Positions 1 to 64,000 of a stretch of DNA of 64,000 nucleotides are shown piece after piece; positions within the stretch are counted from its first letter, which is position 1; every line of letters begins with the position of its first letter. Below the pieces are notes generated by a model. The model had not been told where the DNA came from, ran no database searches, and saw only the letters and a program-made list of their open reading frames with translations. The stretch is from positions 32,617 to 96,616 of the forward strand of contig JAEHGX010000003.1 of assembly GCA_019248265.1 (NCBI GenBank). The letters are read 5' to 3'. Position numbers and translations under genes: made by a program. The DNA is from Candidatus Falkowbacteria bacterium S5_I03. Its GTDB lineage: Bacteria > Patescibacteriota > Patescibacteriia > Patescibacteriales > UBA12465.

Positions 1-120
1 TTCAATTATGTTGGGATTCAAATCCTAAATCTATGTTAACTTTTGAAGATGATATTAACATTGATCAATTCGAAAAAGAATCAATTCAAAAAATTTATAA
101 TAATGTATCTGGAGCGCCAG

Positions 121-780
121 ATGAAAAATAAACTATATGATTTATATCTAAAATCTCCAGAGTGGAAAGTTATCTCTGATGAATGTAAAAGGTTATCTAA
201 CTTCAAATGTAATAGATGTGATAACACTACTAATCTTCATGCTCATCATTTAACTTATGAAAATATAGGTGAAGAGAAACAAGAAGATTTAGAATGCTTA
301 TGTTTATCATGTCATGAAGAAGAGCATGGTAAAAGCTTTAGTACGATTGTTAAAAAACCTCCATTTATTTTAATTGGAAACGGAAGATATAAAACAAACG
401 AAGGATACAAATCAATGGATGCAATAGACGTAATAAGCAAACTAACTAAAGTTGAAGTAGCAATAGTTCAATATATGAAAAATATATTAATTGATCAACA
501 TCAGTGGAATGTAAACAATCCAACATCTCAGGATAAATATAGAGCTAGTGTTGTGCAAGTTCCAACAATTGAAGCTCTTGCTATGAACTCATATTTAAAA
601 AAAGGAATGGCTAAATCATATAAAAATCTTGTTGACATGAATATACTTATTCGTATCAAACGAAATGTTTATATGATTAATCCAAACTTTATAATTCCAC
701 CAGAGAACTACAAAGAAGCTAATGATGAATGGGAAAAAATAATGAATATTAAAAAGCCAAAACCAGGAGCAGAACAATGA
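121..780 (+). CDS. HNH-motif nuclease fused to a C-terminal putative DNA-binding domain
   Basis: ORF track gives 43..780. I prefer ATG 121 because GGAG lies 7 nt upstream. The motif CNRC...LHAHHLTY...CLSCHEEEH fits the CxxC/HH/CxxCH HNH pattern, and the same module recurs in ORF 62061..62567. The C-terminal segment KRNVYMINPNF resembles ORF 35278..35784. Confidence 0.6.
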   Translation: MKNKLYDLYLKSPEWKVISDECKRLSNFKCNRCDNTTNLHAHHLTYENIGEEKQEDLECLCLSCHEEEHGKSFSTIVKKPPFILIGNGRYKTNEGYKSMDAIDVISKLTKVEVAIVQYMKNILIDQHQWNVNNPTSQDKYRASVVQVPTIEALAMNSYLKKGMAKSYKNLVDMNILIRIKRNVYMINPNFIIPPENYKEANDEWEKIMNIKKPKPGAEQ

Positions 781-1013
781 CACGAGAAGAAACTAAACAA
801 AATCTACATTACGGTTTACAATTTGGAACATTAAAGCCACAAGTTTTTATAGATTCAATATTTGATTATTTTGAAAATAAGAAATGTCCAAACTGTAGAT
901 ATGCTAATCTTGATAGCGCCAGATATCTAGCTATACACAAATGTTCAATGGGTGTATCAGCTATTGATTATGATTTTGGATGCACTTATTGGAAATCAAA
1001 GGATACTAAATGA
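777..1013 (+). CDS. hypothetical small Cys-rich protein
   Basis: ATGA start/stop overlap with the upstream gene. Contains CPNC plus additional Cys/His. Confidence 0.5.
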   Translation: MTREETKQNLHYGLQFGTLKPQVFIDSIFDYFENKKCPNCRYANLDSARYLAIHKCSMGVSAIDYDFGCTYWKSKDTK

Positions 1014-1240
1014 AAGCAATAGAAATTTTAAAAAAGAATGAAATGGTTAAAAAATATGTAGAGCCAAATTATTTGATTAAAGCAATAGAAGAACTTGAAT
1101 CATTAAAATGTTGTCAAAATTGTAAGCATTATTCTATGTTTGATGGAAAAATTGAATGTAAAACATGCTTTGCTATTAATCACACTAATTGGGAAATAAG
1201 ACCAATATCTGGCGCTTTGGGAATTAAAGGAAGACAATGA
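1010..1240 (+). CDS. hypothetical small Cys-rich protein
   Basis: ATGA overlap with neighbours. Contains CCQNC...CKTC motifs. Confidence 0.5.
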   Translation: MKAIEILKKNEMVKKYVEPNYLIKAIEELESLKCCQNCKHYSMFDGKIECKTCFAINHTNWEIRPISGALGIKGRQ

Positions 1241-1689
1241 ATAATTTTAATATAACAGTAAACTCAGAACCTTTTTATCCACCAAATCATTATGGAGCGC
1301 CAGTAGTAATTGTTGATGATATAAAACTAGAACCAAAAACTGTATCAACACAAATTGATGTTCAAGCACCAATGCATGTATTAAAAGATATAGCAGCTAA
1401 ACAGTTAGCTAAAACAATAATTGAATCTATGAGCCACACAAGCATATCAAATCCAAGAGAAAACACTTATTGTGATAGATTTTCATTTACTTATGCAACA
1501 AAAGATCAATTAGATATTATGAGTCAGAAGCTAGATAACAGAACTAAAGATTTATACATTACTCAAAATAAATTAGATTTGGAACAAAGCAAGAATTTAT
1601 ATCTAAATAAACAAATAGATATCAGAAATTATGCACTACTTGGATTGTCTATAATAATAATGTTTCTTTATGCAGTGAGGTATTTATAA
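1237..1689 (+). CDS. hypothetical protein with C-terminal transmembrane helix
   Basis: Overlap-coupled ORF with a hydrophobic C-terminus (LLGLSIIIMFLYAV). Confidence 0.5.
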   Translation: MNNFNITVNSEPFYPPNHYGAPVVIVDDIKLEPKTVSTQIDVQAPMHVLKDIAAKQLAKTIIESMSHTSISNPRENTYCDRFSFTYATKDQLDIMSQKLDNRTKDLYITQNKLDLEQSKNLYLNKQIDIRNYALLGLSIIIMFLYAVRYL

Positions 1690-1934
1690 TGTCAGCAGGT
1701 ATTTTATTAATTTTAATAATAGCTACATTTTTTAACTATTTAATAGTTCGAAAAAATCTAGCTAATAAACGATATGGAAACATTTTAGTTGATATATCTA
1801 TGATATCTGTATTAACTTGGTTCTTTGACGGAACCATAATGGGTATGGCTATTGCAACATCTGTATCTGCAATGATCAGTATTCATTTAATATTTAAACC
1901 TGTTTCAATCAACAAGCGCAAAGGAGCTAAATGA
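1689..1934 (+). CDS. hypothetical membrane protein
   Basis: Hydrophobic segments and overlap coupling with the flanking ORFs. Confidence 0.5.
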   Translation: MSAGILLILIIATFFNYLIVRKNLANKRYGNILVDISMISVLTWFFDGTIMGMAIATSVSAMISIHLIFKPVSINKRKGAK

Positions 1935-2080
1935 TTAAAGATATATTGCTTACAGTTACACTCATACTGGCGCTAGTTTTATTGATACAATTTTGGTATA
2001 TAAGCATGGCTATTTTAGCTATCCTTATTACTTACTTCCTTGCAAAAGGAGTAAACATTATCAAAAGGATATTTAAATGA
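1931..2080 (+). CDS. hypothetical 49-aa membrane peptide (below ORF-track cutoff)
   Basis: Hand translation gives MIKDILLTVTLILALVLLIQFWYISMAILAILITYFLAKGVNIIKRIFK. ATGA overlaps occur at both ends. Confidence 0.4.
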   Translation: MIKDILLTVTLILALVLLIQFWYISMAILAILITYFLAKGVNIIKRIFK

Positions 2081-2256
2081 GCAGAGAACGAAGACCTAGT
2101 AGACATAAAAATTCTCCACTTGAAGATGCTTTAGAAGAAATAGGTAGAAAGACAGTTTCAATAGTCTCATCTAAAGCCAACGACTTAGCACCAAAAATAG
2201 CTAAAAAACTTTCAGCAATAGAGAGACTTTTTTCAAGACAACAGAAGCGCCATTAA
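2077..2256 (+). CDS. hypothetical 59-aa basic protein (below ORF-track cutoff)
   Basis: Hand translation gives MSRERRPSRHKNSPLEDALEEIGRK...SRQQKRH. It is ATGA-coupled, and its stop lies in the loop of the 2245-2267 hairpin. Confidence 0.35.
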   Translation: MSRERRPSRHKNSPLEDALEEIGRKTVSIVSSKANDLAPKIAKKLSAIERLFSRQQKRH

Positions 2257-2267
2257 CTCTGGCGCTT
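2245..2267. terminator. hairpin between convergent genes, built from an inverted pair of the AGCGCCAG-family motif
   Basis: AAGCGCCA-ttaactc-TGGCGCTT gives an 8-bp GC-rich stem and a 7-nt loop. It lies between the end of the + block and the end of the 1446-aa minus-strand gene. The U-tract is weak on both sides. Confidence 0.5.
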
Positions 2268-2288
2268 ATTATTGTAGTTTAATTTAAC

Positions 2289-5200
2289 TTATTTAACCAA
2301 CTTTTCATATGCATACTCTGCATAATCTAATCCAGCTGGATAAGCAGCTTTAGTTAATACATCCCAAGGATTATATACTATATTTCCAAGATTCTTTGTA
2401 AACACAGACTGGTCATGAACATCATCTATATCCATAATAGTAGCTTGTCCTAATACAGCTAGCAAGAAGCTTATCGGATGATCAATAACTCCTTTTCTAA
2501 TAACTCTTTGAATCCTAACGAAATACTTCGTAAACATTACTAGCCCAATATCATTCATATACTGTAATAATTTACTATCTGGTGTTCCATACACAATAAA
2601 AGCATCTTTTACTGTATTTAAAGCCACAAACTCTTTTCTATCATAATTGTATTTTTTCTCAATCAGCTCAAACAGTTCACTATATTTAAAATCTTTATCA
2701 TTACCTAATTTTTCACTATTTTCATCAAACAAATCTTTAATAGTTACTCCAATATCTAATAATTCTTTTTCATTTTTAAACTTTCTAATCGAATGCAACT
2801 CTGGAAACTCAACAGGACTCAATCCAAGCTTTCTAATTAATTGATTCATTCTTTTAAAATCTTTTTCAGTAGGTTTATTTTGCTCAGCTCTTTTCTTTAA
2901 TGATTCATGTAACGCATATCTAGCAACGAAATCTGAATACTGTGTAGCAGTTGTCATCATTTTAAAGAATCCAGTTCTCTCAGTTACAAACAGGTATTGT
3001 AATCCATTTTTAATAAACTCAGGTTTACCATCAGTTACTTTATCAAACATCTTAGTTATTTTACTATTAGTTTTTAAATCTCCAAGCGTAGCATCTTCTA
3101 CAATTGCTTGATACATCCCAGCATCCATTAAATCTCTAACTGGATTATCTTTTAGATTATTTTCTAATATGTTTATTTTTTCTATATCTAATTTAGTAAT
3201 ATTTCCAGCATCTCTAGCAATCTTTAATTTCTCAAGCTCAGTTTCATCAGCAAGGTACTTTTTAAGCGCTCTGAAGCCATCAACCTGAAGATTCATAACA
3301 TCTATAGGGTTCATTCCCATTTGCACACTAAGCGCCAGATTAGAAACGATATTGCCTATCAATACCTGAGGTGTTTTTATAATAATATTTACTTTTGATA
3401 TTTTTACTACTTCTTTCCACATAATCTCAATTAACCTTATGAAATGTTTTGCAACAGCTGGTAAACTTCTGATAAGCACAGCATCAGCAATACTTGCATC
3501 TCTAAACCCTAAGTAGTTAAACATCATATCTCTTCTTAATGGAATACCTTTTTGAATGTCATCTAACCACTTAGTGTTCTTAGTTGAGTTATTTTTAGCA
3601 TCTGGAATAACAACAAACTTACCTTTTTTATCTTCTCTAACATTTACGCCTCTTTTTCTAGCTTCTTTAAGCACATTAATTTTAATTTCTGTTTTAATTC
3701 TATTTTTAACAGCTGAAGGCAATACATTCCATGATTGTTGGATATCTGGCTCTATACTATTCGGAGTTAAGAATATATATTCTTTTTGATTTAAATCTCC
3801 ATATTTCATAAAGTTTTTATTGTTTTTTCTAGCATCATCAAACAATACATCCAATACTTTATTGTTAAACTCTTTAGTCTGAACCTTATCTTTAATACTA
3901 GCTTCCATTCTGCCTAGTACATACGGCGCTCTAATATCCTGTTTAAGCAACGATCTCTTTCTAGCCTTACTCATTATATACCTATAATTTATAGCAACAC
4001 CTGCTTCATTATATACAGGTAGCAATGGATTATCATCATTCATATCAATAACTGCAGCTTTCATCTGATTTTCTATAATCTTATATGCTTTATCATTTAA
4101 TTTTCTTATATCTAACTCAGCTAATCTTTTTGCTTGTTTTTCATTACCTTTATATCTAACATCTAATATAGTAGTTCCTCTTCTACCCATATCTGTATAT
4201 CTTATACTTGTTCTGTTCATGCTTTGAACCAGGTGATCTTCATTTACATATAATGCCATCTCTTCTTTTGATGTATCGCCTTTATTTTTCTTTAATTTCT
4301 CTACAAGCTTAAATCCTAGTTTTTCTTTTTCTTTTTGCTCACTAACTGGCGCTACTTCTACTGTAACATCAGCATCGAATATCTCTTTTGTATATCCTTT
4401 TATTTCATTAAATGATGTATCTATTTCATTTCCATCTGTATCTTTTTTTGTAAACAATTCTTTTCTTGATTTCTCAACAAAGCTTCTATGTATAGCAGCT
4501 ACATTTCTAACCCCAACTGGATCTTTTTCAATCAATCCTCTTAATACTTCAATCTGACTAAAATCTGTATATTTTAAAGCTTCTAGTGTTGCTAGCTTGT
4601 CGATTCTCTTAATTGATGCTTTTGAAGCTTCTATAGGATTTGGAGCATTAAACATATTACCTATATTTCTTGCATTCAACAACTGAGCTTCATTTGTAGC
4701 CATATGCGTAGCCATATAAAACCCTAATCCTGCAGCTTGTGATACATAATAGTTTCCTATGGCTTTATCTTCATTCTTCCATATCTCTAATCTGGCGCTT
4801 TCAATCTCAGCCTGAATAGCTTCTTGACTAGCTAATAGTTTTTTCATTCTATCAAGACCAAAATCTTCATATATAGAACTTAAATCTGTATCCAAAAGCG
4901 CCAGTGTTAATGCTTCTTCTTGTTCAAATGTTAACTTTTTTTCAAACCCATTTACAACCAAACTTCCTATAATCTGAGCCTCATGCTCTCTTGTTCTATC
5001 TATGCTTCCACTTGCTAATGTGAAGTTCTCCAATGTTCTTTCAAGCTCATCTTTATCTCTAAATCCTCTAACTAATGATTGAAAAAAACCTTCAGGCTTT
5101 AATCTTGCAACTTCACTTAATACATTCTCAAAAGCAGGTCTTCTGTCACTGTCATTTAAAAACACATATGCGTTCCTAGCAAACCACTTAGCTCTTGTAA

Positions 5201-6629
5201 ACTTACTTGCACCCTCTGGAGGTCTTCCAATCTCATCTTTTAATGATGTGTCAAATCTTTTTATGAATCTACTTATACTATCGTTCAGGTATGTTATTCC
5301 ATCTCCTGTTAATCTCATTAGGTTTTTTCTCTTTTGGATAATAGCTGCATTATTTGCTTTACCTAGCTCTAGCGCCAGTTTTAGAAGTATCTGGTCAGCT
5401 CTAACATCTTTATCTTCTTTTCTAGCAAACTGCATCACATAGTTAAACAATTTCTCAACTATTGCAATCAATCCATTGAAAAATCCTTTTTCTTTAATCT
5501 CTGGATCTTTATATACTTTTATTTCACTCAATCTTTTTATCATAGCTTCATTTGTTAATCCTAAAGCTATGAACTCACTTAATCCTACTTCTGGATCACT
5601 TATGTAATCAAATCTTTCTTTTGCTAATCTATACTCTTCTTTTGTTCCATATTTGCTTTTAACATCCAAGAAATCTTCAACTTTTAATTCTTTTAATACA
5701 TCTTCTCTAACTTTTTGAAGCCTTAATATTGTTCTTGCTACATCTCCACCTTTATTCTGCTTTGCATACTCTGTTGCCGCATGTATAATCTCATGCACAT
5801 ATGCCTCGGCTGCACTCATTGCATTTCTTTCAGGTCTATATTTATTTGAAGCTCCTACATATATTCCTTTGTTGTAACCATCTAATTCTATATATCCACC
5901 GTTACTTTCAGCTTTTTTATTCAGATACACATTCATCTCAGGTATGAAGTCTTTCCCTGCTCCAATAAACATATCTATTACTTTTGATAGATTCTTTTTG
6001 TGTTCAGCGCTAACTTCAACTGGATCATATGCATACAATTCGTCCATGAATTCTTTCATCTTTTCAGGATCTTTAATCAAGTCATCATTTTGTTTTTCAA
6101 AATCTTTTCTATCGTTTTCATATTTGAATCCATTTTCTGAACCTAATCCTCTAAAATCTTTATCTAGTTCTACATAATTATCAACTACTTTATCTATGCC
6201 AATAAGACCATTTATTCTAGCGCCAGTTTCAGATTTTCCATTGTTTAGCACATACACATTCCTAGCTTCACCATCTCTTTTTCTCTTAGCTACAACCTCT
6301 ATATCTCCATTTTTTAAGTACTTAATTGAATCTATAGTCTCAACATACTTTCTTCCACTGTTTTCAACCACAAGCTCATTACCTTCACTAAATAGATACT
6401 TATTCATTGCAAATGTTTTAGCTTCATCATACTTTTCTTTAGCTCTTTCATTTCTATCAGCTACTTCACTTATCTCTGAAGCTATTGACTCATCCAAATC
6501 TTTACTTCGTTCTTCGTTATACCACTGCTTAATCTCAGCCACAGCAGCATCTAACTCTTCACCTTTGTACTTTGCTTCTAAACCTTTTATTATCTCATTT
6601 AGCTCTTCGCTAGGTAGTTTACATGCCAT
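2289..6629 (-). CDS. giant (1,446 aa) putative virion/ejection protein with an HExxH zincin-like motif
   Basis: Long ORF immediately downstream of the vRNAP gene. HEIIH lies at 5781-5795 in the context YVHEIIHAATEYAKQNKG, which is paralogous to two modules in the vRNAP C-terminus. Confidence 0.6.
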   Translation of the reverse strand: MACKLPSEELNEIIKGLEAKYKGEELDAAVAEIKQWYNEERSKDLDESIASEISEVADRNERAKEKYDEAKTFAMNKYLFSEGNELVVENSGRKYVETIDSIKYLKNGDIEVVAKRKRDGEARNVYVLNNGKSETGARINGLIGIDKVVDNYVELDKDFRGLGSENGFKYENDRKDFEKQNDDLIKDPEKMKEFMDELYAYDPVEVSAEHKKNLSKVIDMFIGAGKDFIPEMNVYLNKKAESNGGYIELDGYNKGIYVGASNKYRPERNAMSAAEAYVHEIIHAATEYAKQNKGGDVARTILRLQKVREDVLKELKVEDFLDVKSKYGTKEEYRLAKERFDYISDPEVGLSEFIALGLTNEAMIKRLSEIKVYKDPEIKEKGFFNGLIAIVEKLFNYVMQFARKEDKDVRADQILLKLALELGKANNAAIIQKRKNLMRLTGDGITYLNDSISRFIKRFDTSLKDEIGRPPEGASKFTRAKWFARNAYVFLNDSDRRPAFENVLSEVARLKPEGFFQSLVRGFRDKDELERTLENFTLASGSIDRTREHEAQIIGSLVVNGFEKKLTFEQEEALTLALLDTDLSSIYEDFGLDRMKKLLASQEAIQAEIESARLEIWKNEDKAIGNYYVSQAAGLGFYMATHMATNEAQLLNARNIGNMFNAPNPIEASKASIKRIDKLATLEALKYTDFSQIEVLRGLIEKDPVGVRNVAAIHRSFVEKSRKELFTKKDTDGNEIDTSFNEIKGYTKEIFDADVTVEVAPVSEQKEKEKLGFKLVEKLKKNKGDTSKEEMALYVNEDHLVQSMNRTSIRYTDMGRRGTTILDVRYKGNEKQAKRLAELDIRKLNDKAYKIIENQMKAAVIDMNDDNPLLPVYNEAGVAINYRYIMSKARKRSLLKQDIRAPYVLGRMEASIKDKVQTKEFNNKVLDVLFDDARKNNKNFMKYGDLNQKEYIFLTPNSIEPDIQQSWNVLPSAVKNRIKTEIKINVLKEARKRGVNVREDKKGKFVVIPDAKNNSTKNTKWLDDIQKGIPLRRDMMFNYLGFRDASIADAVLIRSLPAVAKHFIRLIEIMWKEVVKISKVNIIIKTPQVLIGNIVSNLALSVQMGMNPIDVMNLQVDGFRALKKYLADETELEKLKIARDAGNITKLDIEKINILENNLKDNPVRDLMDAGMYQAIVEDATLGDLKTNSKITKMFDKVTDGKPEFIKNGLQYLFVTERTGFFKMMTTATQYSDFVARYALHESLKKRAEQNKPTEKDFKRMNQLIRKLGLSPVEFPELHSIRKFKNEKELLDIGVTIKDLFDENSEKLGNDKDFKYSELFELIEKKYNYDRKEFVALNTVKDAFIVYGTPDSKLLQYMNDIGLVMFTKYFVRIQRVIRKGVIDHPISFLLAVLGQATIMDIDDVHDQSVFTKNLGNIVYNPWDVLTKAAYPAGLDYAEYAYEKLVK

Positions 6630-6657
6630 CTTATATTTCCCCTATTTTAAGAGCGTC

Positions 6658-9600
6658 CTATCGACACTCTTCTTTATTTTTTAACATTATATCTTTTGCT
6701 TGCATAATATCTTCTTCGTTTATTGTTTTATATATTTTTTTATTAAGTTCAACTTCTTTATCTGGCGCTTTGTTAGATATATACTCTTTTCCATCTTTAT
6801 TAGCTTCCACAGCAGTTTTGAAGCTATCAAGCAAGTATTTATGCATATTTAACTTATCTTCTTTTGTAGATAATCCTAGAGCTTCTACAACCATGTCAAT
6901 TATCTTCTCAAACATACTTTTCTCAGCGCCAGTTATTAGATTACCTTCAACATCTATTTTCATTAAATCTTTAATTAGTTCTGGCTTACTTAATGCTTCA
7001 GCTAAGAATTCATCTACATCTTTAGCCCAATATGATTTATTAGTTGTAAACATCTCAGGATTAGCTTCAGCAGCTTGCTTAACCACTTCATATAGTCTAG
7101 TCATCTCTTCGCTATATGTTTTACCTTTTTCACTTCTCATATAGTTATAAACAGCAGCATGAACACTCTCATGTAACTTAGTTGTGAAATCTATATTTCT
7201 TTTATTTACTTCATCTATTATCATGTTTATTTGAGTTGATGCAGCCTTAATATCCAAAGCGCCAGTGTCTTGGTTTACTTGCTCAATTGATAACATTTTC
7301 ATCATCTCTTTATCATTTCTCAATCCATCAAAATCTGCTATCGTAACAACATTATCTTTCCAATCATAATTCCCAGCAATACCTTCACCAGTAAAGAAGT
7401 CATATGCTAATTGTTTACTGTAGTTCATTTCAAACTTAACATTATCTTGAATATACTCTAATAATTTAGCATTTTCTTTTTCAATATTCTCATCTTTTTT
7501 ATATTGTTCTAATACTTGCTGAACACTATTAACTTTTGTATCATTAACAGCATTTTCTTTTGCAACATATCCATTTAACTCTAATACTATCTCTAGCGCA
7601 TCAGTCAATGCACTTTTTGAACCATCATCTTGATCAACAAATCTCAATATTGCTTTAAACAGATTTTTAACATCTTCAAATAAACTTTTATTAGATGATA
7701 CACTTTCAAATCCAGATAAAAACTCTTGAAAAGATGGATTACTTATTGCTTCAGCTACAAATTCATATGCTTCACCTTTTTTATCAGATAATCCATATTG
7801 TTTTCTTTGCTCAACTGTAGAATTTTTATAAACATAATTTCTTAATTCATTAGCTTTTTTATCTAATGCTTTATTTTGTTTCATTGCATAAACAGTTATC
7901 GCATGAGCATATTCATGAAGCATAACTCTTTGTGTATTTTCAATTCCAAAATCTTTAGTTGATGGAAATGTTAATAGTTTTTTACCAGATGTATAAGCAC
8001 TATGCATACCATATCCATCAACTTCTTTATCTTGCTTAAACACAATTGTTATTGGATTGAACTTAATACCATTTTTACCAAACATTTCAAATAATCCATC
8101 TATATATTTAGATTCTTTAGCATCAATATTTTTACTTTTAGTCATATCTGCATATTCAGAAGCCAATTGTTTAAATTCTTCATATGTTTTAATTTCTTTT
8201 TGATATGGACTATTTTTAGATGCAGGATTTTTAAACTGAATTTTTCCATTTTTTAATCCATTTAGCATACTTGTTTCTGATACTATTTCAACAGGCTTAG
8301 TCTCTTTTTTTACAGATTCTTTCTTATCTGGCGCTTTGATAGTTAATTTAGTTCTATCTTCAGGCTCAACAACTTTACCGCCTTTAATTTCATACATACT
8401 TCCATCTAATCCAGCCATATGTCCAATCTTAGCATTAGATCCATATACTAATTTTCTACCGCTTTCAGCTACTTCATTTAACTCTCTCATTTCATCTAAT
8501 ATTGAATCAAATCTCTTAACTGGTTTGTTTTTTCCTGAACGCAAACCTTCAAGCTTATCTAAATCAACTCCAAGCTTTTTGGCATTATCTCTAACCCTTT
8601 CTAATGATTTTAAAATCTCTTTAGCTAAGCTATAATCTTTAGATATTTCATATACATCTTTGTTGTATTTAATAATTTCATCTTGAGCATTATTTATTCC
8701 AGTAAGCTTAGCATCATGCACTCCAAGAACTCCACCTTCTTCTAATGATTTAGTCATAGCTGAACCATCTATATAGTGAATTGGCACAACAGCTCCAGCA
8801 CTTATTGCAGCTTGAAACTCTCTAATCATTGACTGAACTGTTAATGTTTTTTGACCACCAAACTTATCAGGATTTACATGCGTCTGAGTAGGTCCATATC
8901 CACTTTTTGCATTTGTTAATCCAGTTGAGAATATAGCAACAGTTTCACCATCTTCCATATAGTTTTCACCAGCCAATGGAGCCTTAATCATAGGGAATAA
9001 TACTTTTAGTTCATCTAATATTTTATTTTCTTGATCAGCTGTCAATCCTTTTCCACCACTTACTTTTTCAACTCTAGCATCATATGCAACTTTCCAAGCT
9101 TGAAACATTATTTTGAATGAGTTATTGATTCTATTGTTAGCCTCTATAAGCTCTCCAAACTCTGCAGTTAATATCTGTTCAACATTTGATCCATATGTCA
9201 TCTCCACAATCTCTCTAAGTTTACCAGCTATAGCTACTTTACCAGATTTAACTTTCATTTCCTTACCAGTTTTATCTTTAACTGTTACATAATTATTTAT
9301 TTGAATATCTTCAAAAGCTGTATTTTTTAATGTTTCTTTAAATGCTTTAATCTCTTTCTCTTCTAACTCTTTACCATGAATGCTATTTATAAACTTATTA
9401 GCTTTCTTAACCGCTTCAGGAGACGAATCATCAAGCATCATCTTAGGTAATCCAGATATCATTTTATACCCAAGATGTCTTTTAATCGACTTAATAGCAG
9501 CTGCATATCCAAATGTCATAAACGGATCTTTAAACAATGACCTACCTTCGCTTGTAACAATATCTATAATCTCTGTTTTTAATCTATCTTCACCATCTTC

Positions 9601-12600
9601 ATCTTCTTTTGTACTACTATCTGGCGCTTCTGCAACTTCAACTTCTTTTTGATCTTTAATCTTAGGAAGAACTTCCTGTAAAGCTTTCCATCTTTCTTCG
9701 TTTTCTACTTCAACTTCAAAGCCAGTTACATCCATTCCTTGAGCCAATGTTCTATATGAATCTATTAATCTACCTTCTGATATCTCTTGCCCTGAGTTTG
9801 TAATAGCCATATAATTTTCATAATCTTTAATATCTGATGCATATTTTTGTTTATCTTCTTTAGACATTTTAGCTATTTGTTTTTTAGTTAGCTTTCCATC
9901 ATATAAAAACACTCCACCTTTAGATAACCATAATTTCATTTTTTCGAACGACATAATAGGTAATTGCAATAGTTTCAATATGAATCCACTTGTAATAGCA
10001 TCAAACTCTACAGATAATGATACTTCAAATGGTCTTTCACCATTTCCAGCTTTTTTATAAGCTCTAACTGCATTTAATCCTTGAAAGAAATGACCTAAGT
10101 GTTCAATCTCTACTTCATATTTTTTACCATCTTTTTTTATCTCAGCTTTATGCTTTTTATCTGTCAAAGCGCCAGTTAGTGTCTCTTCAGATTGTTCAAG
10201 AACAGCATCTGCAAAGTCATATATCTCTTGAGGTGTTTTCTTGTCTATTCCAAATCCAAACGCTTGAGCTATAGCAGTTTTAAAGTATTCTTGTTGTTTA
10301 TTTTTTTCAGCATCTGGACTATTGAAATCCATAATTTGTCTATGAGCTTTTAATGTAACAAGGAATCTATGTAACTTATCTGTCTGAGGATTTACAGTAA
10401 CTGAATCCATATAGAATCTTCCATTTTTACCAAAGAAATATTCAAAATACATCTCATTAGCTTCAGTAGCATCTTTACCAGCTACTTTATCATGCAATGA
10501 TATCAAATTATCATAACTTTCTTCAATCTCTCTATTTCTAGCTTCTGCACTTTCTCTATCATCGAATGCCATTTTCTCTAAATCATCTTCAGTTTTAAAT
10601 CCCATTATTGATAATGTTTGAGATCTATCTCTTTTCTCAAGCATCAAATCTACTGCTTCACTATTAACTTCATACGCTTCTTGTCTAATTTTATTTAATA
10701 CTTTAAAAGACTCATTAGCAGCTTTATTAACTTTACTATTTTTAACTTTATTATTCTTATCTTCTAATGTTTTAGGTTTTGTGAACATCGGACCTTTTGA
10801 ATTCTTCTCTAGCGCCAGTATTGATTGAACCATATCAACTTTTGCTAGAACTTCAGCTTTTAATACACTCATATCTGTTTTTTCTTTAACACTATATTTT
10901 TTACCAATAGCTGGTTTTTTTAATTGAACCATTGGAATTCTTTTAGATTTGCTGTCTTTATCTGTAGTTAAATCATTGAATTCTTTAGCTGCTTCTGCAT
11001 CTATTTCTTCTTGAGTTTTTGAGTTTTCATCTTCTATAAAATTACCATATTTATCTTTTTTTCTATTATCTATTCCAAGAGCTTTAGTATATGTATCAAT
11101 AGGAATAGTTGATTTGTTTAATGGCTCTATATATTCTTTTGCTTGCATATATAGCAATACCATTTGACCAGCATCTGATAACATCTTTGCATACAGTTCT
11201 GAATCTACACCTTCATATACTACTTTTTCACTACCATCTGCATTTTTACCAACTATCTTACTAGCTGGCGCTAATGATAAATTACTAAATGCAGCTTTAC
11301 CAAGATTATCAGCTATAAGCTTTTTAAATAAACCTTCATGTGCAAACGCTTTTTGAATATCAGGACTAACTTCATGTGGTTGTTTACCAAGCATAGCAGC
11401 AATAGCATCTTTATCATTATAAGCTAACTTAGAACTCATAAATGCATAATACTCATCTCCAGCTAACGCAAGAGCTACAGCTACATTTTCGTTAATTTCA
11501 GCCACACCATTGTCTGTCAACCTAAACAATAAACCTCTAAATAAACTATCTTTTGCTTTAAATTTTCTATTTGCTATATCATCATTAGGATCCGAAAGCA
11601 TCTTTTTGAATATGTCTACTGCATCGTCTTTGTATTTTAATATTTCTTTATTGTTAGTTATTTCACTTATAGGCATTCCTGATAATCTATTTTTTCCAAC
11701 TTTTGATGGTTGAACTATTTCGCTTACTCTAACTCTCTGGTATGCTCCACCATCTACTGAAACGGCATTCATATTTGATGATGTATTGTCTATAATATCT
11801 TTAATATAATCAGTACCAGTTAATTTATCTTGTAATAATTTAATCTCTTCTCTTATCTTGTCTCTATTTACTTTATTGCTTGTAGCTAATCTTTCAAACT
11901 GTGTAAACTTATCTTTCAGTTGAGAACCTGAATATTTCTTTCTAGCTTCATCACTATTTAAATATGCATATGCTCCTTTTTGAACTGCATAATCATATTT
12001 AATTTTATATTTTAATTCTTCAATTTTACTTTCTATAGCTTTTATTGCTTCAGATTTTTCAATTTTTTTACTTTCCAAAGCGCCAGTGTTAGAGTCTATA
12101 TCAAAATCTGAATATGTAATCTCAAAGTTGTCATTGAACTCTTTTATGTCATTCATTGTATCTTTATAGTTTATAGCACCACTTATATCTGTATCTCCAT
12201 AATCTATATCAGCATATGTTATTTCACCATTATCAGCAGGTTCTTTGTATGTTATAGGTTCCTTCTCTGCCGGCGCTTTGTTGATATCCTTAGGTTTCTC
12301 TTTTGGTAACATATCAAAATCAATATCACTTATATTCGAATCACCTATATTTTCATCGGACTTAATTTCTTCATCTGAATATGTTATTTTTTCATCTTTG
12401 TATGTAATATCTTCTAAACTTTTATCTACTGGCGCTTTATAAGTTATATCCTCTGGTGGCTTCTTGTCAACAGGAGGTTTTTTATCTTCTGGTTTTTTAA
12501 CTGTATTATCAATGTCAATATCATCTTTTTTATCAAGACTTGCTAATGTTATTCTATTTTTTTTATCTTGCTTAATTAATGTTTTAATTTCTTCAGGTAA

Positions 12601-15462
12601 ACCTTTAAGTTCATTATCATTAATAGTTTTACCAGTGTAGCTTGGCAACACTTTTTTAATAGCAACACTTGCTTTGTTTATTTCATTTAAAAGATTTTTT
12701 CTTTCATTTATTTTTGTAGATGATGATTCACTTGATCTTTTAAATCCTTCAATCTTTTGAGAAACTTCTTTAGCTGTTAATTCTGCAGCCTTAGCCATAG
12801 CGCCAGCTTCTTTTGCTACAGCACTTCTTATGCCGTATATTCCACCAGTTTTAACATCTTTGCCTAAGTTTTCATAAACATTTCTATAGTTTATTTCAAA
12901 TGTTTTACCTGATGGATATGTAAATTTCTCAGAATCAGCATTTATTCCTTTTATGTTTCCTTTAACTTTGCCGCCATTTAACTTGATATTTTTTCTTACT
13001 TCGGCTTCAACTTTAGCTATTGCTTTATCTAATGCTGATAATTTATTTTGTTGTGATTCTACAAACTTATCCATTTTTGATAGATTTTCATCTATCTTTT
13101 CTAAATTTTCTTCATTTATAGCATCTTCAACATTTTGTCTATATGTTAGATATCCTCTAGCGCCAGTTGATACTTCTTTTGATACATCGTTAATACTTTT
13201 TCTAATTTCTGATACAGCTACATATTCATCTTTGATGTCTTGTAGGGTTTCTTCATCTAATCCAGCATCTTTACCAGCTTTCATATAGTTTTTAACTATT
13301 AATTCGTCATTGAAATCTATCTCTCCAACAGCATTTCCTTCTTCATCTGTAATATCAAGCATTCTCTTGAACTTCTCTTTATTCTGCGGATCTGAAGCCA
13401 AGCTTTGCATTCTTGATGTGTTACCATTTTTAAGAACATCATCTCTTCTAGAAGCCATTAATGCAGTCAAGGCTCTATTGTTTGCTAAGACCTTACCGTA
13501 GATGATATCCTGTGTTTCTTCATCTATATTTTTACTTTTTGATGCATATAGTGATGCTTCTTTGATATCATCAAGCATTGAATCAACTTCTGAATCGGTT
13601 ATGTCTCCAGCAGTTATTCTAGCAGTAATATTATCCATTTTTGTATTATAGTTTGCAACATTTACTTTGGCAGCTTCAGCGTCTTCTTTAGCTACTATTT
13701 CATTTGGATTATCCATAACTATGTCTGATGTCTTATTCTTAATCTCTTTAGCTTTATTAACAGCTGAATCTTTTAATCCACCAAACTTTTCACCAATACT
13801 TTTTGAAGATTCAAATACAGCTTTAGGTAATATCTCAATTGCTGCAGCACCAGTTACGTCTCCAGCTACCCCAGCACCATATGCCTGGAACATCTTTCTA
13901 AATGTTTCATCTTCCAATAATTTTTCTTGCTCATCTGTTCCATATAATGCACCAAATTCTTCAATACCAGTCTGAATTGCTTCTGTAGTACCTCCAATAG
14001 CAACACCTTTTCCGATAGCTTCTCCAGTTTTTTTAGCAATAGTTTTCAATACTGTTTCAGTTGCTTCTTTGTTTTCACTTTTTAAAGCGCCAGATATTAA
14101 GTTATTTATAAACTGTGGTTTTGTAAATATTACTTTATCTGCAACTTTTTCTACTACAGCTGCTCCTAAAGCTAGTGGCATAATAGCCATTCTTTCTGCA
14201 TTTGATATATTTTCAACGCCACCAACAACTTTTGCTCTTTCCTCAAGTATATCATTTTGGAATATTGATGCAACAGCTATATAGCCTTTTTTAGACATTG
14301 ATGCAGCTATATATGCAGCACTTTCAGCTAAAAAAGGTAATCCAGCATTATAAACTCCTTCTATAACAGAAGAAGCCATATCTACAGCATCTCCTGAATC
14401 ATAAGCTTCTCCTAGCCTATTCATAGCTTTTTCTGTAGCTTCACCTTTGTATCCATATGTTTCTTTTTCTTTGTATTTGTCTAATAATTTAAAGTCCATA
14501 TTTTCATCAAACCAAGCTTTACTATTAGGCATATCTTCTTTCATGTATTTTACTGCTTCTTTTTCTGGCATATCTTTTATGCCTTTTGTTAGCTCAAGAG
14601 CTATTCTTCCAGCAGCATCAACAACAGCATCTCCGACATTTGCAGCAAATGATCCACCAGCATATTGTAATGCATCTGTTATTGTATCTTCTCCTGGCAT
14701 CTGTATGTTTTTACCATCAGTTGTTCCGTATTTTGAAGATATATTCTCCAACGCATCTTTAGCAGCAACTTGTTCAAATTTAGGCTTCTCATATCCTATA
14801 GACTCACCAATACCTTCCTTTGTATCTTTATTTCTAACATCTGTTAATGGTCTTCCAAAATGACCAAATTTTCCAGTATTTAATCTTTCAACTTCTATAT
14901 TTAATGGATATTCTTTGCTTCCAAGCTCAAGAGGTGTATTTTCATTTATAAAGTCTAATGGTCCAGGAGTCCATTCAGCTTTTTCACCAGGAATCATATT
15001 ATATAGCGCCATAAGCTTTTGCTCTGTTCCTTTTTGATATATCATATCATCTGTAACTTCATTTGGGTTTAAACCTAATTCTGATGCTAATCTAGCTCTT
15101 TGCATATCAAATTTTTTCTTTCCAGATTCAGTATTTTTATAATTATCACCAGGATGAGGAACTTCATATGCATCAAATCCTTCAATTCTATCTTCTGTTT
15201 CTTTTCCAGTTAAATCATATCTTTTACCAGTTAATTTATCTACTCCACCAAGACCACCAGTTGTTCCAATGAATTGAGGGCTATCTGCATCAGTCATACT
15301 CTCAAGCATAGTTGGAGTCCATACATTTAGGTTGTTTTGTGTTAAGTTTGTTTGTTGATTTTGTTGTTTAGTATCAGAATATCCAGAAAGTCTATCCTGT
15401 TTTTCTATTGTTTTATCACTTAGCGCCAGTATTTTATCTTCAAGTATTCCCATTGGGCACAT
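6658..15462 (-). CDS. N4-like virion-packaged RNA polymerase (vRNAP), 2,934 aa
   Basis: The T7-like motifs occur in the correct order. KNGRFY matches the xxGRxY motif. Motif A is VEFDAITSGF (D1821, 10000-10002). Motif B is RSLFKDPFMTFGYAA, which has exact R-x3-K-x7-Y spacing (K1978, 9529-9531). Motif C is GVLGVHDAKL (D2250, 8713-8715). The true start is probably the second ATG at 15453, because AAGGA lies 8 nt upstream of it. Confidence 0.8.
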   Translation of the reverse strand: MCPMGILEDKILALSDKTIEKQDRLSGYSDTKQQNQQTNLTQNNLNVWTPTMLESMTDADSPQFIGTTGGLGGVDKLTGKRYDLTGKETEDRIEGFDAYEVPHPGDNYKNTESGKKKFDMQRARLASELGLNPNEVTDDMIYQKGTEQKLMALYNMIPGEKAEWTPGPLDFINENTPLELGSKEYPLNIEVERLNTGKFGHFGRPLTDVRNKDTKEGIGESIGYEKPKFEQVAAKDALENISSKYGTTDGKNIQMPGEDTITDALQYAGGSFAANVGDAVVDAAGRIALELTKGIKDMPEKEAVKYMKEDMPNSKAWFDENMDFKLLDKYKEKETYGYKGEATEKAMNRLGEAYDSGDAVDMASSVIEGVYNAGLPFLAESAAYIAASMSKKGYIAVASIFQNDILEERAKVVGGVENISNAERMAIMPLALGAAVVEKVADKVIFTKPQFINNLISGALKSENKEATETVLKTIAKKTGEAIGKGVAIGGTTEAIQTGIEEFGALYGTDEQEKLLEDETFRKMFQAYGAGVAGDVTGAAAIEILPKAVFESSKSIGEKFGGLKDSAVNKAKEIKNKTSDIVMDNPNEIVAKEDAEAAKVNVANYNTKMDNITARITAGDITDSEVDSMLDDIKEASLYASKSKNIDEETQDIIYGKVLANNRALTALMASRRDDVLKNGNTSRMQSLASDPQNKEKFKRMLDITDEEGNAVGEIDFNDELIVKNYMKAGKDAGLDEETLQDIKDEYVAVSEIRKSINDVSKEVSTGARGYLTYRQNVEDAINEENLEKIDENLSKMDKFVESQQNKLSALDKAIAKVEAEVRKNIKLNGGKVKGNIKGINADSEKFTYPSGKTFEINYRNVYENLGKDVKTGGIYGIRSAVAKEAGAMAKAAELTAKEVSQKIEGFKRSSESSSTKINERKNLLNEINKASVAIKKVLPSYTGKTINDNELKGLPEEIKTLIKQDKKNRITLASLDKKDDIDIDNTVKKPEDKKPPVDKKPPEDITYKAPVDKSLEDITYKDEKITYSDEEIKSDENIGDSNISDIDFDMLPKEKPKDINKAPAEKEPITYKEPADNGEITYADIDYGDTDISGAINYKDTMNDIKEFNDNFEITYSDFDIDSNTGALESKKIEKSEAIKAIESKIEELKYKIKYDYAVQKGAYAYLNSDEARKKYSGSQLKDKFTQFERLATSNKVNRDKIREEIKLLQDKLTGTDYIKDIIDNTSSNMNAVSVDGGAYQRVRVSEIVQPSKVGKNRLSGMPISEITNNKEILKYKDDAVDIFKKMLSDPNDDIANRKFKAKDSLFRGLLFRLTDNGVAEINENVAVALALAGDEYYAFMSSKLAYNDKDAIAAMLGKQPHEVSPDIQKAFAHEGLFKKLIADNLGKAAFSNLSLAPASKIVGKNADGSEKVVYEGVDSELYAKMLSDAGQMVLLYMQAKEYIEPLNKSTIPIDTYTKALGIDNRKKDKYGNFIEDENSKTQEEIDAEAAKEFNDLTTDKDSKSKRIPMVQLKKPAIGKKYSVKEKTDMSVLKAEVLAKVDMVQSILALEKNSKGPMFTKPKTLEDKNNKVKNSKVNKAANESFKVLNKIRQEAYEVNSEAVDLMLEKRDRSQTLSIMGFKTEDDLEKMAFDDRESAEARNREIEESYDNLISLHDKVAGKDATEANEMYFEYFFGKNGRFYMDSVTVNPQTDKLHRFLVTLKAHRQIMDFNSPDAEKNKQQEYFKTAIAQAFGFGIDKKTPQEIYDFADAVLEQSEETLTGALTDKKHKAEIKKDGKKYEVEIEHLGHFFQGLNAVRAYKKAGNGERPFEVSLSVEFDAITSGFILKLLQLPIMSFEKMKLWLSKGGVFLYDGKLTKKQIAKMSKEDKQKYASDIKDYENYMAITNSGQEISEGRLIDSYRTLAQGMDVTGFEVEVENEERWKALQEVLPKIKDQKEVEVAEAPDSSTKEDEDGEDRLKTEIIDIVTSEGRSLFKDPFMTFGYAAAIKSIKRHLGYKMISGLPKMMLDDSSPEAVKKANKFINSIHGKELEEKEIKAFKETLKNTAFEDIQINNYVTVKDKTGKEMKVKSGKVAIAGKLREIVEMTYGSNVEQILTAEFGELIEANNRINNSFKIMFQAWKVAYDARVEKVSGGKGLTADQENKILDELKVLFPMIKAPLAGENYMEDGETVAIFSTGLTNAKSGYGPTQTHVNPDKFGGQKTLTVQSMIREFQAAISAGAVVPIHYIDGSAMTKSLEEGGVLGVHDAKLTGINNAQDEIIKYNKDVYEISKDYSLAKEILKSLERVRDNAKKLGVDLDKLEGLRSGKNKPVKRFDSILDEMRELNEVAESGRKLVYGSNAKIGHMAGLDGSMYEIKGGKVVEPEDRTKLTIKAPDKKESVKKETKPVEIVSETSMLNGLKNGKIQFKNPASKNSPYQKEIKTYEEFKQLASEYADMTKSKNIDAKESKYIDGLFEMFGKNGIKFNPITIVFKQDKEVDGYGMHSAYTSGKKLLTFPSTKDFGIENTQRVMLHEYAHAITVYAMKQNKALDKKANELRNYVYKNSTVEQRKQYGLSDKKGEAYEFVAEAISNPSFQEFLSGFESVSSNKSLFEDVKNLFKAILRFVDQDDGSKSALTDALEIVLELNGYVAKENAVNDTKVNSVQQVLEQYKKDENIEKENAKLLEYIQDNVKFEMNYSKQLAYDFFTGEGIAGNYDWKDNVVTIADFDGLRNDKEMMKMLSIEQVNQDTGALDIKAASTQINMIIDEVNKRNIDFTTKLHESVHAAVYNYMRSEKGKTYSEEMTRLYEVVKQAAEANPEMFTTNKSYWAKDVDEFLAEALSKPELIKDLMKIDVEGNLITGAEKSMFEKIIDMVVEALGLSTKEDKLNMHKYLLDSFKTAVEANKDGKEYISNKAPDKEVELNKKIYKTINEEDIMQAKDIMLKNKEECR

Positions 15463-15510
15463 CCTTAATTTCTATATTTGATTTATTATATCTAATATAT
15501 TATTAAGGAT
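15461..15510 (-). promoter_or_regulatory. hairpin that would sequester the vRNAP ribosome-binding site
   Basis: The 9-bp inverted repeat ATCCTTAAT (15461-15469) / ATTAAGGAT (15502-15510) has a 32-nt AT-rich loop. On the minus-strand mRNA the 3' arm contains the AAGGA Shine-Dalgarno of the vRNAP gene. Confidence 0.4.
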
Positions 15511-15527
15511 GATTTATTGGTTAGTTT

Positions 15528-16997
15528 TTATTTATATCTTAATTCGTATAAATTGTCATATGCTTGTTTATTTTTTCTGTATTCTGACTCACTAACATCT
15601 CTCTTAAATGCATCTGATTTTGAATTATATGATTCAGCATTTTGATCAACTTTTTTAATAGATGGAGTTCTATTTCCAGTTATCAATTCTTGAGGAACAC
15701 CAGATATAAATCTATCACTTAATACTTCATCTTCTGTTTTTTTAACTGGAGCAATGTCTTTTTGACTAACACTTTCTGGCGCTTTGGAAGTTTTTTCTAC
15801 TTCTTTGAGTTTTTCTTCAATTGCTTTAGTTTCAGTAGGTTTATATAGTACAGGTTTTCCGTTTTCAAAAACAGTAATATATCCCTCTTTTTTTATCAAC
15901 TCTATTCCATCTCCAAGAGGCAATAACTTACCATCTGATGATTTTATTTGAGGACCATACTTATTCATGTCTGAATAATTTAATGTTTTGTCAAATGCAG
16001 TATTTGCTTCTATTTTAGTAATCATGCTATCAACATCATTTGGATTTATTTTTAACATCTTTAACATTTCTAAATTTTCTAAAGCTGTTGAATCATCAAA
16101 CGATCCATAATCTAATACTTTTTCTTCTAGCTTTTTGTATCCAGATGTATAATCTTTATCGGCATCTTTCTTAGCGCCGGTAGTTGAATCATTTTTTCCA
16201 GCATTTGGATTTTTTCCAAACGACCAACCACTTTGAGCCAAAACTCTTTCTTCTTCTGGACTTCTAGTTGTTACAAATGAACCAGTTTTTGGATCTGTGT
16301 ATACTTGACCTTTATATTTAGGCTCTCCAGACATTCTTGCTTTCATAAGATTTAAATTATATTCTTTTTCTCTCCATCTTATGTCTTCAGCTCTGTCTAG
16401 CCTATCATTAGCTAGTTTTTCTTTATTTAATCTTGCGTTATATAATGCATTTGCATCTACATTTGTTGCATTGGAAGCATTTGAAGCCCATTGTTGACCA
16501 CTTAATCCTGTTCCAGTTTTTAAATATTCATCAAGCTGATTTTGAGCATCTATTTTATCTTGACCTTCAAGATTAGCTATTCCAGCTCTAGCAGCATTTA
16601 CTTCACCAGAAATTTTATTTGCAATAAATGCATCTCTATTTTCTAATAAATTTAATGCATCAGCAGTATTTGATTCTTTTTGTCTCAAGAAATTCTTTTC
16701 AGCTTCTGTTTTTGCAATATTCTCATCATATCTTTTGTCTGTTAGCTCATCTCTTCCTCTAGAATACGCTAATGCTTCAGCTCTTAATGCATCTTCTCTA
16801 TCTAATCTATCCTTGAGCTCATCTTCTTTCGCATATCTTTCTAATCTATCAATTGGAGCATTAAGAGACTTTTGAAATAATTCATTTGCATTTGTTAAAG
16901 CATTTAAAGCGCCAGCTGTATTTGGATTTATATTTCCAAAGTTTGGTCTTAAGTCTGCCATATTATCCAACCTTGCTAGCGCCAGAATATCCAGCAT
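15528..16997 (-). CDS. hypothetical virion-module protein (489 aa, coiled-coil-rich)
   Basis: Long ORF in the structural/ejection block. No motif recognised. Confidence 0.55.
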   Translation of the reverse strand: MLDILALARLDNMADLRPNFGNINPNTAGALNALTNANELFQKSLNAPIDRLERYAKEDELKDRLDREDALRAEALAYSRGRDELTDKRYDENIAKTEAEKNFLRQKESNTADALNLLENRDAFIANKISGEVNAARAGIANLEGQDKIDAQNQLDEYLKTGTGLSGQQWASNASNATNVDANALYNARLNKEKLANDRLDRAEDIRWREKEYNLNLMKARMSGEPKYKGQVYTDPKTGSFVTTRSPEEERVLAQSGWSFGKNPNAGKNDSTTGAKKDADKDYTSGYKKLEEKVLDYGSFDDSTALENLEMLKMLKINPNDVDSMITKIEANTAFDKTLNYSDMNKYGPQIKSSDGKLLPLGDGIELIKKEGYITVFENGKPVLYKPTETKAIEEKLKEVEKTSKAPESVSQKDIAPVKKTEDEVLSDRFISGVPQELITGNRTPSIKKVDQNAESYNSKSDAFKRDVSESEYRKNKQAYDNLYELRYK

Positions 16998-17478
16998 TCA
17001 ATGCAGCTTTATCTTTTTTAAATGTATCATACTGTTCTCTCTTCATAGCCATAATCTCATTTGCTCTTGCGTTCTCTGCTTCCCAAGCTTTCTCTGCTTG
17101 TTTAAGACCTTTTTTTTGATTCATTATCCCATATACATCTGCACCTATTCCAGCTATTGTTCCTAATCCTTTTATTCCACCAATTCCAGATAATGCACTA
17201 TTCGGATCAGAAACTAATGATGATAAACCACCTTCTTCGAGACCTTCTGTGACACCACTTGATTTAATTGCATTAAATTCTGGCGCTGTTAGATTTGTAA
17301 CTGAACCATCTGTTCCAGTATATGTTCCAGCTTTTGTTAGCCAGCTAGGTCTTGAATCAAATAGATTTCCGAATATATCTCCTAATCCATCACTTTTGCT
17401 TGCTGATGGCTTTGAATAGATACTCGAATCAATATATTCACTTGTATCTACAGGCTTTCTACTATAATCAAACTTCAT
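16963..17478 (-). CDS. hypothetical Gly-rich protein (171 aa)
   Basis: ORF overlaps the downstream gene by 35 nt. Contains G-rich segments (GIGGIKGLGTIAGIGA). Confidence 0.5.
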   Translation of the reverse strand: MKFDYSRKPVDTSEYIDSSIYSKPSASKSDGLGDIFGNLFDSRPSWLTKAGTYTGTDGSVTNLTAPEFNAIKSSGVTEGLEEGGLSSLVSDPNSALSGIGGIKGLGTIAGIGADVYGIMNQKKGLKQAEKAWEAENARANEIMAMKREQYDTFKKDKAALNAGYSGASKVG

Positions 17479-17545
17479 GTAATTCTCCTTAAAATATTAA
17501 CTTTATTTTATTTTACTAAACTCTACTATAATATTGCTTATATCT

Positions 17546-19885
17546 TTATGAACCTATAGCAGCATCAATCAAGCTATCATAATCATATAATGAATTATAA
17601 TTGCACATATAATCTGTACTTGACATATAATATAATAGCTCGGGCTCCCTATCAGCTATACCAACCCACATACCTTTTTGTATATCTGCATATAATTCTT
17701 TTCCTTCTTCTTCAAGTTCTTTCATTTTTTGATTAAGTTGATCATAGCTTTCTTGAATCTTAGCCATAGTACCTTTAGCATTTATGTCTGAAGCCATACT
17801 CGCTGCTCCAACCAAACCATTTGCCAATTGTAACGTTGATATTTGACCAACACCAGCAGCTAATCCATTTAAGTACATAGTATATCCACCTAGTGCCAAA
17901 CCAGCTATTCCTAAAATTGTTCCAGCAGCTCCTGTATCTACTCCCATCATTCCAAGAACACTAACTGCAGCACCAGCATATACTACAGCTGTTGCTACCA
18001 ATGCAAGTGTTGATGCAGCAGCAACAGTTCCACCTGCAGCTAATGTTGCATTAAATAATGCTGCTCCAGCCTCTGGTCCAGCATAATAGGCAACAACTAC
18101 TATCACAATAAGCAATATAAATTTAAAAAATCCAGTTTGATACCATTTTGTTTTTACTTTTGTAACAGACAATACAACCAAGCATAATGATTTTCCCATC
18201 ATATACAGTGATTCTTCCAGAACAAATCCATCCATTGCTGTCTGAAGCAAGGGAACAACGCAGTTATCTTCGCTATCGTCAAGCAGTTTTCCACTTTTTT
18301 CTTTCCCGTTTATTCTCCAAATACTTCTAGCGCTAGCTAGTCGTATCTCGCTATAATACAATTCATTTATTTGTTTTCTTAATACCTTTACTTTTGTTTT
18401 TTCAGTTACATAAACCTCACCGTATGCTTCTGGATCTAATACTTGATTTTCTTCTGTAACTATTTGATGAGCGTATGTTCCAATTGGTCCTATTGATCCT
18501 GATTTTATTTCAGTACTCATGTTTATCTGCGTAGTCAGATCCATGCCTTGAAATCTTATTCTGGCGGCATGAACAGTTCTTGTGCCACCTTTCCATCCTG
18601 GAATAGTTATAGTTCCTAGATTATCTAAAAGATTATACAAATATTTTATTGATGTCTTATCTGTTGCACTCATTGAAACAGTGAACATTATAGATGCATG
18701 TCTTAATTTTTTATTTTTAAGACTAGACTCAAAATCACTTCCAGTCATTCCTATTTTATTTAATATAGCTTTCCTCTGTCTAGTATCTTTTGTAAAATTA
18801 TAGTTATCTTTAAGAGGTATAATTGGATACGCTTCAATATCTGCATATCCGCTAATATTATCTTCATTAACTGTTGCAATTATTATTTTAAAAGCGCCAG
18901 TACTAGTTGTATATGTAGCTATAAGCTTCTCCAGACCTGTTCCAAAATAATTGTTTATAGCTATTTCTATATCGTTTTTTATATCAGACATAGCTCCATT
19001 TATCGCTTCTACATAGTATTGAGACTTGTATCCTCTTGGAGTTGTTAAATTTTGCTTTACCACTTCAACTTTTATTTTTCCACTTGCATCAAGATACACT
19101 CTACTTCTGGCGCTAAGAGTCCAGGTAGTATATGTTTCTATTCCCATTTCTCCATTTTGGGTTTCAGTACCATACCTACTATATAATTTATTATTCCATG
19201 TAGATATTATATATTGTATAGCTGTATAATCAAGACCTTGAGTTTGAAGATATAGATATTCAACTTTTACATATCTATCTGTTCCAGTGTTGTCTCTATA
19301 TTTCCAATAATTTATTCCATCTATTTTTTCGACAACATCATAATTTATTGATACTGTAACACCTTTTGATGCAGCATCTTCAGCTACAGTTTCAGCGCTT
19401 ATTCTGTAACATGTGGACTCTATTAATGCTTGAGAAACTACAGTATTCGTAAAAAACCTATATCTTTTTCCATCTGTATATGTAAACTCTTTAAGCGCCA
19501 GATTGAAATCAACATATGTATTCTGTAAATGATGCAACATAAACTCTTCAGATGATGGAGCATCATATCTTGCGCTATTTATTGATATAACCTCTACTCC
19601 TAATTCTGTTTCTATATAGTCTTCTACAAGAGCAGTATCTATATTTTTATACTGAGTATTTACAGTAGGCTCATATCCAAGAGTTTCAAGATATTTTGAG
19701 TGGAATAATTTTTGATTATCTACAAACTGACTTCCTAATGCACTCATCATTGCTCTAGTTCCCTTAGGAGCATTAGTGAACACATCTCTCATTACAGCCT
19801 TGTAAACCTTGTGAGGCTCATTTATAAGTCTTGTTACACTAACATCCACTATAGTCTCAGTACCTCCACCCATTTCTTTCTCCAA
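17546..19885 (-). CDS. hypothetical 779-aa virion protein with a C-terminal cluster of transmembrane/Gly-Ala-rich helices
   Basis: Several hydrophobic G/A-rich helices follow residue ~575 (FILLIVIVVVAYYAG..., LALVATAVVYAGAAVSVLGMMG...). Position is consistent with an ejection or membrane-insertion role, which is an inference. Confidence 0.55.
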   Translation of the reverse strand: MEKEMGGGTETIVDVSVTRLINEPHKVYKAVMRDVFTNAPKGTRAMMSALGSQFVDNQKLFHSKYLETLGYEPTVNTQYKNIDTALVEDYIETELGVEVISINSARYDAPSSEEFMLHHLQNTYVDFNLALKEFTYTDGKRYRFFTNTVVSQALIESTCYRISAETVAEDAASKGVTVSINYDVVEKIDGINYWKYRDNTGTDRYVKVEYLYLQTQGLDYTAIQYIISTWNNKLYSRYGTETQNGEMGIETYTTWTLSARSRVYLDASGKIKVEVVKQNLTTPRGYKSQYYVEAINGAMSDIKNDIEIAINNYFGTGLEKLIATYTTSTGAFKIIIATVNEDNISGYADIEAYPIIPLKDNYNFTKDTRQRKAILNKIGMTGSDFESSLKNKKLRHASIMFTVSMSATDKTSIKYLYNLLDNLGTITIPGWKGGTRTVHAARIRFQGMDLTTQINMSTEIKSGSIGPIGTYAHQIVTEENQVLDPEAYGEVYVTEKTKVKVLRKQINELYYSEIRLASARSIWRINGKEKSGKLLDDSEDNCVVPLLQTAMDGFVLEESLYMMGKSLCLVVLSVTKVKTKWYQTGFFKFILLIVIVVVAYYAGPEAGAALFNATLAAGGTVAAASTLALVATAVVYAGAAVSVLGMMGVDTGAAGTILGIAGLALGGYTMYLNGLAAGVGQISTLQLANGLVGAASMASDINAKGTMAKIQESYDQLNQKMKELEEEGKELYADIQKGMWVGIADREPELLYYMSSTDYMCNYNSLYDYDSLIDAAIGS

Positions 19886-19942
19886 TCTTTTATATATTAT
19901 TTTTTTTACATATTATTTTTCTATCTATTATTTTTTTATCTA

Positions 19943-20371
19943 TTATTTCTCGTATCTTTTTTTAACTTTATCAATCCATTCTCTAACTTTATATTTAACT
20001 ATTACACCATTTCTGCACACTGAACCAGGGAGAACCATATCTTTATGTAATGCTATATATATCATCTCTCTATCTCCAGCTTGTTCAATGCAATATTTGA
20101 ACATTTCGTATATACATTGACTAGCTCTTTTTGATTTTTCAACATAGAAAGATGTAAGCAATAATTTATCATCAAAGTCTTCATGGAAACAGAATCCTAT
20201 TATTCTATTTTCATCTACAACTTTTATTCCATCTTTTTTCTTGAGATCCCTTTCGAATCTTATTGCTAATCCTCTAGCGCCAGATGAAGAGCCAGTTATT
20301 GACTCATATTCATCTACCACATAGTTTACGCATATAGCAATATCATCTGGCGCTATTTTATATAATTTCAT
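19943..20371 (-). CDS. hypothetical 142-aa protein, weak GNAT-like features (copy 1)
   Basis: ORF with a beta-strand/helix segment LTSFYVEKSKRASQCIYEMFKYCIEQAG, loosely like GNAT motif A. The functional call has low confidence. Confidence 0.45.
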   Translation of the reverse strand: MKLYKIAPDDIAICVNYVVDEYESITGSSSGARGLAIRFERDLKKKDGIKVVDENRIIGFCFHEDFDDKLLLTSFYVEKSKRASQCIYEMFKYCIEQAGDREMIYIALHKDMVLPGSVCRNGVIVKYKVREWIDKVKKRYEK

Positions 20372-20372
20372 T

Positions 20373-21107
20373 CTACATTCCAGATGTTAGTGTACTATAA
20401 AGCTCAGAAACTTTATCTCCAGTAATAATAGCTGGCTTAGTAGTTAACATCCCAGAACTAAACATTAATCCCCATGCATTTATTTGAGAATCGAATAGTT
20501 TTTGGTATTTATTATCATCAAATCCTCTTTCTTGTCTTGCATACAATGATGTTTGTGCTTCTATATTTAATCTTTGTTTAGCAGATGTTAACTTATCATC
20601 TTCTATCTTGCTAATAGCTGCACTTCCTTGTTCCACTTGTTTTTTAACAAGTTTCATACTTTCCCATACTGCACCTTCATCCATTAATGCTATGACATTT
20701 CCGCTAGAATCTTTTGTTGGAGCACCATATTCTCTTAATAACTTAGCTTGTTGTAGCTGTGTAGTAGCTAAACTTGTTTTGATATCTTCATCTAGTTTAT
20801 CTTTTTGAGCAGCTAAGATATCAAGTTGTAATTCAAGTTCTTCTTTTTTAAGAATTAGCTCTTTCTCTTGGGTAGCCCACTGTAATCCAATACTCATACT
20901 TGAAGCAGTTATATCTCCAACCATTTTACTTATTGTTTCTGCTATAACAGCAGATCTTGCTTCATCAGTTAATGAACCTCTATCTAATAAATCTATAAGA
21001 GTCTCTTTAGCTCTTATGTATATTCCTTCTTTTCCTAATGCTTCTTTTACTAAAGCTCTCTGTTTCTTTATCACATCAAGATTTGTTTCAATTTGTATTA
21101 TTGCCAT
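20373..21107 (-). CDS. hypothetical 244-aa coiled-coil structural-module protein (copy 1)
   Basis: ORF lies 1 nt from the downstream gene. No motif recognised. Confidence 0.55.
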   Translation of the reverse strand: MAIIQIETNLDVIKKQRALVKEALGKEGIYIRAKETLIDLLDRGSLTDEARSAVIAETISKMVGDITASSMSIGLQWATQEKELILKKEELELQLDILAAQKDKLDEDIKTSLATTQLQQAKLLREYGAPTKDSSGNVIALMDEGAVWESMKLVKKQVEQGSAAISKIEDDKLTSAKQRLNIEAQTSLYARQERGFDDNKYQKLFDSQINAWGLMFSSGMLTTKPAIITGDKVSELYSTLTSGM

Positions 21108-21157
21108 AATTTTTCCTTTTTTTTATTTTATTTTATCATAAATTAGATTTTATAATA

Positions 21158-21296
21158 TTATTCATTAAACAATATTCTTGTTTGTTCTTGTCCAGCTAAA
21201 TATAATATTTCTTTTAAATCTAATATTGATAATATTTGCTTACTATTATCTTTTGCTTTCCATTCTATTGTACCATTTTCTTGTAAACCATTTATA
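21158..21296 (-). pseudogene. duplicated 3' fragment (46 codons) of the 150-aa gene 22560..23012
   Basis: Identical to 22560..22698. It lacks a start codon and was created by the tandem duplication. Confidence 0.8.
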
Positions 21297-21344
21297 TATT
21301 ATTTTTTTTACATATTATTTTTCTATCTATTATTTTTTTATCTA

Positions 21345-21773
21345 TTATTTCTCGTATCTTTTTTTAACTTTATCAATCCATTCTCTAACTTTATATTTAA
21401 CTATTACACCATTTCTGCACACTGAACCAGGGAGAACCATATCTTTATGTAATGCTATATATATCATCTCTCTATCTCCAGCTTGTTCAATGCAATATTT
21501 GAACATTTCGTATATACATTGACTAGCTCTTTTTGATTTTTCAACATAGAAAGATGTAAGCAATAATTTATCATCAAAGTCTTCATGGAAACAGAATCCT
21601 ATTATTCTATTTTCATCTACAACTTTTATTCCATCTTTTTTCTTGAGATCCCTTTCGAATCTTATTGCTAATCCTCTAGCGCCAGATGAAGAGCCAGTTA
21701 TTGACTCATATTCATCTACCACATAGTTTACGCATATAGCAATATCATCTGGCGCTATTTTATATAATTTCAT
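21345..21773 (-). CDS. hypothetical 142-aa protein (copy 2, identical to 19943..20371)
   Basis: Identical translation in the ORF track. Confidence 0.45.
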   Translation of the reverse strand: MKLYKIAPDDIAICVNYVVDEYESITGSSSGARGLAIRFERDLKKKDGIKVVDENRIIGFCFHEDFDDKLLLTSFYVEKSKRASQCIYEMFKYCIEQAGDREMIYIALHKDMVLPGSVCRNGVIVKYKVREWIDKVKKRYEK

Positions 21774-21774
21774 T

Positions 21775-22509
21775 CTACATTCCAGATGTTAGTGTACTAT
21801 AAAGCTCAGAAACTTTATCTCCAGTAATAATAGCTGGCTTAGTAGTTAACATCCCAGAACTAAACATTAATCCCCATGCATTTATTTGAGAATCGAATAG
21901 TTTTTGGTATTTATTATCATCAAATCCTCTTTCTTGTCTTGCATACAATGATGTTTGTGCTTCTATATTTAATCTTTGTTTAGCAGATGTTAACTTATCA
22001 TCTTCTATCTTGCTAATAGCTGCACTTCCTTGTTCCACTTGTTTTTTAACAAGTTTCATACTTTCCCATACTGCACCTTCATCCATTAATGCTATGACAT
22101 TTCCGCTAGAATCTTTTGTTGGAGCACCATATTCTCTTAATAACTTAGCTTGTTGTAGCTGTGTAGTAGCTAAACTTGTTTTGATATCTTCATCTAGTTT
22201 ATCTTTTTGAGCAGCTAAGATATCAAGTTGTAATTCAAGTTCTTCTTTTTTAAGAATTAGCTCTTTCTCTTGGGTAGCCCACTGTAATCCAATACTCATA
22301 CTTGAAGCAGTTATATCTCCAACCATTTTACTTATTGTTTCTGCTATAACAGCAGATCTTGCTTCATCAGTTAATGAACCTCTATCTAATAAATCTATAA
22401 GAGTCTCTTTAGCTCTTATGTATATTCCTTCTTTTCCTAATGCTTCTTTTACTAAAGCTCTCTGTTTCTTTATCACATCAAGATTTGTTTCAATTTGTAT
22501 TATTGCCAT
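21775..22509 (-). CDS. hypothetical 244-aa protein (copy 2, identical to 20373..21107)
   Basis: Identical translation in the ORF track. Confidence 0.55.
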   Translation of the reverse strand: MAIIQIETNLDVIKKQRALVKEALGKEGIYIRAKETLIDLLDRGSLTDEARSAVIAETISKMVGDITASSMSIGLQWATQEKELILKKEELELQLDILAAQKDKLDEDIKTSLATTQLQQAKLLREYGAPTKDSSGNVIALMDEGAVWESMKLVKKQVEQGSAAISKIEDDKLTSAKQRLNIEAQTSLYARQERGFDDNKYQKLFDSQINAWGLMFSSGMLTTKPAIITGDKVSELYSTLTSGM

Positions 22510-22559
22510 AATTTTTCCTTTTTTTTATTTTATTTTATCATAAATTAGATTTTATAATA

Positions 22560-23012
22560 TTATTCATTAAACAATATTCTTGTTTGTTCTTGTCCAGCTA
22601 AATATAATATTTCTTTTAAATCTAATATTGATAATATTTGCTTACTATTATCTTTTGCTTTCCATTCTATTGTACCATTTTCTTGTAAACCATTTATAGC
22701 TCTACTCATTCTACTCTGAGAATCCTCATCTCCTTGATACTCAATTCCATTATGAACAACAACTATGTTTTTTACTAACTCATCTCTTATTGATTTGTAA
22801 TTAATTCTATCATATTCTTTGTAATCTTCTTGATTAAGTTCTCTAAATACAACATCAATAGTACCATATTCGTTAGTTGTGCTTGTAAGTATTGGATCTT
22901 CTATATCCAATACTATATATCCATTTGATGTAAGGTAAATGCTATTTTCACTCTCTCCATCTGGAAACAAATCTATTATTTTATTTAGCTCTCTTTTTAC
23001 TGCTACTTTCAT
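22560..23012 (-). CDS. hypothetical 150-aa protein
   Basis: ORF downstream of the tail-fibre gene, with normal amino-acid composition. Confidence 0.55.
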   Translation of the reverse strand: MKVAVKRELNKIIDLFPDGESENSIYLTSNGYIVLDIEDPILTSTTNEYGTIDVVFRELNQEDYKEYDRINYKSIRDELVKNIVVVHNGIEYQGDEDSQSRMSRAINGLQENGTIEWKAKDNSKQILSILDLKEILYLAGQEQTRILFNE

Positions 23013-23020
23013 TTTTATCC

Positions 23021-25120
23021 TTAAATCATGTTGTTTATTGAAATCGAGGAATTATAATAACCAGACACAGAACTAATCTTCCAAGTTTCATTATGAGGAT
23101 ATGCTATTGTACTCACTTCAAAAAGAGATGAAGTTGTACTTGTAAACGAAACTGGAAAAGAATATGTACCGTTTTCAAGATATACAGATATGCTGTTAAA
23201 CTGTGTTATTTTAATTCTAAAATTAATACCACTAATAGTTACTCTAATATAAGCATTTGGATAAACTAATGGATCATCAGATATATATCCACTTGTCCAA
23301 TTATCTGAATATGTATAGGCAATAGAATTATTTACATAAACATCAATTCTTTCTGTTCCAGATGATGTATTATCTGCTCCGCCAGAATTTGAGTATTGAT
23401 TAAAATGAATTGTTCCAATATTTGTTCCTGCAAACTTTATAGTAAGAGTAGAAGATTTTCTTGTTCTACCATCAACATACCCTGTTGCACTAGTTATTGT
23501 TGCAAACAAAGTATCTGTTGATACTGTAAACTCCGAAGTATTTTTGACACATTTTAAATTATGTCCTGCATTAGCACAATTATAACTTCTTATTTTAGAC
23601 TTAAATAGACTACCATTAGCACTTATATCTGCACTTATTGTTGACTCTCTAACTGTACTTAAAGATGGTATTCTGTATTGATTATCAGCGCTTATATAAA
23701 TAGCATCTGTATATAAACTAGGATTTTCATTGTACATTGCAACAGTTATTATATAATTAGTCAATACCTCTAAATCACCATTTAAGTCAAGATAAGAAGC
23801 TTTTATTACGGCACCATTGATTCTAGCTCCATTTATAACCCCCCCAGTTATAGTTTTACCTACTATTTCATCTGCGCTTATATTTTCTGCTATCAATCCT
23901 ACTGTATTAATCTGGTTAGCAGTGATTGAGTTTGCATTGATCAAAGTAGTATTAACATATCCACCATTAATTATTGTCTGCCCACTACTAGCAGCTGCAA
24001 CCATTGCAGCGTAATTAGTATATCCTAATCTTTGTGCAAACAAATCATTATTTGCATCAATGTCTCCAGCAACATCTGGCGCTGTATATCCAGTTACATT
24101 GGTAAATGCTACCTTTCCATTAAAAGTAACTTCAGGTATTTCTCCACTAGCATCTATAGTAAACGGTGCTACTTGACCAGTCATATTACTATTTGTAAAC
24201 TTAAGTCTACTAGCATCTATCCAAAATTCACTTACATAAGGATTAACCTCAGTACCAGTTCCACTTGTGTAATTAGTAGTTAATCCAAACCCACTTTTTT
24301 TGTAAACACCATTAATATTTATAATACTGTTATATTCAAATTTACTTTCAACGCCTTCAGCTGTAACTCTTATGTCATTAATAAGCTGAGAATCTGCTCC
24401 ACCTATAGTTCCATCACTTCCCTCTAGATATGCGCTTAAACCTGTTCCAGTACTTGCTCCAGCATCATCTATTCCAACATATGTTCTTATTGTTTGAACA
24501 GCTGTAGCGTTAGCACTAAACTCAGCCTCTATAGCGCTTTCCATTAGATTTATGCTTTCAGTTGTTGCACTATCTAGATCAGCAAAAGCTGCATTCATAT
24601 TTGATATAAAGCTTCCAATTTCACCATCTTCACTTAATGATGCACTCAATGTATTTATAGCTATAGCTGAAGCTTCTTCTGGAGTAGTAGCAGTTTGTGC
24701 AATATTTAATATTGTAGCATCTGCGTCAAGCAGTGCACTATTTAATGTTTCTATTGCTGTGTTTATTCTTGTATCTATATCATTACTGCTTACAATACTT
24801 AAAGTATATGTATTTTTAGCTACATCTAGTTCATCAGATAGAGTTCTAAGTGCTTCCAATGCATCATCAAGATTTCCAACAGCAACAGCAGTTTTGATAT
24901 CTACAACAGTTCCTATTAAGTCTTTCATCCATTGAGGAGCATCATCATATAATCTAGGTATATATATATTGTCTCCAACAACTTTATATTCTTTTCTTTG
25001 AACAGCAACACTATAATCTGGTTCTATGATTTCAACAATAGCCCCAGTTTGAGATGTAACTGAATGTTTAGGTTCAATTTCAACAGATATTGGATTTGTG
25101 TTTTCAACAATAGTACTCAT
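23021..25120 (-). CDS. tail fibre / tail spike-like protein (699 aa)
   Basis: Size and composition fit. It has an Ala/Thr/Ser/Asn-rich N-terminal half and the segment GGYVNTTLINANSITANQINTVGLIAENISADEIVGKTITGGVINGARINGAVI, which is typical of phage fibre proteins. It sits in the structural block. Confidence 0.55.
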   Translation of the reverse strand: MSTIVENTNPISVEIEPKHSVTSQTGAIVEIIEPDYSVAVQRKEYKVVGDNIYIPRLYDDAPQWMKDLIGTVVDIKTAVAVGNLDDALEALRTLSDELDVAKNTYTLSIVSSNDIDTRINTAIETLNSALLDADATILNIAQTATTPEEASAIAINTLSASLSEDGEIGSFISNMNAAFADLDSATTESINLMESAIEAEFSANATAVQTIRTYVGIDDAGASTGTGLSAYLEGSDGTIGGADSQLINDIRVTAEGVESKFEYNSIININGVYKKSGFGLTTNYTSGTGTEVNPYVSEFWIDASRLKFTNSNMTGQVAPFTIDASGEIPEVTFNGKVAFTNVTGYTAPDVAGDIDANNDLFAQRLGYTNYAAMVAAASSGQTIINGGYVNTTLINANSITANQINTVGLIAENISADEIVGKTITGGVINGARINGAVIKASYLDLNGDLEVLTNYIITVAMYNENPSLYTDAIYISADNQYRIPSLSTVRESTISADISANGSLFKSKIRSYNCANAGHNLKCVKNTSEFTVSTDTLFATITSATGYVDGRTRKSSTLTIKFAGTNIGTIHFNQYSNSGGADNTSSGTERIDVYVNNSIAYTYSDNWTSGYISDDPLVYPNAYIRVTISGINFRIKITQFNSISVYLENGTYSFPVSFTSTTSSLFEVSTIAYPHNETWKISSVSGYYNSSISINNMI

Positions 25121-25122
25121 GC

Positions 25123-25530
25123 TTAGCTCACATATACTTCGGGTATTCTAAACTGAATAGCGCCATCAAGTAGTGAATTTCCAATTACCAATATTTCATA
25201 CATAGGTTTACTATAATATCTATCAGCTCTATCTCCAAATTCACTTTCAAGCTCAGATGTCATTAATGCTTTAAGCTTAACAAGTATTTGACCATTTGGC
25301 TTATCAAAAAACTCAATAACTCCATCATCATTTTCTACTTGATTTATAATCGAAACAACATCTCTTGTTGATAATCTGATTATTCTAATCTCAAATGTAT
25401 CACTATCATCTAATGTTAATGGAAGAATTTCATAATTTTTCTTTATACTAAATATAAATTCATTATCTATGCCTTTATTTATCGAGAAAATATTTTCATC
25501 CATATCTTTAACCTCTTTATTTATTTTCAT
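25123..25530 (-). CDS. hypothetical 135-aa protein
   Basis: ORF lies 2 nt upstream of the fibre gene. Confidence 0.5.
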   Translation of the reverse strand: MKINKEVKDMDENIFSINKGIDNEFIFSIKKNYEILPLTLDDSDTFEIRIIRLSTRDVVSIINQVENDDGVIEFFDKPNGQILVKLKALMTSELESEFGDRADRYYSKPMYEILVIGNSLLDGAIQFRIPEVYVS

Positions 25531-25584
25531 TTTTTTTGTTTATAAAAACATTATATCTTGTTTAACCAAATAATTATCTTTATA

Positions 25585-25617
25585 AACAAAAAAAGAGCTA
25601 GGCTAAGCCCAACTCTT
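25585..25617 (-). terminator. rho-independent terminator (minus strand)
   Basis: The minus-strand RNA AAGAGUUGGG-cuuag-CCUAGCUCUU has a 10-bp stem (2 G-U pairs) and a 5-nt loop, followed by UUUUUUUG. It lies downstream of gene 25669..26376. Confidence 0.65.
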
Positions 25618-25668
25618 AATATCTACTTATTAGGTTTAGGACCTTTACCTTTTCCCATGCAAGCCATC

Positions 25669-26376
25669 TTAGTTTCCTTTTAATTTTTGTTGAGCTTTTA
25701 ACTCATCAATTTTTTCTTGAGTCCAACCTTCAACTTCTGTGATACTAAATCTAGCTTTTGTTCTACTTGTAGAATTTTTACTATTTGTAGGAATTAGCAT
25801 TGTTCTCATAGCTGCTAGCGCACCATTTCTAACATACTGAGGTTCACCATGCATAAACACGCAATCATCACCACCACATCTTTTGTTTCCCCAGTTAATC
25901 TTAACACCTCTCTCTTGGATATCAGCATCAAAGTTTTGAGTTGTATCATGATCAGTAACAATAACCATAGTTTTAGTTTCATTATACTCAGAAGCAAATT
26001 CAATCTGCTCATCTCTAGTCATATCTTTAAAAGCCTTAACCCTAACTACTGGCGCTTTGTTAACTTCAGTTTTAATTACTTTAGTTTCAGTCTTTTCACC
26101 ATTATCTTCAATTTCTTTATTTTCTACTTTACCAGACATATCATTTTCTCCATTATCTATTTCATTATTTGCAATATCTGCACTATCTTCAATATTATCT
26201 GCACTATTTACAGCAGCCTGTGAATCTCTAAAAGCATTTAAAACTTTAACATAATCAGCATTAATTAAAGAATTCTCATCTTTTCCTAATTCTGCAACTT
26301 TACCTTCTAATTTGAAAAAGCTAATTGCCTTAAGTAATTCCGCTTTAGTCATCTTTTCATATGGTTTTATCGACAT
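25669..26376 (-). CDS. hypothetical 235-aa protein downstream of the capsid gene (possible head accessory protein)
   Basis: Positional inference only. It has an acidic central linker. Confidence 0.45.
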   Translation of the reverse strand: MSIKPYEKMTKAELLKAISFFKLEGKVAELGKDENSLINADYVKVLNAFRDSQAAVNSADNIEDSADIANNEIDNGENDMSGKVENKEIEDNGEKTETKVIKTEVNKAPVVRVKAFKDMTRDEQIEFASEYNETKTMVIVTDHDTTQNFDADIQERGVKINWGNKRCGGDDCVFMHGEPQYVRNGALAAMRTMLIPTNSKNSTSRTKARFSITEVEGWTQEKIDELKAQQKLKGN

Positions 26377-26408
26377 TTATAATCCTATTTTATTTTGTTT
26401 GTCTTCAA

Positions 26409-26446
26409 AAGCGCCAGTGATGAGAAGTTCTCTATATCTGGCGCTT
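26409..26446 (-). terminator. hairpin after the capsid gene, built from an inverted pair of the AGCGCCAG motif
   Basis: AAGCGCCAG-N20-CTGGCGCTT gives a 9-bp stem. On the minus strand it is followed by TTTTG. It lies between the major capsid gene and the next gene. Confidence 0.5.
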
Positions 26447-26471
26447 ATTTTATCTATCTAGATGTAGAAGA

Positions 26472-27839
26472 TTAAGATCTTCTACATACAACCGCTAATT
26501 GTCTAATTCTCTCAGGTCTATATGCTAAGAAACCATATTCCCATTTAGAAGCAACACCACCAACTTGACCATACATATCGTTATGCACATCAGCTTTTGG
26601 TAAAATGTGGTTAGCTGTAACATCTTGACTTCTCATACCTGTAGTAATGAATGAATCTGTACCTACAACTAAGATAGGGAATACATCGTAATATCCACCA
26701 GTAGCATAAGTGTTAGCTCTTTCACCAGCAGTTCCAGTTGTATCAGCAGATACTAGAGAACCAGCACCTTTGTACACTTGTAAATCAGGAACAACTACGA
26801 ATCTAAATGAACCAATAGAACCAGCTTCACCATCCATGATAGTCTCACCAGCAGCATATTGTGATTTAGGAACCCATGCAATTGTAACACCGTCTGGACC
26901 TTTTACTTTTCTTAATGTTGGTAACATTCTAGAATGTACAAACGCAACATAAGCATTCTCAATAACTTTAGTATCAACTTTATCTGTACCAGAAACGATT
27001 TCAGTATCAGTTGGAACTTCATTATCAATTAAAGCTTGTTCGAATGCACTTAATGCATCATAATCAAGAACATCTACAGCAGTCATCTGAACTGGAGTAA
27101 CAGCAACATCAGAAGCAATCATTCTATTTGCTTCAGAAGCAGACAATAATGAGTTTTGAATTTGCATTTCTTTTAATTCACCAGTAGCTCTTGCAAGTTC
27201 TTTGATTTCTCTAGCAACTTGTTTCATTCTTGAGTCTAATGTTACAGATCTAACTGTATATTTAGCACCGATACCATGTTGAGTCATTTTTGCAGATACT
27301 AATTTAGATGAGCTATTTAGTAAGTTAACAACTCCACCCTCTTCTGGTAATGGAACCAATGGACCTTTAGCAGTAGCATATGAAGCATCTCCACCTAAAA
27401 TGTTACCAGCTCCTGATTTTAAGAATGCAGATCCACCTAATACACCAACTCTAGCAGTAGCAGCAGCTTTAGCATCAGCGATAGCAGCATCTAAATTACC
27501 AGCATTTGCACCTAAGTAATCATTTGCATCATATTTAGAATCTAATACACCACCAACTGATGGGAATACGTACCAAACATATGTTAATAATTTTGCAGTT
27601 GAAGCATCAAGGTTTCCATCTACCATGTTATCTTTATGTAACATTGGGATAACGATTTCTTTAGTGATTGTATCACCACTGTTCTCAGGCATATCTTCTC
27701 TTGAAGCCATTTTTGAGAAAAACATTTTTCTTGCAGCATACTCTACTACAGCTTTTGAAACGAATTCAGGTGTAAATTGTCTAGAGATTGAACTAGAAGT
27801 GTTTCCACCTTGGTTAAATTTTTTAATTGGACCAGCCAT
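26472..27839 (-). CDS. major capsid protein (455 aa)
   Basis: It sits immediately downstream of an acidic scaffold-like gene and the portal. Size and composition are typical of HK97-fold capsid proteins. It has a strong AAGGA RBS and a terminator downstream. Confidence 0.6.
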   Translation of the reverse strand: MAGPIKKFNQGGNTSSSISRQFTPEFVSKAVVEYAARKMFFSKMASREDMPENSGDTITKEIVIPMLHKDNMVDGNLDASTAKLLTYVWYVFPSVGGVLDSKYDANDYLGANAGNLDAAIADAKAAATARVGVLGGSAFLKSGAGNILGGDASYATAKGPLVPLPEEGGVVNLLNSSSKLVSAKMTQHGIGAKYTVRSVTLDSRMKQVAREIKELARATGELKEMQIQNSLLSASEANRMIASDVAVTPVQMTAVDVLDYDALSAFEQALIDNEVPTDTEIVSGTDKVDTKVIENAYVAFVHSRMLPTLRKVKGPDGVTIAWVPKSQYAAGETIMDGEAGSIGSFRFVVVPDLQVYKGAGSLVSADTTGTAGERANTYATGGYYDVFPILVVGTDSFITTGMRSQDVTANHILPKADVHNDMYGQVGGVASKWEYGFLAYRPERIRQLAVVCRRS

Positions 27840-27888
27840 GTTATTTTCCTTGTTTATTTAGTAAACCTAATTGCTTTCAAGGAAAATC

Positions 27889-29253
27889 TTACGATTTTCC
27901 TATCATGTCGAACACTTCAAAGAAGTCTTTTCCTGTTAATTTAAGAGGATCGAACTTAGGCTCTTTTGTTGTAACTTTAGGTTTAGATGTACTAACCGAT
28001 GAAGCCTTTTTTCTTTTCTCGGCAACTTTGTCCTGTTCAGCTTTAACTTTCGCAGTATACTCTTCTTTTTGTCTTTTTTCAAGTATTTTAGCTTTTTCAG
28101 CTTCAACTTTTGATTTATCAACAGCTTTAGGAGCAACAGTTTTAGACTCAGCTTGTACTGTTTTTTGATTTTGTTCATATGCAGCTTTTCTCTCTTCTGA
28201 TAGCACAGCTATAGCTTCTCTATACTGATTAATAGAAGTTTTTGATGAGAATCTACCAGATGTATCTAAAAGTCTTAACTCTTTTATTTTATCTTGAACA
28301 GCATCATATATTGTTGGAGAATTTTCAGCATCATCTAACTTTGTAGTCATATGTACTAGCAAATCTTCTCTAACTTTTGGCTTAGCAGAAAATTCTTTAA
28401 AGCTATCAGCATCCCATTGAGTACCAACAACTTCTCTAAATTTATCTTCAACACCATTTTCTCTGGCTCTTTGTAGAGTCTCTTTAATGTTCATCGCTTC
28501 ATCTGTTTCAACATAATTAGCGCCAGTGTAGTTGATATCATCTAAATCAAGGTCAACAATTGGATCAATTTTGTTAATGCTAATGAAGTGCTTTAATGCT
28601 TCTTTATCACCACTCATTACATCCATCATCAAGTTAAACTTATCATGATTTTCAATCATTCCTGATTTATCTAATGCACTCATTAAAGGTCTATACTTTT
28701 TAAAGCCAGACATCTTTTCTTCAAAACCATAAAGCATTTGTTGTGCTTTGATAATCTTTTCTGGATCAGTGAAACCTTTTACAGTCTTACCATTCGCTTT
28801 GAACTCCGTAGAAGTTACTTTTTCGTAAAATGATTTATAGAAATCAACATTAGGCTCATTTGTATCAGAATTTGTTTCAGAGTCCGTATTCTCTAAACCA
28901 CTTTCATCATCTTCTTTGCCTTCCTCCGACTTTTCTTCTGATTTATCACCAGCTCCGTCTTCCGATTCTTCATCTTCAGATTCATCTTCGTTTGATTCTT
29001 CACCATCTTCTTGAGCGTCTTCTTCGTTACTATCTTCATCAGTTTCATCTGAAGTATCATCATCAGAATCGGCATCCTGATCATTCGTGTCTTCATCTTC
29101 TTCTTCTTCAGAATTCTCGTCTGTGTCCTCAATATCATCTTCTTCATTAGAGTCATATTCTTCGTTGTCATCTTCAGTTTCTTCAAACTCAAAATTCCCG
29201 TTAAGAATGCTATCTAGTTCGTCAGATGCAGATATTTCTTCTTCTCTTGCCAT
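27889..29253 (-). CDS. scaffolding-like protein with an extremely acidic N-terminal third
   Basis: The first ~130 residues are an Asp/Glu run and the C-terminus is K/E-rich and helical. It lies between the portal and capsid genes. Confidence 0.5.
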   Translation of the reverse strand: MAREEEISASDELDSILNGNFEFEETEDDNEEYDSNEEDDIEDTDENSEEEEDEDTNDQDADSDDDTSDETDEDSNEEDAQEDGEESNEDESEDEESEDGAGDKSEEKSEEGKEDDESGLENTDSETNSDTNEPNVDFYKSFYEKVTSTEFKANGKTVKGFTDPEKIIKAQQMLYGFEEKMSGFKKYRPLMSALDKSGMIENHDKFNLMMDVMSGDKEALKHFISINKIDPIVDLDLDDINYTGANYVETDEAMNIKETLQRARENGVEDKFREVVGTQWDADSFKEFSAKPKVREDLLVHMTTKLDDAENSPTIYDAVQDKIKELRLLDTSGRFSSKTSINQYREAIAVLSEERKAAYEQNQKTVQAESKTVAPKAVDKSKVEAEKAKILEKRQKEEYTAKVKAEQDKVAEKRKKASSVSTSKPKVTTKEPKFDPLKLTGKDFFEVFDMIGKS

Positions 29254-29271
29254 TCAATTTACCTTTTTTAA

Positions 29272-29631
29272 TTAGTTTTGTTGTTTCAAAATGTTTTGTC
29301 TTAGGTCTTTAGACTCTGCAAGTCTATTTGTTAAAACCTCTAACTGAACAGCTCTAGATTCTAAAAAGCCTTTAACTTTTTTTAGCAACCTAAGTTGTTC
29401 AATTATTTGTTCTTCTGTTTCATCACTAACTGAGTCGCATAATTTACTAGACAACTCAATCATTTCAGAACCAAAAATAGTTTCATGAAAAACATCAGTG
29501 AAATCTCTAGAATTTATAATTTTATGAAACTTTTTCTCAATCTCAATTTGTTCATCAAGACTTTGTATTTCAGCTTCTATAGACTCTAAACTTATTTCGT
29601 AAGACATTTCTCGTAAACCTTTTGTATGCAT
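29272..29631 (-). CDS. hypothetical 119-aa coiled-coil protein
   Basis: ORF in the head module. Confidence 0.5.
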   Translation of the reverse strand: MHTKGLREMSYEISLESIEAEIQSLDEQIEIEKKFHKIINSRDFTDVFHETIFGSEMIELSSKLCDSVSDETEEQIIEQLRLLKKVKGFLESRAVQLEVLTNRLAESKDLRQNILKQQN

Positions 29632-29683
29632 TTTGTGAGTATATTGTATATACTCTAACCTTAATCTTTAATTAATGGTTATT

Positions 29684-30130
29684 TTAAACCATTCCAAGCC
29701 CTGAATTATCAACATAATCCATTTCATTGTTTATTTCATCTTCTGTGTCATTCATTGCATAATTCTGAGCATATGATGTATCTTCGTCTCTCATAGCGCC
29801 AGATTGAGATGAATCTCTACCTTCAGAATATCTCAATGCTTCACTAAAACCAAGATCAATGCCTTCATTTAATCCTTCACGCATTCCAACGCTTCTACCA
29901 TAATCAATAGCACCTTTTTCTCTATTAATAATTTCTTGATTAACTGATTGTTGATGAGCAATCTCTTGGATAGCTTCTTGCTTTGCTTGATTTCTTATGT
30001 CGTTTACAATATTATTGTTATATCTCTCAAGAGCTATATTTGGCTTAGCTACAAACTTTTCTTCTTGCACTGGCGCTTGTTGAGCGCCCTGTATCATTCC
30101 TAAACCTTCTTGATTCATCTCTTCTTCCAT
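29684..30130 (-). CDS. hypothetical 148-aa protein
   Basis: ORF lies 2 nt downstream of the portal gene stop. Confidence 0.5.
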   Translation of the reverse strand: MEEEMNQEGLGMIQGAQQAPVQEEKFVAKPNIALERYNNNIVNDIRNQAKQEAIQEIAHQQSVNQEIINREKGAIDYGRSVGMREGLNEGIDLGFSEALRYSEGRDSSQSGAMRDEDTSYAQNYAMNDTEDEINNEMDYVDNSGLGMV

Positions 30131-30132
30131 AA

Positions 30133-32439
30133 TTATTCTCCTTTTTTGGTTAAAGCGCCAGTTAGTTGTGCTTCTAGTTGTTTGATTCTTAACATCATTT
30201 CTTGTTTTGTCATTTCAATATCTGCATCATCAAGCTTTTCTTTTCTTCTTGTATCGAAATCTATAGCTCTATCTTCAAGCTCTCTAGCTCTTTTAGCACC
30301 AGTTTGAGAATCAACAAAGTCTTTTGCAAGCATATCAGCTTCTTCTTCTAGTTTTCTAGTTCTAGCAGCTGACTCAGCTGTTTGTTGTTGTCTTAATAAG
30401 TTTTGTGATTGTTTGTTCTCAACATCTTTCTCATTTTCAACAACCCTAGATATTCTCTCATTAATTCTTGAATCAACTTCTTCAATATCTTTTTTAGCTT
30501 TTTCAATTTTAAGTCTTTGCTCTTCAATCTGCATATCCATAAGTTCTTGTTGTTTTGGATCAGGCTGAGGCTCAAAGCTCTCAAACTCTCTAGCTAAATC
30601 ATATTGACCTTTTAGTTTCAATATTCTAGCCCATATCTTTCTAGACAACTTAGGACTCATTGTTTGTTGACCTGTTTGCAGAACCATAGCTAAATCTTGA
30701 GCTATTGCATTATTTGTCTCAGGAGTTTGAATATCAATTGTAATATCATGAGCGCCGGTTAAGTCATCTCTATTTATCTTAACATACTCTTGATTTGTAT
30801 TTCTAACAATCTCTTCTTCTGATAGGAACTCAGCATTCATAGCTATAATCAATCTAGCGGCGTCTACAAGCATCGAAGTTATTCTTCTTAATACTGATGC
30901 ATCTCTTTTGCTATTTGAGCTATCTATTCGTCTCTGAGCATTAACGCTGATGCCATTTGTACTATTATTGTTTAATGTTGTACCAGACATTGCTTCAGCA
31001 TCTGCAATCTGAGCACTTATCCACTGTAGCGCAATAGGATTAACAGGATTTACATTATTTTTGAATATTGCATTCTTTGGATTCATTCCACTTCTAAAGA
31101 ATACTGTTTTACCTAATCTATAGTTTTCTCTTTCTACTGGACTCGGGAAGAATGTTTCATCTATGAACTCTTGATTTACTGCATCTAGCGCCATAATATC
31201 TTGTATAGCTCTAGTAGTCTTACCAACAGCTTCTTGATTCTCTTCAAGCAACACTGCATCTGGCTCTCCCATTACTTCACGCTTAACAGGCATATATTTA
31301 GCTATTACATATGGAATCTTTTTATGACCAAAAGGATTTTCTTCTAATCTTACTAATACTCCACCAACCCATGTAGCTACTATAGGAACAGTATTACCAT
31401 CATTATTAATATCCCAGAACCCCCAATAATCATAAGCTTTTAATTTAACTCTTGATTTTCCAGACAACTTAGAATTTCTGGCGCTTTCACCATGATACTC
31501 AGAATACTGATACTCTTCTTTATTTTTATCTATAAACTCTATGTTTTTATATATACCTCTAGCTTTAATCTCTTTTGTAATAACTTCAACTCCATCAGGA
31601 CCAACAGTTTTTACTTCAATTTCTTCTTCTTTGTATTCTTGCTTTTTTAATTCAGAGAAGCTTATTGGATACTCTTCAATTAAGAACTGAGCTTTTTCTA
31701 TATCACCTTCACATGTTGTATCAATGATAATGTTTGCACTATTTCTAACTTCAATTGTTGGATGATTTACTATAAGCTTTTCAACTTCTACATCTACAAG
31801 CTCCGTGCCTTTTTGCATTGGCTCACCAGTTTCAAGCATTGCCTGCATTTCTTCAGGTGACATTTGTCCAGCTTGAACTAGTTGAACCATCATATCATAT
31901 GACTCTTCAGCTGATGCATACACAGGTCGCTCTTGTTGCTCTATACCTATTCCGTATTCAGTTTTCCAACCAACTTTACATATTACAGAACCTTCATCAA
32001 CATCTGTTCGGACAATCTCTTCAACCAATTTATCTATCTTTATTTTATGTCTAAATTGATAATTTAGTAATATCTGATTTTGTTCAGCTGATTTATGATC
32101 TTCTGGTCCAACACCCTTGATATCAAACAGATCTTGAGTCCCCAATATAGCATCTTCTAAAGCTGCATATTTGTACTCATTTTGTTTTCTAACAAGCTTT
32201 GGTCTAGTTGTACTCTTACCAGGTTTTACTTTCTCAATCTCTTTGCCACCATTTCTAATCTCTTCATATCTTAGAAGATTTTCTCTATTTGTAGTTTGGA
32301 AATGTGCTGAGTTGGTTCTATCTGTTTCTAGATCATCGAATGTAGGTTCGTTCTTCCAGCTTGTTAACTTAGCTGGCGCTCCATTGGATTTACCTTTATA
32401 GAGTGCATCCATATTATTACCAGGTTTTTTCTTTGCCAT
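30133..32439 (-). CDS. portal protein (768 aa)
   Basis: Size and position fit (upstream of scaffold and capsid). It has a long C-terminal coiled coil. No diagnostic motif could be checked by eye. Confidence 0.55.
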   Translation of the reverse strand: MAKKKPGNNMDALYKGKSNGAPAKLTSWKNEPTFDDLETDRTNSAHFQTTNRENLLRYEEIRNGGKEIEKVKPGKSTTRPKLVRKQNEYKYAALEDAILGTQDLFDIKGVGPEDHKSAEQNQILLNYQFRHKIKIDKLVEEIVRTDVDEGSVICKVGWKTEYGIGIEQQERPVYASAEESYDMMVQLVQAGQMSPEEMQAMLETGEPMQKGTELVDVEVEKLIVNHPTIEVRNSANIIIDTTCEGDIEKAQFLIEEYPISFSELKKQEYKEEEIEVKTVGPDGVEVITKEIKARGIYKNIEFIDKNKEEYQYSEYHGESARNSKLSGKSRVKLKAYDYWGFWDINNDGNTVPIVATWVGGVLVRLEENPFGHKKIPYVIAKYMPVKREVMGEPDAVLLEENQEAVGKTTRAIQDIMALDAVNQEFIDETFFPSPVERENYRLGKTVFFRSGMNPKNAIFKNNVNPVNPIALQWISAQIADAEAMSGTTLNNNSTNGISVNAQRRIDSSNSKRDASVLRRITSMLVDAARLIIAMNAEFLSEEEIVRNTNQEYVKINRDDLTGAHDITIDIQTPETNNAIAQDLAMVLQTGQQTMSPKLSRKIWARILKLKGQYDLAREFESFEPQPDPKQQELMDMQIEEQRLKIEKAKKDIEEVDSRINERISRVVENEKDVENKQSQNLLRQQQTAESAARTRKLEEEADMLAKDFVDSQTGAKRARELEDRAIDFDTRRKEKLDDADIEMTKQEMMLRIKQLEAQLTGALTKKGE

Positions 32440-32533
32440 GTTAATCCTATTTTAGTTAATTGTATTAATAGATTATACATTTCTATTTTACATAGTGTAT
32501 TTAAAATCTATTTAATACAATCTTAAGTGAAGT

Positions 32534-32956
32534 TTAGCCGATAATTTTTTTAAGATCAGTTATATTTAATTTATGGAAGAATTTATCGAAATGATTTTTT
32601 TCAAATACATTTGACTTTTGAATACCATATTTTTCACAAAGCTCATTTATTAATTCTGATAAACTAATCATTTGTTGATTTGTAAAGTCTCTTTTACCAA
32701 TAAGCATAATAGCTATCGAATCTATATTAGCTCCTCTTGTGTGCGAACCAGCCATAGACACAGGTCTTCCAAGCTCAACAGCACCATCTTTTACATTTGA
32801 CTCATATTCATCACTTCTATATACTTTACCATTGCATATCACATAATGACATCCAATCGTCCTATATCCTCGTTCGATATCTTCATATCTAATCTTGTTT
32901 GCATTACCATACTCAGCGCCAGAGTTCATGATAATAATCTTATTTATCTCTCTCAT
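32534..32956 (-). CDS. N-acetylmuramoyl-L-alanine amidase (Amidase_2 / T7-lysozyme-like)
   Basis: GCHYVICNGKVYR...GRPVSMAGSHTRGANIDSIAIMLIG matches the PGRP/T7 lysozyme signature (GYH..I...G......GAH..G.N..SIGI). Confidence 0.6.
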   Translation of the reverse strand: MREINKIIIMNSGAEYGNANKIRYEDIERGYRTIGCHYVICNGKVYRSDEYESNVKDGAVELGRPVSMAGSHTRGANIDSIAIMLIGKRDFTNQQMISLSELINELCEKYGIQKSNVFEKNHFDKFFHKLNITDLKKIIG

Positions 32957-33697
32957 TTATATTGTTCTCCATTTTTTATTGAAATCTTTGTTGTTATGAT
33001 ACCAAATAATATTTTCTTGAAGTTCTTCTGAGTAATATCTATCAACATCTGTTCTGCATGCATGAACTTGTTGATCTTCGTTGTCCCACTCTGAGAAATC
33101 ATGAAATATTATTTTGTTTTCATATCTAGATACAATTTCTGGAAAATTAACTAATGCTTTAGTATCACCACTAATAATGATGCTATTTTTATTGTCTGAA
33201 ACTATTAACCCATAACACTCAACATGATGACTTGTTTTTATTGAGTCTAGCTTTAATCCGTTATATATAATTCCATTTGATAACTTATGCAAATCAATAT
33301 ACTTTTTCATATCTTTTAGATACAAGTTAAGTTCATCTGCAACTTCATTAAATGATAATATGTTTAATTTAATATTATGCATGAAATACATATAAAATAT
33401 TAATGTTTTTAATGAACCAACATGATCATCATCCATATGTGATATGTAAACATTTCTTAGCATTTTTATATCTATTTCATCGTGATAATCATTTAACTTT
33501 CTCAATTCTGCATAAACAGAATATCCACAATCAAACAGAATATATTCTGAACCTTCTTCAATTAAAAATGAGCTATTTACTGATTCAAAATCAAAAGCTC
33601 CACCATTACCAATTTGTTTTACTCTCATACTATTCCTATTTATTTTAAGATGCGCATATTGTACTTTGTGATTTATTAATTTTAGCTTTTGCTTCAT
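32957..33697 (-). CDS. metallo-beta-lactamase-fold-like hydrolase
   Basis: FDCGYSVY...YISHMDDDHVGSL is a variant of the HxHxDH motif (the second His is replaced). It abuts the amidase gene. Confidence 0.4.
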   Translation of the reverse strand: MKQKLKLINHKVQYAHLKINRNSMRVKQIGNGGAFDFESVNSSFLIEEGSEYILFDCGYSVYAELRKLNDYHDEIDIKMLRNVYISHMDDDHVGSLKTLIFYMYFMHNIKLNILSFNEVADELNLYLKDMKKYIDLHKLSNGIIYNGLKLDSIKTSHHVECYGLIVSDNKNSIIISGDTKALVNFPEIVSRYENKIIFHDFSEWDNEDQQVHACRTDVDRYYSEELQENIIWYHNNKDFNKKWRTI

Positions 33698-33744
33698 TTT
33701 CTAAAGCGCCAGGTTGAAAGTAAACCATGACGCTATGATTTTAT

Positions 33745-34464
33745 TTATTTAGTGAACTTTAGATTTGCACATTCTGCTAATGTCATTCTCATGAATACCG
33801 ATAATTCTTTTCCTTCTGTTTTTAAAGTCTGGTAATACCATTCTTTACCAGCTTGTGTTTTTATTTGTGCATCTGGATTCCATCCATGATCATCATTTCT
33901 AGTAGCATTCTCTTCTAATCTTTTAAGATATGCATATATTGCTGATATCTTATTAGTTTGAGTTTCTTTGCCATTTGAACCAACTATTGTTACGCATCCA
34001 CCTTGAAACAATGGTTCTATGAACTCATTTCTTTCTGTATATATGTACCTAGCATTTTTTAATAGTGTATGGCTAACGCTCCATGCCTTTGCAAGACCAA
34101 TTATACTTTTAGCTTTATTCTTAGGATTGAATGTTTCCTTACAAGCACTTATAAGCTTCTGAGTTGGAGAAAGATTTCTTCTTGTATTAAATGATTTTAC
34201 AACAACCATAACATCTTCTTCTGTAAGATCATCATCAAGCTCTTTTGCCTTAATTCTTACTCCTGTAGCTAAGCATGCTTTTTGTCTACATCTACCATCT
34301 ACTATTTTATTTCTCCATAATATAACTGGCTCTCTTAATCCATTTTCTCTTATATCTTCTGTTAGAGCTGCTTGCTCAGCCATGTTAGCCATAGGAACTA
34401 TTCCTGCTAGTTCTTCGTTTACTTCAAACGCTTCACCTTCTCTTAGCTCAATATATCTTGTCAT
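33745..34464 (-). CDS. ParB-like nuclease-domain protein
   Basis: NGLREPVILWRNKIVDGRCRQKA matches the ParB/Srx N-terminal motif (P..V......DG..R..A). Confidence 0.6.
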   Translation of the reverse strand: MTRYIELREGEAFEVNEELAGIVPMANMAEQAALTEDIRENGLREPVILWRNKIVDGRCRQKACLATGVRIKAKELDDDLTEEDVMVVVKSFNTRRNLSPTQKLISACKETFNPKNKAKSIIGLAKAWSVSHTLLKNARYIYTERNEFIEPLFQGGCVTIVGSNGKETQTNKISAIYAYLKRLEENATRNDDHGWNPDAQIKTQAGKEWYYQTLKTEGKELSVFMRMTLAECANLKFTK

Positions 34465-34703
34465 TTCTTGTCCTTTTTTATTATATTTGTTTAACGATGT
34501 AATAATATATGATTTATACTTAATTCTGGCTTAATTTTGTCTGATTTTTTATTTAAATCAGACATTTGTCTGATTTTTTTTATCAAAATAGGACAAATTT
34601 TTCCGATTGGCTATTTTAATTTTTACTACATGTTTTATTTATTATAATGTTTTGTCCGATTGAGTATTACTTGTCATACATTATGTTTATCATTTTGTCA
34701 ATT

Positions 34704-34868
34704 TTGGTACCAATGGTACCATTGGTACCGTTTTATTTTTGTACCATTGGTACATAATTCGATACCATTTTTTTTGGTATCAATGATACCGTTTTGTTTG
34801 GTATCGAATTATTTTGACACCATCTTGATTTGGTGTCATTGACACCGTTCTATTTTGGTGTCAAAATT
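34704..34868. repeat. array of co-varying 6-bp inverted repeats (three families)
   Basis: GGTACC occurs at 34706, 34715 and 34724, plus GTACCattGGTAC at 34741-34753. GATACC/GGTATC pairs lie at 34761/34776 and 34785/34800. GACACC/GGTGTC pairs lie at 34816/34832 and 34841/34857. Loops are 9-10 nt and T-rich. Confidence 0.85.
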
Positions 34869-35082
34869 TTCACAGACTTAGAGCTGACTTAAGAAAGTCT
34901 TTTTGTTGTCCGATATTTTTTAATGAGTATGCCATGAAATCGAACATCTGTATTTTTGATTAAAATATTTATTTATTGATGTTTTTTGAAAAAAGGACAC
35001 ATATGTCTTTTTTTTATATATATTAATATATATTATATGGATAGTCTTTTTTTATTTTAATAAACCAAAAAAACCCAAACCC

Positions 35083-35174
35083 CTACAACCACCGCTCGGA
35101 AACGCAGCACGGGAAATTGCGTAGCGTAGCGTAGCAATTTGACTAGTGCAAGTGCAACGAGAAGGTGGTTGTAG
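35083..35174. other. GC-rich structured element A (candidate ncRNA or terminator)
   Basis: The 11-bp outer stem is CTACAACCACC / GGTGGTTGTAG. The inner stem AAATTGC/GCAATTT encloses GTAGC x3. It shares CACCGCTC..GAAA with elements B and C. On the minus strand it is followed by GGGTTTGGGTTTTTTTGG. Confidence 0.5.
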
Positions 35175-35277
35175 CATCAGCACGAAGTAGCGAAAAAAAG
35201 AAACATTGGATTTATTCTCAATAGAGCCAGTTAGGGATGGTACCTATGACACTATTATCTGGCGCTAGAGATAAATT

Positions 35278-35784
35278 TTAATTAATCTTTTTAGAACATG
35301 CTTCTTTATACATAAGCTCTTCTCTTTCCCAGTTATCTTGAGATACTACTAATCTTGGATTTATTATGTAGCATCCTCTTTTGTATCTAACAACAAGATC
35401 TTTTTCTCTTAGTGTTTTGTATGCTATTTTTATGTATTTCTTTTCTGTCTCAGTAAGAGTTGAATTATCAATATGTGTTATATTTGATTTTTTATAACCA
35501 AACTCATCAACATTATTTCTATTTTTCATTAACAATTTAAACATAAAACCTTCAGGTTTTGTCATATTTAAAAGCTCTTCTGTGTAATCCATACTGTGTG
35601 CCCTACTTTCTTTATTTTTGTTTCCACTTCCTACCATTATGAACGATGGCTTCATTTTTCCATCATTTTCAACTACTAGCTTCTTTCCAGCAGGAAGAAC
35701 TATTTGATGAGTCTTCATCATTTCATCTGATTCTAAGATTCTATCCTGTATAATCTTATTATCAATTGAGGCAATCTTCTCCAT
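35278..35784 (-). CDS. hypothetical 168-aa protein with a putative DNA-binding domain shared with ORF 121..780
   Basis: KKYIKIAYKTLREKDLVVRYKRGCYIINPRLVV aligns by eye with KKGMAKSYKNLVDMNILIRIKRNVYMINPNFII of the HNH fusion protein. Confidence 0.5.
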   Translation of the reverse strand: MEKIASIDNKIIQDRILESDEMMKTHQIVLPAGKKLVVENDGKMKPSFIMVGSGNKNKESRAHSMDYTEELLNMTKPEGFMFKLLMKNRNNVDEFGYKKSNITHIDNSTLTETEKKYIKIAYKTLREKDLVVRYKRGCYIINPRLVVSQDNWEREELMYKEACSKKIN

Positions 35785-36054
35785 TGTCTCTCCTTTTTAT
35801 TTATTTAATCATCAAACTTTCTTATTGTACACAATCTAAGCTTAAAGATAGGTGAACGAATCACCCCCTTATCTCACTCGATAAGGTACTAAATCACCCC
35901 CTTATCTATTTAAATAAACATCGAGTTTATCGAGACTATTTGATTTTTCCTTCTATAAGAATTATATAGGAAGCTTTTCTTAGCGCCAGCTAGAGATGCT
36001 GATTGTATTTTCGTTTTGATTTTTTTGTCCAGACTGGACGGTTTTATACTCATG

Positions 36055-36146
36055 TAAGCCAGCTTTGTGCACCGCTCTCGAAAATTTTTTACTACGCACT
36101 CCGTGCTTCGTAAAATAATTTTCTCGTTTGCGCCCATGCTGGCTTA
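36055..36146. other. GC-rich structured element B (candidate ncRNA or DNA cruciform)
   Basis: The 9-bp outer stem is TAAGCCAGC / GCTGGCTTA. Conserved blocks are TGCACCGCTCTC (36068-36079) and TCGTTTGCGC (36124-36133). Inner stems are GAAAATT/AATTTTC, TTTTAC/GTAAAA and GCAC-tcc-GTGC. Confidence 0.6.
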
Positions 36147-36169
36147 ATGGTTAAGGATTATGAAGATGT

Positions 36170-36769
36170 TTATGCTTCTGTTATTTTAGTTGATGTATTT
36201 ATATCTATTGTTGTTAATGCTATCTGGCGCTTATCATAGTTTCTAAATGATTCAAATACTGATTTATCATATGCAGATATGTTTACTTCATTATTTTGAT
36301 TTCCACCAACACATAATAGCTTACCATCTTTTCGTTTACCAACAACGATACACACATGTCCGCCACCTACCCTTGATTTAACAGCTATTGAACCAAGACT
36401 TGGCTCATTTACTGCATAACCAAAGTTAGACCACTCCTTGGCTCTCTCAGGTACCTTTATACCATGATCTATTCCAGCTTGCTTCATCACCCATGATATA
36501 AACGAGGCACACCAGGAAACTTCATCCTCGGTATATTTACCAGCTGTTGTTGCATGATACTCCAATACTCTGGCGCTATGTAGCTTACCAGGTACTTCAT
36601 ATATCCCAACCTCTTTTAGTGCTATCTTTACATACCCTGGCGCTTCTAATGCATCTATAGCTGCTTTAGTTTCACCACCTAAATCTCCATCTGCACCAAA
36701 CTTTGGAAGTTTAGCGCCTACCTGTAATAGATAATTCTGTAATTGTTTAACTGTGTTTTTATTTCTCAT
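36170..36769 (-). CDS. endolysin: peptidoglycan-binding domain plus Cys-His (CHAP/NlpC-P60-like, TIGR02594-type) peptidase
   Basis: The N-terminal LQNYLLQVGAKLPKFGADGDLGGETKAAIDA resembles PG_binding_1. SWCASFISWV...GGHVCIVVG supplies the catalytic Cys and His context. Its start overlaps the holin stop (TAATG). Confidence 0.65.
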   Translation of the reverse strand: MRNKNTVKQLQNYLLQVGAKLPKFGADGDLGGETKAAIDALEAPGYVKIALKEVGIYEVPGKLHSARVLEYHATTAGKYTEDEVSWCASFISWVMKQAGIDHGIKVPERAKEWSNFGYAVNEPSLGSIAVKSRVGGGHVCIVVGKRKDGKLLCVGGNQNNEVNISAYDKSVFESFRNYDKRQIALTTIDINTSTKITEA

Positions 36770-37377
36770 TATTGTTCTCCAAGATGTTTCTTTTTCAACT
36801 CTTCTATTGCCTTAATAAGCTCAGGAGGTAACTGTTGCTCTACTTGCTTATCTGATGTACCAAGGAAGAAATTTATTATTGTAGCTACTATAGTACCTAA
36901 TAGGAATCCCAGTATTGTATCTGCAAATCTAACATTAGCTTCAGGAATATTTCCAAATGTTATGAATGCTATATACACCATTGCAAACACAGACCATGAT
37001 GAAGCAAGGATATATACAAACCTTTTACTGAACTTATCATCTTGCTTTAAGCTTTCAATCTGTAAACCTCTAGCATTTGATACATCATTCAAAAACATTC
37101 CAGTTCTCTCATTGTCTACACGCTTGCTCTCTATTTCAGAAAGCCTAGCTTTATGTTCAGCTTCAAGTATGGCTATTTCCTTTGATACTTCAAGTTCTCT
37201 AAGTCTAACCAATGCATCAGGATTATTTGTAAGCGCCAGTTCAATGGCTTCCGGTGTATTCTCAACACCTAATGCTTTACTTATTAATCCACCTACAGCT
37301 CCACCCATTGGACCACCTATCAATGTACCCAATACTGGCGCTGATGTACCTAGTATACTTTTTATGTTATCCCACAT
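36769..37377 (-). CDS. holin (3-TM, GTA-holin-like family)
   Basis: It has a Gly-rich N-terminus (GTLIGGPMGGAVGGLISKALG), a central amphipathic helix and C-terminal TM helices. It lies directly upstream of the endolysin. Confidence 0.55.
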   Translation of the reverse strand: MWDNIKSILGTSAPVLGTLIGGPMGGAVGGLISKALGVENTPEAIELALTNNPDALVRLRELEVSKEIAILEAEHKARLSEIESKRVDNERTGMFLNDVSNARGLQIESLKQDDKFSKRFVYILASSWSVFAMVYIAFITFGNIPEANVRFADTILGFLLGTIVATIINFFLGTSDKQVEQQLPPELIKAIEELKKKHLGEQ

Positions 37378-37386
37378 ACTTTACTC

Positions 37387-37710
37387 CTATCTTTTATTTT
37401 TAAGCTCATAGAGCTCTTTTTCTAGCTTCTTAATCTTATCGCTATCACTTATTCTATTTTCATAATAGCTAGCCTTCTCTTGCTCACTATATACTGGCGC
37501 TTTTGAACCATGAACACTATACCATACTCCAGCGCCTTGAAAGAGACTTCCTAATAATATTGTAGCTATAACTATCTTCTGTGTAAGCAAGCTTATCTTT
37601 TTATCTAGATTATTAACCAAATCAATCAATGGCTTAATCATCTCTTCAAGCTTTTGAACTCTATACTTAAGGACCTCGTATCCTTCATTTATGTTATCTG
37701 ACATGATCAC
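37387..37710 (-). CDS. membrane protein of the lysis cassette (spanin/antiholin-like, 107 aa)
   Basis: Contains a single TM helix (IVIATILLGSLFQGAGVWYSV). Position supports the call. Confidence 0.4.
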   Translation of the reverse strand: MIMSDNINEGYEVLKYRVQKLEEMIKPLIDLVNNLDKKISLLTQKIVIATILLGSLFQGAGVWYSVHGSKAPVYSEQEKASYYENRISDSDKIKKLEKELYELKNKR

Positions 37711-38416
37711 CTGCCTTAAATTTAAACTTATTTAATTCATCTAGAATTTTATCTGCATCTTCTTGTTGAAAGCAAGAACAGCTATTTCTAGCTTTGCATA
37801 TAGCCTCTTCTATTGAATCATGCCAATCAGTTATATCCCTACCAGTTCCACATGTTCCAAACATGTTTCCTTTATAGTCATATACTGGTGACTTGTTTAC
37901 TATTAGCTTCATAAGCTTACCATTTATGTTACCATGCTCAAGGAACTTCTTAGGCAATCTTGTCTCATGTATTACAACATCGCTGTTACCACAAACCTCT
38001 CCGAATGTATGATTCTCTTCACCTACTAGTTTCTTGAACTTTAGCGCCAGCTCTAAGTCGTTTTTGCCTTGAAGTTCATTCCAGCTCATTCCATAACAGA
38101 ACTTTTCTCTAAATGCTTTGTTTGCAACTATATATCTACCATCCATGTCTTTTGACCACACCATGTCATCTAGATGATCTAATACACTAACAAACAAATT
38201 TTGTTCTTTAATCCTGCTTGCTCTTTCATTCTCTAAATCTATTTTGTACTGTTCTATCGCTTTCTTGCTATCATTGTAACATTCTCTTATGTGTTTAACA
38301 TCACAACTTATCTCTCTTGTTAATCTAGGAATATCAAATATATTTACAGCATTCCATATTTTTTTAAGAACTTCTTTTGTAGAACTAGTATAATCTTTCA
38401 TCTTGTTTAAATCCAA
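37694..38416 (-). CDS. PAS-domain protein (240 aa)
   Basis: VLDHLDDMVWSKDMDGRYIVANKAFREKF...GKNDLE...VNKSPVYDYKGNMFGTCGTGRDITDW follows the PAS-fold pattern (D..G.....N.A.......G.......P......G...G......DIT). It overlaps the next lysis-cassette gene by 17 nt. Confidence 0.5.
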   Translation of the reverse strand: MDLNKMKDYTSSTKEVLKKIWNAVNIFDIPRLTREISCDVKHIRECYNDSKKAIEQYKIDLENERASRIKEQNLFVSVLDHLDDMVWSKDMDGRYIVANKAFREKFCYGMSWNELQGKNDLELALKFKKLVGEENHTFGEVCGNSDVVIHETRLPKKFLEHGNINGKLMKLIVNKSPVYDYKGNMFGTCGTGRDITDWHDSIEEAICKARNSCSCFQQEDADKILDELNKFKFKAGDHVR

Positions 38417-38680
38417 TAGTTTTAGTTTTAAATTATACTAGCCAATTAAGGCTTAATTTTTAATGAATAATGATTACTTTTATTTGCTATGTTTATATAG
38501 CTTTAATGAGATAAGCGCCAGTATTTGATGTGTTGAAAGCACACCAATCTGGCACTTCTATAGATTGTCCTGTAGTTTTACTATTATTATCTTTCATGAT
38601 GTTACGATTCCTTTTAGGATAAAATTTATCTTTAATGTAATCATAATATTTGAAAGCTTATATTTTGCTAGTGTTTAATT

Positions 38681-38926
38681 TTACTCTCCTAAGCTTTTAT
38701 TACAATGATTAGATTCTATTCTTTTTAATAAACAACACAATCTTTTATCAAACCATGTTGCAGTGCCATCATTTACTCTTCTACCTATATGTGAACTAAT
38801 TGTTTCATCTTGCGATCCGTTCCATAGCAACACATTTCCCATCTGATCGAGAACTAGTAGGAATCTCATTAATCTACTTCGTTTCTCAACATCTCTTTTG
38901 AATTTTTCCACTAATAAATCTGTCAT
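38681..38926 (-). CDS. hypothetical 81-aa protein
   Basis: ORF with a 4-nt overlap with the upstream gene. Confidence 0.5.
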   Translation of the reverse strand: MTDLLVEKFKRDVEKRSRLMRFLLVLDQMGNVLLWNGSQDETISSHIGRRVNDGTATWFDKRLCCLLKRIESNHCNKSLGE

Positions 38927-39321
38927 AGTTTACTCGCTTCTGCAAACAACTCATCTAGTTGTTCATTTGTTAAATCTAGTGCTGCAGCCATACCCAATAG
39001 TATATTGTCAGTCTTATAGAACTTATGTGCTCTTGACCAATATATTTCAACTACTGGATCACTAGCAACCATTTGTTTTACTGTAGACAGAAGTCCAATC
39101 TTATGTAATTGCAACTCTGCTTGTAGTGGTGTTATACTGTCAATATCATATTTTACACCAGCAAAAAACGCTATTGCTTCGTCAAATGTATCAAACCAAT
39201 ACCAACCATCTTGTGGATATTCGTAAGTATCTTTATCTTCTGCTTTTAATGTAACTATAGGAGAGTACACGAAGTTCTCTCCAGTCAATATTTGATTTTC
39301 ATCTTTTTTATAAAATGCCAT
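38923..39321 (-). CDS. hypothetical 132-aa protein (possible fibre-associated/assembly protein)
   Basis: Position is downstream of the fibre genes. The DGWYWFDTFDEA segment is a type often seen near fibre genes. Low confidence. Confidence 0.4.
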   Translation of the reverse strand: MAFYKKDENQILTGENFVYSPIVTLKAEDKDTYEYPQDGWYWFDTFDEAIAFFAGVKYDIDSITPLQAELQLHKIGLLSTVKQMVASDPVVEIYWSRAHKFYKTDNILLGMAAALDLTNEQLDELFAEASKL

Positions 39322-40010
39322 TTTATTTTCCTTTTATATTTATTTTTACAATTATCAAAATGCCATCTTCCCATAGCACTTGAGCCACCAGATACATTAC
39401 AATATGGGCAAGTAACAATGTTATAAGATTTACCTAGTCTTGCTTCCGATAGTTTCTTTTTAGTTTCTTCTGAGGCTTTCTTGCCTCTTAAAGAATTACC
39501 CAAATTGATTTTATGTTGTTCTGTTCTTTCGCCTTTAGGCTTACCTTTCCAAAATGTAGATAAATGTTCTTTTTGTTCATCTGACATTTTAGTACCTTTT
39601 TTACTTGGTGGAAGAAGATTTAAACTTTTACTTATTTCTGACATTTTCTTTTTAGACTCTTCTGTATGCTTTTTACCTTTAAAAGCAGAAACTTGTCCTT
39701 TTCTGTCTTCACTATACGCCTTAGACAATTTTCTCATAATCCAACCATACATTTTATTATTATATCTCTTCCCAAATTTATCAAAAGTCATAGCACTAGC
39801 AGCATATACTAACTTAGTATTATTAAGATAAATTTTCACTAATAATTGATGAGCCAAATAATGCTCTTCTGGTGTTAAGCTAACTAAGTTTTCTTGTAAA
39901 TTATTTCCACCTAAGCATTTTGGAATAATGTGATGCTTTTCACAGTACTCTAAAGTATCTCTATTTTTACCTTTCGATATAAGATTGTCATATATTTGTT
40001 TATAGTTCAC
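39285..40010 (-). CDS. HNH homing endonuclease with NUMOD3-like repeats
   Basis: The HNH core is CEKHHIIPKCLGGNNLQENLVSLTPEEHYLAH. The repeats KGKKHTEESKKKMSE and RGKKASEETKKKLSE are NUMOD3-type. It is free-standing between structural genes. Confidence 0.7.
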   Translation of the reverse strand: MNYKQIYDNLISKGKNRDTLEYCEKHHIIPKCLGGNNLQENLVSLTPEEHYLAHQLLVKIYLNNTKLVYAASAMTFDKFGKRYNNKMYGWIMRKLSKAYSEDRKGQVSAFKGKKHTEESKKKMSEISKSLNLLPPSKKGTKMSDEQKEHLSTFWKGKPKGERTEQHKINLGNSLRGKKASEETKKKLSEARLGKSYNIVTCPYCNVSGGSSAMGRWHFDNCKNKYKRKIKWHFIKKMKIKY

Positions 40011-40029
40011 ATTGTTCCTTTTATTTTTA

Positions 40030-41745
40030 TTATCCAGTTACTGTCCATCCACGAGCCGTTGCTATTGATGGGTCATCTTCACTCACTCCATAATTACCAG
40101 TTACTGTTACAGTCTGTCCTGTTACTGTTGGTAATATGCTATACATTTCATTAAGTGCTGTTGCACTCATTTTAGCATAAGCTACTGTGAATGTAAATCT
40201 TAGTGGTGTTAGCATTCTTTTTAGTGAGTAGCAATTATTTAAAACATTTGTAAGAGATGTATAAGAACTTCCTACTGTTATATTAGGCATATACTGCAAA
40301 CTATCGCAACCTAATAAAAATTGAGTAAAACCTGATGTTGTTATTGTTCCAAATACATAAGAAGGTATTGTTGTTAAACTTTTACAATAAGCTAACATAC
40401 TTTCTACTCTTATAACTCCACTACTATCACTAAATGTAGGAGCTTTCTCTAACGACCAGCAGTTATTACATAAATTTGATAAACTTGTACAACTTGTAGT
40501 AATATTAAAGTTAGGTACAGATTTTAAACTATAACAACCATCTAACATATAAGCTAGTGTAGTAGCACTTGTGTAGTTATATTCATATAAGTCTGTTAAT
40601 CTATCGCAGTTTTGAAACGCATTAGTAAAGTTAGTACAAGAACTTGTGTCAATTGCTGGACTTTCTTTAATTCTAGTAGATGTAAAAGCACTTGATATCC
40701 TTGTTATTTTACCAATCCCAGATTGTGTTAATACAATTGTAGCTAAGGATAAATTACCTAAAAATAAATTATTAATAGAATAGTCTATTGTTGCATTTAT
40801 CATTAAATCTATATACTTCAAAGACTTACAGGCATTAAACATTCCAAATATTGCATTTGTTCCATCAAATGTTACTGATATATTAATTGGATATGTTTCT
40901 CTTAGCGAATAACAATTATAAAACATAGTTTGACAAGTAACTCCAGCACTTCTAAAAGTATATGTAGGCATCTTCTGTAAAGCATAATTGTTTTGGTGCA
41001 TACTATTAAATGATGTTATATTACTTGTATCTTTTATGGATACTGATTGTAATACATAGCAATCATAGAATAGATAGCTTAATGATGTAGTTCCTAATTC
41101 TCCTATTAAGCATTGTTCTAGCATAGAGTGTTTTACATAGTTAGTAGAGCCGCCACTTGATGCTGTTCCAATTGATAAAGTTGTGCAACTTAATCCATTA
41201 ATTCTTATATCTAAAAAACCAGAAGTTAAATCATAAGATGCAGAAATACCTATTGTTGAATGATATTGATTTAGGATTATGGTTGTTAGATTTTGCCCTG
41301 ATTGTGGAGTAATAGTAATAATACATTGTTTATATCCAAAATTAGCTACTGTATCACTATTTAAATCAATATCACTATAATCATACTTATGTTCTGCTTT
41401 TACATTAGCTGCAAAATCTTCAACTACTCCGTCTCCCCAATCAACTGCATAAGCACCTTGACAAATAAATGCTACAAATTCACTATCTGTATCAAATACA
41501 GCATTTAGTATAGATACTTTTTGTACTCCATCTATACTATCAGGTATATCTAACCATTCAGTAGGTCTTACCCAAGCATCTGCAATTTCACTTCCACCTC
41601 CTCCAGTTGTTATTTCACCAATCTTAGTAGCATAGTCTCTAAATGTTGTACCAGTTGGAACAGTTACACCTTTTGCTACTATTGCATCTTTAATAGCACT
41701 CTTAGTATCTTGTAAATATAATAATTTATCTGCTGTAGTACCCAT
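40030..41745 (-). CDS. receptor-binding/tail-fibre protein with BspA-type leucine-rich repeats
   Basis: The F..C.SL units recur about 9 times (CYVLQSV, CYSLRET, CKSLKYI, CDRLTDL, CYSLKSV, CWSLEKA, CKSLTTI, CDSLQYM, CYSLKRM). The N-terminal KLLYLQDTKSAIKDAIVAKGVTVP adaptor-like segment also fits. Its start abuts the fibre gene (ATGA-type overlap). Confidence 0.55.
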   Translation of the reverse strand: MGTTADKLLYLQDTKSAIKDAIVAKGVTVPTGTTFRDYATKIGEITTGGGGSEIADAWVRPTEWLDIPDSIDGVQKVSILNAVFDTDSEFVAFICQGAYAVDWGDGVVEDFAANVKAEHKYDYSDIDLNSDTVANFGYKQCIITITPQSGQNLTTIILNQYHSTIGISASYDLTSGFLDIRINGLSCTTLSIGTASSGGSTNYVKHSMLEQCLIGELGTTSLSYLFYDCYVLQSVSIKDTSNITSFNSMHQNNYALQKMPTYTFRSAGVTCQTMFYNCYSLRETYPINISVTFDGTNAIFGMFNACKSLKYIDLMINATIDYSINNLFLGNLSLATIVLTQSGIGKITRISSAFTSTRIKESPAIDTSSCTNFTNAFQNCDRLTDLYEYNYTSATTLAYMLDGCYSLKSVPNFNITTSCTSLSNLCNNCWSLEKAPTFSDSSGVIRVESMLAYCKSLTTIPSYVFGTITTSGFTQFLLGCDSLQYMPNITVGSSYTSLTNVLNNCYSLKRMLTPLRFTFTVAYAKMSATALNEMYSILPTVTGQTVTVTGNYGVSEDDPSIATARGWTVTG

Positions 41746-43979
41746 TATATCACCTCGCCATTTATAGTATCTAATGCACTATTTATATCACCAGTTATAG
41801 TATCTATTTCTGTTTTAGTATAAGCATCAGTAATTCCGTATCCATTTAGTGTAGTAGCTGCATCTGCTTTAGCTGCTATCAAATTTTTATCATGATTCTC
41901 ATCAATTCCTGTTACTCTAACGAACAATGTACCATTACTGTGTGTATGCATTACAAATGCAACTGGCATAGCTATTTCAGTATCTAATGGTTGAATCTTA
42001 GTTAAACTTCCATTATCGTTAGGTTTTATATACAGTATGTCTCCATCTACCCAAGTCTCACCAACACTTGATCCAGTAGTATTAATATTTCTAACTTTAC
42101 CAAACACAGTTACAAACCCGTCTGCACCATTAGCAATATCTTGTGTAGCAATACCTAGCACTCTTCTAGCATTAGCCTTAGTACCATCATGTAATCCTAC
42201 TATAATTCTTCCACTACTACCTATGCTTCCTGTAGCCATTACCACTCTACCATTTGTTATTGCAGTTCCTGCTCTAACTTTAACTAGTGTTTCTTGTCCT
42301 ACTTGAAGCACACTACCATTTTCAAGTCCCATATCATATGTACCTTCTGTAGCATTCCAAGCAATCTGACCAGGACCAACAGTTATATTAGCAGCTAAAT
42401 CAAAACCTATTACATCTAAATCATTTTCTATTTTGTTTGAACTATATGTTGTATTTGTTCCTGATTCTGTGTCATCTATAACACTTAATGATAAACTTGC
42501 AAACTCTTCAGCTTTTAACATATAATGATATGCACTATATTTACCAGAAGCAACAACAACATCTTCTGCTTCACTAGCCCATTTCTCAGCTAAGTTTTTA
42601 CTTGCTAATGCATTTGCTGCAAAACCTTCAGCCTGTAATTCTATTGCTAATATCGTATCTCTTGCACTTATTGCTGACTGATTGCTTGATTCTGCATTTA
42701 TTGCACTAGTACTTGCATTACTGGCGCTTTGTAGAGCTTCTGAAGCTTTAGTTGTTGCTACACTTGCGCTTGCAATTACACTATTTGCGCTAGTTAATGC
42801 AGAGCTTGCACTTGAACTAGATTCTGATGCTTTTGTTGTAGCTATATCTGCTGAATTACTAGCCTCTGTAGCCTTAGTAGTTGCAGTATTCGCACTACTT
42901 AATGCATTTGCAGCACTAGATGTTGCCTCGTTTGCTTTTGTTGTAGCAGTGGTAGCGCTAGCTGAAGCACTTGATGCACTAGTTGATGCAGAATTAGCAC
43001 TTGATGCAGAACTTGAAGCACTAGATGAACTTGAGTTTGCGCTATTTAATGCGTTATTTGCCGATACTGATGCGCTTAATGCTGACGCAGATGCTTCTGT
43101 AGCTTTTGCAGTTGCCAATGATGCACTACTACTTGCGCTTAATGCACTAGTACTTGCTTCACTAGCTTTTTGTATAGCTATTAACTCACTAGCTTTAGCA
43201 TTTGTTTCACTTATATCAGCATTTTGTTCACTTATCAATGCATTACTGGCACTAGATTGAGCACTATTTTTTGCCACAACAGTTAAATCATATAGCTCTT
43301 GTGTTTCATTTTTGCTAGCTAATGCAGATGTAGCACTTAAAATAGAACTATCTCTATTTGCATTTGTTTCATCTCTCATTGATGTAACTTCTGATTTCAT
43401 TGTAGATACTAAGTCAGTATTTATTGAAACCTCATTTGCTCTATCATCCACTAACAATATTTCATCAAGATTAGGTAATATTTGTGTTCCAATATCACTT
43501 ATTGCATTTATAATATTTAAGTCAAACAACCCAGCATTTGTTAATATTTGAATATATTCATTTGATGTTGAATATAAATCATATTTTAAAACACTTCCAT
43601 ATTTAACTTTTATATTTAATGTTCTTAATATTGTTGAATCTGTTGATACGCTTATATTTATCAATAAATCGGTACCATTTATAGCTGATGAATTTAATAC
43701 TATAGAATCATCTATTTGTGTACTTATTTCAGACACTATATTTGCAAGCTCAACTAGCATTGATGTATTGCTATCTATTACTACTGGCGCTTTGAGAATT
43801 AATTCTTTATCTATAAATTCAGTTCTATCGAAATAACTTATTGTTGCTTCAATTGTATGATTTATTCCAGTTGGAATTAATACATTATTTTTATACAGCA
43901 CTATTGCTTTAGAATATGTGCTATTTAGGTCAGTTAAGTAATTTGCACTACTAACTAATGATTTATTATCTAACATCAC
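41745..43979 (-). CDS. tail fibre protein with a long Ala/Ser/Thr-rich repetitive shaft
   Basis: A ~190-aa low-complexity tract contains recurring ATTKA[ST]EA units. The C-terminal globular part is typical of fibre architecture. Confidence 0.55.
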   Translation of the reverse strand: MMLDNKSLVSSANYLTDLNSTYSKAIVLYKNNVLIPTGINHTIEATISYFDRTEFIDKELILKAPVVIDSNTSMLVELANIVSEISTQIDDSIVLNSSAINGTDLLINISVSTDSTILRTLNIKVKYGSVLKYDLYSTSNEYIQILTNAGLFDLNIINAISDIGTQILPNLDEILLVDDRANEVSINTDLVSTMKSEVTSMRDETNANRDSSILSATSALASKNETQELYDLTVVAKNSAQSSASNALISEQNADISETNAKASELIAIQKASEASTSALSASSSASLATAKATEASASALSASVSANNALNSANSSSSSASSSASSANSASTSASSASASATTATTKANEATSSAANALSSANTATTKATEASNSADIATTKASESSSSASSALTSANSVIASASVATTKASEALQSASNASTSAINAESSNQSAISARDTILAIELQAEGFAANALASKNLAEKWASEAEDVVVASGKYSAYHYMLKAEEFASLSLSVIDDTESGTNTTYSSNKIENDLDVIGFDLAANITVGPGQIAWNATEGTYDMGLENGSVLQVGQETLVKVRAGTAITNGRVVMATGSIGSSGRIIVGLHDGTKANARRVLGIATQDIANGADGFVTVFGKVRNINTTGSSVGETWVDGDILYIKPNDNGSLTKIQPLDTEIAMPVAFVMHTHSNGTLFVRVTGIDENHDKNLIAAKADAATTLNGYGITDAYTKTEIDTITGDINSALDTINGEVI

Positions 43980-44326
43980 AATGCTCCTAAATGCTCATCA
44001 AGAGCCATAATTAATTCACTTCCTGTTCCATTTGTTTCATATTTATATGCTGCATAATCTTCTGCTATTGATTTCTCATATGAATTAAAATTATTATTAT
44101 ATATTCCTGTATTTAATGTTCCAACTAGCATATCAATGAAATCTTTATCCCATATATATGAAACATCTCCAAATATATTTACAAATCTTTCATATGGCTC
44201 AGAATATCCAAACAATCTTTTTGTGAATGTAGCTGCTTGATCAACTGTTGCATAATCTACTTTTATTCCAGAATCTTCATCTGGCAATCCTATATTAACT
44301 TGCGACATATCCGTTACCTTCCTCAT
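43976..44326 (-). CDS. hypothetical 116-aa structural-module protein
   Basis: ORF is overlap-coupled to the fibre gene. Confidence 0.5.
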   Translation of the reverse strand: MRKVTDMSQVNIGLPDEDSGIKVDYATVDQAATFTKRLFGYSEPYERFVNIFGDVSYIWDKDFIDMLVGTLNTGIYNNNFNSYEKSIAEDYAAYKYETNGTGSELIMALDEHLGAL

Positions 44327-44714
44327 CTACTTGAATTGACTCAATCATTGAATTTACTTTACCATTGAATAATCTTATCATTTTTTCACCTTCTTCAACA
44401 TGAACAGCTGGTTTATTTTTACTTACATAGCTAGCTATAAATCTAGCTGCAGCAAAACACAAATCTTTATCCATATCCAATTCTGATTCATCATTTTCTG
44501 GCAATTCTGGATATCTTGTTAGGTAGTCACCAACTGATCCTCTTAATACTTCTTTATTCATGCTTTTTGTCATTAGTCTTAATGATTGCGCTCTACTAGC
44601 TATATCATTGAATGCAAGCATTAGTAATGATTTTAATTCAGCTTCGTTAGATGTAATCTTATTATCTCCAACCAATAATGCAGAAACAAGAACTTTTAAT
44701 TCTTTATATTTCAT
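44295..44714 (-). CDS. hypothetical 139-aa structural-module protein
   Basis: ORF downstream of the terminase gene. Confidence 0.5.
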   Translation of the reverse strand: MKYKELKVLVSALLVGDNKITSNEAELKSLLMLAFNDIASRAQSLRLMTKSMNKEVLRGSVGDYLTRYPELPENDESELDMDKDLCFAAARFIASYVSKNKPAVHVEEGEKMIRLFNGKVNSMIESIQVDEEGNGYVAS

Positions 44715-44799
44715 ATTAATAATCCTTATACTTTTATCATATATTTTACATTAATAAAGCTTTTTGTAAGCTTTATTAACTTTTTATTTTTAATATGAA

Positions 44800-47700
44800 T
44801 CAATATGAATCATATGCACTATATTCTTCATCACTGTGTCTATTTATCATTCCATATATATCATCTGCTGCAACTTTACCATCTTTAATTTTTGTAGGTA
44901 TATATGACATATTCTTAGCTGGATAAATCACTTCTAATGCATTTATCATTGATAATAAGTCCATACCATCATCATGCTTACAGTTATGGATAACCATATT
45001 ATTTGAAGAAAAGTTATTTGTTCCTTTTACTTCAAAATCATAAACTGGTTCTATTTTTCTCTTTTCTATTTTTATTATTAAACTTGTACTTGCAACTATT
45101 TGAGCAATACTTGAATTTTGTAGTCTTTTCAATAAATTCTTTTCCACATTCTCTGCATGTGCATCTTGCAGTGAGCTTGTTTCTATCAATATCTCCACAT
45201 TCTTTTGAGCAAAACTTTCGTGAAGAGCTTCTAATTGTTTCAAATTCATTGTTGCACGACAAGCACAATCGAAACTCAACTTTACTTCTTCTGTTTTTTT
45301 CAGTATGTATTTTTCCGCACTCTTCTGAACAGCATATTTGATTTGCTGATTTTTGTTCAAATTCAGAATTGCATACAACACATTGCTTTGTAGTAAGTTC
45401 AGAATAGTTCTCATTTTTTTGAAGTTTACTGTGTTTTCCTCTGCATGATTCGCTACAGAATTTTGTTTCATTTTTAGCTTTATCATTGATTTCAAACTTA
45501 CAATTACAGTACGGACAAATCCTATTTTTGTCTCTGTTTTTTCTTTTTTCTTCTCTTTTTGAACTTTCATAATCTCTTCTTTGTTCTCTATTGTGCCAGT
45601 GTTTTTTTCCTCCAACATGCATAAGCTGATGATCTTCAGGCGATAATATTTCAAGATTAGAAGGTTCGTTATTGTCTTTATTTTCATCTTTATGATGAAC
45701 TTCATATCCTTTTTTAATTTCTCCATTTTCTCTTTCATATATTTCACGATGAAGCCATTTTCTTTTTCCATTAATTGATGTTGTTGATTGATAATATCCA
45801 CTTTTTTGTCTTGTCCATTTGTATCCATATTTGATAATTTGCATTCTATATTCCTAATTATTAAGTCAGTAGACGTCAAATCTTTTACCATAACATATCC
45901 TCTCATGGTTAGAACCTTATGCTCAGCAGTAAGGTGCATCTCTCCATCAATTGTTGTTATAGTATAGGTTTGTTCTACTCCTGTAATTATAGGATTACTT
46001 GCCTTAGAGTTTACTGACGTATAGCCATTTTGTGTCAAAACACTATCATTATGTCTTATGTCGCTCATCATTATTTTTCCATTTGGAGTATCAACAAGCG
46101 TGTCTCCACTAACACAGTTGAATCTTGTATAGCTTGTATATCTAATTTCATCCATTAATTCAACCATATCAGGACTATGTCTCAATTCTTCAGGGAAGAA
46201 TATTTTTCTATTCTGAAACATTGGTAACATCATTCTCATTCTCCAATGTTTGCTTCCACCTTCAAGTCTTGATAATATTCCCTCAGCGCCAGGTTGAGAG
46301 CCTCTTTGTCTAGCAATAGTGAAATAATTCATTCTTTGTCTCATTCTATCTTTTAAGGCATGTATATGTGGTCTCTGATTACCATCAACCTCTACACCAA
46401 CTTCAAATGTTTTATTCTCTGGAGTGTATGTGTCTACAAACCTAAACACTTCATTGTACTGTTGCTCTGTTTCTTGCCTTCGAAGACATAAATCTAACAT
46501 AAACCAGTCCTGATTATGATTTACAGCCCACACAGCTATACCACTTAAATCTGAACCTTTATTACCAGTTGTTGTAAAGTCTGTAGTCATATATAAATTA
46601 TATGCATATAAGTTTTTTAATATATCTGTACGCTTATACCATTGGCTTTCAAGCAATTTATCAGGAATCAATTTATCTTCCTCTGAGCTAATTCTAAGCA
46701 TTAACTCTTGCATGAACTCTCTTAGCGTATCTCCATAATAAGCATCTTCATATTTCTCCATAATTGCTTCAAAAGGCTTCATAGCTTCCCATGAACCACG
46801 GTATTCACTCTTAGGCATGTCTAAATATATCTTTTCACATACTGGTAAGCAAACAGGTGTCCAAACTCCACCCTCAAGCGCAGCATAAACTGGATCTTTT
46901 TTATTAAATGGCGTATTAACAATTATAATTTTACCTTTTTTACCTAGTGCATTCTCTGCATCTGAGTAAATCATAGACTTTAACTTAGCCATAATAATAG
47001 CTGAACCAGCATCTGCTTCGTTCTTTATAATATCATCGAAAGTAAAGCAGTTTTTAGACCTACCAAATGCCGTAATATAGGTACTTTTTGGCTCATTTCC
47101 TCTTGTTCTATCTTTGATTGTTATTGGCACAACTTTTAAATCTTTAACTTCATTTGATTCTTTAAACTGTCTCCACAACATTCCATCTTTTATATGTACT
47201 TGTTTAAAGTGTACTTTCTTGCTAGCCGATACATCTATTCCTAAAACTTCTTTTACATTCTCTACTAATCTTAATTCCCATTGATGATTTATATCGTGTT
47301 CTCTTCCAGTTGATGTGAACACTTGCTTTCCAGCTTTTTTAGTATTTCTAATATATGTTGGTAACCCAAGCCTGCTACATATAACTTGCAATTGCTTTAA
47401 AACATTTAGATTTACACTGTTTATTCTAACCTGTTGAGAAGTTTTTTTGTTATCTATGTATCCATCTGCTGCTATATACCCAAGCAATATTTGCTTTTGT
47501 TTTTCAAAATCTAACTTTAATATCCAATCTGGCATATTCTTAATACTATTTCCATTTTTGTGTGATGCTAACCATCTTGCTATTGCTGAATGATTTGCTA
47601 TGTATAAATCACATCCAGCTCCTTTTACAGTACTTACTCCTTTATTGTACTTACTAAAGAACTCTTTTATTTTTTCTGCTATTTTTGGCTGAGTATGTGC

Positions 47701-48999
47701 AACACTCCATCCAAAACTATTATATTTGTATATTCCTTCTTTATGTTTGTTTTTACCATGAATTTGACCATCCCCAAGCCATAATCCATATAACCACCAC
47801 CATTCATTATCATTGAAATATTCTGGAACTTTATATTCAGGAACATATTCTGTATTTACTATCGAACCATTTTCTCTTCTTTCTGTTATATTGCTAATAA
47901 GATGCTCTATTGCTTTGACATCTTCAACTCTATAATCTATAGGACTTCCTAGCCAATGTCTTCTTGTTATGTTTTTAGCTTCGCACCATTCTGGCGCTTC
48001 TTCAATATAATTTTTAACTAATCTCTTTTCAGATTTACTCCATATCTGATCATTTGTACATTTTTTTGTCCAATATTTATGATCTTTTGTAACTCTTTCT
48101 GATTCAGTTAATCCAAATAATTTTATTTCTAATCCATCTTCTATATGTACACCATGATTAAACGGATATTCTTCAACTCTCATTATTCCTAAATCTGTTT
48201 CAATTATTGTTCCAACTTCATGACATTGAGGTCTCTCAGTTTTATACCTAATACCCCTTACTGACCCACCAGCTGCTCCTTTAACCTTAAACATGAAGCA
48301 TCTTTTCTTAATAGGTAATGGATTTTTTGGATCATCTTTTCTAATGAACTCACATTCTTCATCAGTAAACCTCATTTTCTCGAAATAGTCTTTGCAGAAC
48401 AAACTATCTTCGCATATATCTCTAATCGTATTTGCTTGTACTTTAGCTCCAGCTTGTTGTGAATCTCCAAATGAAACCCAGAACATTACATCACCAAAAT
48501 TTGGCATCTTACCAGTTATAGCTGTAACAATTGGCATAAATGCAGTAATTATTGTAGATTTTGCAGAAAAACGACTAGCGATAATAGCTATTTTTTTGCT
48601 ATTTAATCTAATTTTTTCGTTAATTTCTTGGCTATATGGAAAATTTTCTCTCTTGATGTTTCCATAAACAAGGTCAACAAGGAAGTAATGCATTAATGCA
48701 TTATCTGTCTCAAAATCTTCTCCATAAACAAGCCTCATAATATTGAAAAACTCTATTGCATCTCTACTTGGTGTGTATCCATTAAATGTTAAATCTATAC
48801 AATCTAATGCTTTATCAACATTAAACTCATATCGTTCATGTTTTTTAGGAATTATCTCTTTTGGAGCTTCTTCTATTCCTTCCTCTACAGCTTTTTCATA
48901 AGCTTTCCAGTTTTCATAGGCAATACTATCGTCACCTTCAATCTCTGGACTCACATTTGGATTAATTATCTCTATTTCTGGCGCTTTGCTAGTTTCCAT
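44800..48999 (-). CDS. terL: terminase large subunit precursor interrupted by two inteins (1,399 aa; about 629 aa after splicing)
   Basis: A Walker-A-like segment IIASRFSAKST lies at aa 141-149. After removal of intein 1 the junction reads RGIRYKTERPQ-CFTFDDI (Walker B-like hhhhDD). After removal of intein 2 it reads TRFN-CKHDDGMD (nuclease acidic motif). Confidence 0.75.
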   Translation of the reverse strand: METSKAPEIEIINPNVSPEIEGDDSIAYENWKAYEKAVEEGIEEAPKEIIPKKHERYEFNVDKALDCIDLTFNGYTPSRDAIEFFNIMRLVYGEDFETDNALMHYFLVDLVYGNIKRENFPYSQEINEKIRLNSKKIAIIASRFSAKSTIITAFMPIVTAITGKMPNFGDVMFWVSFGDSQQAGAKVQANTIRDICEDSLFCKDYFEKMRFTDEECEFIRKDDPKNPLPIKKRCFMFKVKGAAGGSVRGIRYKTERPQCHEVGTIIETDLGIMRVEEYPFNHGVHIEDGLEIKLFGLTESERVTKDHKYWTKKCTNDQIWSKSEKRLVKNYIEEAPEWCEAKNITRRHWLGSPIDYRVEDVKAIEHLISNITERRENGSIVNTEYVPEYKVPEYFNDNEWWWLYGLWLGDGQIHGKNKHKEGIYKYNSFGWSVAHTQPKIAEKIKEFFSKYNKGVSTVKGAGCDLYIANHSAIARWLASHKNGNSIKNMPDWILKLDFEKQKQILLGYIAADGYIDNKKTSQQVRINSVNLNVLKQLQVICSRLGLPTYIRNTKKAGKQVFTSTGREHDINHQWELRLVENVKEVLGIDVSASKKVHFKQVHIKDGMLWRQFKESNEVKDLKVVPITIKDRTRGNEPKSTYITAFGRSKNCFTFDDIIKNEADAGSAIIMAKLKSMIYSDAENALGKKGKIIIVNTPFNKKDPVYAALEGGVWTPVCLPVCEKIYLDMPKSEYRGSWEAMKPFEAIMEKYEDAYYGDTLREFMQELMLRISSEEDKLIPDKLLESQWYKRTDILKNLYAYNLYMTTDFTTTGNKGSDLSGIAVWAVNHNQDWFMLDLCLRRQETEQQYNEVFRFVDTYTPENKTFEVGVEVDGNQRPHIHALKDRMRQRMNYFTIARQRGSQPGAEGILSRLEGGSKHWRMRMMLPMFQNRKIFFPEELRHSPDMVELMDEIRYTSYTRFNCVSGDTLVDTPNGKIMMSDIRHNDSVLTQNGYTSVNSKASNPIITGVEQTYTITTIDGEMHLTAEHKVLTMRGYVMVKDLTSTDLIIRNIECKLSNMDTNGQDKKVDIINQQHQLMEKENGFIVKYMKEKMEKLKKDMKFIIKMKIKTITNLLILKYYRLKIISLCMLEEKNTGTIENKEEIMKVQKEKKKEKTETKIGFVRTVIVSLKSMIKLKMKQNSVANHAEENTVNFKKMRTILNLLQSNVLYAILNLNKNQQIKYAVQKSAEKYILKKTEEVKLSFDCACRATMNLKQLEALHESFAQKNVEILIETSSLQDAHAENVEKNLLKRLQNSSIAQIVASTSLIIKIEKRKIEPVYDFEVKGTNNFSSNNMVIHNCKHDDGMDLLSMINALEVIYPAKNMSYIPTKIKDGKVAADDIYGMINRHSDEEYSAYDSY
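44983..46116 (-). mobile_element. intein 2 (378 aa), mini-intein splicing blocks flanking an invaded insert
   Basis: It starts at Cys962 (CVSGDTLVDTPNG) and has block B TAEH. Blocks F/G read VYDFEVKGTNNFSSNNMVIHN, followed by the +1 Cys1340. Confidence 0.75.
45038..45844 (-). CDS. HNH endonuclease with four CxxC...C..C zinc-ribbon repeats, nested in intein 2 in a different reading frame
   Basis: The HNH core is YEVHHKDENKDNNEPSNLEILSPEDHQLMH. The repeats are CPYCNCKFE..FCSESC, CVVCNSEFE..CCSEEC, CLSCNNEFE..FCSKEC and CRECGKEFIE..YCSNSC. The frame offset from terL is 2 nt, since (48999-45844) mod 3 = 2. Confidence 0.7.
   Translation of the reverse strand: MQIIKYGYKWTRQKSGYYQSTTSINGKRKWLHREIYERENGEIKKGYEVHHKDENKDNNEPSNLEILSPEDHQLMHVGGKKHWHNREQRRDYESSKREEKRKNRDKNRICPYCNCKFEINDKAKNETKFCSESCRGKHSKLQKNENYSELTTKQCVVCNSEFEQKSANQICCSEECGKIHTEKNRRSKVEFRLCLSCNNEFETIRSSSRKFCSKECGDIDRNKLTARCTCRECGKEFIEKTTKFKYCSNSCKYKFNNKNRKEKNRTSL
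47050..48225 (-). mobile_element. intein 1 (392 aa) with a LAGLIDADG homing endonuclease
   Basis: It starts with Cys259 (CHEVGT) and has block B TKDH. LAGLIDADG motifs are LYGLWLGDG and LLGYIAADGY. It ends ...GRSKN followed by the +1 Cys651. The penultimate His is absent. Confidence 0.7.
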
Positions 49000-49049
49000 T
49001 TGTTCTTCCTACTGGAGATATTATTATAATTAAATCTTCATCATTCATT

Positions 49050-49817
49050 TTATCTATCCTCTACTTCAGCATCTATAACTTGCTCAGCTTTTATTCCTAA
49101 TCTTTGAATATCTGTTATTGAAGCGCCAGATTGCATCTTAGCCATCTGAATGTCTGCAGTTCTTCTAAGTTGCTCAAACAATGATTCTTGAATACTTTTG
49201 CTTTCATCATCCATTCCAACCTTTAGATTTATATTCATATCTTCAGGCATTGTAGTCATCTCAATTATGGTTTTTGCTGCATTATATTGAACCATAGGAC
49301 CAGCTTTTTCACCTTCATTTGCACCTTTTCCTTCCATAAGCTCAACCAATCTTTCCATAGCTCTTCTATTCTCTGGCATATACTGAATACAAGCTGATAA
49401 AAGCATAGCTTTATCTATTTCAACAACCAAATCTGACTTATTAAACATTGATACATGATTATCTACTTGCTTCCCAGCACTCACAAGCTCATTATATTTC
49501 TTAGGGAACACTATAGACCAAGCTTTTTCATTTGTCATATTTTGCTTTAGATTACAAAACTTTAATGCATTTATTAATTTCTCAATACCAACACCTTGCC
49601 TACCTTTTAACAGGTGCATATTTGACATAAGCTTCTCTTCCATGTACTCTTGAGGCAATCCTGTATCTTCTTCCATATTATTAATTATCTTCAATATATC
49701 TTCTGTTACAGCTGTAGCACAACCTTTTGGTATCATCTGCTTTAATCTTTCAGATGTTATAAACTGTCCACTATCTGGCTCTACAAACCCAGGCTCTATC
49801 TTTTCAATTTCACTCAT
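49050..49817 (-). CDS. hypothetical 255-aa protein directly upstream of terL (possible small terminase subunit)
   Basis: Positional inference only. Confidence 0.35.
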   Translation of the reverse strand: MSEIEKIEPGFVEPDSGQFITSERLKQMIPKGCATAVTEDILKIINNMEEDTGLPQEYMEEKLMSNMHLLKGRQGVGIEKLINALKFCNLKQNMTNEKAWSIVFPKKYNELVSAGKQVDNHVSMFNKSDLVVEIDKAMLLSACIQYMPENRRAMERLVELMEGKGANEGEKAGPMVQYNAAKTIIEMTTMPEDMNINLKVGMDDESKSIQESLFEQLRRTADIQMAKMQSGASITDIQRLGIKAEQVIDAEVEDR

Positions 49818-49834
49818 ATTTATCTCCTTTTATT

Positions 49835-50080
49835 TTATGAAAATACTTTACTGCAATAATTACACCTGTAATCATAAACACTATTTCTTAGTCTAACAAT
49901 ATCAATACTTTTACAATAAGGACATAGCGATGTATTCTCAATGTTAAAGTTTATACTTCTAGCCATTGTTCGTATTCCAGAACTTAAGTTCTTTTCTCCA
50001 TTGTTCTTCAAGCTATATGCTTCTATTATATCTATTGTATCTTGATCTAACGATACATTTCTTCGTATTTTATTTTTCAT
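49835..50080 (-). CDS. small DNA-binding-type protein: RHH-like N-terminus plus C-terminal zinc ribbon
   Basis: RRNVSLDQDTIDIIEAY is CopG/RHH-like. CPYC...CNYC forms a zinc ribbon. It is the first gene of the leftward block after a divergent intergenic region. Confidence 0.45.
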   Translation of the reverse strand: MKNKIRRNVSLDQDTIDIIEAYSLKNNGEKNLSSGIRTMARSINFNIENTSLCPYCKSIDIVRLRNSVYDYRCNYCSKVFS

Positions 50081-50187
50081 TTATTTATTATATCTCCATT
50101 TTATACACATTAAATGTTCACATTATACATAACTTAAGTTTAAGTAAACATTATGTAGAATATTTTCACATTAATCAAGGATATTTT

Positions 50188-50379
50188 ATGAACATCTCAA
50201 TAACTCTAACTACTGGCGCTCACTTTGAGTATAACAATGCTGAAACAATAAAAACATCTGCAACCCAAACAGTTATATCTTCATCTGAATCAACACTTGC
50301 AATACTAGATAATGAATCTATCGAAAAGATGGAAATATCTGCATCACATAAATGTGTTAATTTTAGTTCTAGGATTTAG
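50188..50379 (+). CDS. hypothetical 63-aa protein
   Basis: An internal ATG of ORF-track entry 49966..50379 is preceded by AAGGA. The upstream part of the track ORF is low-complexity and overlaps a minus-strand gene. Confidence 0.4.
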   Translation: MNISITLTTGAHFEYNNAETIKTSATQTVISSSESTLAILDNESIEKMEISASHKCVNFSSRI

Positions 50380-50381
50380 CA

Positions 50382-50627
50382 ATGAACTTTATAAATAGAA
50401 CATCTATTGAAGATGTAAATGGAATACCAACAATATATAATGATGGAAAATGCAAACATAACTCTTTTGAAGCTGAATTACTTCTAGATATTGATGTATT
50501 GGATTCTAGTGTATCGTTTAGAATAACAGGATATGGATCAACAGAACAAGAGGCAATTGAAGAATTTAATAAAAATCTACAAAAGCTTGAATTTGAAATT
50601 GCAAATAAATTCTTATCGCTTAAATAG
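50382..50627 (+). CDS. hypothetical 81-aa protein
   Basis: Normal composition. It is preferred over the antisense ORF 50369..50773. Confidence 0.5.
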   Translation: MNFINRTSIEDVNGIPTIYNDGKCKHNSFEAELLLDIDVLDSSVSFRITGYGSTEQEAIEEFNKNLQKLEFEIANKFLSLK

Positions 50628-50639
50628 GATTTAACCTTT

Positions 50640-51002
50640 CTAAGCGCCAGATAAGTATGACCATAGAGCATCACAGCATTCTTTATATAATGAACAAGTT
50701 GTATATGCTCTATATTCATCACATTCAAAATCATGAGCTTCCATAATAAATGTAACAGCATGAACAACTTCATGTAGCAATGTAAGCTTTACATCATCTA
50801 TATTATCTTTCTTCTTTAATCCAATAATCAACTTTCTATATCCATCTACTTCATAGTAGAACGATGTGCATTGTCCAGTTGTTGCTGGACTTATTCTACA
50901 TTCCAAGTTGTACTTCTCTAGCATCTTCCTGTAATCTTTTAATCCATAACACAGTATCAATTCATCGTACATCAAATGTTTTAACTTTATCTTCTTTATC
51001 AT
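50640..51002 (-). CDS. small HExxH metallopeptidase-like protein (120 aa)
   Basis: LTLLHEVVHAVTFIME (HEVVH at 50760-50774) has the same HE..HA context as the modules in the two giant virion proteins. Confidence 0.45.
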   Translation of the reverse strand: MIKKIKLKHLMYDELILCYGLKDYRKMLEKYNLECRISPATTGQCTSFYYEVDGYRKLIIGLKKKDNIDDVKLTLLHEVVHAVTFIMEAHDFECDEYRAYTTCSLYKECCDALWSYLSGA

Positions 51003-51047
51003 TTTATTTTCCTATTTATTTTTTCTATACTGCGTATAGTGCTTATG

Positions 51048-51124
51048 TTGCACACTTTACTGCACCGCTCTCCAAAATGCTCGCTGTCGCTCGACATTTT
51101 GTCGTTTGCGCAGCCAGTGTGCAA
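51048..51124. other. GC-rich structured element C (paralogue of element B)
   Basis: The 9-bp outer stem is TTGCACACT / AGTGTGCAA. Conserved blocks TGCACCGCTCTC (51061-51072) and TCGTTTGCGC (51102-51111) lie at the same 4-nt distance from the stem as in B. The inner stem is CAAAATG/CATTTTG. Confidence 0.6.
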
Positions 51125-51138
51125 AGTGTTTGGATGAT

Positions 51139-51888
51139 TTATTGTTTACCTATGTATTTAGCAAGTATTCTTTTTGCTATTTCAATTGAATCATCTATTC
51201 CGCATTTGTTTACAAGTTCAGTCATTGAATCATTTATGAATTCATTTTCTGATTCTGTATATTTAAAGTCTTTAGGTTTTCCAAGCCTAGACATTCTATC
51301 TTCTTTTAAATATGAATTTATTGTTCTAAGATTATTTGTATAATTTGGCATTATTGAACTACCTATATTAAACTTGTTTCCATTAAACAAAAATTCTATT
51401 AGGTCCGGCGCTCTTTCAGATAATGTTTTTACTTCACTTAGATTAGTTCTTGTTACTCCAAATTTTTCAGCAGCTGTTCCTTGGCTAACTTTTGTTGATT
51501 CATTTAATGATTGCTCAACATAATAATTGTAAGCCATAATTGCTCTTTGTGTTGGAGTCTGGTGTCTTCTTGTTTCAAGGCTTAGCACTTGACTCTCTAT
51601 GTCTGATTCAGACAGTCCTTCTTCAACAACTGATTTTATTGTTGTTTCACATAATTCAACAGCTGCTCTTAATCTATGTCTTCCGTCATACATATCATAT
51701 TCTATCCCATCAGGTCTATCAATATCTATCTTTAATAGTTTAACTGGCTCAAGCTGACCATTTGTTCTTATATCCAATTTAAATGCTTCATAGCATGCAT
51801 CATCCATCATTGGTGTAAGCTTTGCATATTTATGTATTCTTATTTTTGATATATCAATTTGCTGTACATTTATAGTATTTTTATTCAT
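51139..51888 (-). CDS. ParB-like nuclease-domain protein (second copy of the fold)
   Basis: NGQLEPVKLL...YDMYDGRHRLRAAVE matches the ParB/Srx motif. I prefer the start at ATG 51888 (AAGGA upstream) over the track start at 52005. Confidence 0.55.
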   Translation of the reverse strand: MNKNTINVQQIDISKIRIHKYAKLTPMMDDACYEAFKLDIRTNGQLEPVKLLKIDIDRPDGIEYDMYDGRHRLRAAVELCETTIKSVVEEGLSESDIESQVLSLETRRHQTPTQRAIMAYNYYVEQSLNESTKVSQGTAAEKFGVTRTNLSEVKTLSERAPDLIEFLFNGNKFNIGSSIMPNYTNNLRTINSYLKEDRMSRLGKPKDFKYTESENEFINDSMTELVNKCGIDDSIEIAKRILAKYIGKQ

Positions 51889-51906
51889 ATCTATTCCTTG
51901 CTTATT

Positions 51907-52012
51907 TGTTCCCATATTATATCTTATTTTAGGAACAATGTCAATATTAATATGGTGTTCCTGCGGGAACACTTTTACGACACTCGATTTATATGTTGTT
52001 CCCAAAGGAACA
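51907..52012. promoter_or_regulatory. three TGTTCC...GGAACA inverted repeats (operator-like)
   Basis: The repeats are TTGTTCC (51907)/GGAACAA (51932), GTGTTCC-tgcg-GGAACAC (51955-51972), and TTGTTCC-caaa-GGAACA (51996-52012). They lie upstream of the ParB-like gene. Confidence 0.5.
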
Positions 52013-52556
52013 TCTTTGATTTATTATATATAATGTTCTATATATAAGGACAATCATGTTGCAACATTACTTTCTGCACTGGCGCTTTGTGGATTGATTG
52101 GTATACCTATTAGTGCTACTTTGATACTTAATTGTATCTTAAGTATGTATGCTAGAATGTAGGCAATTGCCCGGTTGAGAAAACTAGACAACTTTTTTAC
52201 AAATATTGGCAGGCGCAACCATATTGCATTATATATTATAAGCCAAGGCAGAATGTGACCTATGTCTGCCAAATTGTGTTATGTAAGTATGTAATATATG
52301 CTTAAGCCAACTTTAAGGTTATGCTATACGCATATGTAAATTTTTTTTTTGAAGACTTATAGTTACTGCTAAAAGACAAATACTAAATTGCCTACCCCCC
52401 GTACTTCTAGTTTGCCTATGGTTGTTATTTTGGGTTGTCTCTATACTGGCGCTCATCTCTATCTGGCGCTTACTTCAACCATCTCATCTGCTCATCTATG
52501 TCTTCCCTTAGATGGAGTGGTAAGCTTAGGCTTATACATTAATCTAAGGATTTATT

Positions 52557-52913
52557 ATGAATTATTCAAATGCTGTTGTAACTGTTAAAGAAAATGTTGT
52601 TGTTGATGAGTCTATCTTCTCTGCACCTTTGTATGCTAAGCTTATGCTAAGAAAAGGTATGACTTTTGATGATGCTATTGCTTCTCCATCTCTTGAGAAC
52701 TTCATTGTTTCAGAGAAGGGTCTTCATATTAGATGTGAAGCTTTCTCTGTGTCTACTATAACTGGAGCTGTTGTGTCTCATGAAAATTCACTATGGTGTA
52801 ACCTATCTATTGATTCTAAGATTCTAGTAAACAAGAATTCTAAGATGTTCTTTGCTGAACTTATTCCATACCAATTCAAACTTGAAGATGCTGAAGAAAT
52901 CAGCTTATTCTAA
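52557..52913 (+). CDS. hypothetical 118-aa protein (first gene of the rightward block)
   Basis: Has a TAAGGA RBS and is followed by a strong terminator. Confidence 0.55.
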   Translation: MNYSNAVVTVKENVVVDESIFSAPLYAKLMLRKGMTFDDAIASPSLENFIVSEKGLHIRCEAFSVSTITGAVVSHENSLWCNLSIDSKILVNKNSKMFFAELIPYQFKLEDAEEISLF

Positions 52914-52914
52914 T

Positions 52915-52947
52915 AATCTAACCTTCGGGTTAGGTTATCTTTTTTTT
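52915..52947 (+). terminator. rho-independent terminator
   Basis: AATCTAACC-ttcg-GGTTAGGTT gives a 9-bp stem with one G-U pair, followed by ATCTTTTTTTT. Confidence 0.75.
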
Positions 52948-52950
52948 CTA

Positions 52951-53072
52951 CCACACTCTCTAGCCACACTTCAACCACACAAGAAACGCATATAATGTTT
53001 AAACATATAATGTTTCACATGAAACAAAGCGCCAGTATCAAGAAACCACACTTGCTTACGCCATTTCCACAC
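52951..53072 (+). promoter_or_regulatory. repeat-rich putative early promoter/operator region
   Basis: CCACAC occurs 5 times in one orientation (52951, 52964, 52975, 53046, 53067). CATATAATGTTT occurs in tandem (52989-53000 and 53004-53015), each copy with a perfect TATAAT. Confidence 0.45.
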
Positions 53073-53212
53073 TTTCTCTTTCTCCTCTTTATTCTTCTCC
53101 TCATTTAATACTTTCCTTTTATGGAATGGCAAAATCTAGATTAATAGATAAAGCGCCAGTAAGAGGTGTCAAATAGACAACAAAAAAATAAAATTAAAAC
53201 AAGGAATGAAAG

Positions 53213-53518
53213 ATGGAAGCAGTAGCAGTAGGGATGAGCACAGGAATGATGTTATTAATAGGTGTATTAATATTTATGTTCAGAAAAGGTATATTCAATA
53301 TGGCAGAGCTAATTGAAAATACACTTGATGAAGCTATAGATACTAGTAATGATGCATTATCAACTTACGGTAAAATCGTAAAAGTATCAAATGCTAAAAA
53401 GCGTGAAGAACTTCTAGCAGAAATCCGTGATATAGAAACAAGAGTAACTTCAAAACAACTTCAAGAACTTCTTGATGGTAAATCAGAAGAAGAAGTATTC
53501 GGAAAAGCTAAAGCCTAA
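53213..53518 (+). CDS. hypothetical membrane-anchored protein (101 aa)
   Basis: Has an N-terminal TM helix (MSTGMMLLIGVLIFMF) and an AAGGA RBS. Confidence 0.55.
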   Translation: MEAVAVGMSTGMMLLIGVLIFMFRKGIFNMAELIENTLDEAIDTSNDALSTYGKIVKVSNAKKREELLAEIRDIETRVTSKQLQELLDGKSEEEVFGKAKA

Positions 53519-53611
53519 TCATAGGCTAAGGCTAATCTAAGAGCGCCAGCAAGATAGGAAGATAGGCAAGAAACCATAGATAAACCAAATTTAAAATAAG
53601 GAAATAATATA

Positions 53612-54034
53612 ATGACAACTAATTACGCAAAGATAGTAGCATCAGAACTAATAAAACAAGGAGCAATCCTTGTAGGCTCGCAAACATTAATTGAATCATC
53701 AACAGCAGACATTGACATCGCATGCACATGGGAACAATATGTATCTGTACTTGAATCAAAGCCAATAATGCATAAAGAAGGAAGATATGTAGAATCACAT
53801 AAAAATAACTACATCAAAAACAACAATACTCTATGGAATGGTGTAGAATCATTAGCGTTTAACGATGATACAAGACTTGATATATTGTTCTATGATGAAG
53901 AAATATTACCAGCAGTAGCAACAACAATCAAAATGATGCAATCTCAGTCAAACATGTTCATATCAAACAAAGAACTTAGAGTTAGAACATATGAAGCATT
54001 AGTTAAAACAATTCACTTGTATAGCGCCAGATAA
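53612..54034 (+). CDS. minimal Pol-beta-superfamily nucleotidyltransferase-like protein (MNT-like, 140 aa)
   Basis: LVGSQTLIESSTADIDIA fits the hG[GS]-x9-13-Dh[DE]h signature (G22 S23 ... D33 x D35, at 53675-53719). Confidence 0.45.
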   Translation: MTTNYAKIVASELIKQGAILVGSQTLIESSTADIDIACTWEQYVSVLESKPIMHKEGRYVESHKNNYIKNNNTLWNGVESLAFNDDTRLDILFYDEEILPAVATTIKMMQSQSNMFISNKELRVRTYEALVKTIHLYSAR

Positions 54035-54046
54035 GAGTGTCACAAT

Positions 54047-54361
54047 ATGAAAACAAGATACCTATGTACAGAGTGTGAAAACATTGACAACTTGTCAAGT
54101 TTCACAGAACCAGTTAAAGATGGATTATACTATGTAGCAACATGTAATAAATGCAATAGTAGAACACATATATTAAAGAAACATAAGGACGGTATAATGA
54201 AAGTAGAACAACATCCATTATATAAAAGATTGGGAGTAATTGAGCAATCTGTATTAGAATCAGAATTAGGAGAAGACTTTTATAAAGACTTCGAAACACA
54301 AGAAGAACTTGAATCTGCAATAGAAGAAGCAATGCTAGATTTTTACGCAGAAGATTATTAA
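54047..54361 (+). CDS. hypothetical zinc-ribbon protein (104 aa)
   Basis: Contains CTEC...CNKC. It is a paralogue of the interrupted ORF 54739..55080. Confidence 0.55.
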   Translation: MKTRYLCTECENIDNLSSFTEPVKDGLYYVATCNKCNSRTHILKKHKDGIMKVEQHPLYKRLGVIEQSVLESELGEDFYKDFETQEELESAIEEAMLDFYAEDY

Positions 54362-54379
54362 TACTAAAAGGATAACAAA

Positions 54380-54529
54380 ATGATAAATGAATACGCAATA
54401 GCAAGAACTTTTGGATTAGCAATGATAACACCATCAATAGGATACTTGACATATGATGTTAAAGGTATAGCAATAGGATTTATATTGCTTGGAACAATAT
54501 TATTTATATCAAACATGAAAAAGGCTTAA
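54380..54529 (+). CDS. hypothetical 49-aa membrane peptide (below ORF-track cutoff)
   Basis: Hand translation gives MINEYAIARTFGLAMITPSIGYLTYDVKGIAIGFILLGTILFISNMKKA. It has an AAGGA RBS. Confidence 0.4.
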   Translation: MINEYAIARTFGLAMITPSIGYLTYDVKGIAIGFILLGTILFISNMKKA

Positions 54530-54530
54530 A

Positions 54531-54728
54531 ATGTGTACTAAACCATTAGACCAAAGAACTGTAGCTTATCTTAAAAAACAACAACAATTAACAATGAACA
54601 GCAAATGTATAGTTGAACCATTCAAGACATCAACATCTACAATTAATCAAATTAAAGATGCATTATCAGCTATTGAATCACCTTCATTAGCGCCAGTAAT
54701 TAATAAATCTAGAACATCAAAATATTAA
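54531..54728 (+). CDS. hypothetical 65-aa protein
   Basis: ORF tightly packed after the previous stop. Confidence 0.45.
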   Translation: MCTKPLDQRTVAYLKKQQQLTMNSKCIVEPFKTSTSTINQIKDALSAIESPSLAPVINKSRTSKY

Positions 54729-54738
54729 GGAAAAACAA

Positions 54739-55080
54739 ATGGAAAAATATGAATGTATGAATTGTCACTAAATTCACAACTTAGATGAATATGAAGACAC
54801 AGAATGTGATGGTGATGTATTTGATAAATGTCCAATATGCAAAAAAACATCTGTACTTATTGAAGTAGATGAAGAAGTATTGCTTAATCTGCAAGATACA
54901 AGACAATACCACAAAGACACATTATATGAAGTAGTATGTCAAGTTAAAGAGATGCTAGACACAGACAGATCTATGTCAGATATAAAACAATATCTAAAAT
55001 CTATAACTGGTAAAGACCATCAAATGTCAGAAATATATGCATTAGTATATGCATATGAATTCATGGAATCAATTAAATAA
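54739..55080 (+). pseudogene. zinc-ribbon gene interrupted by an in-frame TAA at 54769-54771
   Basis: ATG 54739 has an AAGGA RBS. The frame reads MEKYECMNCH*IHNLDEYEDTECDGDVFDKCPICKK... and runs into track ORF 54880..55080. It aligns with the paralogue YLCTECENIDNL. Confidence 0.5.
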
Positions 55081-55165
55081 AATTCAACAGAGATATCTAA
55101 TAAATAACGATATCTCAATTGAGTTTTAAACTCAAAAATAAACACATAAATAAAAGGAAAACCAA

Positions 55166-55897
55166 ATGGCAAAAGAATTAGTATCAATGAATGAAGTAGC
55201 AGTAGATGCAAAAGTATCAAAAGCTAAAACAGTTAAAGCACCCAAAGAAACTAAAGTTAAGGAAGTTAAAATGACAGCATTAGAAAAGAAAATCGCAGAG
55301 AGAATGTTAGCTAAAGAACAAGCTAGAACAGCTAAAGATGAAGTGTTAGCAAATAATGAAACATATGTTGATTATCTTGTTGATAAAAAGATAGAAAACA
55401 ACAATGTAGTGCATTTGGATGTAATCATCAATCAAATCAATGCAATGAAAACAATCTTAGCTCAAGATGGAACTAAATTCGCTATCCATTGTTATCCAGT
55501 TGCAGAATCAATCTTTGGTGCAGTAGGTTCAAGATTGTTAGCTATTGCACAAATAGCTGGCGCTATGTTCACAAGCGAGAGACAAGCTGAATTCACAGCT
55601 TTAACAGGTATTGACTATCTTATTGCACTTGATGCATATCACAAATTAGGTAGACCAGCATACTTCAGCAAACAAATGACTTTAGTTGATGAATTACCAT
55701 TCCAAGAAGGTTATGATATTCCATTAATGGCAGTAGCTGCAGCATTAGGTTTAGACACAGATGAAGCAAAACTTATCACAGATGCTAAATTAACTAACCA
55801 CTTCAGCGCCAGTAGAAAGAAAGCTCAAACTAAACTAGATGAGTACAACAGAACACCAGTTAATGCAGAAGATTCGGCATTTACTATGGAAGATTAA
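55166..55897 (+). CDS. hypothetical 243-aa protein upstream of the small RNAP
   Basis: ORF with an AAGGA RBS and a Lys-rich N-terminus. No motif recognised. Confidence 0.55.
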   Translation: MAKELVSMNEVAVDAKVSKAKTVKAPKETKVKEVKMTALEKKIAERMLAKEQARTAKDEVLANNETYVDYLVDKKIENNNVVHLDVIINQINAMKTILAQDGTKFAIHCYPVAESIFGAVGSRLLAIAQIAGAMFTSERQAEFTALTGIDYLIALDAYHKLGRPAYFSKQMTLVDELPFQEGYDIPLMAVAAALGLDTDEAKLITDAKLTNHFSASRKKAQTKLDEYNRTPVNAEDSAFTMED

Positions 55898-55960
55898 TTC
55901 TTCAAAAGCCTGAGCAAGCTATAACTGCTCAAAACCAAAATTAAAATAAGGACCGACAAA

Positions 55961-57820
55961 ATGACAACAAAAGAACGAATAGCTTACCAAATTAGCTTAG
56001 GAAAGTTATCTATGCCTAGAATAAACAATCTTGAATCTAAGTTTGGATCAACAGTGTACAAAGAGATAGAAGCAATGTTTGAAGCAATGTTTCATACATA
56101 TCTAAAGAAAGGTGCTCATATCAAACCTAATGTAGAGCCAGCACACACAGTTGCAATGCCATATTGGGCTAAGCGAATCAAAAACCCAAAAGCTCATAAT
56201 CTGGCGCTTAAGGTACTATCTAAGAATAACTGGATAGTAGTATCAACAAGACCAGGTAACAATTGGTCATCTGCATATTTAAATGAAGCAAAATTATTAG
56301 AATATGTTACTAGAGAAGTACTTGATAATGTAAGAATGCATAATAAATTCTTTGATTATAAGCTATCTAATACTGTATCTGTATCAAGCACTAAAGTTAC
56401 TCAAAATGGTAATAAACTTGACTCAGGTTTAATCAGAAATGGATTTATGAAAACAGGTAATACAGAGTTTGCATTCAATACAAACCAAATCAACGAGAAC
56501 TTTGAAGATGTACTAAAAGAAATCAACAAAGGTATCGAGAAAATGATAGTTAAATATCCTCAAATCGCTACAGACCACGCTAATTATAGAGAACTAGGTA
56601 CAGAAATTCTTCAGTATCTATCAATAGAAGACGCAACTTATACTTCAGGAGAAAGAGCATCAGACTTCAGAGGTAGAAACATAGCTGGTATGCTGTCTAG
56701 AATAGGTAATCCAATAGGCTTTAAAGTTATGAGAAGCATGTTAGTTATACCTGAACAATACAGAAATATAGCTACAGATAAAGGTTTAAGAAACAAGCAT
56801 CTATTCATAGCTGAATTATGTGGATTCAAAGTAGGAACAACATTTCAGAAAGTTGCATTTGGAATCAAATGTTATACTCAAAGAACAATGACTCATTGCT
56901 TTGTAGAGAATTTATGGCTGGAAAACACTTACGAAGACATAGATAACTACTACAATAATGTAGGTACATACAAATGGAAATTTGCCATTGAAATAGATGT
57001 AAGCGCCAGTGTATTAGCAGTGATAGGACTATTATTAAATCACAAACCATTTATGGAAAGATGTAATGTTTTACCAGGTATTCTAGGTGATGCATGGGGT
57101 CATGAAATAATTACTAATAGACCTCAGTGCAAAACAATCATGCGAAAAATTTATGGATCTCAAATGACAGCTGCAGCAATGTGGACTGAAATGGATATTG
57201 AATTCACTCAGCAAGAAGTTGAAGCATTTGACTATGATGTTGAATTCGGAGAGTTTGCAGTAGCTAATAGACTTAAAGACTTCATTATAGACAATTCAGT
57301 TATGAAACCATCTATGTCAGTTAGAGTAGGTTCTGAGACGGTTAAATTCAATTGTAATAAGTTCCATATCGTTGGAGACAAAACAACTGTTTATGACTTA
57401 TATGACTCATATAATGACTCAATTAGAAGAATTCACAATACAAGTACAGTTAAAGTTCCAGACCTTAAATCATTCAAAAGAGTTGGTCCAACTACATTAG
57501 TTCATGGACTAGATTCGCAGTGCGCAGATAACACAGCTGATGCAGTAATAAACCAATACAACTGGTGCTTAGACATTCATGATGCATTTATATTGTGTGC
57601 AGAAGCAGCAGACTATGCAAGAGAGATATACAGTTATGGTAGAACACCAAACGAACCATCATTGAAGTTCATTAATGATAATAGAACATCAATCTTATGT
57701 AATTTCTTCACAGATATGGGTATCGGAGCATCTAAAGTAGCAGAGTTCAAAAGAGAGGTTCTAGCATTCGTAGAACCACTAACAGAGAAACTAGTAATTA
57801 ATCCACTAGTTTTAAAATAA
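55961..57820 (+). CDS. compact T7-like single-subunit RNA polymerase (619 aa; N4 RNAPII-like role)
   Basis: DFRGR lies at D235 (56663-56677). Motif A is AIEIDVSAS (D346, 56996-56998). Motif B is RPQCKTIMRKIYGS, spaced R-x3-K-x6-YG. Motif C is LDIHDAFIL (57578-57583). Confidence 0.75.
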   Translation: MTTKERIAYQISLGKLSMPRINNLESKFGSTVYKEIEAMFEAMFHTYLKKGAHIKPNVEPAHTVAMPYWAKRIKNPKAHNLALKVLSKNNWIVVSTRPGNNWSSAYLNEAKLLEYVTREVLDNVRMHNKFFDYKLSNTVSVSSTKVTQNGNKLDSGLIRNGFMKTGNTEFAFNTNQINENFEDVLKEINKGIEKMIVKYPQIATDHANYRELGTEILQYLSIEDATYTSGERASDFRGRNIAGMLSRIGNPIGFKVMRSMLVIPEQYRNIATDKGLRNKHLFIAELCGFKVGTTFQKVAFGIKCYTQRTMTHCFVENLWLENTYEDIDNYYNNVGTYKWKFAIEIDVSASVLAVIGLLLNHKPFMERCNVLPGILGDAWGHEIITNRPQCKTIMRKIYGSQMTAAAMWTEMDIEFTQQEVEAFDYDVEFGEFAVANRLKDFIIDNSVMKPSMSVRVGSETVKFNCNKFHIVGDKTTVYDLYDSYNDSIRRIHNTSTVKVPDLKSFKRVGPTTLVHGLDSQCADNTADAVINQYNWCLDIHDAFILCAEAADYAREIYSYGRTPNEPSLKFINDNRTSILCNFFTDMGIGASKVAEFKREVLAFVEPLTEKLVINPLVLK

Positions 57821-57861
57821 GTTTACTTTAAGCAAAATAATAATTAAAACAAGGAATAAAA

Positions 57862-58125
57862 ATGAGATACAAAGCACGATTATGTGGTAACAAAAGAGGA
57901 ATTGGAACAACCTCTCCAAAAGCCTTAATTACAAACATAGAACCAAACGATGAACTCGACAGAGATCATTGTTGGATAGACTTATCATTAGTCGAATCAA
58001 TACAGCCAAGAGGAGATAAAAAACCAATTTGGATTGAATTCGATGCAGATATTAAGCAATACAAGAAAAGAGGTCTAGAAGACTCTTATACGCTAACAAA
58101 CATCACAAATATAACAATATTATAA
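57862..58125 (+). CDS. hypothetical 87-aa protein
   Basis: Has the conserved AATTAAAACAAGGA leader and a terminator immediately downstream. Confidence 0.55.
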   Translation: MRYKARLCGNKRGIGTTSPKALITNIEPNDELDRDHCWIDLSLVESIQPRGDKKPIWIEFDADIKQYKKRGLEDSYTLTNITNITIL

Positions 58126-58169
58126 TCTACAGATATCCCAATAGGGATGTTTGTAGATATTTTTTTTTC
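58125..58169 (+). terminator. rho-independent terminator
   Basis: ATCTACAGATATCCC-aata-GGGATGTTTGTAGAT gives a 15-bp stem with 2 G-U pairs, followed by ATTTTTTTTT. Confidence 0.7.
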
Positions 58170-58279
58170 TCTCAACAAGGGGAAGAAAAGATTTATATTG
58201 TTTATATTTACTTTTATATATTATTTTTTTTATCTCTTTATTTGAGATAGGAAAGAAAACACACCTAAAGGAGCAATCA

Positions 58280-58429
58280 ATGAGCAAAGCAAGAATATAC
58301 GCAATGATAGTACTATCTATATTTGTATCTCTAGGATACTTTATACCATACTTCCCATTTATAGCTGCAACAATCGTAGCATTCATTTTTTTTTACTCTA
58401 AAAAAGATGAAGAAAACACTTACAGATAA
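58280..58429 (+). CDS. hypothetical 49-aa membrane peptide (below ORF-track cutoff)
   Basis: Has an AAAGGAG RBS. Hand translation gives MSKARIYAMIVLSIFVSLGYFIPYFPFIAATIVAFIFFYSKKDEENTYR. It is preferred over the antisense track ORF 58120..58386. Confidence 0.45.
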   Translation: MSKARIYAMIVLSIFVSLGYFIPYFPFIAATIVAFIFFYSKKDEENTYR

Positions 58430-58439
58430 GGAATAACCA

Positions 58440-58634
58440 ATGAATTACAAGTTACTTTACGAAATTGAAAAAGAAGAAAACGAAAAACTTCAAAAGAAAA
58501 TCAGAGAATTAACTATAGACAATGAGCTATATAAAATTAGACTCAAAAACGCTAAAGAAACTACCTATAAAGCGCCAGATAGAAAAGAATCTAAAGCATC
58601 TATAACTATTCAACAATTAAATATATACTGTTAG
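58440..58634 (+). CDS. hypothetical 64-aa protein
   Basis: ORF with a TAAGGA RBS. Confidence 0.5.
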   Translation: MNYKLLYEIEKEENEKLQKKIRELTIDNELYKIRLKNAKETTYKAPDRKESKASITIQQLNIYC

Positions 58635-58645
58635 GAGAATAAACA

Positions 58646-58864
58646 ATGAAAGAAATAAAAGAACTAGAAGCATATAAATTCATACATGAAAGAGTAAGCA
58701 AAACACCAGATGGACTAATAGATGAATCATCAAAAGAGTTTATTAGCATAATAGATGAACCAAGAATTGAAAATTTACAATTAAAGTCTAAAATACAAGA
58801 CTTAAAACATATATTAAAAGAAAATAATATTGAAGTTTATAAAAAAATAACCATGAAATTATAA
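58646..58864 (+). CDS. hypothetical 72-aa protein
   Basis: ORF with an AGGAG RBS. Confidence 0.5.
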   Translation: MKEIKELEAYKFIHERVSKTPDGLIDESSKEFISIIDEPRIENLQLKSKIQDLKHILKENNIEVYKKITMKL

Positions 58865-58875
58865 AAGGAATAAAT

Positions 58876-59622
58876 ATGAAAAATGAAAAATTTATAATAG
58901 TACCAATAACTGAAGGATGTAGATTTGAAGATGGTTTTGATTTTAAATGGTATAGCGTAGTAAAAATAACAAATGCAAAAATAGCATTTATAAGAGAACA
59001 AAAATCTGGAGATTCATGCATAGATATATCAGGTGTAGTTGTTGGATTTATAAGCTATGAAAATGCAGAAAAACATAGCATATCAGCAGGTAAACTTTTA
59101 GATTTTTATAAAATACATGATGAATTTTATTACAACAAATTACTTTTAAAAGATCTTAATTTTATAAAAAGAGATATTGTATTTGATTATGAAAAAAATA
59201 AAATAGAAAACATTGTATTATCTGATACAAACATAGGAGATAAGGTATATAAACGAATATTTTATACAAATGATATAAGCAATATATTGCTTGAAATCAA
59301 TAATAATATTTTTAATGAAATAAAAATACCACATACCGTTCGCCACAGGTTATCTGATATTATAGAAGATATTTTTGAACTAACAAAAAACAGTATAGAT
59401 ATAGAGCAAACGAAAGAATATATATTGAAAAAAAATGGAATAGTAATATCAAATGTAGAACTTAATAGCATACATTTTAAAGGAATAACTATATATCTAG
59501 AAAATACATATACAAATATAATGAAAGACTCAAGTCTTCCAGATTTTTATTTATATTCATTTAGTAGTGACAATAAAATTCCTGTATATCTAATAGAAGA
59601 TTTATATTCTATAAAATTTTAG
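58876..59622 (+). CDS. hypothetical 248-aa protein
   Basis: ORF with an AAGGA RBS. Confidence 0.55.
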   Translation: MKNEKFIIVPITEGCRFEDGFDFKWYSVVKITNAKIAFIREQKSGDSCIDISGVVVGFISYENAEKHSISAGKLLDFYKIHDEFYYNKLLLKDLNFIKRDIVFDYEKNKIENIVLSDTNIGDKVYKRIFYTNDISNILLEINNNIFNEIKIPHTVRHRLSDIIEDIFELTKNSIDIEQTKEYILKKNGIVISNVELNSIHFKGITIYLENTYTNIMKDSSLPDFYLYSFSSDNKIPVYLIEDLYSIKF

Positions 59623-59635
59623 AAGGAATGAAGAT

Positions 59636-59926
59636 ATGTTAAACAAAGCACAACACGATCAAATGATTCAAGGATTAGTTGGATTAAGGTTTTCAACTAA
59701 AGAGCTAATATATACCTTAAAAACAATATCTATATCATCTTCAGGTTTAGAAAATAGTCCAATCATAAAAGACTGCAATGAAAGAAATATCTTCAGTGAT
59801 TACTGTATTCAAGTAAAACTAGGAAAATCTAATGGAATTCAATTATCATATAAAATATTCTATATAAACACAAACCAACAAGATAAAATATTAATCACAG
59901 ACACAGAATATATACCAGGAGAATAA
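59636..59926 (+). CDS. hypothetical 96-aa protein
   Basis: ORF with an AAGGA RBS. Confidence 0.5.
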   Translation: MLNKAQHDQMIQGLVGLRFSTKELIYTLKTISISSSGLENSPIIKDCNERNIFSDYCIQVKLGKSNGIQLSYKIFYINTNQQDKILITDTEYIPGE

Positions 59927-59927
59927 A

Positions 59928-60245
59928 ATGACAAGAGAGCAGGAACAAGAGTTTTTAAATCTTGTAGAATCAACAATTGAGAGATATCCATATTTACTTG
60001 AAAAAGTATTAATAGCATCATCTCATGCAATGCATAGATCAATTGTAAACCTAGGAAGACAAGTAGCAGATATGGAAACAATAGCAGTAGCATTTGCATC
60101 TATGTCATCTAAAGGATACTCTAAAAAGAACGAACTATGGGCTACAAATCTTATTATCTCAAAACTTGAGAAGCACAAAGATAGCACATACATGAACTGG
60201 TCAACAGACCTAGAATCACTAAAACAAAAACTATTAAAGGATTAA
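59928..60245 (+). CDS. hypothetical 105-aa protein
   Basis: ORF with an AGGAGA RBS. Confidence 0.5.
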   Translation: MTREQEQEFLNLVESTIERYPYLLEKVLIASSHAMHRSIVNLGRQVADMETIAVAFASMSSKGYSKKNELWATNLIISKLEKHKDSTYMNWSTDLESLKQKLLKD

Positions 60246-60249
60246 CCAA

Positions 60250-60381
60250 ATGTCAAGAGAAGAAATAGATCAAATATTACTAGAAGCAGAAATAAACGAT
60301 GAAGATTACTCATTCTCATCAGCGCCAGATGTAATATATCTGGATGAATCATTAGCAACTAGAACAAACCTAGGAGAATAG
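60250..60381 (+). CDS. hypothetical 43-aa acidic peptide (below ORF-track cutoff)
   Basis: Hand translation gives MSREEIDQILLEAEINDEDYSFSSAPDVIYLDESLATRTNLGE. It has an AAGGA RBS and fills the gap between neighbouring genes. Confidence 0.35.
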   Translation: MSREEIDQILLEAEINDEDYSFSSAPDVIYLDESLATRTNLGE

Positions 60382-60383
60382 TC

Positions 60384-60668
60384 ATGAAAAAAGATATAGA
60401 CCAATCAACTGATTGGTTATCAAAATTCCATCAAGGACAAAAACTTCAAAGACAAGCAATGTCAGAGATCAAAAGTATCTCTAGACATTTAAGATACACA
60501 TTTCCTCATATTGCTGATGATCTAATTGAAAGATATCAAGAACTTGAAGAAGCTGAGAAACTTATATCTCAAGCAATGAATCAAAACATGGATGAACAAC
60601 TTAAATCATCACAAGAATTTATAGGTTCAGCACTAACAGGAATGTTAAGAGCAGTAGAAGAGGAATAA
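60384..60668 (+). CDS. hypothetical 94-aa protein
   Basis: ORF with an AGGAGA RBS. Confidence 0.5.
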   Translation: MKKDIDQSTDWLSKFHQGQKLQRQAMSEIKSISRHLRYTFPHIADDLIERYQELEEAEKLISQAMNQNMDEQLKSSQEFIGSALTGMLRAVEEE

Positions 60669-60675
60669 AATAATT

Positions 60676-61257
60676 ATGAAATCAATTGAATTAACACAAT
60701 CTCAAATTAAAGCACTACAGTCTGGCGCTACTATGTTTATACTTCCTATATCGGATTATGATTTAAACATAATAAATAAAGGATATTCAATAGGTGATTC
60801 ATTTCCTATTAATAAAGGTAATAAAGATATATTTGTAAAAGAAGAGTTTATGGAAGTATTAGACCGAAGACCTGAAACAAAAGGAGAAAAATACTACTTT
60901 TACAAATCAGAATATAGACAAGAAGATTATCATATATCACCAAGCTATAATGTATGGGATAGTTTAGAAAATGAATTTGATAAACATATTGCAGCGTCAC
61001 AAATGACAAAAGAACAATCAAGATATTCATTCAAAGAGTGTATTGATGTTAGGATTGTTAGAGTGCAGGATATACTAATAAGCGATTGCGAAAAGATACT
61101 AAACATTTATAGTGCATACTTTAATGTTACTAACCCAAAAATTAGAACTGCAATAATTAACAAATTTAAAGCTTATTATAACCAACAAATGAAGGAACTA
61201 AACATAGATAGAACTTATGAAGATAATGATTATGTATTTTTAGCAGAATTTGCTTAA
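60676..61257 (+). CDS. hypothetical 193-aa protein
   Basis: ORF with a GAGGAA RBS. Confidence 0.55.
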   Translation: MKSIELTQSQIKALQSGATMFILPISDYDLNIINKGYSIGDSFPINKGNKDIFVKEEFMEVLDRRPETKGEKYYFYKSEYRQEDYHISPSYNVWDSLENEFDKHIAASQMTKEQSRYSFKECIDVRIVRVQDILISDCEKILNIYSAYFNVTNPKIRTAIINKFKAYYNQQMKELNIDRTYEDNDYVFLAEFA

Positions 61258-61358
61258 AACAAATTTCCAATAACCTCAACTTGTTCATGTTCAAAAAACA
61301 CAAAAAACCCTCAAGCTTACTTCAATAAGCTCAGGTACATTTTTAAAGGAAAAACACT

Positions 61359-61877
61359 ATGAAAACATTGCATTATCAACCATATATTGATGAGCTAAAC
61401 AGAATGCTAAAAGCAGAAGAATTTGCTAAGAGACTTCCATTATTTAAAGATTTTATTCTTAGGAATAAGATTGACAACAAAAACATGGTAGCACAATTAG
61501 GTGAAAAAGTTCTAGATGTATATCTAGGTCAAGCAATACGTCTTTATAACTATTCTGAAACCAACAGTGGAACACCAACAAACTACTCAGGTAAGCCAAT
61601 TGAAGTACCATTAATTGTATTTTATATTAATAGATACTCAATGTTTGGTGATGACTTCTATGATGAAATCACAAAAGAACTTGATGAATCTGTTAAAGAT
61701 TTATTATATTTTTATGATTCAATAAATAGTAAATACTTTGTTACAAAAGAAAACTTAGGAGAATTTTGCGATAAACTAAGCATCTGGTACAACAATGCAT
61801 TGAAGAAAAACAAACAATACTCTATAGAAAAAAAGAAAATTAGATTACAAAAAGAGTTAGATCTACTACAAGGATAA
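61359..61877 (+). CDS. hypothetical 172-aa protein
   Basis: ORF with an AAGGA RBS. Confidence 0.55.
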   Translation: MKTLHYQPYIDELNRMLKAEEFAKRLPLFKDFILRNKIDNKNMVAQLGEKVLDVYLGQAIRLYNYSETNSGTPTNYSGKPIEVPLIVFYINRYSMFGDDFYDEITKELDESVKDLLYFYDSINSKYFVTKENLGEFCDKLSIWYNNALKKNKQYSIEKKKIRLQKELDLLQG

Positions 61878-61881
61878 AACA

Positions 61882-62061
61882 ATGAATGAAATTGATATAG
61901 AAATATTACTTGATCAAATATTTAGTTCTAATTCTGTTCCAACTTTAAAAGCGCCAATTATAATATTTGATTCAAGAGACAATAAAACTATATATCCATC
62001 AGAACTTATAGAAGCCAAAGATGCAGAATCATATGCTAACTGGTGGATGGAGAATCAATAA
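61882..62061 (+). CDS. hypothetical 59-aa protein (below ORF-track cutoff)
   Basis: Hand translation gives MNEIDIEILLDQIFSSNSVPTLKAPIIIFDSRDNKTIYPSELIEAKDAESYANWWMENQ. A TAATG overlap joins it to the next gene. Confidence 0.4.
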   Translation: MNEIDIEILLDQIFSSNSVPTLKAPIIIFDSRDNKTIYPSELIEAKDAESYANWWMENQ

Positions 62062-62567
62062 TGGAACTTATATACGCAATACTAGCTTTAGTAGCCTATA
62101 TCTGGTTCACAGCTCCAAGAATAAGAGACATTGATGAGCTTAAATCTAAATCAAAAGATCCATTTAAAAACTTCACAGTAGAAGACTTTATCCAAGCAGC
62201 TAAAGAAGTGGATGATCAAGACACTTCAAAACCTATAAAACCAGCTAAAGTCTCAAGACCAGAAGCTCCAGACTATACAAGCATACTACTATCAAGCAAT
62301 TCAATTGATGATATTACAGCTTACTATATGCGCCAAGCAAACGATAAGAATTTATACTTTACATATATCAATGAATCTCCAAACTGGCGCTTAAAGAGAG
62401 AAACTAGATTCAACATCGACAAAGGCATCTGTCAAAGCTGCGGTAAGACAATCTACCTTAATAGCTTCCATTGTCACCACATAGCATACAACACACTCTT
62501 TAACGAAGACATGCAAGACTTAGTATCACTATGTTGGTCATGCCATCAAGAAGAGCACAATAATTAA
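62061..62567 (+). CDS. membrane-anchored HNH-motif protein
   Basis: I prefer ATG 62061 (the track starts at 62043). It has an N-terminal TM helix. The C-terminal CQSCGK...FHCHHIAY...LCWSCHQEEH is the same module as in ORF 121..780. Confidence 0.6.
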   Translation: MELIYAILALVAYIWFTAPRIRDIDELKSKSKDPFKNFTVEDFIQAAKEVDDQDTSKPIKPAKVSRPEAPDYTSILLSSNSIDDITAYYMRQANDKNLYFTYINESPNWRLKRETRFNIDKGICQSCGKTIYLNSFHCHHIAYNTLFNEDMQDLVSLCWSCHQEEHNN

Positions 62568-62579
62568 AAGGAATAAACA

Positions 62580-62870
62580 TTGGAAACAATAATAAACCCA
62601 AAAAACAAATATCAAAAAGTTATAATCACTAAAAAAACTTGTATCGTATGTGGTAAAGAAAAATCAGCCAATAGCTTCTATGACCATTACTCTTCAGCTG
62701 ATGGAAAAGCCAACGAATGCAAGAAATGTAAAATACTTCTTGATAAAGAGTATTATCGTGTTAAAAAAGAAGAGAAAGATATACTTCTTAAACAATCTAT
62801 ATCAAGACCTCTAACTGATAAAGAAAACCAATTCATAGCTGATTTCATAGCTAAAAGGAGCTCGCAATGA
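62580..62870 (+). CDS. hypothetical zinc-ribbon protein (96 aa, TTG start)
   Basis: Contains CIVCGK...CKKC. AAGGA lies 8 nt upstream of the TTG start. Confidence 0.45.
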   Translation: METIINPKNKYQKVIITKKTCIVCGKEKSANSFYDHYSSADGKANECKKCKILLDKEYYRVKKEEKDILLKQSISRPLTDKENQFIADFIAKRSSQ

Positions 62871-63313
62871 ATGAAGATAGACTAACATACGATGAATTAT
62901 TGCAATTTAATTATGAAATGATTAAAGATAAAAAAGAGTTTGATGAAGAATTAAGAAGTCGTATAGCTAAGCAAAGAATGATAATAGTTGGAACACCATC
63001 ATTTGATTCATCTGAATTTGAAAAAGTCTTCCAAAGCGCCAGAGATGAAGGATGCGGAATAGCAATATTTAAACCATCACAAGAAGATGGAATTCATATT
63101 GAACAAATTAACAACGAAAATATATTCTTTGGAATATCAAGATCATCATTTGAACCAATGATATATCAAGATGACTTAGCTTATCAATTAGATGAAGAAT
63201 ATAAAGAAAAGCAAGAATATAAAGAATTTGTAATAAATAAATTAATAAAACCACCAAAAAAGAAAAAAACATTTCAAGAAAAATTTGGATATTTAAAAAG
63301 AAAATTTAGATAA
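62867..63313 (+). CDS. hypothetical 148-aa protein
   Basis: ATGA overlap with the upstream gene and an AGGAG RBS. Confidence 0.55.
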   Translation: MNEDRLTYDELLQFNYEMIKDKKEFDEELRSRIAKQRMIIVGTPSFDSSEFEKVFQSARDEGCGIAIFKPSQEDGIHIEQINNENIFFGISRSSFEPMIYQDDLAYQLDEEYKEKQEYKEFVINKLIKPPKKKKTFQEKFGYLKRKFR

Positions 63314-63323
63314 GGAACTCGCA

Positions 63324-63722
63324 ATGAAAGCTAAACAGTTTGAAAAGAAACACGAGCTAGGAAAAAACAATGGATACTATTATAAGAGAATCTGGAAGCA
63401 TTTATTCACTGAATCAGATCCACATAACTACTACAACGCATCTCAGTATCTAACCTATGTTCACAAGCTTAGAAACCTAGTAGCTGATACATTAACTGAT
63501 AAAAACCCTATAGACATCTACGAGTTTTTCGGAGGAGTTAACAAACCTGAAACATGTCATCAATACATTAGAAAGCTTTATATGGTTCAAGAAAAAAATG
63601 CACTAAGACAAACAGTAATATCAAGACATGAAAAAATACTTCAGAAATTTAATGTAGATTATCAAAATATATTACCTAAATTTAAAGGATTAACAGATGA
63701 TAACATCAAAAACAACATATGA
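63324..63722 (+). CDS. hypothetical 132-aa protein
   Basis: ORF with a TAAGGA RBS. Confidence 0.55.
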   Translation: MKAKQFEKKHELGKNNGYYYKRIWKHLFTESDPHNYYNASQYLTYVHKLRNLVADTLTDKNPIDIYEFFGGVNKPETCHQYIRKLYMVQEKNALRQTVISRHEKILQKFNVDYQNILPKFKGLTDDNIKNNI

Positions 63723-63957
63723 AACATCAGATGGTAAATCTTTTGAAACAAAATATGAAGCTGAAATACATGAAGAATCGTTAGAAAACGGAACATACAT
63801 TTTTGTAATAGCAAAGCAATATTATAACTCATATAGCATGTCAATAATTTTTGCATCAGATAGTTATTCTAAAATTTTAAATAAAAAAAAAGAATTAGAA
63901 GATAATAATTTAACAGAAAATTATTCATATTCAATACAAAAAGTAATAAAAATATAA
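63697..63957 (+). CDS. hypothetical 86-aa protein
   Basis: ORF overlapping the upstream gene by 26 nt. Confidence 0.45.
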   Translation: MITSKTTYETSDGKSFETKYEAEIHEESLENGTYIFVIAKQYYNSYSMSIIFASDSYSKILNKKKELEDNNLTENYSYSIQKVIKI

Positions 63958-63968
63958 AAGGATAAAAA

Positions 63969-64000
63969 ATGGGATTATATGTAGAACCAGGTAAAAACAA
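63969..64000 (+). CDS. 5' end of a further gene, truncated by the window edge
   Basis: AAAGGA is followed by ATG 63969 (MGLYVEPGKN...). Confidence 0.35.
   Translation, partial: MGLYVEPGKN

Follow-up and report, generated by a model that had tools for sequence, protein, structure and literature searches.

The window, that is, the whole stretch of 64,000 nucleotides that was analysed, comes from an uncultured, distant N4-like phage whose genome measures about 111 kb at 31% G+C. An earlier note on this DNA had already held the phage to be N4-like, and the G+C content of about 30% that it assumed lies close to the measured 31.4%. An exact search of the window finds 84 copies of the octamer AGCGCCAG (reverse complement CTGGCGCT), 45 of them on the plus strand and 39 on the minus strand. 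The same total and division had been obtained by hand, and 80 of the 84 coordinates were right, while four need a small correction, to starts at 16908, 15776, 24076 and 62384. The copies and pairs are listed below, together with those of AGAGCCAG, a one-letter variant of AGCGCCAG.

2246–2266: hairpin AGCGCCA-N7-TGGCGCT between convergent plus- and minus-strand gene blocks; exact AGCGCCAG copy at 2259–2266 (minus), one-mismatch copy at 2246
3746–3753, minus: AGAGCCAG, the sister-lineage variant
15776–15783, minus: AGCGCCAG (earlier given as 15777)
16908–16915, plus: AGCGCCAG (earlier given as 16918)
20276–20354: intragenic 13-bp inverted repeat AGCGCCAGATGA/TCATCTGGCGCT; AGCGCCAG at 20276 (plus) and 20347 (minus), AGAGCCAG at 20288
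21678–21756: this 13-bp inverted repeat again, in the second duplication copy; AGCGCCAG at 21678 (plus) and 21749 (minus), AGAGCCAG at 21690
24076–24083, minus: AGCGCCAG (earlier given as 24077)
26410–26445: terminator-like hairpin directly downstream of the major capsid gene; AGCGCCAG at 26410 (plus) and 26438 (minus)
28463–28470, minus: AGAGCCAG
30154–30161, plus: AGCGCCAG, portal gene; CTGGCTCT 3 nt away in relatives L001–L003
31260–31267, minus: AGAGCCAG, portal gene, window-specific (relatives have no such word here)
31478–31485, minus: AGCGCCAG, portal gene; missing in L004 (93% identical), with four synonymous changes
32373–32380, minus: AGCGCCAG, portal gene; aligned with AGAGCCAG in L001–L003
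34326–34333, minus: AGAGCCAG
35223–35230, plus: AGAGCCAG
36224–36231, minus: AGCGCCAG, Lys-Arg-Gln frame
49775–49782, minus: AGAGCCAG
52079–52086, minus: AGCGCCAG, divergent intergenic region, toward minus-strand genes
52446–52470, minus: two direct AGCGCCAG copies (52446, 52463), 9 nt apart, divergent intergenic region, both toward minus-strand genes
53028–53035, plus: AGCGCCAG, intergenic, same orientation as plus-strand genes
53152–53159, plus: AGCGCCAG, 61 nt upstream of the ATG at 53213
53542–53549, plus: AGCGCCAG, 70 nt upstream of the ATG at 53612
54023–54030, plus: AGCGCCAG, 24 nt upstream of the ATG at 54047
56134–56141, plus: AGAGCCAG
62384–62391, minus: AGCGCCAG, Trp-Arg frame (earlier given as 62394)
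Remaining AGCGCCAG copies, plus: 113–120, 915–922, 1296–1303, 3331–3338, 4897–4904, 5371–5378, 6219–6226, 6925–6932, 7258–7265, 10168–10175, 10811–10818, 12079–12086, 12799–12806, 13159–13166, 14086–14093, 15422–15429, 16978–16985, 18893–18900, 19494–19501, 28519–28526, 29795–29802, 32915–32922, 33705–33712, 35982–35989, 37232–37239, 38043–38050, 38514–38521, 46285–46292, 49122–49129, 50643–50650, 54689–54696, 55805–55812, 57002–57009, 58571–58578, 60321–60328, 63035–63042
Remaining AGCGCCAG copies, minus: 1209–1216, 1967–1974, 4346–4353, 4792–4799, 6762–6769, 8328–8335, 9621–9628, 11265–11272, 12429–12436, 17280–17287, 19107–19114, 26049–26056, 30070–30077, 35259–35266, 36570–36577, 36637–36644, 37335–37342, 37494–37501, 42721–42728, 43784–43791, 47991–47998, 48978–48985, 50213–50220, 55557–55564, 56201–56208, 60722–60729

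A few inverted pairs of the word form hairpins. The one at 2246–2266 folds with dG values of -16.7 and -15.3 kcal/mol (z -4.7 and -3.9), and the one at 26410–26445 with -18.3 kcal/mol (z -3.95); the latter, read on the minus strand, has a terminator-like 9-bp stem followed by UUUUG and is kept in relatives L004 and L028. The 13-bp inverted repeat is present in both copies of a 1.4-kb tandem duplication. The proposal that inverted pairs act as terminators would apply to no more than two places in the window.

Abundance of the word

The over-representation is real. Dinucleotide-preserving shuffles of the window (n = 100) yield a mean of 0.19 copies and a maximum of 2, so that the excess over chance is approximately 400-fold, counting both strands. 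When synonymous codons are shuffled within each of 45 genes, keeping the proteins and the codon usage of each gene, the mean is 1.7 and the maximum 6, as opposed to the 61 copies observed in those genes. AGCGCCAG is the top-ranked 8-mer of the window, above every A/T-rich word, and 84 of the 100 GCGCC pentamers lie inside it, much as had been noticed by eye. Adding 18.5 kb of flanking sequence leaves the enrichment intact: the extended genome of 82.5 kb contains 103 copies, a density of about 1.25 per kb. It is also present in related phages, a comparison proposed earlier: independent, non-MDA assemblies of relatives contain 8 copies in 6.2 kb, 5 in 7.6 kb and 25 in 21.5 kb.

One-mismatch words in the window are as scarce as had been listed (AGCGCCAT, 4; AGCGCCGG, 2 + 2; AGCGCCAA, 1), and in the extended genome no single-mismatch variant exceeds 11 copies; since the exact word reaches 103 there, all eight positions are specified, as they are in the E. 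coli Chi octamer. The homing-endonuclease genes and the capsid gene are without the word. No literature on AGCGCCAG or AGAGCCAG was found, and nothing comparable seems to be on record for this kind of virus.

Frames, orientation and flanking bases

Both orientations are interleaved at random along the genome, with near-Poisson spacing, in coding and non-coding DNA alike. Of the coding copies, 31 are sense and 32 antisense; this lack of a transcriptional bias agrees with the earlier observation that the orientations are about equal whichever strand codes. Every one of the six frames occurs, as had been claimed, but only four are really used, accounting for 61 of the 63 coding copies: (i) Ala-Pro, 21; (ii) [Thr/Ser]-Gly-Ala, 20; (iii) Leu-Ala-Leu, 11; and (iv) Ser-Ala-Arg/Ser, 9. 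The Lys-Arg-Gln and Trp-Arg frames have one copy each. Because sense and antisense copies are balanced, the word occurs in both coding and non-coding DNA, and the codon-preserving null is exceeded, it is a signal at the level of DNA and not a peptide motif, as originally argued. The same orientation data weigh on two quite unlikely alternatives of equal standing: priming or initiation sites for a primase should show an orientation bias, and nick sites like those of T5 should be restricted to one strand, neither of which is seen among the copies.

On its 3' side, the word is followed by exactly 8 nt that are nearly devoid of C. In this flank, C amounts to 3.4% versus 12.5% for sense copies and to 5.9% versus 19% for antisense copies; non-coding copies are C-poor there too, and C regains its background level at +9. 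A or T directly follows the word in 73 of the 84 copies, in line with the "nearly always" of the earlier note, and the 5' flank shows a mild depletion of G. Given that the C-free flank is sharp and strand-specific, it suggests that the reader acts on single-stranded DNA; a composition rule of fixed length on one strand fits an enzyme that reads or cuts one strand.

The resemblance to the uptake sequences DUS and USS, put forward at the outset, extends to the statistics of AGCGCCAG, i.e., density, equal orientation, random spacing, permissive frames and a few hairpin-forming inverted pairs, as well as to the lineage "dialects" and fast site turnover described below. It does not extend to the flank: a sharp, strand-specific, C-free stretch of 8 nt is not known as a property of DUS or USS. 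An uptake-like role, ranked second, is unlikely.

Lineage variants and turnover of sites

AGCGCCAG is common to relatives whose portal identity is 82% or higher. Sister lineages at 68–72% and 50–52% portal identity have AGAGCCAG instead, at 0.4–1 per kb, with a similar C-free 3' stretch which fades out over about 6–8 nt, and the outgroups (more distant relatives and cultured cousins) have neither word. AGAGCCAG is the ancestral word, whose position 3 changed from A to C in the sublineage of the window, where 9 copies of it are found versus 0.5 expected.

Individual sites turn over fast, and density is kept. The sites exceed random 8-mers in conservation by a modest margin only (6 of 8 versus 48%, and 3 of 9 versus 24%) and this, along with the maintained density, indicates many weakly selected, interchangeable sites. 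That the word was spread by passive drive is very unlikely. From the flank, the frames and spacing, the lineage-specific words, the turnover and the word-free genes, it follows that AGCGCCAG is a lineage-specific DNA-level signal, and that what reads it is a sequence-specific factor which tells the two strands apart.

A possible signal for a helicase-nuclease

The explanation ranked first, just slightly ahead of its rivals and itself tentative, is that AGCGCCAG and its eight C-free 3' bases may constitute a genome-wide, Chi-like recognition word for a helicase-nuclease. Selection holds the word at about 1.25 per kb within a single clade of N4-like phages that are large and low in G+C, and its reader would be a strand-distinguishing protein whose specificity differs between lineages. 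Moving along single-stranded DNA, the enzyme would meet the octamer from its 3' side and would then switch from degrading DNA to sparing and recombining it. Candidates are a host enzyme of the RecBCD/AddAB type or, alternatively, the UvrD-type helicase of the phage with a nuclease.

Several facts argue against such a function: (i) with about 0.65 copies per kb in each orientation, the word is several times denser than Chi octamers are in bacterial chromosomes; (ii) known Chi sites are G-rich on the active strand, whereas AGCGCCAG has three G and three C; (iii) the ancestral AGAGCCAG lacks the GCG core of AddAB Chi sites; and (iv) the 82 kb read, out of a genome of roughly 111 kb, revealed no nuclease of the RecB family. 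In its favour are the strong excess, in coding DNA as well, of a word with all eight positions specified, the change of word with lineage, and the weakly selected sites of maintained density. The C-poor flank on one strand points the same way; RecBCD makes its cut 4–6 nt to the 3' side of Chi, whose activity depends on bases 4–7 on that side. Interleaved copies without strand or spacing bias are what protection in two directions needs, as phage DNA would then be guarded whichever way the enzyme came in at an end or a break. Finally, the genes of the phage include one for a UvrD-type SF1 helicase, and its cultured cousins also have a PD-(D/E)XK nuclease and a Sak4 annealing protein.

Abundance of the octamer and gene content of the phage

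The octamer AGCGCCAG is the most frequent 8-mer of the window (G+C 31.4%). An exact search retrieves 84 copies in the 64 kb, 45 of them as AGCGCCAG on the plus strand and 39 as its reverse complement CTGGCGCT (minus strand), that is, about 1.25 per kb. Dinucleotide-preserving shuffles of the window contain on average 0.19 copies and never more than two. Likewise, when synonymous codons are shuffled within each of 45 genes, a procedure that keeps the proteins and the codon usage of each gene, a mean of 1.7 and a maximum of 6 copies are obtained vs. 61 observed there. Neither null model yields a comparable count, and the earlier note, which had arrived by eye at the same 84 copies (45/39) and at a several-hundred-fold excess, agrees with both the exact search and the dinucleotide shuffles. 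Its coordinates were correct for 80 of the 84 copies, while the other four were off by 1 or 10 (true starts 16908, 15776, 24076 and 62384).

Every position of this short asymmetric word is specified, which is a Chi-type trait: in an 82.5-kb extended sequence, consisting of the window plus flanking DNA from public assemblies, there are 103 perfect copies vs. 0-11 for each of the 24 one-mismatch variants (at most 9 copies each in the window), and the ratio of perfect to one-mismatch copies is around 2.5:1. Nearly all GCGCC pentamers had been said to belong to the word, as 84 of the 100 in the window do. The palindromes related to it are not enriched (GGCGCC, 0 copies; AGCGCT, 7). Furthermore, the word introduces GCG, GCC, GGC and CTG, which are rarely used codons here, and holds a CpG in a genome otherwise strongly depleted of that dinucleotide.

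Other origins of the excess were discarded: (i) a tandem or dispersed repeat family, because the copies have unrelated flanks; (ii) an assembly artefact, because independent assemblies, with and without MDA, contain the word; and (iii) restriction-site logic, because the word is enriched, the opposite of the avoidance shown by GGCC, CGCG and CCGG. As for short words in general, GGCC is absent (vs. 39 expected), as is CGCG, while CCGG occurs 6 times; ACGT is also avoided (11 vs. 233 in the 82.5-kb extension), CpG depletion is general (577 vs. 1573), and GCGC outside the octamer stands at its expected level.

The longest public contig of the phage measures 111,207 nt. In a protein search, the best identity of its portal to GenBank phages is 34%, to N4-like phages; a 12-kb piece compared with GenBank phages at the nucleotide level gave zero matches, and the helicase is closest to that of the Alteromonas AD45 podoviruses (100-104 kb). 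Late genes occupy the minus strand from 2.3 to 52 kb; the plus strand carries early and middle genes, both beyond 52.5 kb and at the left edge of the window. Shine-Dalgarno sites are present and no tRNA genes were found in the phage. Along the late block (2001-52000), the plus strand shows a GC skew of about -0.12 to -0.38 and an AT skew of about -0.07 to -0.27, so the coding strand is purine-rich.

Genes of the phage in the window
121-780 and 62043-62567: HNH genes, PHROG families 119/144
2289-6629 and 6658-15462, minus strand: N4-type virion RNA polymerase, as two adjacent ORFs (1446 and 2934 aa) and not one giant gene (PHROG/Pfam)
26472-27839: major capsid protein (PHROG/Pfam)
30133-32439: portal (PHROG/Pfam)
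32534-32956, minus strand: Amidase_2 lysin (Pfam, same gene in other assemblies)
32957-33697, minus strand: Anti-Pycsar Apyc1/MBL-fold protein, an anti-defence gene (Pfam, same gene in other assemblies)
36170-36769, minus strand: CHAP lysin (Pfam, same gene in other assemblies)
44800-48999, minus strand: large terminase (1399 aa), with an inserted intein that contains a LAGLIDADG homing-endonuclease domain (PHROG/Pfam); the octamer is sparse there

The pair of cell-wall hydrolases is more typical of phages with monoderm hosts. Upstream of window position 1, at 426-5646 of contig L018, four homing genes (HNH, NUMOD, I-HmuI-like and endonuclease-VII-like) surround a gene for a UvrD-type helicase, the only candidate part of a helicase-nuclease seen in the phage. 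The word is missing from the 3.7-kb homing-endonuclease cluster in this region (L018 173-3909; 0 octamers vs. about 4.6 expected), and the capsid gene is without it in every genome compared.

Position and flanks of the copies

Within genes, 31 copies are sense and 32 antisense, an equality that rules out a peptide motif and, together with survival of the excess under codon-preserving shuffles, upholds the earlier proposal of a signal at the DNA level. It had also been claimed that all six frames are used. Each of them does occur, but 61 of the 63 coding copies take four frames (Ala-Pro, Gly-Ala, Leu-Ala-Leu and Ser-Ala), with one copy each for Arg-Gln and Trp-Arg. Spacing is near Poisson (CV 0.90 vs. 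0.98 under random placement), which does not favour regular placement; the longest gap is 4.2 kb overall and 7.8 kb on a single strand. The two orientations are interleaved and, by a runs test, unclustered (51 runs vs. 42.8 expected), with mixed counts per bin and neither bias nor switch along 64-82 kb. Hyper-abundance of about one copy per kb in both orientations, free of strand bias, is a DUS/USS-type trait.

The 8 nt located 3' of AGCGCCAG are nearly devoid of C, in all classes of copies: (i) 3.4% vs. 12.5% in sense copies; (ii) 5.9% vs. 19% in antisense copies; and (iii) about 3% (5 C in 168 nt, counted by hand) in the 21 copies outside ORFs, meaning those outside the listed ORFs of at least 100 aa. 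The level of C returns abruptly to background at +9. A, G and T alike take the place of the missing C, so the flank is neither a C-to-T pattern nor a mutational footprint. On the 5' side, the 10 nt preceding the word show a mild depletion of G.

The word is, therefore, a strictly specified asymmetric 8-nt sequence with a directional 8-nt flank, under selection at the DNA level and strand-symmetric in its distribution. Such properties require a trans-acting, highly specific reader (i.e. a protein that recognises the word), and the one-strand rule of the flank suggests that reading or processing takes place on single-stranded DNA. In E. coli, the activity of Chi depends on a few bases 3' of the site; here the C-free flank points to a constraint on sequence and not to an activity. 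The foremost reading, a tentative one, is a Chi-like signal acting on a host or phage helicase-nuclease. It would be of direct benefit to the phage, it would need both orientations, and 3'-flank dependence is already known for Chi.

The same flank can be read as the start of a nucleic acid chain. According to this rather improbable proposal, a phage polymerase dependent on single-stranded templates would begin synthesis at the copies: on the CTGGCGCT strand, a short chain, C-free over its first 8-10 nt (…AG + 8 nt), would be started by an N4-type single-subunit RNA polymerase or an N4 gp43-like primase, and would serve as primer for lagging-strand or recombination-dependent replication on either strand. 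In length, the C-free stretch matches an initial RNA:DNA hybrid or a bacterial primer, and it ends abruptly, a coincidence that is only suggestive; one site per ~1.5 kb per strand is on the scale of Okazaki fragments. N4-type polymerases use single-stranded templates, and the N4 virion RNA polymerase (vRNAP) is genetically required for N4 replication. Moreover, single-base promoter dialects that co-evolve with the specificity loop are classic in T7-like polymerases and would fit the one-letter dialects of related phages described below. In the early block, all truly intergenic copies were seen on inspection to have the same direction as the genes and to precede start codons by 24-70 nt, although this is a small trend.

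Nevertheless, the orientation expected of lagging-strand sites, implied by the primase/Okazaki alternative of the earlier note, is contradicted by the lack of any bias or switch over the 64 kb. The copies are spaced no more regularly than at random, with gaps of up to 7.8 kb on a strand, and in late genes one copy out of two is antisense. The primases known so far recognise 3 nt, and a conventional N4 gp43-like primase is present in relatives. N4 vRNAP promoters are hairpins with a 5-7-bp stem and a 3-nt loop on the template strand, few per genome and confined to the early region; here, by contrast, copies occur throughout the late genes, most lack an inverted partner, and the few hairpins have loops of 7-20 nt. 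Two stable gene-end hairpins are formed by inverted copies, one after the capsid gene (26410-26445) and one between convergent gene blocks (2246-2266); the window also has one duplicated intragenic inverted repeat. An ordinary promoter or RNA signal was likewise rejected, since copies in late genes are unoriented with respect to transcription.

Relatives, dialects and turnover

The earlier note had expected enrichment in the closest related phages, where it is indeed present, either as AGCGCCAG or as AGAGCCAG, a variant with A instead of C at position 3. Dialects among related lineages are a further DUS/USS-type trait.

The word in contigs of the phage and its relatives (portal identity is to the window)
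L004: portal 93%; 8 AGCGCCAG in 6.2 kb; at 88% nucleotide identity to the window, 6 of 8 window sites kept vs. 48% of random 8-mers
L028: portal 82%; 5 AGCGCCAG in 7.6 kb; at 79% nucleotide identity to the window, 3 of 9 window sites kept vs. 24% of random 8-mers
L313: placed in the lineage of the window indirectly, via a shared contig; 25 AGCGCCAG in 21.5 kb
L001-L003/L005: portal 68-72%; no AGCGCCAG; AGAGCCAG is the top 8-mer, 25 in 26 kb
L026, L027: portal 50-52%; AGAGCCAG at about 0.4 per kb
L029, L435, L436, L006-L015 and Alteromonas phage AD45-P1: portal lower or not comparable; no over-represented octamer

The placement of L313 goes through an 89,332-nt contig (Logan ERR13598993) carrying P0174, which is also found on a 111,029-nt contig bearing portal P0026, a member of the 90%-identity cluster of the window portal. 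In a neighbour-joining tree of portals, the two word-bearing clades are adjacent and the wordless clades lie beyond them. The word is thus inherited along a phage clade, with a one-letter switch in a sublineage; the simplest history would be that AGAGCCAG arose once and that A3 then changed to C3 in the lineage of the window. In copies of AGAGCCAG, C is likewise nearly missing from the first 6-8 nt or so on the 3' side, where -R-G-G-T-T is locally preferred. The window itself retains 9 copies of AGAGCCAG (vs. 0.5 expected), the two of which that can be placed in alignments are not at inherited positions. GCGC is wholly absent from L026, L027 and L029. Probably only the lineage of the window could have had a word that includes GCGC. 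As a separate observation, L027 is without GATC; such differences in site avoidance among relatives suggest that their hosts exert different restriction pressures.

Codon alignments reveal a high turnover. At a few sites, such as 32373 and 30154 in the portal gene, the position is kept and the letter switched, but at most sites the position is not conserved. Density is kept in spite of this turnover, and hence depends on numerous interchangeable sites, each of them weak. A search of 20 kb surrounding the portal gene found no gene whose presence tracks that of the word.

Turnover of this sort is also what non-adaptive drive would produce, i.e. biased repair or gene conversion, tied to a methyltransferase/endonuclease pair, that generates a functionless word. 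Drive of this type has been proposed for HIP1 in cyanobacteria or for very-short-patch repair. The lineage-specific form of the word is in keeping with it, as is the fact that some gains need several clustered changes: at site 31478, TCAGCTAG in L004 (93% portal identity) corresponds to AGCGCCAG in the window, four changes that are all synonymous. The word, however, is non-palindromic, its 400-fold excess, with no freedom at any of the 8 positions, greatly exceeds the repair biases known, its flank rule is not C-to-T (A, G and T alike replace C), and its CpG runs against the strong CpG depletion of the genome. Furthermore, no methyltransferase was seen in 82 kb of the ~111-kb genome. In any case, passive drive is the least credible of the readings weighed here, and a very doubtful one.

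Single-cell assemblies, known systems and the reader

An exact 47-mer of the phage is absent from species-representative genomes. A profile search of genome contigs with the portal, on the other hand, located the phage in 'Candidatus Shapirobacteria bacterium S2_F12', and the identical phage (100%, ~111 kb) is present in at least 15 of 31 assemblies (WGS prefixes JAEHGI to JAEHHK, PRJNA664701). These assemblies fall within GCA_0192480xx-GCA_0192485xx, and in some of them the phage is the largest or second-largest contig. They derive from a study of a winery wastewater lagoon that yielded 31 CPR genomes (27 single-cell, 4 co-assembled), covering 15 taxa from several phyla (Wiegand et al., 2021; PMC8241940). 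The phage is not mentioned in that source paper (PMC8241940), hence the CPR assemblies carry unflagged viral DNA. As the phage turns up in half of the wells and across phyla, a specific infection of all those cells is impossible; the assignment to S2_F12 as a confident host was rejected on the same grounds, and a CPR host is a weak lead.

In another unlikely reading, the word resembles an uptake sequence (a DUS/USS analogue) and the uptake machinery of a naturally competent host prefers the DNA that bears it. The word could then accumulate through two routes: (i) imported fragments of related phages recombine with replicating phage genomes; or (ii) the phage simply mirrors a hyper-abundant word of its host. 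In statistical terms this reading offers the best resemblance of all the rivals: the word has about 1.25 copies per kb, split equally between the orientations, spaced at random and tolerated in several frames; perfect copies outnumber one-mismatch copies by ~2.5:1; and sites turn over fast while density is kept. The one-letter dialects between related lineages, the two gene-end hairpins of inverted copies, and the homing-endonuclease genes, which are probably recent arrivals and lack the word, are also in its favour. To our knowledge, uptake sequences are limited to two bacterial families, and we know of no virulent-type phage with uptake sequences at or above host density. In addition, a sharp, 8-nt, one-strand rule against C is not known for recognition of double-stranded DNA by an uptake receptor, which leaves the flank unexplained. 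This reading would also require a competent host and a way for the word to have entered a virulent-type phage.

The occurrence of the phage in CPR single-cell assemblies (PMC8241940) bears on both sides of this argument. The com genes are conserved and widespread across CPR, and Saccharibacteria are naturally transformable (PMC10633639), facts that keep the idea of uptake alive by analogy; however, the link to a CPR host is weak, given that the identical phage spans several phyla, and nowhere does the study of competence in Saccharibacteria (PMC10633639) use the expression 'uptake sequence'. Literature pairing uptake-sequence terms with CPR contained no mention of uptake sequences among the matches listed. 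Scans for inverted pairs, aimed at unrelated phages or cellular contigs rich in the word, gave, among the matches listed, only ordinary terminator hairpins and G+C-rich phages with a codon-driven excess, and a metagenome scan gave no A+T-rich contig dense in the word among the matches listed.

The single-cell assemblies bear as well on nicking, a reading about as improbable as polymerase initiation. One of the HNH proteins would act as a phage endonuclease that nicks at the word, as happens in T5, tf/Rembedalsseter and phiKMV-like phages, although here on both strands. The phage has at least six HNH/homing-type endonuclease genes. In the MDA single-cell assemblies, three of ~23 true contig ends are flush with the word (contigs L019, L022 and L311), and three of ~9 inverted-chimera junctions lie on it as microhomology (L024:92-104, L310:12040-12055 and 12185-12190); ends and junctions meet the octamer far more often than by chance, an indirect and equivocal sign as far as nicks are concerned. 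The ends, however, fall on either side of the word (…CTGGCGCT|, …CTGGCGCTA| and …AGCGCCAG|), which fits template switching better than one fixed nick position, and the word is not where ordinary metagenome contigs stop. Template switching by phi29 polymerase at the best available G+C-rich microhomology is the likely cause. The word probably causes frequent chimeras and contig breaks in MDA assemblies, a warning for single-cell genomics.

Every phage nick motif known to us is restricted to one strand, with ~4-14 sites per genome, whereas ~130 sites on both strands are found here, some of them on opposite strands only 17-28 nt apart. The T5-like alternative of the earlier note thus lacks one expected property: T5 and tf have from a few to ~14 sites per genome on one strand, vs. 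45 plus-strand and 39 minus-strand copies at 1.25 per kb in the window. It should be said in its favour that nick motifs are the only documented phage-autonomous, clade-specific words enriched both in and out of genes (PMC11780129). For example, WACTRTGAC has 13 copies, on one strand, in 45 kb and is conserved in 61 phages; such motifs persist across phages that share little nucleotide identity, and their function is unknown (PMC11780129).

In general terms, the phenomenon groups with DUS/USS, Chi, HIP1 and phage nick motifs, with at least one defining difference from each, and the following comparisons can be made: (i) DUS/USS of Neisseriaceae and Pasteurellaceae are also short words with ~1 copy per kb, equal orientations, random spacing, a subset of frames, dialects differing by one or two letters, occasional inverted hairpin pairs, and turnover with density kept, but they belong to bacterial chromosomes and not to a virulent-type N4-like phage, and USS flanks are A/T-rich instead of strand-specifically C-free over 8 nt beside an 8-nt word; (ii) Chi sites (RecBCD, GCTGGTGG; AddAB, AGCGG, GAAGCGG, GCGCGTG) are asymmetric G+C-rich words of 5-8 nt read on one strand, with 3'-flank dependence and a specificity that varies among taxa, and could plausibly benefit linear phage DNA directly, but the word is not G-rich and its density is several-fold above that of chromosomal Chi; (iii) nick motifs (T5/BF23; tf and Rembedalsseter; phiKMV-like) are likewise clade-specific, enriched over chance, in and out of genes, in any frame, and conserved across phages of little nucleotide identity, but they occupy one strand at ~0.1-0.3 per kb, vs. 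both strands at 1.25 per kb for the word; (iv) HIP1 (GCGATCGC, cyanobacteria) is an octamer found at ~1 per kb in every genomic context, with variants among lineages and no settled function, but it is a palindrome tied to methyltransferases, while AGCGCCAG differs from its own reverse complement and has a directional flank; and (v) stoperators and dispersed repressor operators (mycobacteriophage L5, P1 C1 sites) are asymmetric, spread through the phage genome, genes included, and read by a phage protein, but they number 15-36 per genome, span 13-17 bp and are oriented with transcription, unlike the ~130 sites described here. Full-text searches of the literature for either octamer together with 'bacteriophage', and for the phage accession numbers, found nothing.

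As a ranking, the Chi-like signal comes first, followed by an uptake-like sequence, then priming and nicking on a par, and finally passive drive. Whether the reader is borne by the host or by the phage is close to an even bet. Somewhat short of an even chance is given to the more specific possibility that the reader is phage-encoded and the word a virus-autonomous, genome-wide self-tag on both strands that co-evolves with it. Such a tag might be (i) a phage-specific Chi for the phage's own helicase-nuclease, by which host DNA would be destroyed for nucleotides and its own spared; (ii) a dense set of priming sites; or (iii) a dense set of nicking sites. Its history would then comprise a AGAGCCAG that stayed unchanged across phages with ~50% portal identity and one sublineage that switched A3 to C3, with nearly all of the ~130 sites replaced.

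Hyper-abundant genomic words are rare, DUS/USS, Chi and HIP1 being the main examples, and each of them revealed a DNA-handling machine. A host-borne reader would imply that a low-G+C host has an uptake or Chi system hitherto undescribed, and the word would also provide a sequence signature linking phages to that host; a phage-borne one would represent a type of viral self-marking, priming or nicking not seen before. The sharp flank rule constrains the mechanism, and the phage is already present in public single-cell and metagenome data. Relevant to the search for the reader, sister lineages with AGAGCCAG and AGCGCCAG amount to natural before/after genomes, in which correlated changes can find it.

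Finally, the window contains a 1.4-kb tandem duplication (19943-21107 and 21345-22509) of two genes (142 and 244 aa), both units of which carry the same pair of octamers and one AGAGCCAG. Three contigs of the same phage from other assemblies (L307, L308 and L310) hold a single copy of this unit, so either its copy number varies or one assembly collapsed or expanded the duplication.

Follow-up and report, generated by a model that had tools for sequence, protein, structure and literature searches.

The window, meaning the whole 64-kb stretch of DNA analysed here, comes from an N4-like phage whose virion RNA polymerase is split and whose portal is of the SU10/N4 type. Two ORFs match the virion RNA polymerase family phrog_2206, one at 2289-6629 (E 9e-151) and one at 6658-15462 (E 5e-83). 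Synteny with N4 puts the genome ends near 52 kb and places an array of short palindromes, the subject of this report, within the late block, with no plus-strand genes downstream of it. The carrier of the array is an uncultivated N4-like phage; known phages have no DNA similarity to the window, and the close relatives used for comparison are sewage-metagenome sequences (labelled L005, L006, L007 etc.). Sewage runs SRR27947275, SRR27946804 and ERR4682352 are among those that contain the phage. The array lies in an 813-bp gene-free gap upstream of a ParB-fold gene, with a GC-rich element some 200 bp off, which agrees with the context given by an earlier sequence-only reading of this DNA. The features of the gap and its borders are listed below.

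33745-34464, minus strand: ParB-like gene of 239 aa (phrog_4715), downstream of the gap.
34537-34914, unstranded: TTGTCYGAT/ATCRGACAA boxes at 34537, 34566, 34599, 34652 and 34906, on both sides of the array.
34555-34576, unstranded: palindrome AAATCAGAC-ATTT-GTCTGATTT, 91-112 bp upstream of the ParB-like start and invariant in close relatives.
34673-34701, minus strand: promoter-like flank as read from the sequence, TTGACA (34701-34696), 17 nt, then TATGAC (34678-34673).
34704-34868, unstranded: the array as a whole, with 13 half-sites (TGGTRYC/GRYACCA) that fall into three units, A with a GTAC core, B with GATAC and C with GACAC.
34706-34729, unstranded: unit A part 1, a 24-bp perfect palindrome GGTACCAATGGTACCATTGGTACC made of two overlapping 15-mers.
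34740-34754, unstranded: unit A part 2, palindrome TGTACC-ATT-GGTACA.
34754-34812, unstranded: unit B, a 59-bp quasi-palindrome with outer arms ATAATTCGATACCA/TGGTATCGAATTAT (14 bp, 100% complementary).
34811-34867, unstranded: unit C, a 57-bp quasi-palindrome with outer arms ATTTTGACACCA/TGGTGTCAAAAT (12 bp, 100% complementary).
34960-35070, unstranded: very AT-rich stretch with an A-run/hairpin/T-run element (34988-35016) and a minus-strand TTAAAA-17-TATAAT (35060-35032), missing from the short-type genomes L007, L010, L012 and L056.
35076-35190, minus strand: GC-rich element A, CTACAACCACC...GGTGGTTGTAG then GGGTTTGGGTTTTTTT, near-invariant in relatives; it is context and lies outside the array.
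35239-35253, unstranded: hybrid site GGTACC-TAT-GACACT, with one A-type and one C-type arm, not self-complementary, adjoining the word AGCGCCAG.
35278-35784, minus strand: orphan gene of 168 aa upstream of the gap, possibly encoding a winged-helix (RepL-like) protein.

The half-sites GGTRYC/GRYACC of the array comprise 11 exact and two near-exact copies. Exact copies are found as GGTACC at 34706, 34715 and 34724, as GATACC/GGTATC at 34761, 34776, 34785 and 34800, and as GACACC/GGTGTC at 34816, 34832, 34841 and 34857, while the near-exact ones are tGTACC at 34740 and GGTACa at 34749. The earlier transcription of 34704-34868 agrees with ours, and so does its loop consensus, GTTYTRTTT, following the core hairpins. 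Five pairings of half-sites have 6-bp arms and a 3-nt spacer (GGTATC-AAT-GATACC, GGTGTC-ATT-GACACC, GGTACC-AWT-GGTACC twice and TGTACC-ATT-GGTACA) and form five perfect 6-7-bp stems with 3-nt loops within 34705-34846. Unit A part 1, which adjoins the promoter-like flank, is also describable as 2.8 copies of the 9-bp TGGTACCAW (TRF period 9). Units B and C share one design, in which a perfect outer stem of 12-14 bp is followed by an 8x8 or 9x9 T-rich bubble and an inner 6-bp hairpin; the inner core of unit B is GGTATC-AAT-GATACC at 34776-34790, flanked by T-rich bubbles of 8-9 nt, and that of unit C is GGTGTC-ATT-GACACC at 34832-34846. The subunits are at the same time direct repeats, of 24 bp and 90% alike in unit B and of 25 bp and 80% alike in unit C. 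The spacers of the array are T-rich on the plus strand and A-rich on the gene-sense strand. T-richness of the plus strand is a general property of the late block (AT skew about -0.2).

Within the window the motif is confined to this one gap. The 157 bp of the array hold 13 half-sites, against 17 positions across the rest of the 64 kb. The full pattern GGTRYC-N3-GRYACC has four exact matches in 64 kb, every one in the array (0.17 in shuffles), and five when the one-mismatch site at 35239 is included, a total reached by 0 of 100 shuffles. Such uniqueness is as expected for a dedicated cis-site, and confinement to a single gap of the 64 kb led us to reject dispersed palindromic repeats of the REP/BIME or MITE kind. 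Beyond the window, scans of IMG/VR returned no match to the strict array pattern and none to the conserved flank; a relaxed pattern gave 11 loci, all of them either collagen-like GGT-ACC-AAT coding repeats, which encode Gly-Thr-Asn repeats, or single chance sites. The sole match in a genome-collection scan was a 1.3-kb contig in a MAG that bears the name Candidatus Shapirobacteria; this contig is almost certainly a piece of phage DNA assigned to the wrong bin. A 60-aa ORF with a TTG start (34660-34842) was rejected as coding because both an RBS and an ATG start are lacking and because relatives carry unrelated arrays.

Folded as DNA, the array reaches -41.0 and -41.6 kcal/mol on its two strands versus -14 and -15 in shuffles (z -8.7 and -9.1), and folded as RNA it gives z -9.8 on both strands. 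Single hairpins are weak as ssDNA, and the same half-sites pair in two ways, as hairpins with 9-10-nt loops or as 6-bp stems with 3-nt loops, the alternative pairings being near-equal in energy (-4.1 to -5.0 versus -2.7 to -5.1 kcal/mol). The sequence-only reading had described six hairpins with co-varying arms. Its paired arms stand, but the pairing across 9-10 nt is not what is conserved, since relatives keep the 15-mer with the 3-nt spacer. Comparison of the copies indicates that the conserved unit is a palindrome of 15-17 bp, GGTRYC-A-W-T-GRYACC, which is symmetric through its "loop".

The covariation of the arms extends to orthologous arrays of related genomes, where 94.8% of cells are paired and 12 changes are double-sided; pairing as high as this occurred in 0 of 500 shuffles. 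The outer positions GGT..C/G..ACC and the next A are constant across all copies and strains, and variation in the half-site is limited to positions 4 (R) and 5 (Y). The spacer is A-W-T in 16 of 16 distinct instances (A19 and T21 invariant), and the central base, read on one strand, is A ten times and T six times and flips between close strains (AAT in WIN_A2, ATT in L014_A2). A centre that is freely A or T is a signature of two-fold duplex symmetry rather than of a strand-specific hairpin. One-sided changes after which the arms still pair give T.G, and only on one strand (two wobble cases, gene-sense strand), among them the variant TGTATC-AAT-GGTACA of unit A part 2 in L005, L006, L008, L013 and L014; variants of unit C that break a pair are GGAGTC (L005) and TGTGTC (L013, L014). 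From this covariation the first reading had argued for selected secondary structure over protein half-sites, which does not follow. The A-W-T spacer makes each unit a perfect 7-1-7 duplex palindrome, and template switching yields the same covariation without selection (PMC7202029).

Among close relatives the array takes AC-only, AT-only, GT-only, all-three and degenerate forms, or is replaced by another cassette. In each short-type genome all hairpins are of one type, and about two independent double changes suffice to explain all array types. L005, L006 and L008 carry a unit B without one 24-bp subunit, L010 has three 15-mers spaced by 18 and 9 nt, the array is degenerate in L012, and the cassette type of L015, L058, L059 and L060 is without it. 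It is likewise absent at the ParB-like loci of 25 distant relatives. By comparison of these genomes the array is strain-variable and restricted to one lineage, and its absence from the L015-type cassette and the distant relatives means that any function it has is dispensable.

This variability raises the possibility, second in our ranking though still on the unlikely side, that the array has no dedicated function and consists of hypermutable short palindromes in tolerant spacer DNA, whose covariation is mutational and not selected. It would have arisen by slippage of 9-bp GGTACC-containing and 24-25-bp units, with template switching keeping the symmetry. Quasi-palindrome template switching is an established mutational route (PMC7202029, PMC5941160). 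The A-type 15-mers are a trivial product of tandem TGGTACCAW, GGTACC being self-complementary; the subunits of units B and C are direct repeats, and the difference between L005 and the window is precisely a 24-bp subunit. Intermediates expected on this account are seen, namely GGTATC-AAT-GGTACC in L010 and, in L005, L013 and L014, the wobble variant of unit A part 2. Between the closest strains three of the five array substitutions fall in stems, where they break or wobble a pair, and the substitution density (5/168) is like that of neighbouring non-coding DNA (8/180). The degenerate array of L012 and its absence from the other cassette and the distant loci fit equally. Compared with template-switch hotspots and hairpin-loop inversions (PMC7202029), the array has the same matched arms, one-mismatch intermediates and flipping AAT/ATT spacer; those are mutational phenomena, however, whereas the fixed flank junction and constant outer bases of the array suggest some constraint. 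Several diverged lineages each retain at least two perfect palindromes, one always at the flank junction, and array and flank travel as a module. Since decay of the kind seen in L012 can happen, maintenance is implied in the other lineages. Were the array functionless after all, it would be a clean natural case of template-switch covariation and a warning to anyone calling structure from covariation in short DNA palindromes.

The last palindrome stops 4 nt short of the TTGACA -35 hexamer, and the promoter-like flank always accompanies the array, with TTAACA as a variant of the first hexamer and TATAAC or TACAAC of the second. The junction ACC-AAAATTRACA is identical across all array-bearing relatives. 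At ACC-AAAATTRACAAAATG every one of them keeps a palindrome or its remnant, perfect or one wobble off except in L012, while copy number and type vary around it. Array and flank stand before a different gene in L013, and in L014 a 330-bp insert separates the array from the ParB-like gene. The -10-like TGTAYRAC marks the boundary of recombination between this cassette and the array-less one. From these hexamers we infer a promoter role for 34673-34701, noting that TATGAC is without T at position 6 and that a promoter scanner did not list the site. This promoter-like element stands ahead of the late genes for the ParB-like protein, hydrolase, amidase and portal.

The best explanation, offered tentatively and with less than even confidence, is that the array forms operator- or iteron-like sites to which a dimeric DNA-binding protein would attach, directly adjoining the -35 of a putative late promoter. 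The array would act as double-stranded DNA, each 15-17-bp perfect palindrome (T)GGTRYC-A-W-T-GRYACC(A) being a two-fold-symmetric site for a dimeric sequence-specific binder that must accept R at half-site position 4 and Y at position 5. With the last site so close to the -35 hexamer, occupancy would tune the adjoining promoter-like element or nucleate a larger nucleoprotein complex. The array may grow, shrink and switch type by slippage between 9-bp and 24-25-bp direct repeats, and arm identity may be upheld largely by template switching within palindromes. The duplex palindrome without strand-specific features argues for such an operator, as does its retention at an identical flank junction. 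The T-rich plus-strand tail of the window copies is not kept in L010 or L007, which leaves the palindrome alone as common to all. The hybrid site at 35239-35253, which does not pair with itself, suggests that half-sites matter in themselves. Other perfect palindromes at promoters of this phage point the same way; the one at 34555-34576 stands before the ParB-like gene, and upstream of a second ParB-like gene (51139-51887) lie three TGTTCC/GGAACA repeats, one of which brackets a TTGACA-17-TATAAT promoter.

Several observations count against the operator-like reading. A binder that tolerates R and Y needs no matching of arms, yet 94.8% of cells pair, and to account for the single type per short-type genome a further process has to be invoked, for instance template switching or conversion. 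Most operators are palindromes of imperfect symmetry. Absence from the L015-type cassette and the 25 distant relatives weighs here as well, and the promoter is a consensus match only. To our knowledge there is no convincing match between the array and the sites of Fis, CRP/FNR, NtcA, LexA or Fur, the lambda operators or the sigma-54 consensus. If the palindromes do bind protein, they would be an unrecognised regulatory switch before the portal/lysis late operon in a sewage-borne N4-like lineage, and their AC, AT and GT cores would offer a natural specificity series for the co-evolution of operator and binder.

The candidate binders are the phage ParB-fold proteins and the putatively winged-helix, RepL-like 168-aa protein, none of which co-varies with the array. 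The AlphaFold2 (AF2) model of the ParB-like protein (pLDDT 86.6) matches pNOB8 ParB, Bacillus subtilis ParB-CDP, Noc, KorB and Spo0J in Foldseek at probability 1.0, with E values down to 2e-5 over 200-250 columns, and the GxxRxxA motif is present as G57-R-C-R-Q-K-A63. For the 168-aa family, RepL (PF05732) gives below-threshold matches in five of nine members (best E 0.0013); the AF2 model is poor (pLDDT 54) and its top Foldseek matches, MarR, MexR and TubR, are not significant. PDB sequence and profile searches with both neighbour proteins were uninformative, and none of the small neighbouring ORFs has an HTH. No co-variation of array type with either protein was found, which counts against the operator-like reading too. 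An identical ParB-like protein (P0001) stands beside an A+B+C array in L005 and a GT-only array in L007; the 168-aa protein is 96% identical in L012 beside the degenerate array, and L010 combines a good array with a different upstream gene.

The adjacent ParB-like gene invites a more specific proposal, which we hold to be highly doubtful, that the array is a parS- or centromere-like site where the 239-aa dimer loads. The fold is genuine, with an N-terminal domain (GxxRxxA) and an HTH, and the array precedes the gene by 240 bp. The parS, NBS and KorB OB sites are perfect palindromes of 13-16 bp, often clustered near a ParB-family gene, and in P1/P7 parS two bases of the hexamer box determine species specificity. 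The array resembles such sites (parS, Noc NBS, KorB OB, F sopC) in its clustered perfect palindromes (13-17 bp in both), its adjoining ParB-fold gene and a hexamer dinucleotide that varies between relatives, but differs in showing no co-variation with the ParB-like protein and in being absent from most of the family. That family keeps another palindrome fixed 90-140 bp upstream of the start, which in the window is the one at 34555-34576, probably a family-conserved operator of the ParB-like gene outside the array; at least nine of those 25 distant loci likewise carry a single palindrome this far upstream, L036 for instance having AATTAGACA-tttt-TGTCTAATT. The TTGTCYGAT/ATCRGACAA boxes that flank the array are half-sites of this operator family, and L012, L014 and L015 have GGGACAA/TTGTCCC boxes in their place, alongside an 82-84% ParB variant. 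One and the same ParB protein is found beside arrays of differing type, intact ParB genes exist without an array, and none of the 25 distant loci has one. The centromere idea of the first reading is weakened accordingly, and the array as the operator conserved in the ParB-like family was rejected in favour of 34555-34576. No ParA ATPase was seen among about 30 window ORFs scanned.

The phage family suggests a different kind of activity. In N4 and LUZ7 the early promoters take the form of DNA hairpins, with 3-nt loops on stems of at least 4-7 bp (PMC4496689, PMC9163698); those of LUZ7 occur in tandem, with start sites 13-14 nt from the hairpin centre, and its early/middle transcripts pass antisense through late genes. 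The array could by analogy be a structure-dependent DNA element that acts through hairpins or cruciforms extruded in supercoiled or single-stranded DNA, a view we consider unlikely. In one version it would be a replication origin or primosome-loading site; in the other, tandem hairpin promoters for a T7-like phage RNA polymerase that fire on the plus (early/middle) strand and possibly prime replication beside the AT-rich stretch, as at the primary origin of T7. A narrower form, in which a hairpin/cruciform cis-element outside the early region provides tandem entry sites for a T7-family RNA polymerase or primosome, is in our estimate distinctly improbable. Facing the AT-rich stretch, such entry sites could prime replication or drive Watson-strand transcription across the late genes, and selection would keep the arms complementary while the sequence diversifies between co-circulating strains.

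The virion RNA polymerase encoded by this phage favours such an element. G-TTYT comes after all three core hairpins on the plus strand, with a purine next, exactly 13 nt from the centre (A at 34735, G at 34796, A at 34852), double changes keep the arms complementary, the only one-sided departures still able to pair being T.G and on one strand, and the nested quasi-palindromes of 57-59 bp have perfect outer stems that reach past the half-site motif. The array shares with the N4 P1-P3 and LUZ7 promoters the phage family and polymerase, a short stem with a 3-nt loop, tandem copies, conserved as well as variable stem positions and, in the window, a T-tract followed by a purine 13 nt from the centre. 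Its loop, however, is self-complementary (A..T) where theirs is purine-rich and GNA-type; its centre is not strand-specific, and the conserved N4-type loop-centre purine (-11, template strand) is not found. The plus-strand tail downstream is not conserved in L010 and L007, there are no plus-strand genes downstream, and single hairpins reach only -4 to -5 kcal/mol. In N4 the hairpin promoters lie at the genome end injected first, whereas the array sits inside the late block. The motif is also absent from the early/middle region at 52-64 kb, and from elsewhere, so neither the virion RNAP nor RNAPII can have it as a recognition class; a general hairpin-promoter class was rejected on finding no 15-, 13- or 11-mer core beyond chance outside the gap.

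As for an origin, ori-lambda has four dyad-symmetric O-binding sites of about 19 bp with A-tract spacers and an AT-rich region beside them. The array resembles it in form, by its dyads at a period of 24-25 bp, its A/T-tract spacers, the AT-rich stretch of about 110 bp nearby and a site sequence that is lineage-specific; it differs in lying outside any initiator gene, with only a weak RepL-like neighbour, and in being dispensable in some strains. The primary origin of T7 consists of tandem phage-RNAP promoters, 1.1A and 1.1B, followed by an AT-rich region. Shared with it would be tandem promoter-like elements for a T7-family RNAP facing an AT-rich stretch, but the array motif is unused elsewhere in the genome and its promoter activity is putative. 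The RepL-like gene adjoins the gap, and AT skew at four-fold sites differs left versus right of it (p = 0.026), a weak signal confounded by capsid genes; GC skew at these sites is too sparse for use. Dispensability, as in the L015-type cassette, would be odd for a sole origin. We found no N4-like replication origin in the literature searched. Should the palindromes act as extruded hairpins, the DNA-hairpin logic of N4 early promoters would apply to a second class of site as well, be it an origin or an antisense promoter.

Least probable in our estimate is that the array acts as RNA, either as a multi-hairpin 5' leader, processing or stability element or sRNA on the gene-sense strand, or as tandem intrinsic terminators of antisense transcripts on the plus strand. 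The fold z-score on both strands, seven terminator-like matches on the plus strand versus 0.4 expected and the two wobble variants, both U.G on the gene-sense strand, are in its favour, and LUZ7 provides a precedent in which Watson-strand transcripts cross late genes and small RNAs come from a late intergenic gap. Against these stand short stems of 6 bp (6-7 bp) at about 50% GC, U-rich tails that are not kept in L010 or L007, and a symmetric A-W-T spacer whose strand-neutral centre is unexpected for an RNA element. The T-richness of the plus strand is that of the whole block, two wobble cases do not suffice for assigning a strand, and terminators would have no plus-strand genes to serve. The non-coding RNA suggested by the first reading finds no counterpart in Rfam 15 across 33500-36500 (no match at E <= 1), nor does ARAGORN place a tRNA or tmRNA in the gap; element A likewise has no Rfam or tRNA match.

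Since many metagenome contigs break inside the gap, a physical genome end or terminal repeat was also considered and rejected. The break points are scattered, consistent with strain heterogeneity.

The window is that of an N4-like phage. Its portal is of the SU10/N4 type, with 34% identity to portals of Salmonella N4-like phages, and the ORFs at 6658-15462 and 2289-6629 together form a split virion RNA polymerase; the two ORFs are adjacent (2289-15462), encode 2934 and 1446 amino acids, and align one after the other along the phrog_2206 profile. Genes of the late block (2.3-52 kb) lie on the minus strand, and plus-strand genes begin at about 52.5 kb. The palindrome array sits in an 813-bp gap within the late block. 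Transcriptionally upstream of the gap is a 168-aa orphan gene, while on its downstream side come a 239-aa gene and then the metallo-hydrolase, amidase and portal genes.

Features in and around the gap
33745-34464, minus strand: ParB-like gene, 239 aa
34555-34576: palindrome AAATCAGAC-ATTT-GTCTGATTT
34704-34868: palindrome array of units A (GTAC core), B (34754-34812) and C (34811-34867)
35076-35190, minus strand: element A, GC-rich
35278-35784, minus strand: 168-aa orphan gene

The model of the 239-aa protein (pLDDT 86.6) predicts a genuine ParB fold with an HTH and an N-terminal domain bearing the GxxRxxA motif; Foldseek matches it to pNOB8 ParB, Bacillus subtilis ParB-CDP, Noc, KorB and Spo0J at probability 1.0. 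Homologues of the 168-aa protein number only nine. RepL is matched below threshold by five of the nine members of its family (best E 0.0013), and its poor structure model has winged-helix proteins as top, non-significant fold matches.

The sequence-only reading had described six hairpins at 34704-34868, and this description matches the sequence. Eleven exact and two near-exact GGTRYC/GRYACC half-sites fall within 157 bp, compared with 17 positions in the remaining 64 kb. All four exact matches to GGTRYC-N3-GRYACC in the 64-kb window are in the array (0.17 in shuffles), with a single one-mismatch copy outside it at 35239; the 13-nt and 11-nt cores of the palindrome are likewise restricted to the gap. 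Folded as DNA, the two strands reach -41.0 and -41.6 kcal/mol versus about -14 and -15 when shuffled (z -8.7 and -9.1), and as RNA both strands give a z of -9.8 against shuffled controls. On the strength of this half-site density, pattern uniqueness and folding, the array is a real, non-random feature. Its half-sites can be paired in three alternative ways.

Alternative pairings of the half-sites
6-bp stems with 9-10-nt T-rich loops: the version of the sequence-only reading
6-bp stems with 3-nt loops: GGTATC-AAT-GATACC, GGTGTC-ATT-GACACC, GGTACC-AWT-GGTACC (two, overlapping) and TGTACC-ATT-GGTACA
Minimum-energy fold of the DNA: one quasi-palindrome of 57-59 bp for each of units B (34754-34812) and C (34811-34867)

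Each hairpin on its own is weak, with little energy difference between the two simple pairings (-4.1 to -5.0 versus -2.7 to -5.1 kcal/mol). In the minimum-energy fold, units B and C each have a perfect outer stem of 12-14 bp, a symmetric bubble whose plus strand is T-rich, and an inner hairpin with a 3-nt loop. Direct repetition is also evident: TGGTACCAW recurs with a period of 9, and units B and C are built from direct repeats of 24 and 25 bp, 90% and 80% alike.

The central claim of the earlier reading, that the arms co-vary, holds both within the window and across genomes. When the 15-mers of the window and of related contigs are aligned (16 distinct sequences), 94.8% of cells are pairing, and two-sided changes occur in three of the six pairs (12 cells). 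Pair 4 alternates between A-T and G-C, pair 5 between T-A and C-G (with T.G as the intermediate in two cells), and pair 1 between G-C and T-A; none of 500 shuffles reached the observed covariation score, and slid controls collapse. The extension across genomes follows from the short-type arrays of three relatives (L056, L007 and L010), which have both flanks in common and one palindrome type per genome, since their orthologous palindromes differ by matched two-arm changes.

As proof of mechanism, however, even this clean covariation does not suffice, and the earlier interpretation is supported only in part. About two double transitions from GGTACC are enough to derive all array types, so independent events are few, and half-way forms exist as polymorphisms (GGTATC-AAT-GGTACC and TGTATC-AAT-GGTACA). 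Template switching at quasi-palindromes makes arms identical without selection (PMC7202029). Between the closest strains, three of five array substitutions are in stems, where they break or wobble a pair, and substitution density in the array (5/168) equals that of neighbouring non-coding DNA (8/180). That the array is a functionless, hypermutable cluster of palindromes is somewhat unlikely. The spacer is A-W-T in all 16 15-mers, which makes the double strand perfectly palindromic (7-1-7, extending to 8-1-8 where flanking T and A are present). The central base (A in 10, T in 6) flips between close strains, which fits two-fold duplex symmetry and speaks against a strand-specific hairpin such as the N4 promoter, whose key contact is the template-strand loop centre.

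Given the N4-like setting, the array could conceivably function as hairpins. An origin or promoter element dependent on a hairpin or cruciform would gain from the form of the array, which resembles ori-lambda, in form only, in its 24-25-bp period, A-tract spacers, nearby AT-rich stretch (34960-35070) and RepL-like neighbour. On the plus strand, each window copy also presents a stem and 3-nt loop, then G-TTYT and, at 13 nt from the centre, a purine. LUZ7 has tandem promoters, its start sites are 13-14 nt away from the centre of the hairpin, and its Watson-strand transcripts cross late genes. Such an element is still unlikely. For N4-type promoters, no copy of the motif occurs in the early/middle region of the window, the array is away from the genome end injected first, the downstream tail is not conserved in L010 or L007, and the loop centre has no strand preference. 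The tests run argue against the most exciting readings of the array.

About 20 metagenome contigs, most of them of sewage or wastewater origin, yielded the gap; their ParB-like proteins are 79-100% identical to that of the window. Element A and the 230 bp adjoining the ParB-like start are nearly invariant in the closest relatives, with a mosaic in between.

Array types among the relatives (contig handles)
A+B+C, as in the window: L004, L005, L006, L008, L013, L014, L016
Short, AC-core palindromes only: L056
Short, AT cores only: L010, L011
Short, GT cores only: L007
Decayed AC form: L012
Array replaced by an unrelated cassette with other palindromes: L015, L058, L059, L060

In every array-bearing relative, the last palindrome abuts a common flank, ACC-AAAATTRACAAAATGATAAACATAATG, in which 17 nt separate a -35-like TTGACA from a -10-like TATGAC; the boundary with the array-less cassette falls at this -10-like hexamer. 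Array and flank move together as a module, which in L013 precedes an inserted ParB-N/T5orf172 gene and in L014 is separated from the ParB-like gene by a 330-bp insert. No sequence relative of the array was found beyond its own phage lineage. The array is specific to that lineage, dispensable and variable in structure; clustered palindromic cis-sites are a broad class in the regulatory regions of phages, and it is a new example of them.

The explanation tentatively favoured is a DNA-level array of symmetric sites for a putative dimeric binding protein, placed against the -35 of a putative late promoter. The palindromes would act as double-stranded sites, and slippage and template switching would reshape the array. 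This reading is preferred, as one possibility among several, because of the spacer symmetry, the constant outer bases of the half-sites, the fixed flank junction and the other perfect palindromes at promoters in this phage, which include the TGTTCC/GGAACA trio of a second ParB-like gene (51139-51887).

That the protein in question is the adjacent ParB-like one, in line with the centromere-like site suggested earlier, is improbable. The array is absent at 25 distant homologous loci, and an identical protein (P0001) occurs beside both A+B+C and GT-only arrays. The half-sites of the 34555-34576 palindrome (ATCRGACAA) flank the array and switch to GGGACAA with an 82-84% protein variant. This palindrome occupies the same place as the single palindrome found 90-140 bp upstream of the start at no fewer than nine of the 25 distant loci (at least L032, L033, L036, L038, L039, L046, L047, L048 and L055). 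Its sequence is lineage-specific (GACA/TGTC, CGCA/TGCG, GGGAA/TTCCC and others), and, judged from such comparisons, it is probably a co-evolving autoregulatory operator.

The proposal of a multi-hairpin non-coding RNA has also lost ground, and action of the array as RNA is very doubtful. Terminator-like matches on the plus strand number 7 versus 0.4 expected, but they rest on short stems and the overall T-richness of that strand, and the array has no Rfam or tRNA match.

Element A is a candidate for a small RNA plus terminator. In it, GGGTTTGGGTTTTTTT follows a 12-bp closing stem (CTACAACCACC...GGTGGTTGTAG), and the element hardly varies across all close relatives, irrespective of the following cassette; it has no Rfam or tRNA match. 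The alternative cassette (L015, L058, L059, L060 and inside L014; window-equivalent 34700-35070) carries the palindromes AATGTGAAC-A-GTTCACATT and AATGCGAC...GTCGCATT. It may encode a small RNA, since a promoter-like TATAAT is followed about 110 nt on by a hairpin and a T9 run. In some strains (L013 at 1141-2034, L018, L019, L061), an inserted 297-aa gene separates the array/promoter module from the ParB-like gene. Its C-terminus matches T5orf172/MUG113 (GIY-YIG-like) and its N-terminal part is ParB-like by eye. It is likely a mobile gene of homing-endonuclease type that adds to local mosaicism. L004 and L016 (NCBI GCA_019248155.1 and a sister assembly) are MAG contigs identical to this phage region, the record of L016 being labelled Candidatus Shapirobacteria; phage contigs in these MAGs are most likely a binning artefact.

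Elsewhere in the window, the second ParB-like gene (51139-52012, likely start ATG near 51887) has 30% identity to the first. Three TGTTCC/GGAACA inverted repeats lie upstream of it, one bracketing a perfect TTGACA-17-TATAAT promoter match at the late/early boundary. An apparent tandem duplication of about 1.4 kb (19943-21107 and 21345-22509) comprises a pair of ORFs (142 aa and 244 aa) that occurs twice in succession, with identical hairpins 1402 bp apart (20635/22037 and 20938/22340). A 1399-aa ORF (44800-48999) matches terminase large subunit only at residues 629-955, with a weak helicase-like family match upstream; it could be a fusion protein or carry an intein. Finally, the 8-mer AGCGCCAG/CTGGCGCT has 84 copies in 64 kb versus 0.19 expected (for example at 113, 915, 35259, 52079, 53028, 53152 and 53542), about equally on both strands (45 and 39), in genic and intergenic positions, with a median spacing of 547 bp and A/T-richness as the only shared flank feature; it resembles a Chi-, uptake-, nick- or modification-type word.

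Follow-up and report, generated by a model that had tools for sequence, protein, structure and literature searches.

The textbook example of an RNA polymerase that reads hairpins in DNA comes from the N4-like phages, and to our knowledge little has been described of N4-like promoters and terminators beyond N4 itself and a few Pseudomonas phages. The promoters of the N4 virion RNA polymerase (vRNAP) are template-strand hairpins with stems of 5-7 bp and a 3-nt loop that carries a purine at -11, and they need -10G, -8G, a G:C loop-closing pair, +1C and four A's as a ruler (PMC4496689). Transcription starts 11 nt from the hairpin centre in N4 and 13-14 nt from it in LUZ7 (PMC4496689, PMC9163698). 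The early and middle promoters of LUZ7 have hairpin stems with a minimum of 4 or 6 bp and the start 13-14 or ~15 nt from the centre, and in both LUZ7 and LIT1 antisense transcription runs across the late genes (PMC9163698). T4-like phages carry PeSLs, composite terminator/promoter motifs located at the borders of indels (PMC2839356, PMC4122927).

The DNA analysed here, a stretch of 64,000 nucleotides referred to as a whole as the window, is phage DNA of 31% G+C in which portal, major head protein and terminase are recognisable. Genes between ~2.3 and 52.0 kb lie mostly on the minus strand and the remainder on the plus strand. The vRNAP of this phage is split in two, since matches to the N4 virion RNA polymerase family are given by two adjacent minus-strand ORFs, 2289..6629 (1446 aa) and 6658..15462 (2934 aa). 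The large terminase (44800..48999, minus strand, 1399 aa) is probably interrupted by an intein, as its recorded Pfam matches include LAGLIDADG and intein-splicing domains; a sister assembly has a 1368-aa version with no recorded intein or LAGLIDADG match. A block of two genes (142 aa and 244 aa) is present as a tandem duplicate at 19943-21107 and 21345-22509, with identical internal inverted repeats, and two small plus-strand genes at 50188-50627, within the minus-strand block, converge on gene 50640..51002 (g50640) with almost no spacer. Counting both strands, there are 84 occurrences of the 8-mer AGCGCCAG/CTGGCGCT, in genes as well as between them (for example at 35981-35989, 36224-36232 and 20275-20283), compared with ~0.2 expected from base composition. 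In 22 kb of the related phage L003, AGAGCCAG is present 22 times instead. The word has the look of an uptake sequence, a Chi-like site or a modification site whose sequence has moved by one base from one relative to the other. The phage is present in near-identical form in many assemblies of one NCBI series (GCA_0192479xx-0192485xx), one of which is titled 'Candidatus Shapirobacteria bacterium S2_F12' (L031) and is a GTDB species representative. Either the phage infects that candidate-phyla-radiation lineage or co-sorted phage particles contaminate the bins.

Two intergenic regions of the window hold the elements B and C (Table 1), for which the first-pass annotation of this DNA had reported identical 12-nt and 10-nt blocks set between fully compensated stems of unrelated sequence. 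The two sequences are exactly as claimed. On the plus strand B reads TAAGCCAGC-TTTG-TGCACCGCTCTC-GAAAATT-(30 nt)-AATTTTC-TCGTTTGCGC-CCAT-GCTGGCTTA and C reads TTGCACACT-TTAC-TGCACCGCTCTC-CAAAATG-(15 nt)-CATTTTG-TCGTTTGCGC-AGCC-AGTGTGCAA, the exact 12-mer TGCACCGCTCTC and the exact 10-mer TCGTTTGCGC each occurring within the 64 kb only in these two elements. The outer and middle stems of C are unrelated to those of B, its apical part is short, and its sequence is identical across six near-identical assemblies. Both elements fold better as the minus strand, the sense strand of the genes at these loci, and 0 of 200 dinucleotide shuffles gave a fold as good as that of either minus strand (z-scores in Table 1). 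In the minus-strand fold of B a 9-bp outer stem is followed by a middle stem GCGC/GUGC containing a G.U, an internal loop AAA/AGCG and, further in, a C-G pair, tandem GA/GA, an A/U-rich inner stem and a variable apical hairpin. The shared blocks had been taken to be unpaired and to form an asymmetric internal loop. Such a loop is indeed present, if small (3x4), but the blocks are not wholly unpaired, since they contribute GCGC/GUGC, the C-G pair and likely tandem G.A. The small hairpins that had been noted next to the elements, GTCCA-gac-TGGAC (36027-36039) and CTATAC-tgc-GTATAG (51025-51039), are present as well, each with a T-run before it on the plus strand, and the 3' arm of the small hairpin of B doubles as the -35-like hexamer of a sigma-70-like match, TGGACA-18-TACAAT.

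Table 1. Positions, strands and predicted fold energies of the elements and their parts. Positions are those of the window unless a contig is named; energies are given as folded strand / other strand in kcal/mol.
Feature	Position	Strand	RNA fold	DNA fold	Description
Element B	36055..36146	-	-37.8 / -34.0	-24.0 / -19.2	Large bipartite hairpin; MFE -37.8 kcal/mol, z -5.8; orthologue in L009 with compensatory changes
B spacer, large to small hairpin	36040..36054	-			CAUGAGUAUAAAACC; CAUAAGC-like in C, D, F
B small hairpin	36027..36039	-			GUCCA-guc-UGGAC; identical in L009
B A-tract	36014..36026	-			AAAAAAAUCAAAA; first pyrimidine 14 nt from loop centre
Element C	51048..51124	-	-36.9 / -26.6	-19.1 / -16.2	Large bipartite hairpin, architecture as B; MFE -36.9 kcal/mol, z -5.5
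C small hairpin	51025..51039	-			CUAUAC-gca-GUAUAG
C A-tract, AGGA ribosome-binding site and spacer	51003..51024	-			AAAAAAUAAAUAGGAAAAUAAA, then AUG of gene 50640..51002
Copy D	L068 7951-8042	-	-31.8 / -29.0	-20.7 / -17.3	~0.8 kb left of window position 1; found with model R2
Copy E	L066 19627-19721	-	-38.3 / -30.1	-24.0 / -18.3	~9 kb right of window end; found with model R2
Copy F	L068 6710-6795	+	-39.2 / -29.4	-19.1 / -15.7	~2 kb left of window position 1; found with model R2
Orthologue of B in L009			-40.4 / -30.1		
Copy in L014			-38.1 / -30.7		
Element A	35083..35175	-			Long GC-rich multi-loop hairpin; 8-mer GAGCGGUG on 3' side

A covariance model trained on just B and C (R1), the search that had been proposed together with the elements, reached relatives both close and distant. 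It identified an orthologue of B in L009, a metagenome contig with a 94%-identical portal, where a G-C pair of the outer stem is replaced by U-A in a compensatory change, and, at E = 1e-4 to 1e-6, a much diverged (type-2) element in three phages whose portals are 68-72% identical (L001, L002/L003, L014). The type-2 copies are syntenic; downstream of each come an A-like hairpin, a hairpin/iteron array and the genes for a ParB-like protein and for the portal. With a second covariance model (R2) we searched the genome of the same phage beyond the window, reached via the window's first and last genes, and found three more copies, D, E and F. B and C had been presented as a pair, but the genome of this phage has at least five copies, plus the looser relative A. 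Four of the five share one absolute orientation, with a flip between F and D. Orthologues of both D and F, with positions and orientations kept, are present in L075, which has the RepL-like neighbour in common with this phage (66% identity).

Megablast and blastn against GenBank phages gave zero matches, exact and degenerate pattern scans of IMG/VR for the window-type core gave 0 matches, and a looser pattern returned the type-2 copies already known and L073 only, a sequence without the stems that the covariance model rejects. When C was sought near ParB2 homologues (47-73% identity) no element was found there; relatives have three extra small genes between ParB2 and the g50640 homologue and no C, and in a 97% relative the contig stops short of the C locus. 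No copies were found in relatives with a portal identity of <=44%, and no partner element was found left of E or right of g50640. The long, strand-specific hairpins to which B and C belong are a family that had not been described before.

Element A does not match the covariance models of the B/C family. It has in common with B and C an 8-mer, GAGCGGTG / GAGCGGUG, that is limited within the window to these three elements, with three occurrences compared with 0.13 expected. On the minus strand A is followed by a G-rich/U-run tail at 35060-35082 and for this reason appears terminator-like for gene 35278..35784 (g35278). Upstream of the ParB-like gene 33745..34464, at 34690-34870, lies an array of short palindromes in three sets that differ in their half-sites (GGTACC, GGTATC and GGTGTC). 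Each palindrome has a 6-bp stem and a 3-nt AAT/ATT loop, and behind each the minus strand carries an A-run, the plus strand a T-run. The type-2 phages have an analogous AGAGACA/TGTCTCT array. These palindromes could be hairpin promoters, iterons or ParB sites.

An alignment of 11 sequences, representing ~7 independent lineages (a small sample, all within one narrow phage clade), confirmed that the elements have a functional-looking structure with real covariation, as the first-pass annotation had put forward on the basis of two. Homologues beyond B and C and covariation in a larger set, the absence of which would have told against the elements, are both present. Standard pairs fill 93.2% of the cells, a value that carries a bias toward the structure as the alignment was fitted to the model, and 19 of the 23 pairs are changed on both sides. 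The covariation score is 0.836, compared with 0.216 in shuffles, and 0 of 500 shuffles reach it; sliding the 3' partner by 1-3 columns as a control left only 34-50% of the cells paired. Two points speak against an artefact: the outer stems are unrelated between copies and pair (near-)perfectly nonetheless, and RNAfold returns the same fold for each single sequence. The conserved columns are a closing C-G (U-A in one copy), an adjacent G.U (G.G in type-2 copies), a 3x4 internal loop (5' strand AAN, 3' strand WGCN), one covarying pair that changes from C-G to G-C, and GA on both strands beside the inner stem, whereas the apical part varies in length and sequence among the copies.

This pattern also bears on whether the elements might be a selfish or decaying repeat of the MITE or REP type without a function of its own. 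Multiple intergenic copies in both orientations are what such a repeat would leave, but here compensatory changes keep the pairing across lineages, and copies keep their place and direction in phages that share 66% identity in the flanking protein. It is the ends, moreover, that vary and the interior that stays constant, opposite to the pattern of a MITE, and we rejected a MITE on this ground. We regard a functionless repeat as very improbable.

Known RNA families do not account for the elements. Rfam 15 gave 0 matches at the gathering threshold for the whole window, nothing better than E = 3 for the B region at permissive E-values and 0 matches at E <= 1 for the D/F region; for the type-2 region there were sub-threshold matches to miRNA families only, the best at E = 0.068 and far below the gathering score, which we took as noise. 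The initial impression that the elements match no recognised RNA family was thus borne out by the searches of all these regions, and tRNA and tmRNA searches found none. Hammerhead, hairpin ribozyme, sarcin-ricin, SRP domain IV, bulge-helix-bulge and boxA/nut motifs were compared by eye and misfit the conserved columns. In a kink-turn the tandem G.A lies directly beside a 3-nt bulge and the opposite strand has no unpaired bases. The elements do have a tandem GA, but with a Watson-Crick pair between it and the loop, and 4 nt are unpaired on the opposite strand, so that this motif was rejected, too. A canonical intrinsic terminator was likewise discarded for B and C, whose large hairpins have no U-tract on either strand.

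The strand that reads GCAAACGA...GAGAGCGG, the minus strand of the window for B and C, folds better than its complement in every copy (Table 1). The structure is strand-specific, because the non-Watson-Crick cells on the folded strand comprise 9 G.U, 9 G.A and 3 G.G, compared with a single C.A. RNA and DNA parameters favour the same strand, so that the folded molecule may be RNA or DNA.

Each copy is part of a cassette of ~130-150 nt that is present in multiple copies, all of them intergenic. On the folded strand it begins with a G-poor, C/A-rich flank (AUCC...CCAUU-like), continues with the large hairpin and CAUAAGC (CAUGAG in B), and ends with a small hairpin of 4-6 bp followed on its 3' side by an A-tract of the AAAAAAUAAAUAGG or AAAAAAAUCAAAC type. 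The stems of the small hairpins (GUCCA, CUAUAC, AUCU, UAUAC, CUACU, UCUAC) all differ and pair nevertheless, the loops are GCA, GUC or AGUCA, and the first pyrimidine after the A-tract is located 14-15 nt from the loop centre in 6/6 copies with a small hairpin. In the type-2 copies there is no convincing small hairpin, the scan giving only a 3-bp AAA/TTT stem, and in the L075 orthologue of D (D_L075) the small hairpin is degenerate. A genome-wide scan for a hairpin plus A-run with 4-bp stems was too permissive for statistics at 31% G+C. In C, F and the L075 orthologue of F (F_L075) a ribosome-binding site and the ATG of the next gene follow 22-30 nt past the small hairpin.

B, C, F and all type-2 copies have the same direction as the genes beside them, and their large hairpin starts 12-32 nt past the upstream stop codon. 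D and E are antisense to flanking plus-strand genes, with no plausible ORF downstream in the element's own direction. The late gene block (minus) contains copies, and so does the early/middle block (plus). This placement is relevant for an mRNA cis-element, that is an intercistronic or 3'-UTR hairpin that is cut in the manner of the T7 R sites by an RNase III-type enzyme, or that protects a 3' end, the fixed loop directing a single cleavage or binding a protein. In T7, RNase III sites such as R1.1 have a lower and an upper stem with an asymmetric internal loop between them and resemble the element; their loop sequences are common to the sites and their lower stems differ, as in the family described here. 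The architecture of the element, with lower stem, asymmetric internal loop, upper stem and a total of ~20 or more bp, would by analogy be compatible with such a site. Like the T7 sites the elements are intercistronic, B, C, F and the type-2 copies following the stop codon of a co-directional gene, and the RNA fold of the sense strand is strongly favoured, including the conserved G.U and tandem G.A. However, there is no sequence similarity to the T7 sites, the distance from apical loop to internal loop varies widely among the copies, and D, E and D_L075 have the same conserved blocks while being antisense to flanking genes (two of the loci in this genome, as opposed to T7), which would be workable only given antisense transcripts. 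An mRNA element is conceivable, but on balance rather unlikely.

The elements could instead be stand-alone genes for small non-coding RNAs of ~100-150 nt, encoded on the GCAAACGA...GAGAGCGG strand regardless of the neighbours, with the fixed loop binding a phage or host protein. The orientation is in fact independent of the flanking genes while being conserved between phages, the flanks are conserved on both sides, and strand asymmetry and a complex structure with two internal loops would suit such an RNA. Yet that strand has no recognisable promoter upstream and no terminator downstream, an A-tract rather than a U-tract follows, and in C and F the ribosome-binding site of the next gene comes immediately. 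Small RNA genes are a doubtful explanation.

U-tracts are found at other places. The large hairpins of B, C, E and F have none after them on the folded strand, and in a terminator scan at B only the small hairpin scored, on the plus strand. A hairpin with a U-tract is present in D and D_L075 on the plus strand and in element A on the minus strand: on the opposite strand D is followed by GGGUGAGGGUUGUUUUUGUUUU and D_L075 by GGGGUGGGUAGUUUUUU, which makes this strand a good predicted intrinsic terminator for the plus-strand genes. Each tail is located just before the operator-rich promoter region of a 194-aa gene, the direct neighbour of D, which has no Pfam match and has a short IINP-type motif in common with g35278. 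The latter, next to B, has a sub-threshold RepL match (E = 0.008), as has a 219-aa gene (L068 8885-9544) that is second from D (E = 0.024). Together with the IINP motif and a BLASTP E of 0.2 for the pair of g35278 and the 194-aa protein, these matches are only suggestive of paralogy between the genes beside B and D. The operator-rich region before the 194-aa gene is similar to that upstream of g35278, where two direct repeats of GATAAGGGGGTGATT are located at 35840-35905.

The copies are located at mosaic junctions, the borders of blocks of genes that related phages have exchanged. Homology between the window and L009 sets in at the 5' edge of B, with ~92% identity from there on, and upstream of this point the two are unrelated. 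In the three type-2 phages the upstream flanks of the element are unrelated to one another. F and D point towards each other, with four small genes between them in this phage and two genes unrelated to these in L075. Such borders might be expected of a single-stranded DNA or cruciform signal for replication, packaging or cassette exchange, for instance a priming site or an attC-like recombination site. DNA parameters favour the same strand as RNA parameters, 4/5 copies have one absolute orientation with the flip between F and D, and the copies border cassettes with exchanged content and adjoin RepL-like and ParB-like genes as well as hairpin or iteron arrays. As in attC, the structure is conserved and the sequence variable, folding is strand-specific, the terminal part varies and the site lies just after the cassette genes. 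On the other hand, the conserved part is interior and unpaired here, in place of the outer R boxes of attC, orientations are mixed, F and D being mutually inverted unlike integron cassettes, and five origins or priming sites per genome would be unusual. The stems lack the attC core motifs (RYYYAAC/GTTRRRY), and no integrase, HUH or other recombinase domain is among the Pfam matches recorded for the called genes; an integron attC was rejected since there are neither R''/R' core sites nor an integrase domain among these matches. A DNA signal of this kind strikes us as improbable.

The reading that we put forward, tentatively and at less than even chances, is that of a composite transcription-punctuation cassette of a phage that reads single-stranded hairpins with its own single-subunit RNA polymerases. 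The large hairpin would end or insulate transcription coming from upstream and would perhaps also be a docking site for a factor that recognises the fixed loop, while the small hairpin and its tract would restart transcription in the direction of the cassette. The restart would feed the next gene at B, C and F and would give an antisense transcript at D and E. As it would be self-contained, the cassette could mark the borders of exchanged gene blocks. We infer the promoter, terminator and factor-binding activity of the cassette, and likewise the RNA or DNA nature of the folded molecule, from sequence.

A punctuation cassette agrees with the covarying, strand-specific structure, the fixed geometry, the start of the large hairpin shortly past a stop codon at B, C and F, the ribosome-binding site and ATG beyond the small hairpin in C, F and F_L075, the terminator-like tails of D and D_L075, the junction positions and the orientation of D and F, which is conserved in L075, and by analogy it would fit the use of hairpin promoters by N4-like phages for both phage polymerases (PMC9163698, PMC4496689). 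Several points count against it. The large hairpins of B, C, E and F are not canonical terminators, because no U-tract follows them on the folded strand; several bases that N4 vRNAP requires do not occur in the small hairpins; a clear small hairpin is lacking in the type-2 copies, and D_L075 has a degenerate one; for transcription in the cassette direction the stable large hairpin would form on the non-template strand; and the fixed AAN/WGCN, the tandem GA and the G.U are left unexplained.

The fixed loop is given a role in a further reading, which we consider unlikely, namely an elaborate strand-specific hairpin signal whose loop would be read by the divergent split vRNAP (polymerase domain in ORF 6658..15462), the second phage polymerase, for which 55961..57820 is the candidate, or an ssDNA-binding cofactor, and which, coupled to the hairpin promoter, would define and mobilise gene cassettes. 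This would be a new single-stranded signal in an N4-like lineage that comes from single-cell assemblies labelled as a candidate-phyla-radiation bacterium. The family is a concrete candidate for how a divergent N4-like phage punctuates its transcription and perhaps swaps genes. If the loop is a binding site for a protein or polymerase, it would constitute a new recognition motif; should the element be no more than a hairpin in mRNA, it would still be a new, well-supported structured RNA family for Rfam.

Compared with the promoters of N4 and LUZ7, the small hairpins belong to the same phage group, the window encoding a virion RNA polymerase, and they have short stems that vary so long as they pair, loops of mostly 3 nt and a homopolymer 'ruler' that leads from the hairpin to a fixed point 14-15 nt off the loop centre. 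The stem and loop measure 5 bp and 3 nt in B and F and 6 bp and 3 nt in C; the stem of D has only 4 bp, and the loop measures 5 nt in E and F_L075. If the plus-type strand is taken as the template, the loop sequences are GAC (B), TGC (C, D, F) and TGACT (E), with A or G at the centre in each case. The proposal in the first-pass annotation that these hairpins are N4-type promoters is consequently plausible in its geometry, i.e. covarying stems, a purine at the loop centre and a spacing close to the 13-14 nt of LUZ7, and the ribosome-binding site and ATG that come next in C, F and F_L075 speak for it, but it does not hold for most of the N4-specific bases. The -10G is present in B only and replaced by T in C, D and F; at -8 there is C in B and A in C in place of G; and in most copies -10G, -8G, the G:C closing pair and an A4 ruler with +1C are absent. 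The ruler on the template is a T-tract here rather than an A-tract, and the small hairpins are not clustered before early genes, nor is their position an early-gene region. Each small hairpin is furthermore coupled to a structured hairpin of 77-92 nt, which has no counterpart in N4 or LUZ7.

The PeSLs of T4-like phages resemble the family in another respect, as they, too, are short repeated intergenic cassettes with a stem-loop at the borders of blocks that differ between close relatives. Phage family and sequence are unrelated, and no sigma-70 early promoter is evident here. The sequence of PeSLs is kept and serves homologous recombination, whereas in the present family the stems are unrelated and only 22 nt of loop sequence are held in common. 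By analogy, PeSLs may thus be regarded as a functional parallel for the junction positions of the cassette.
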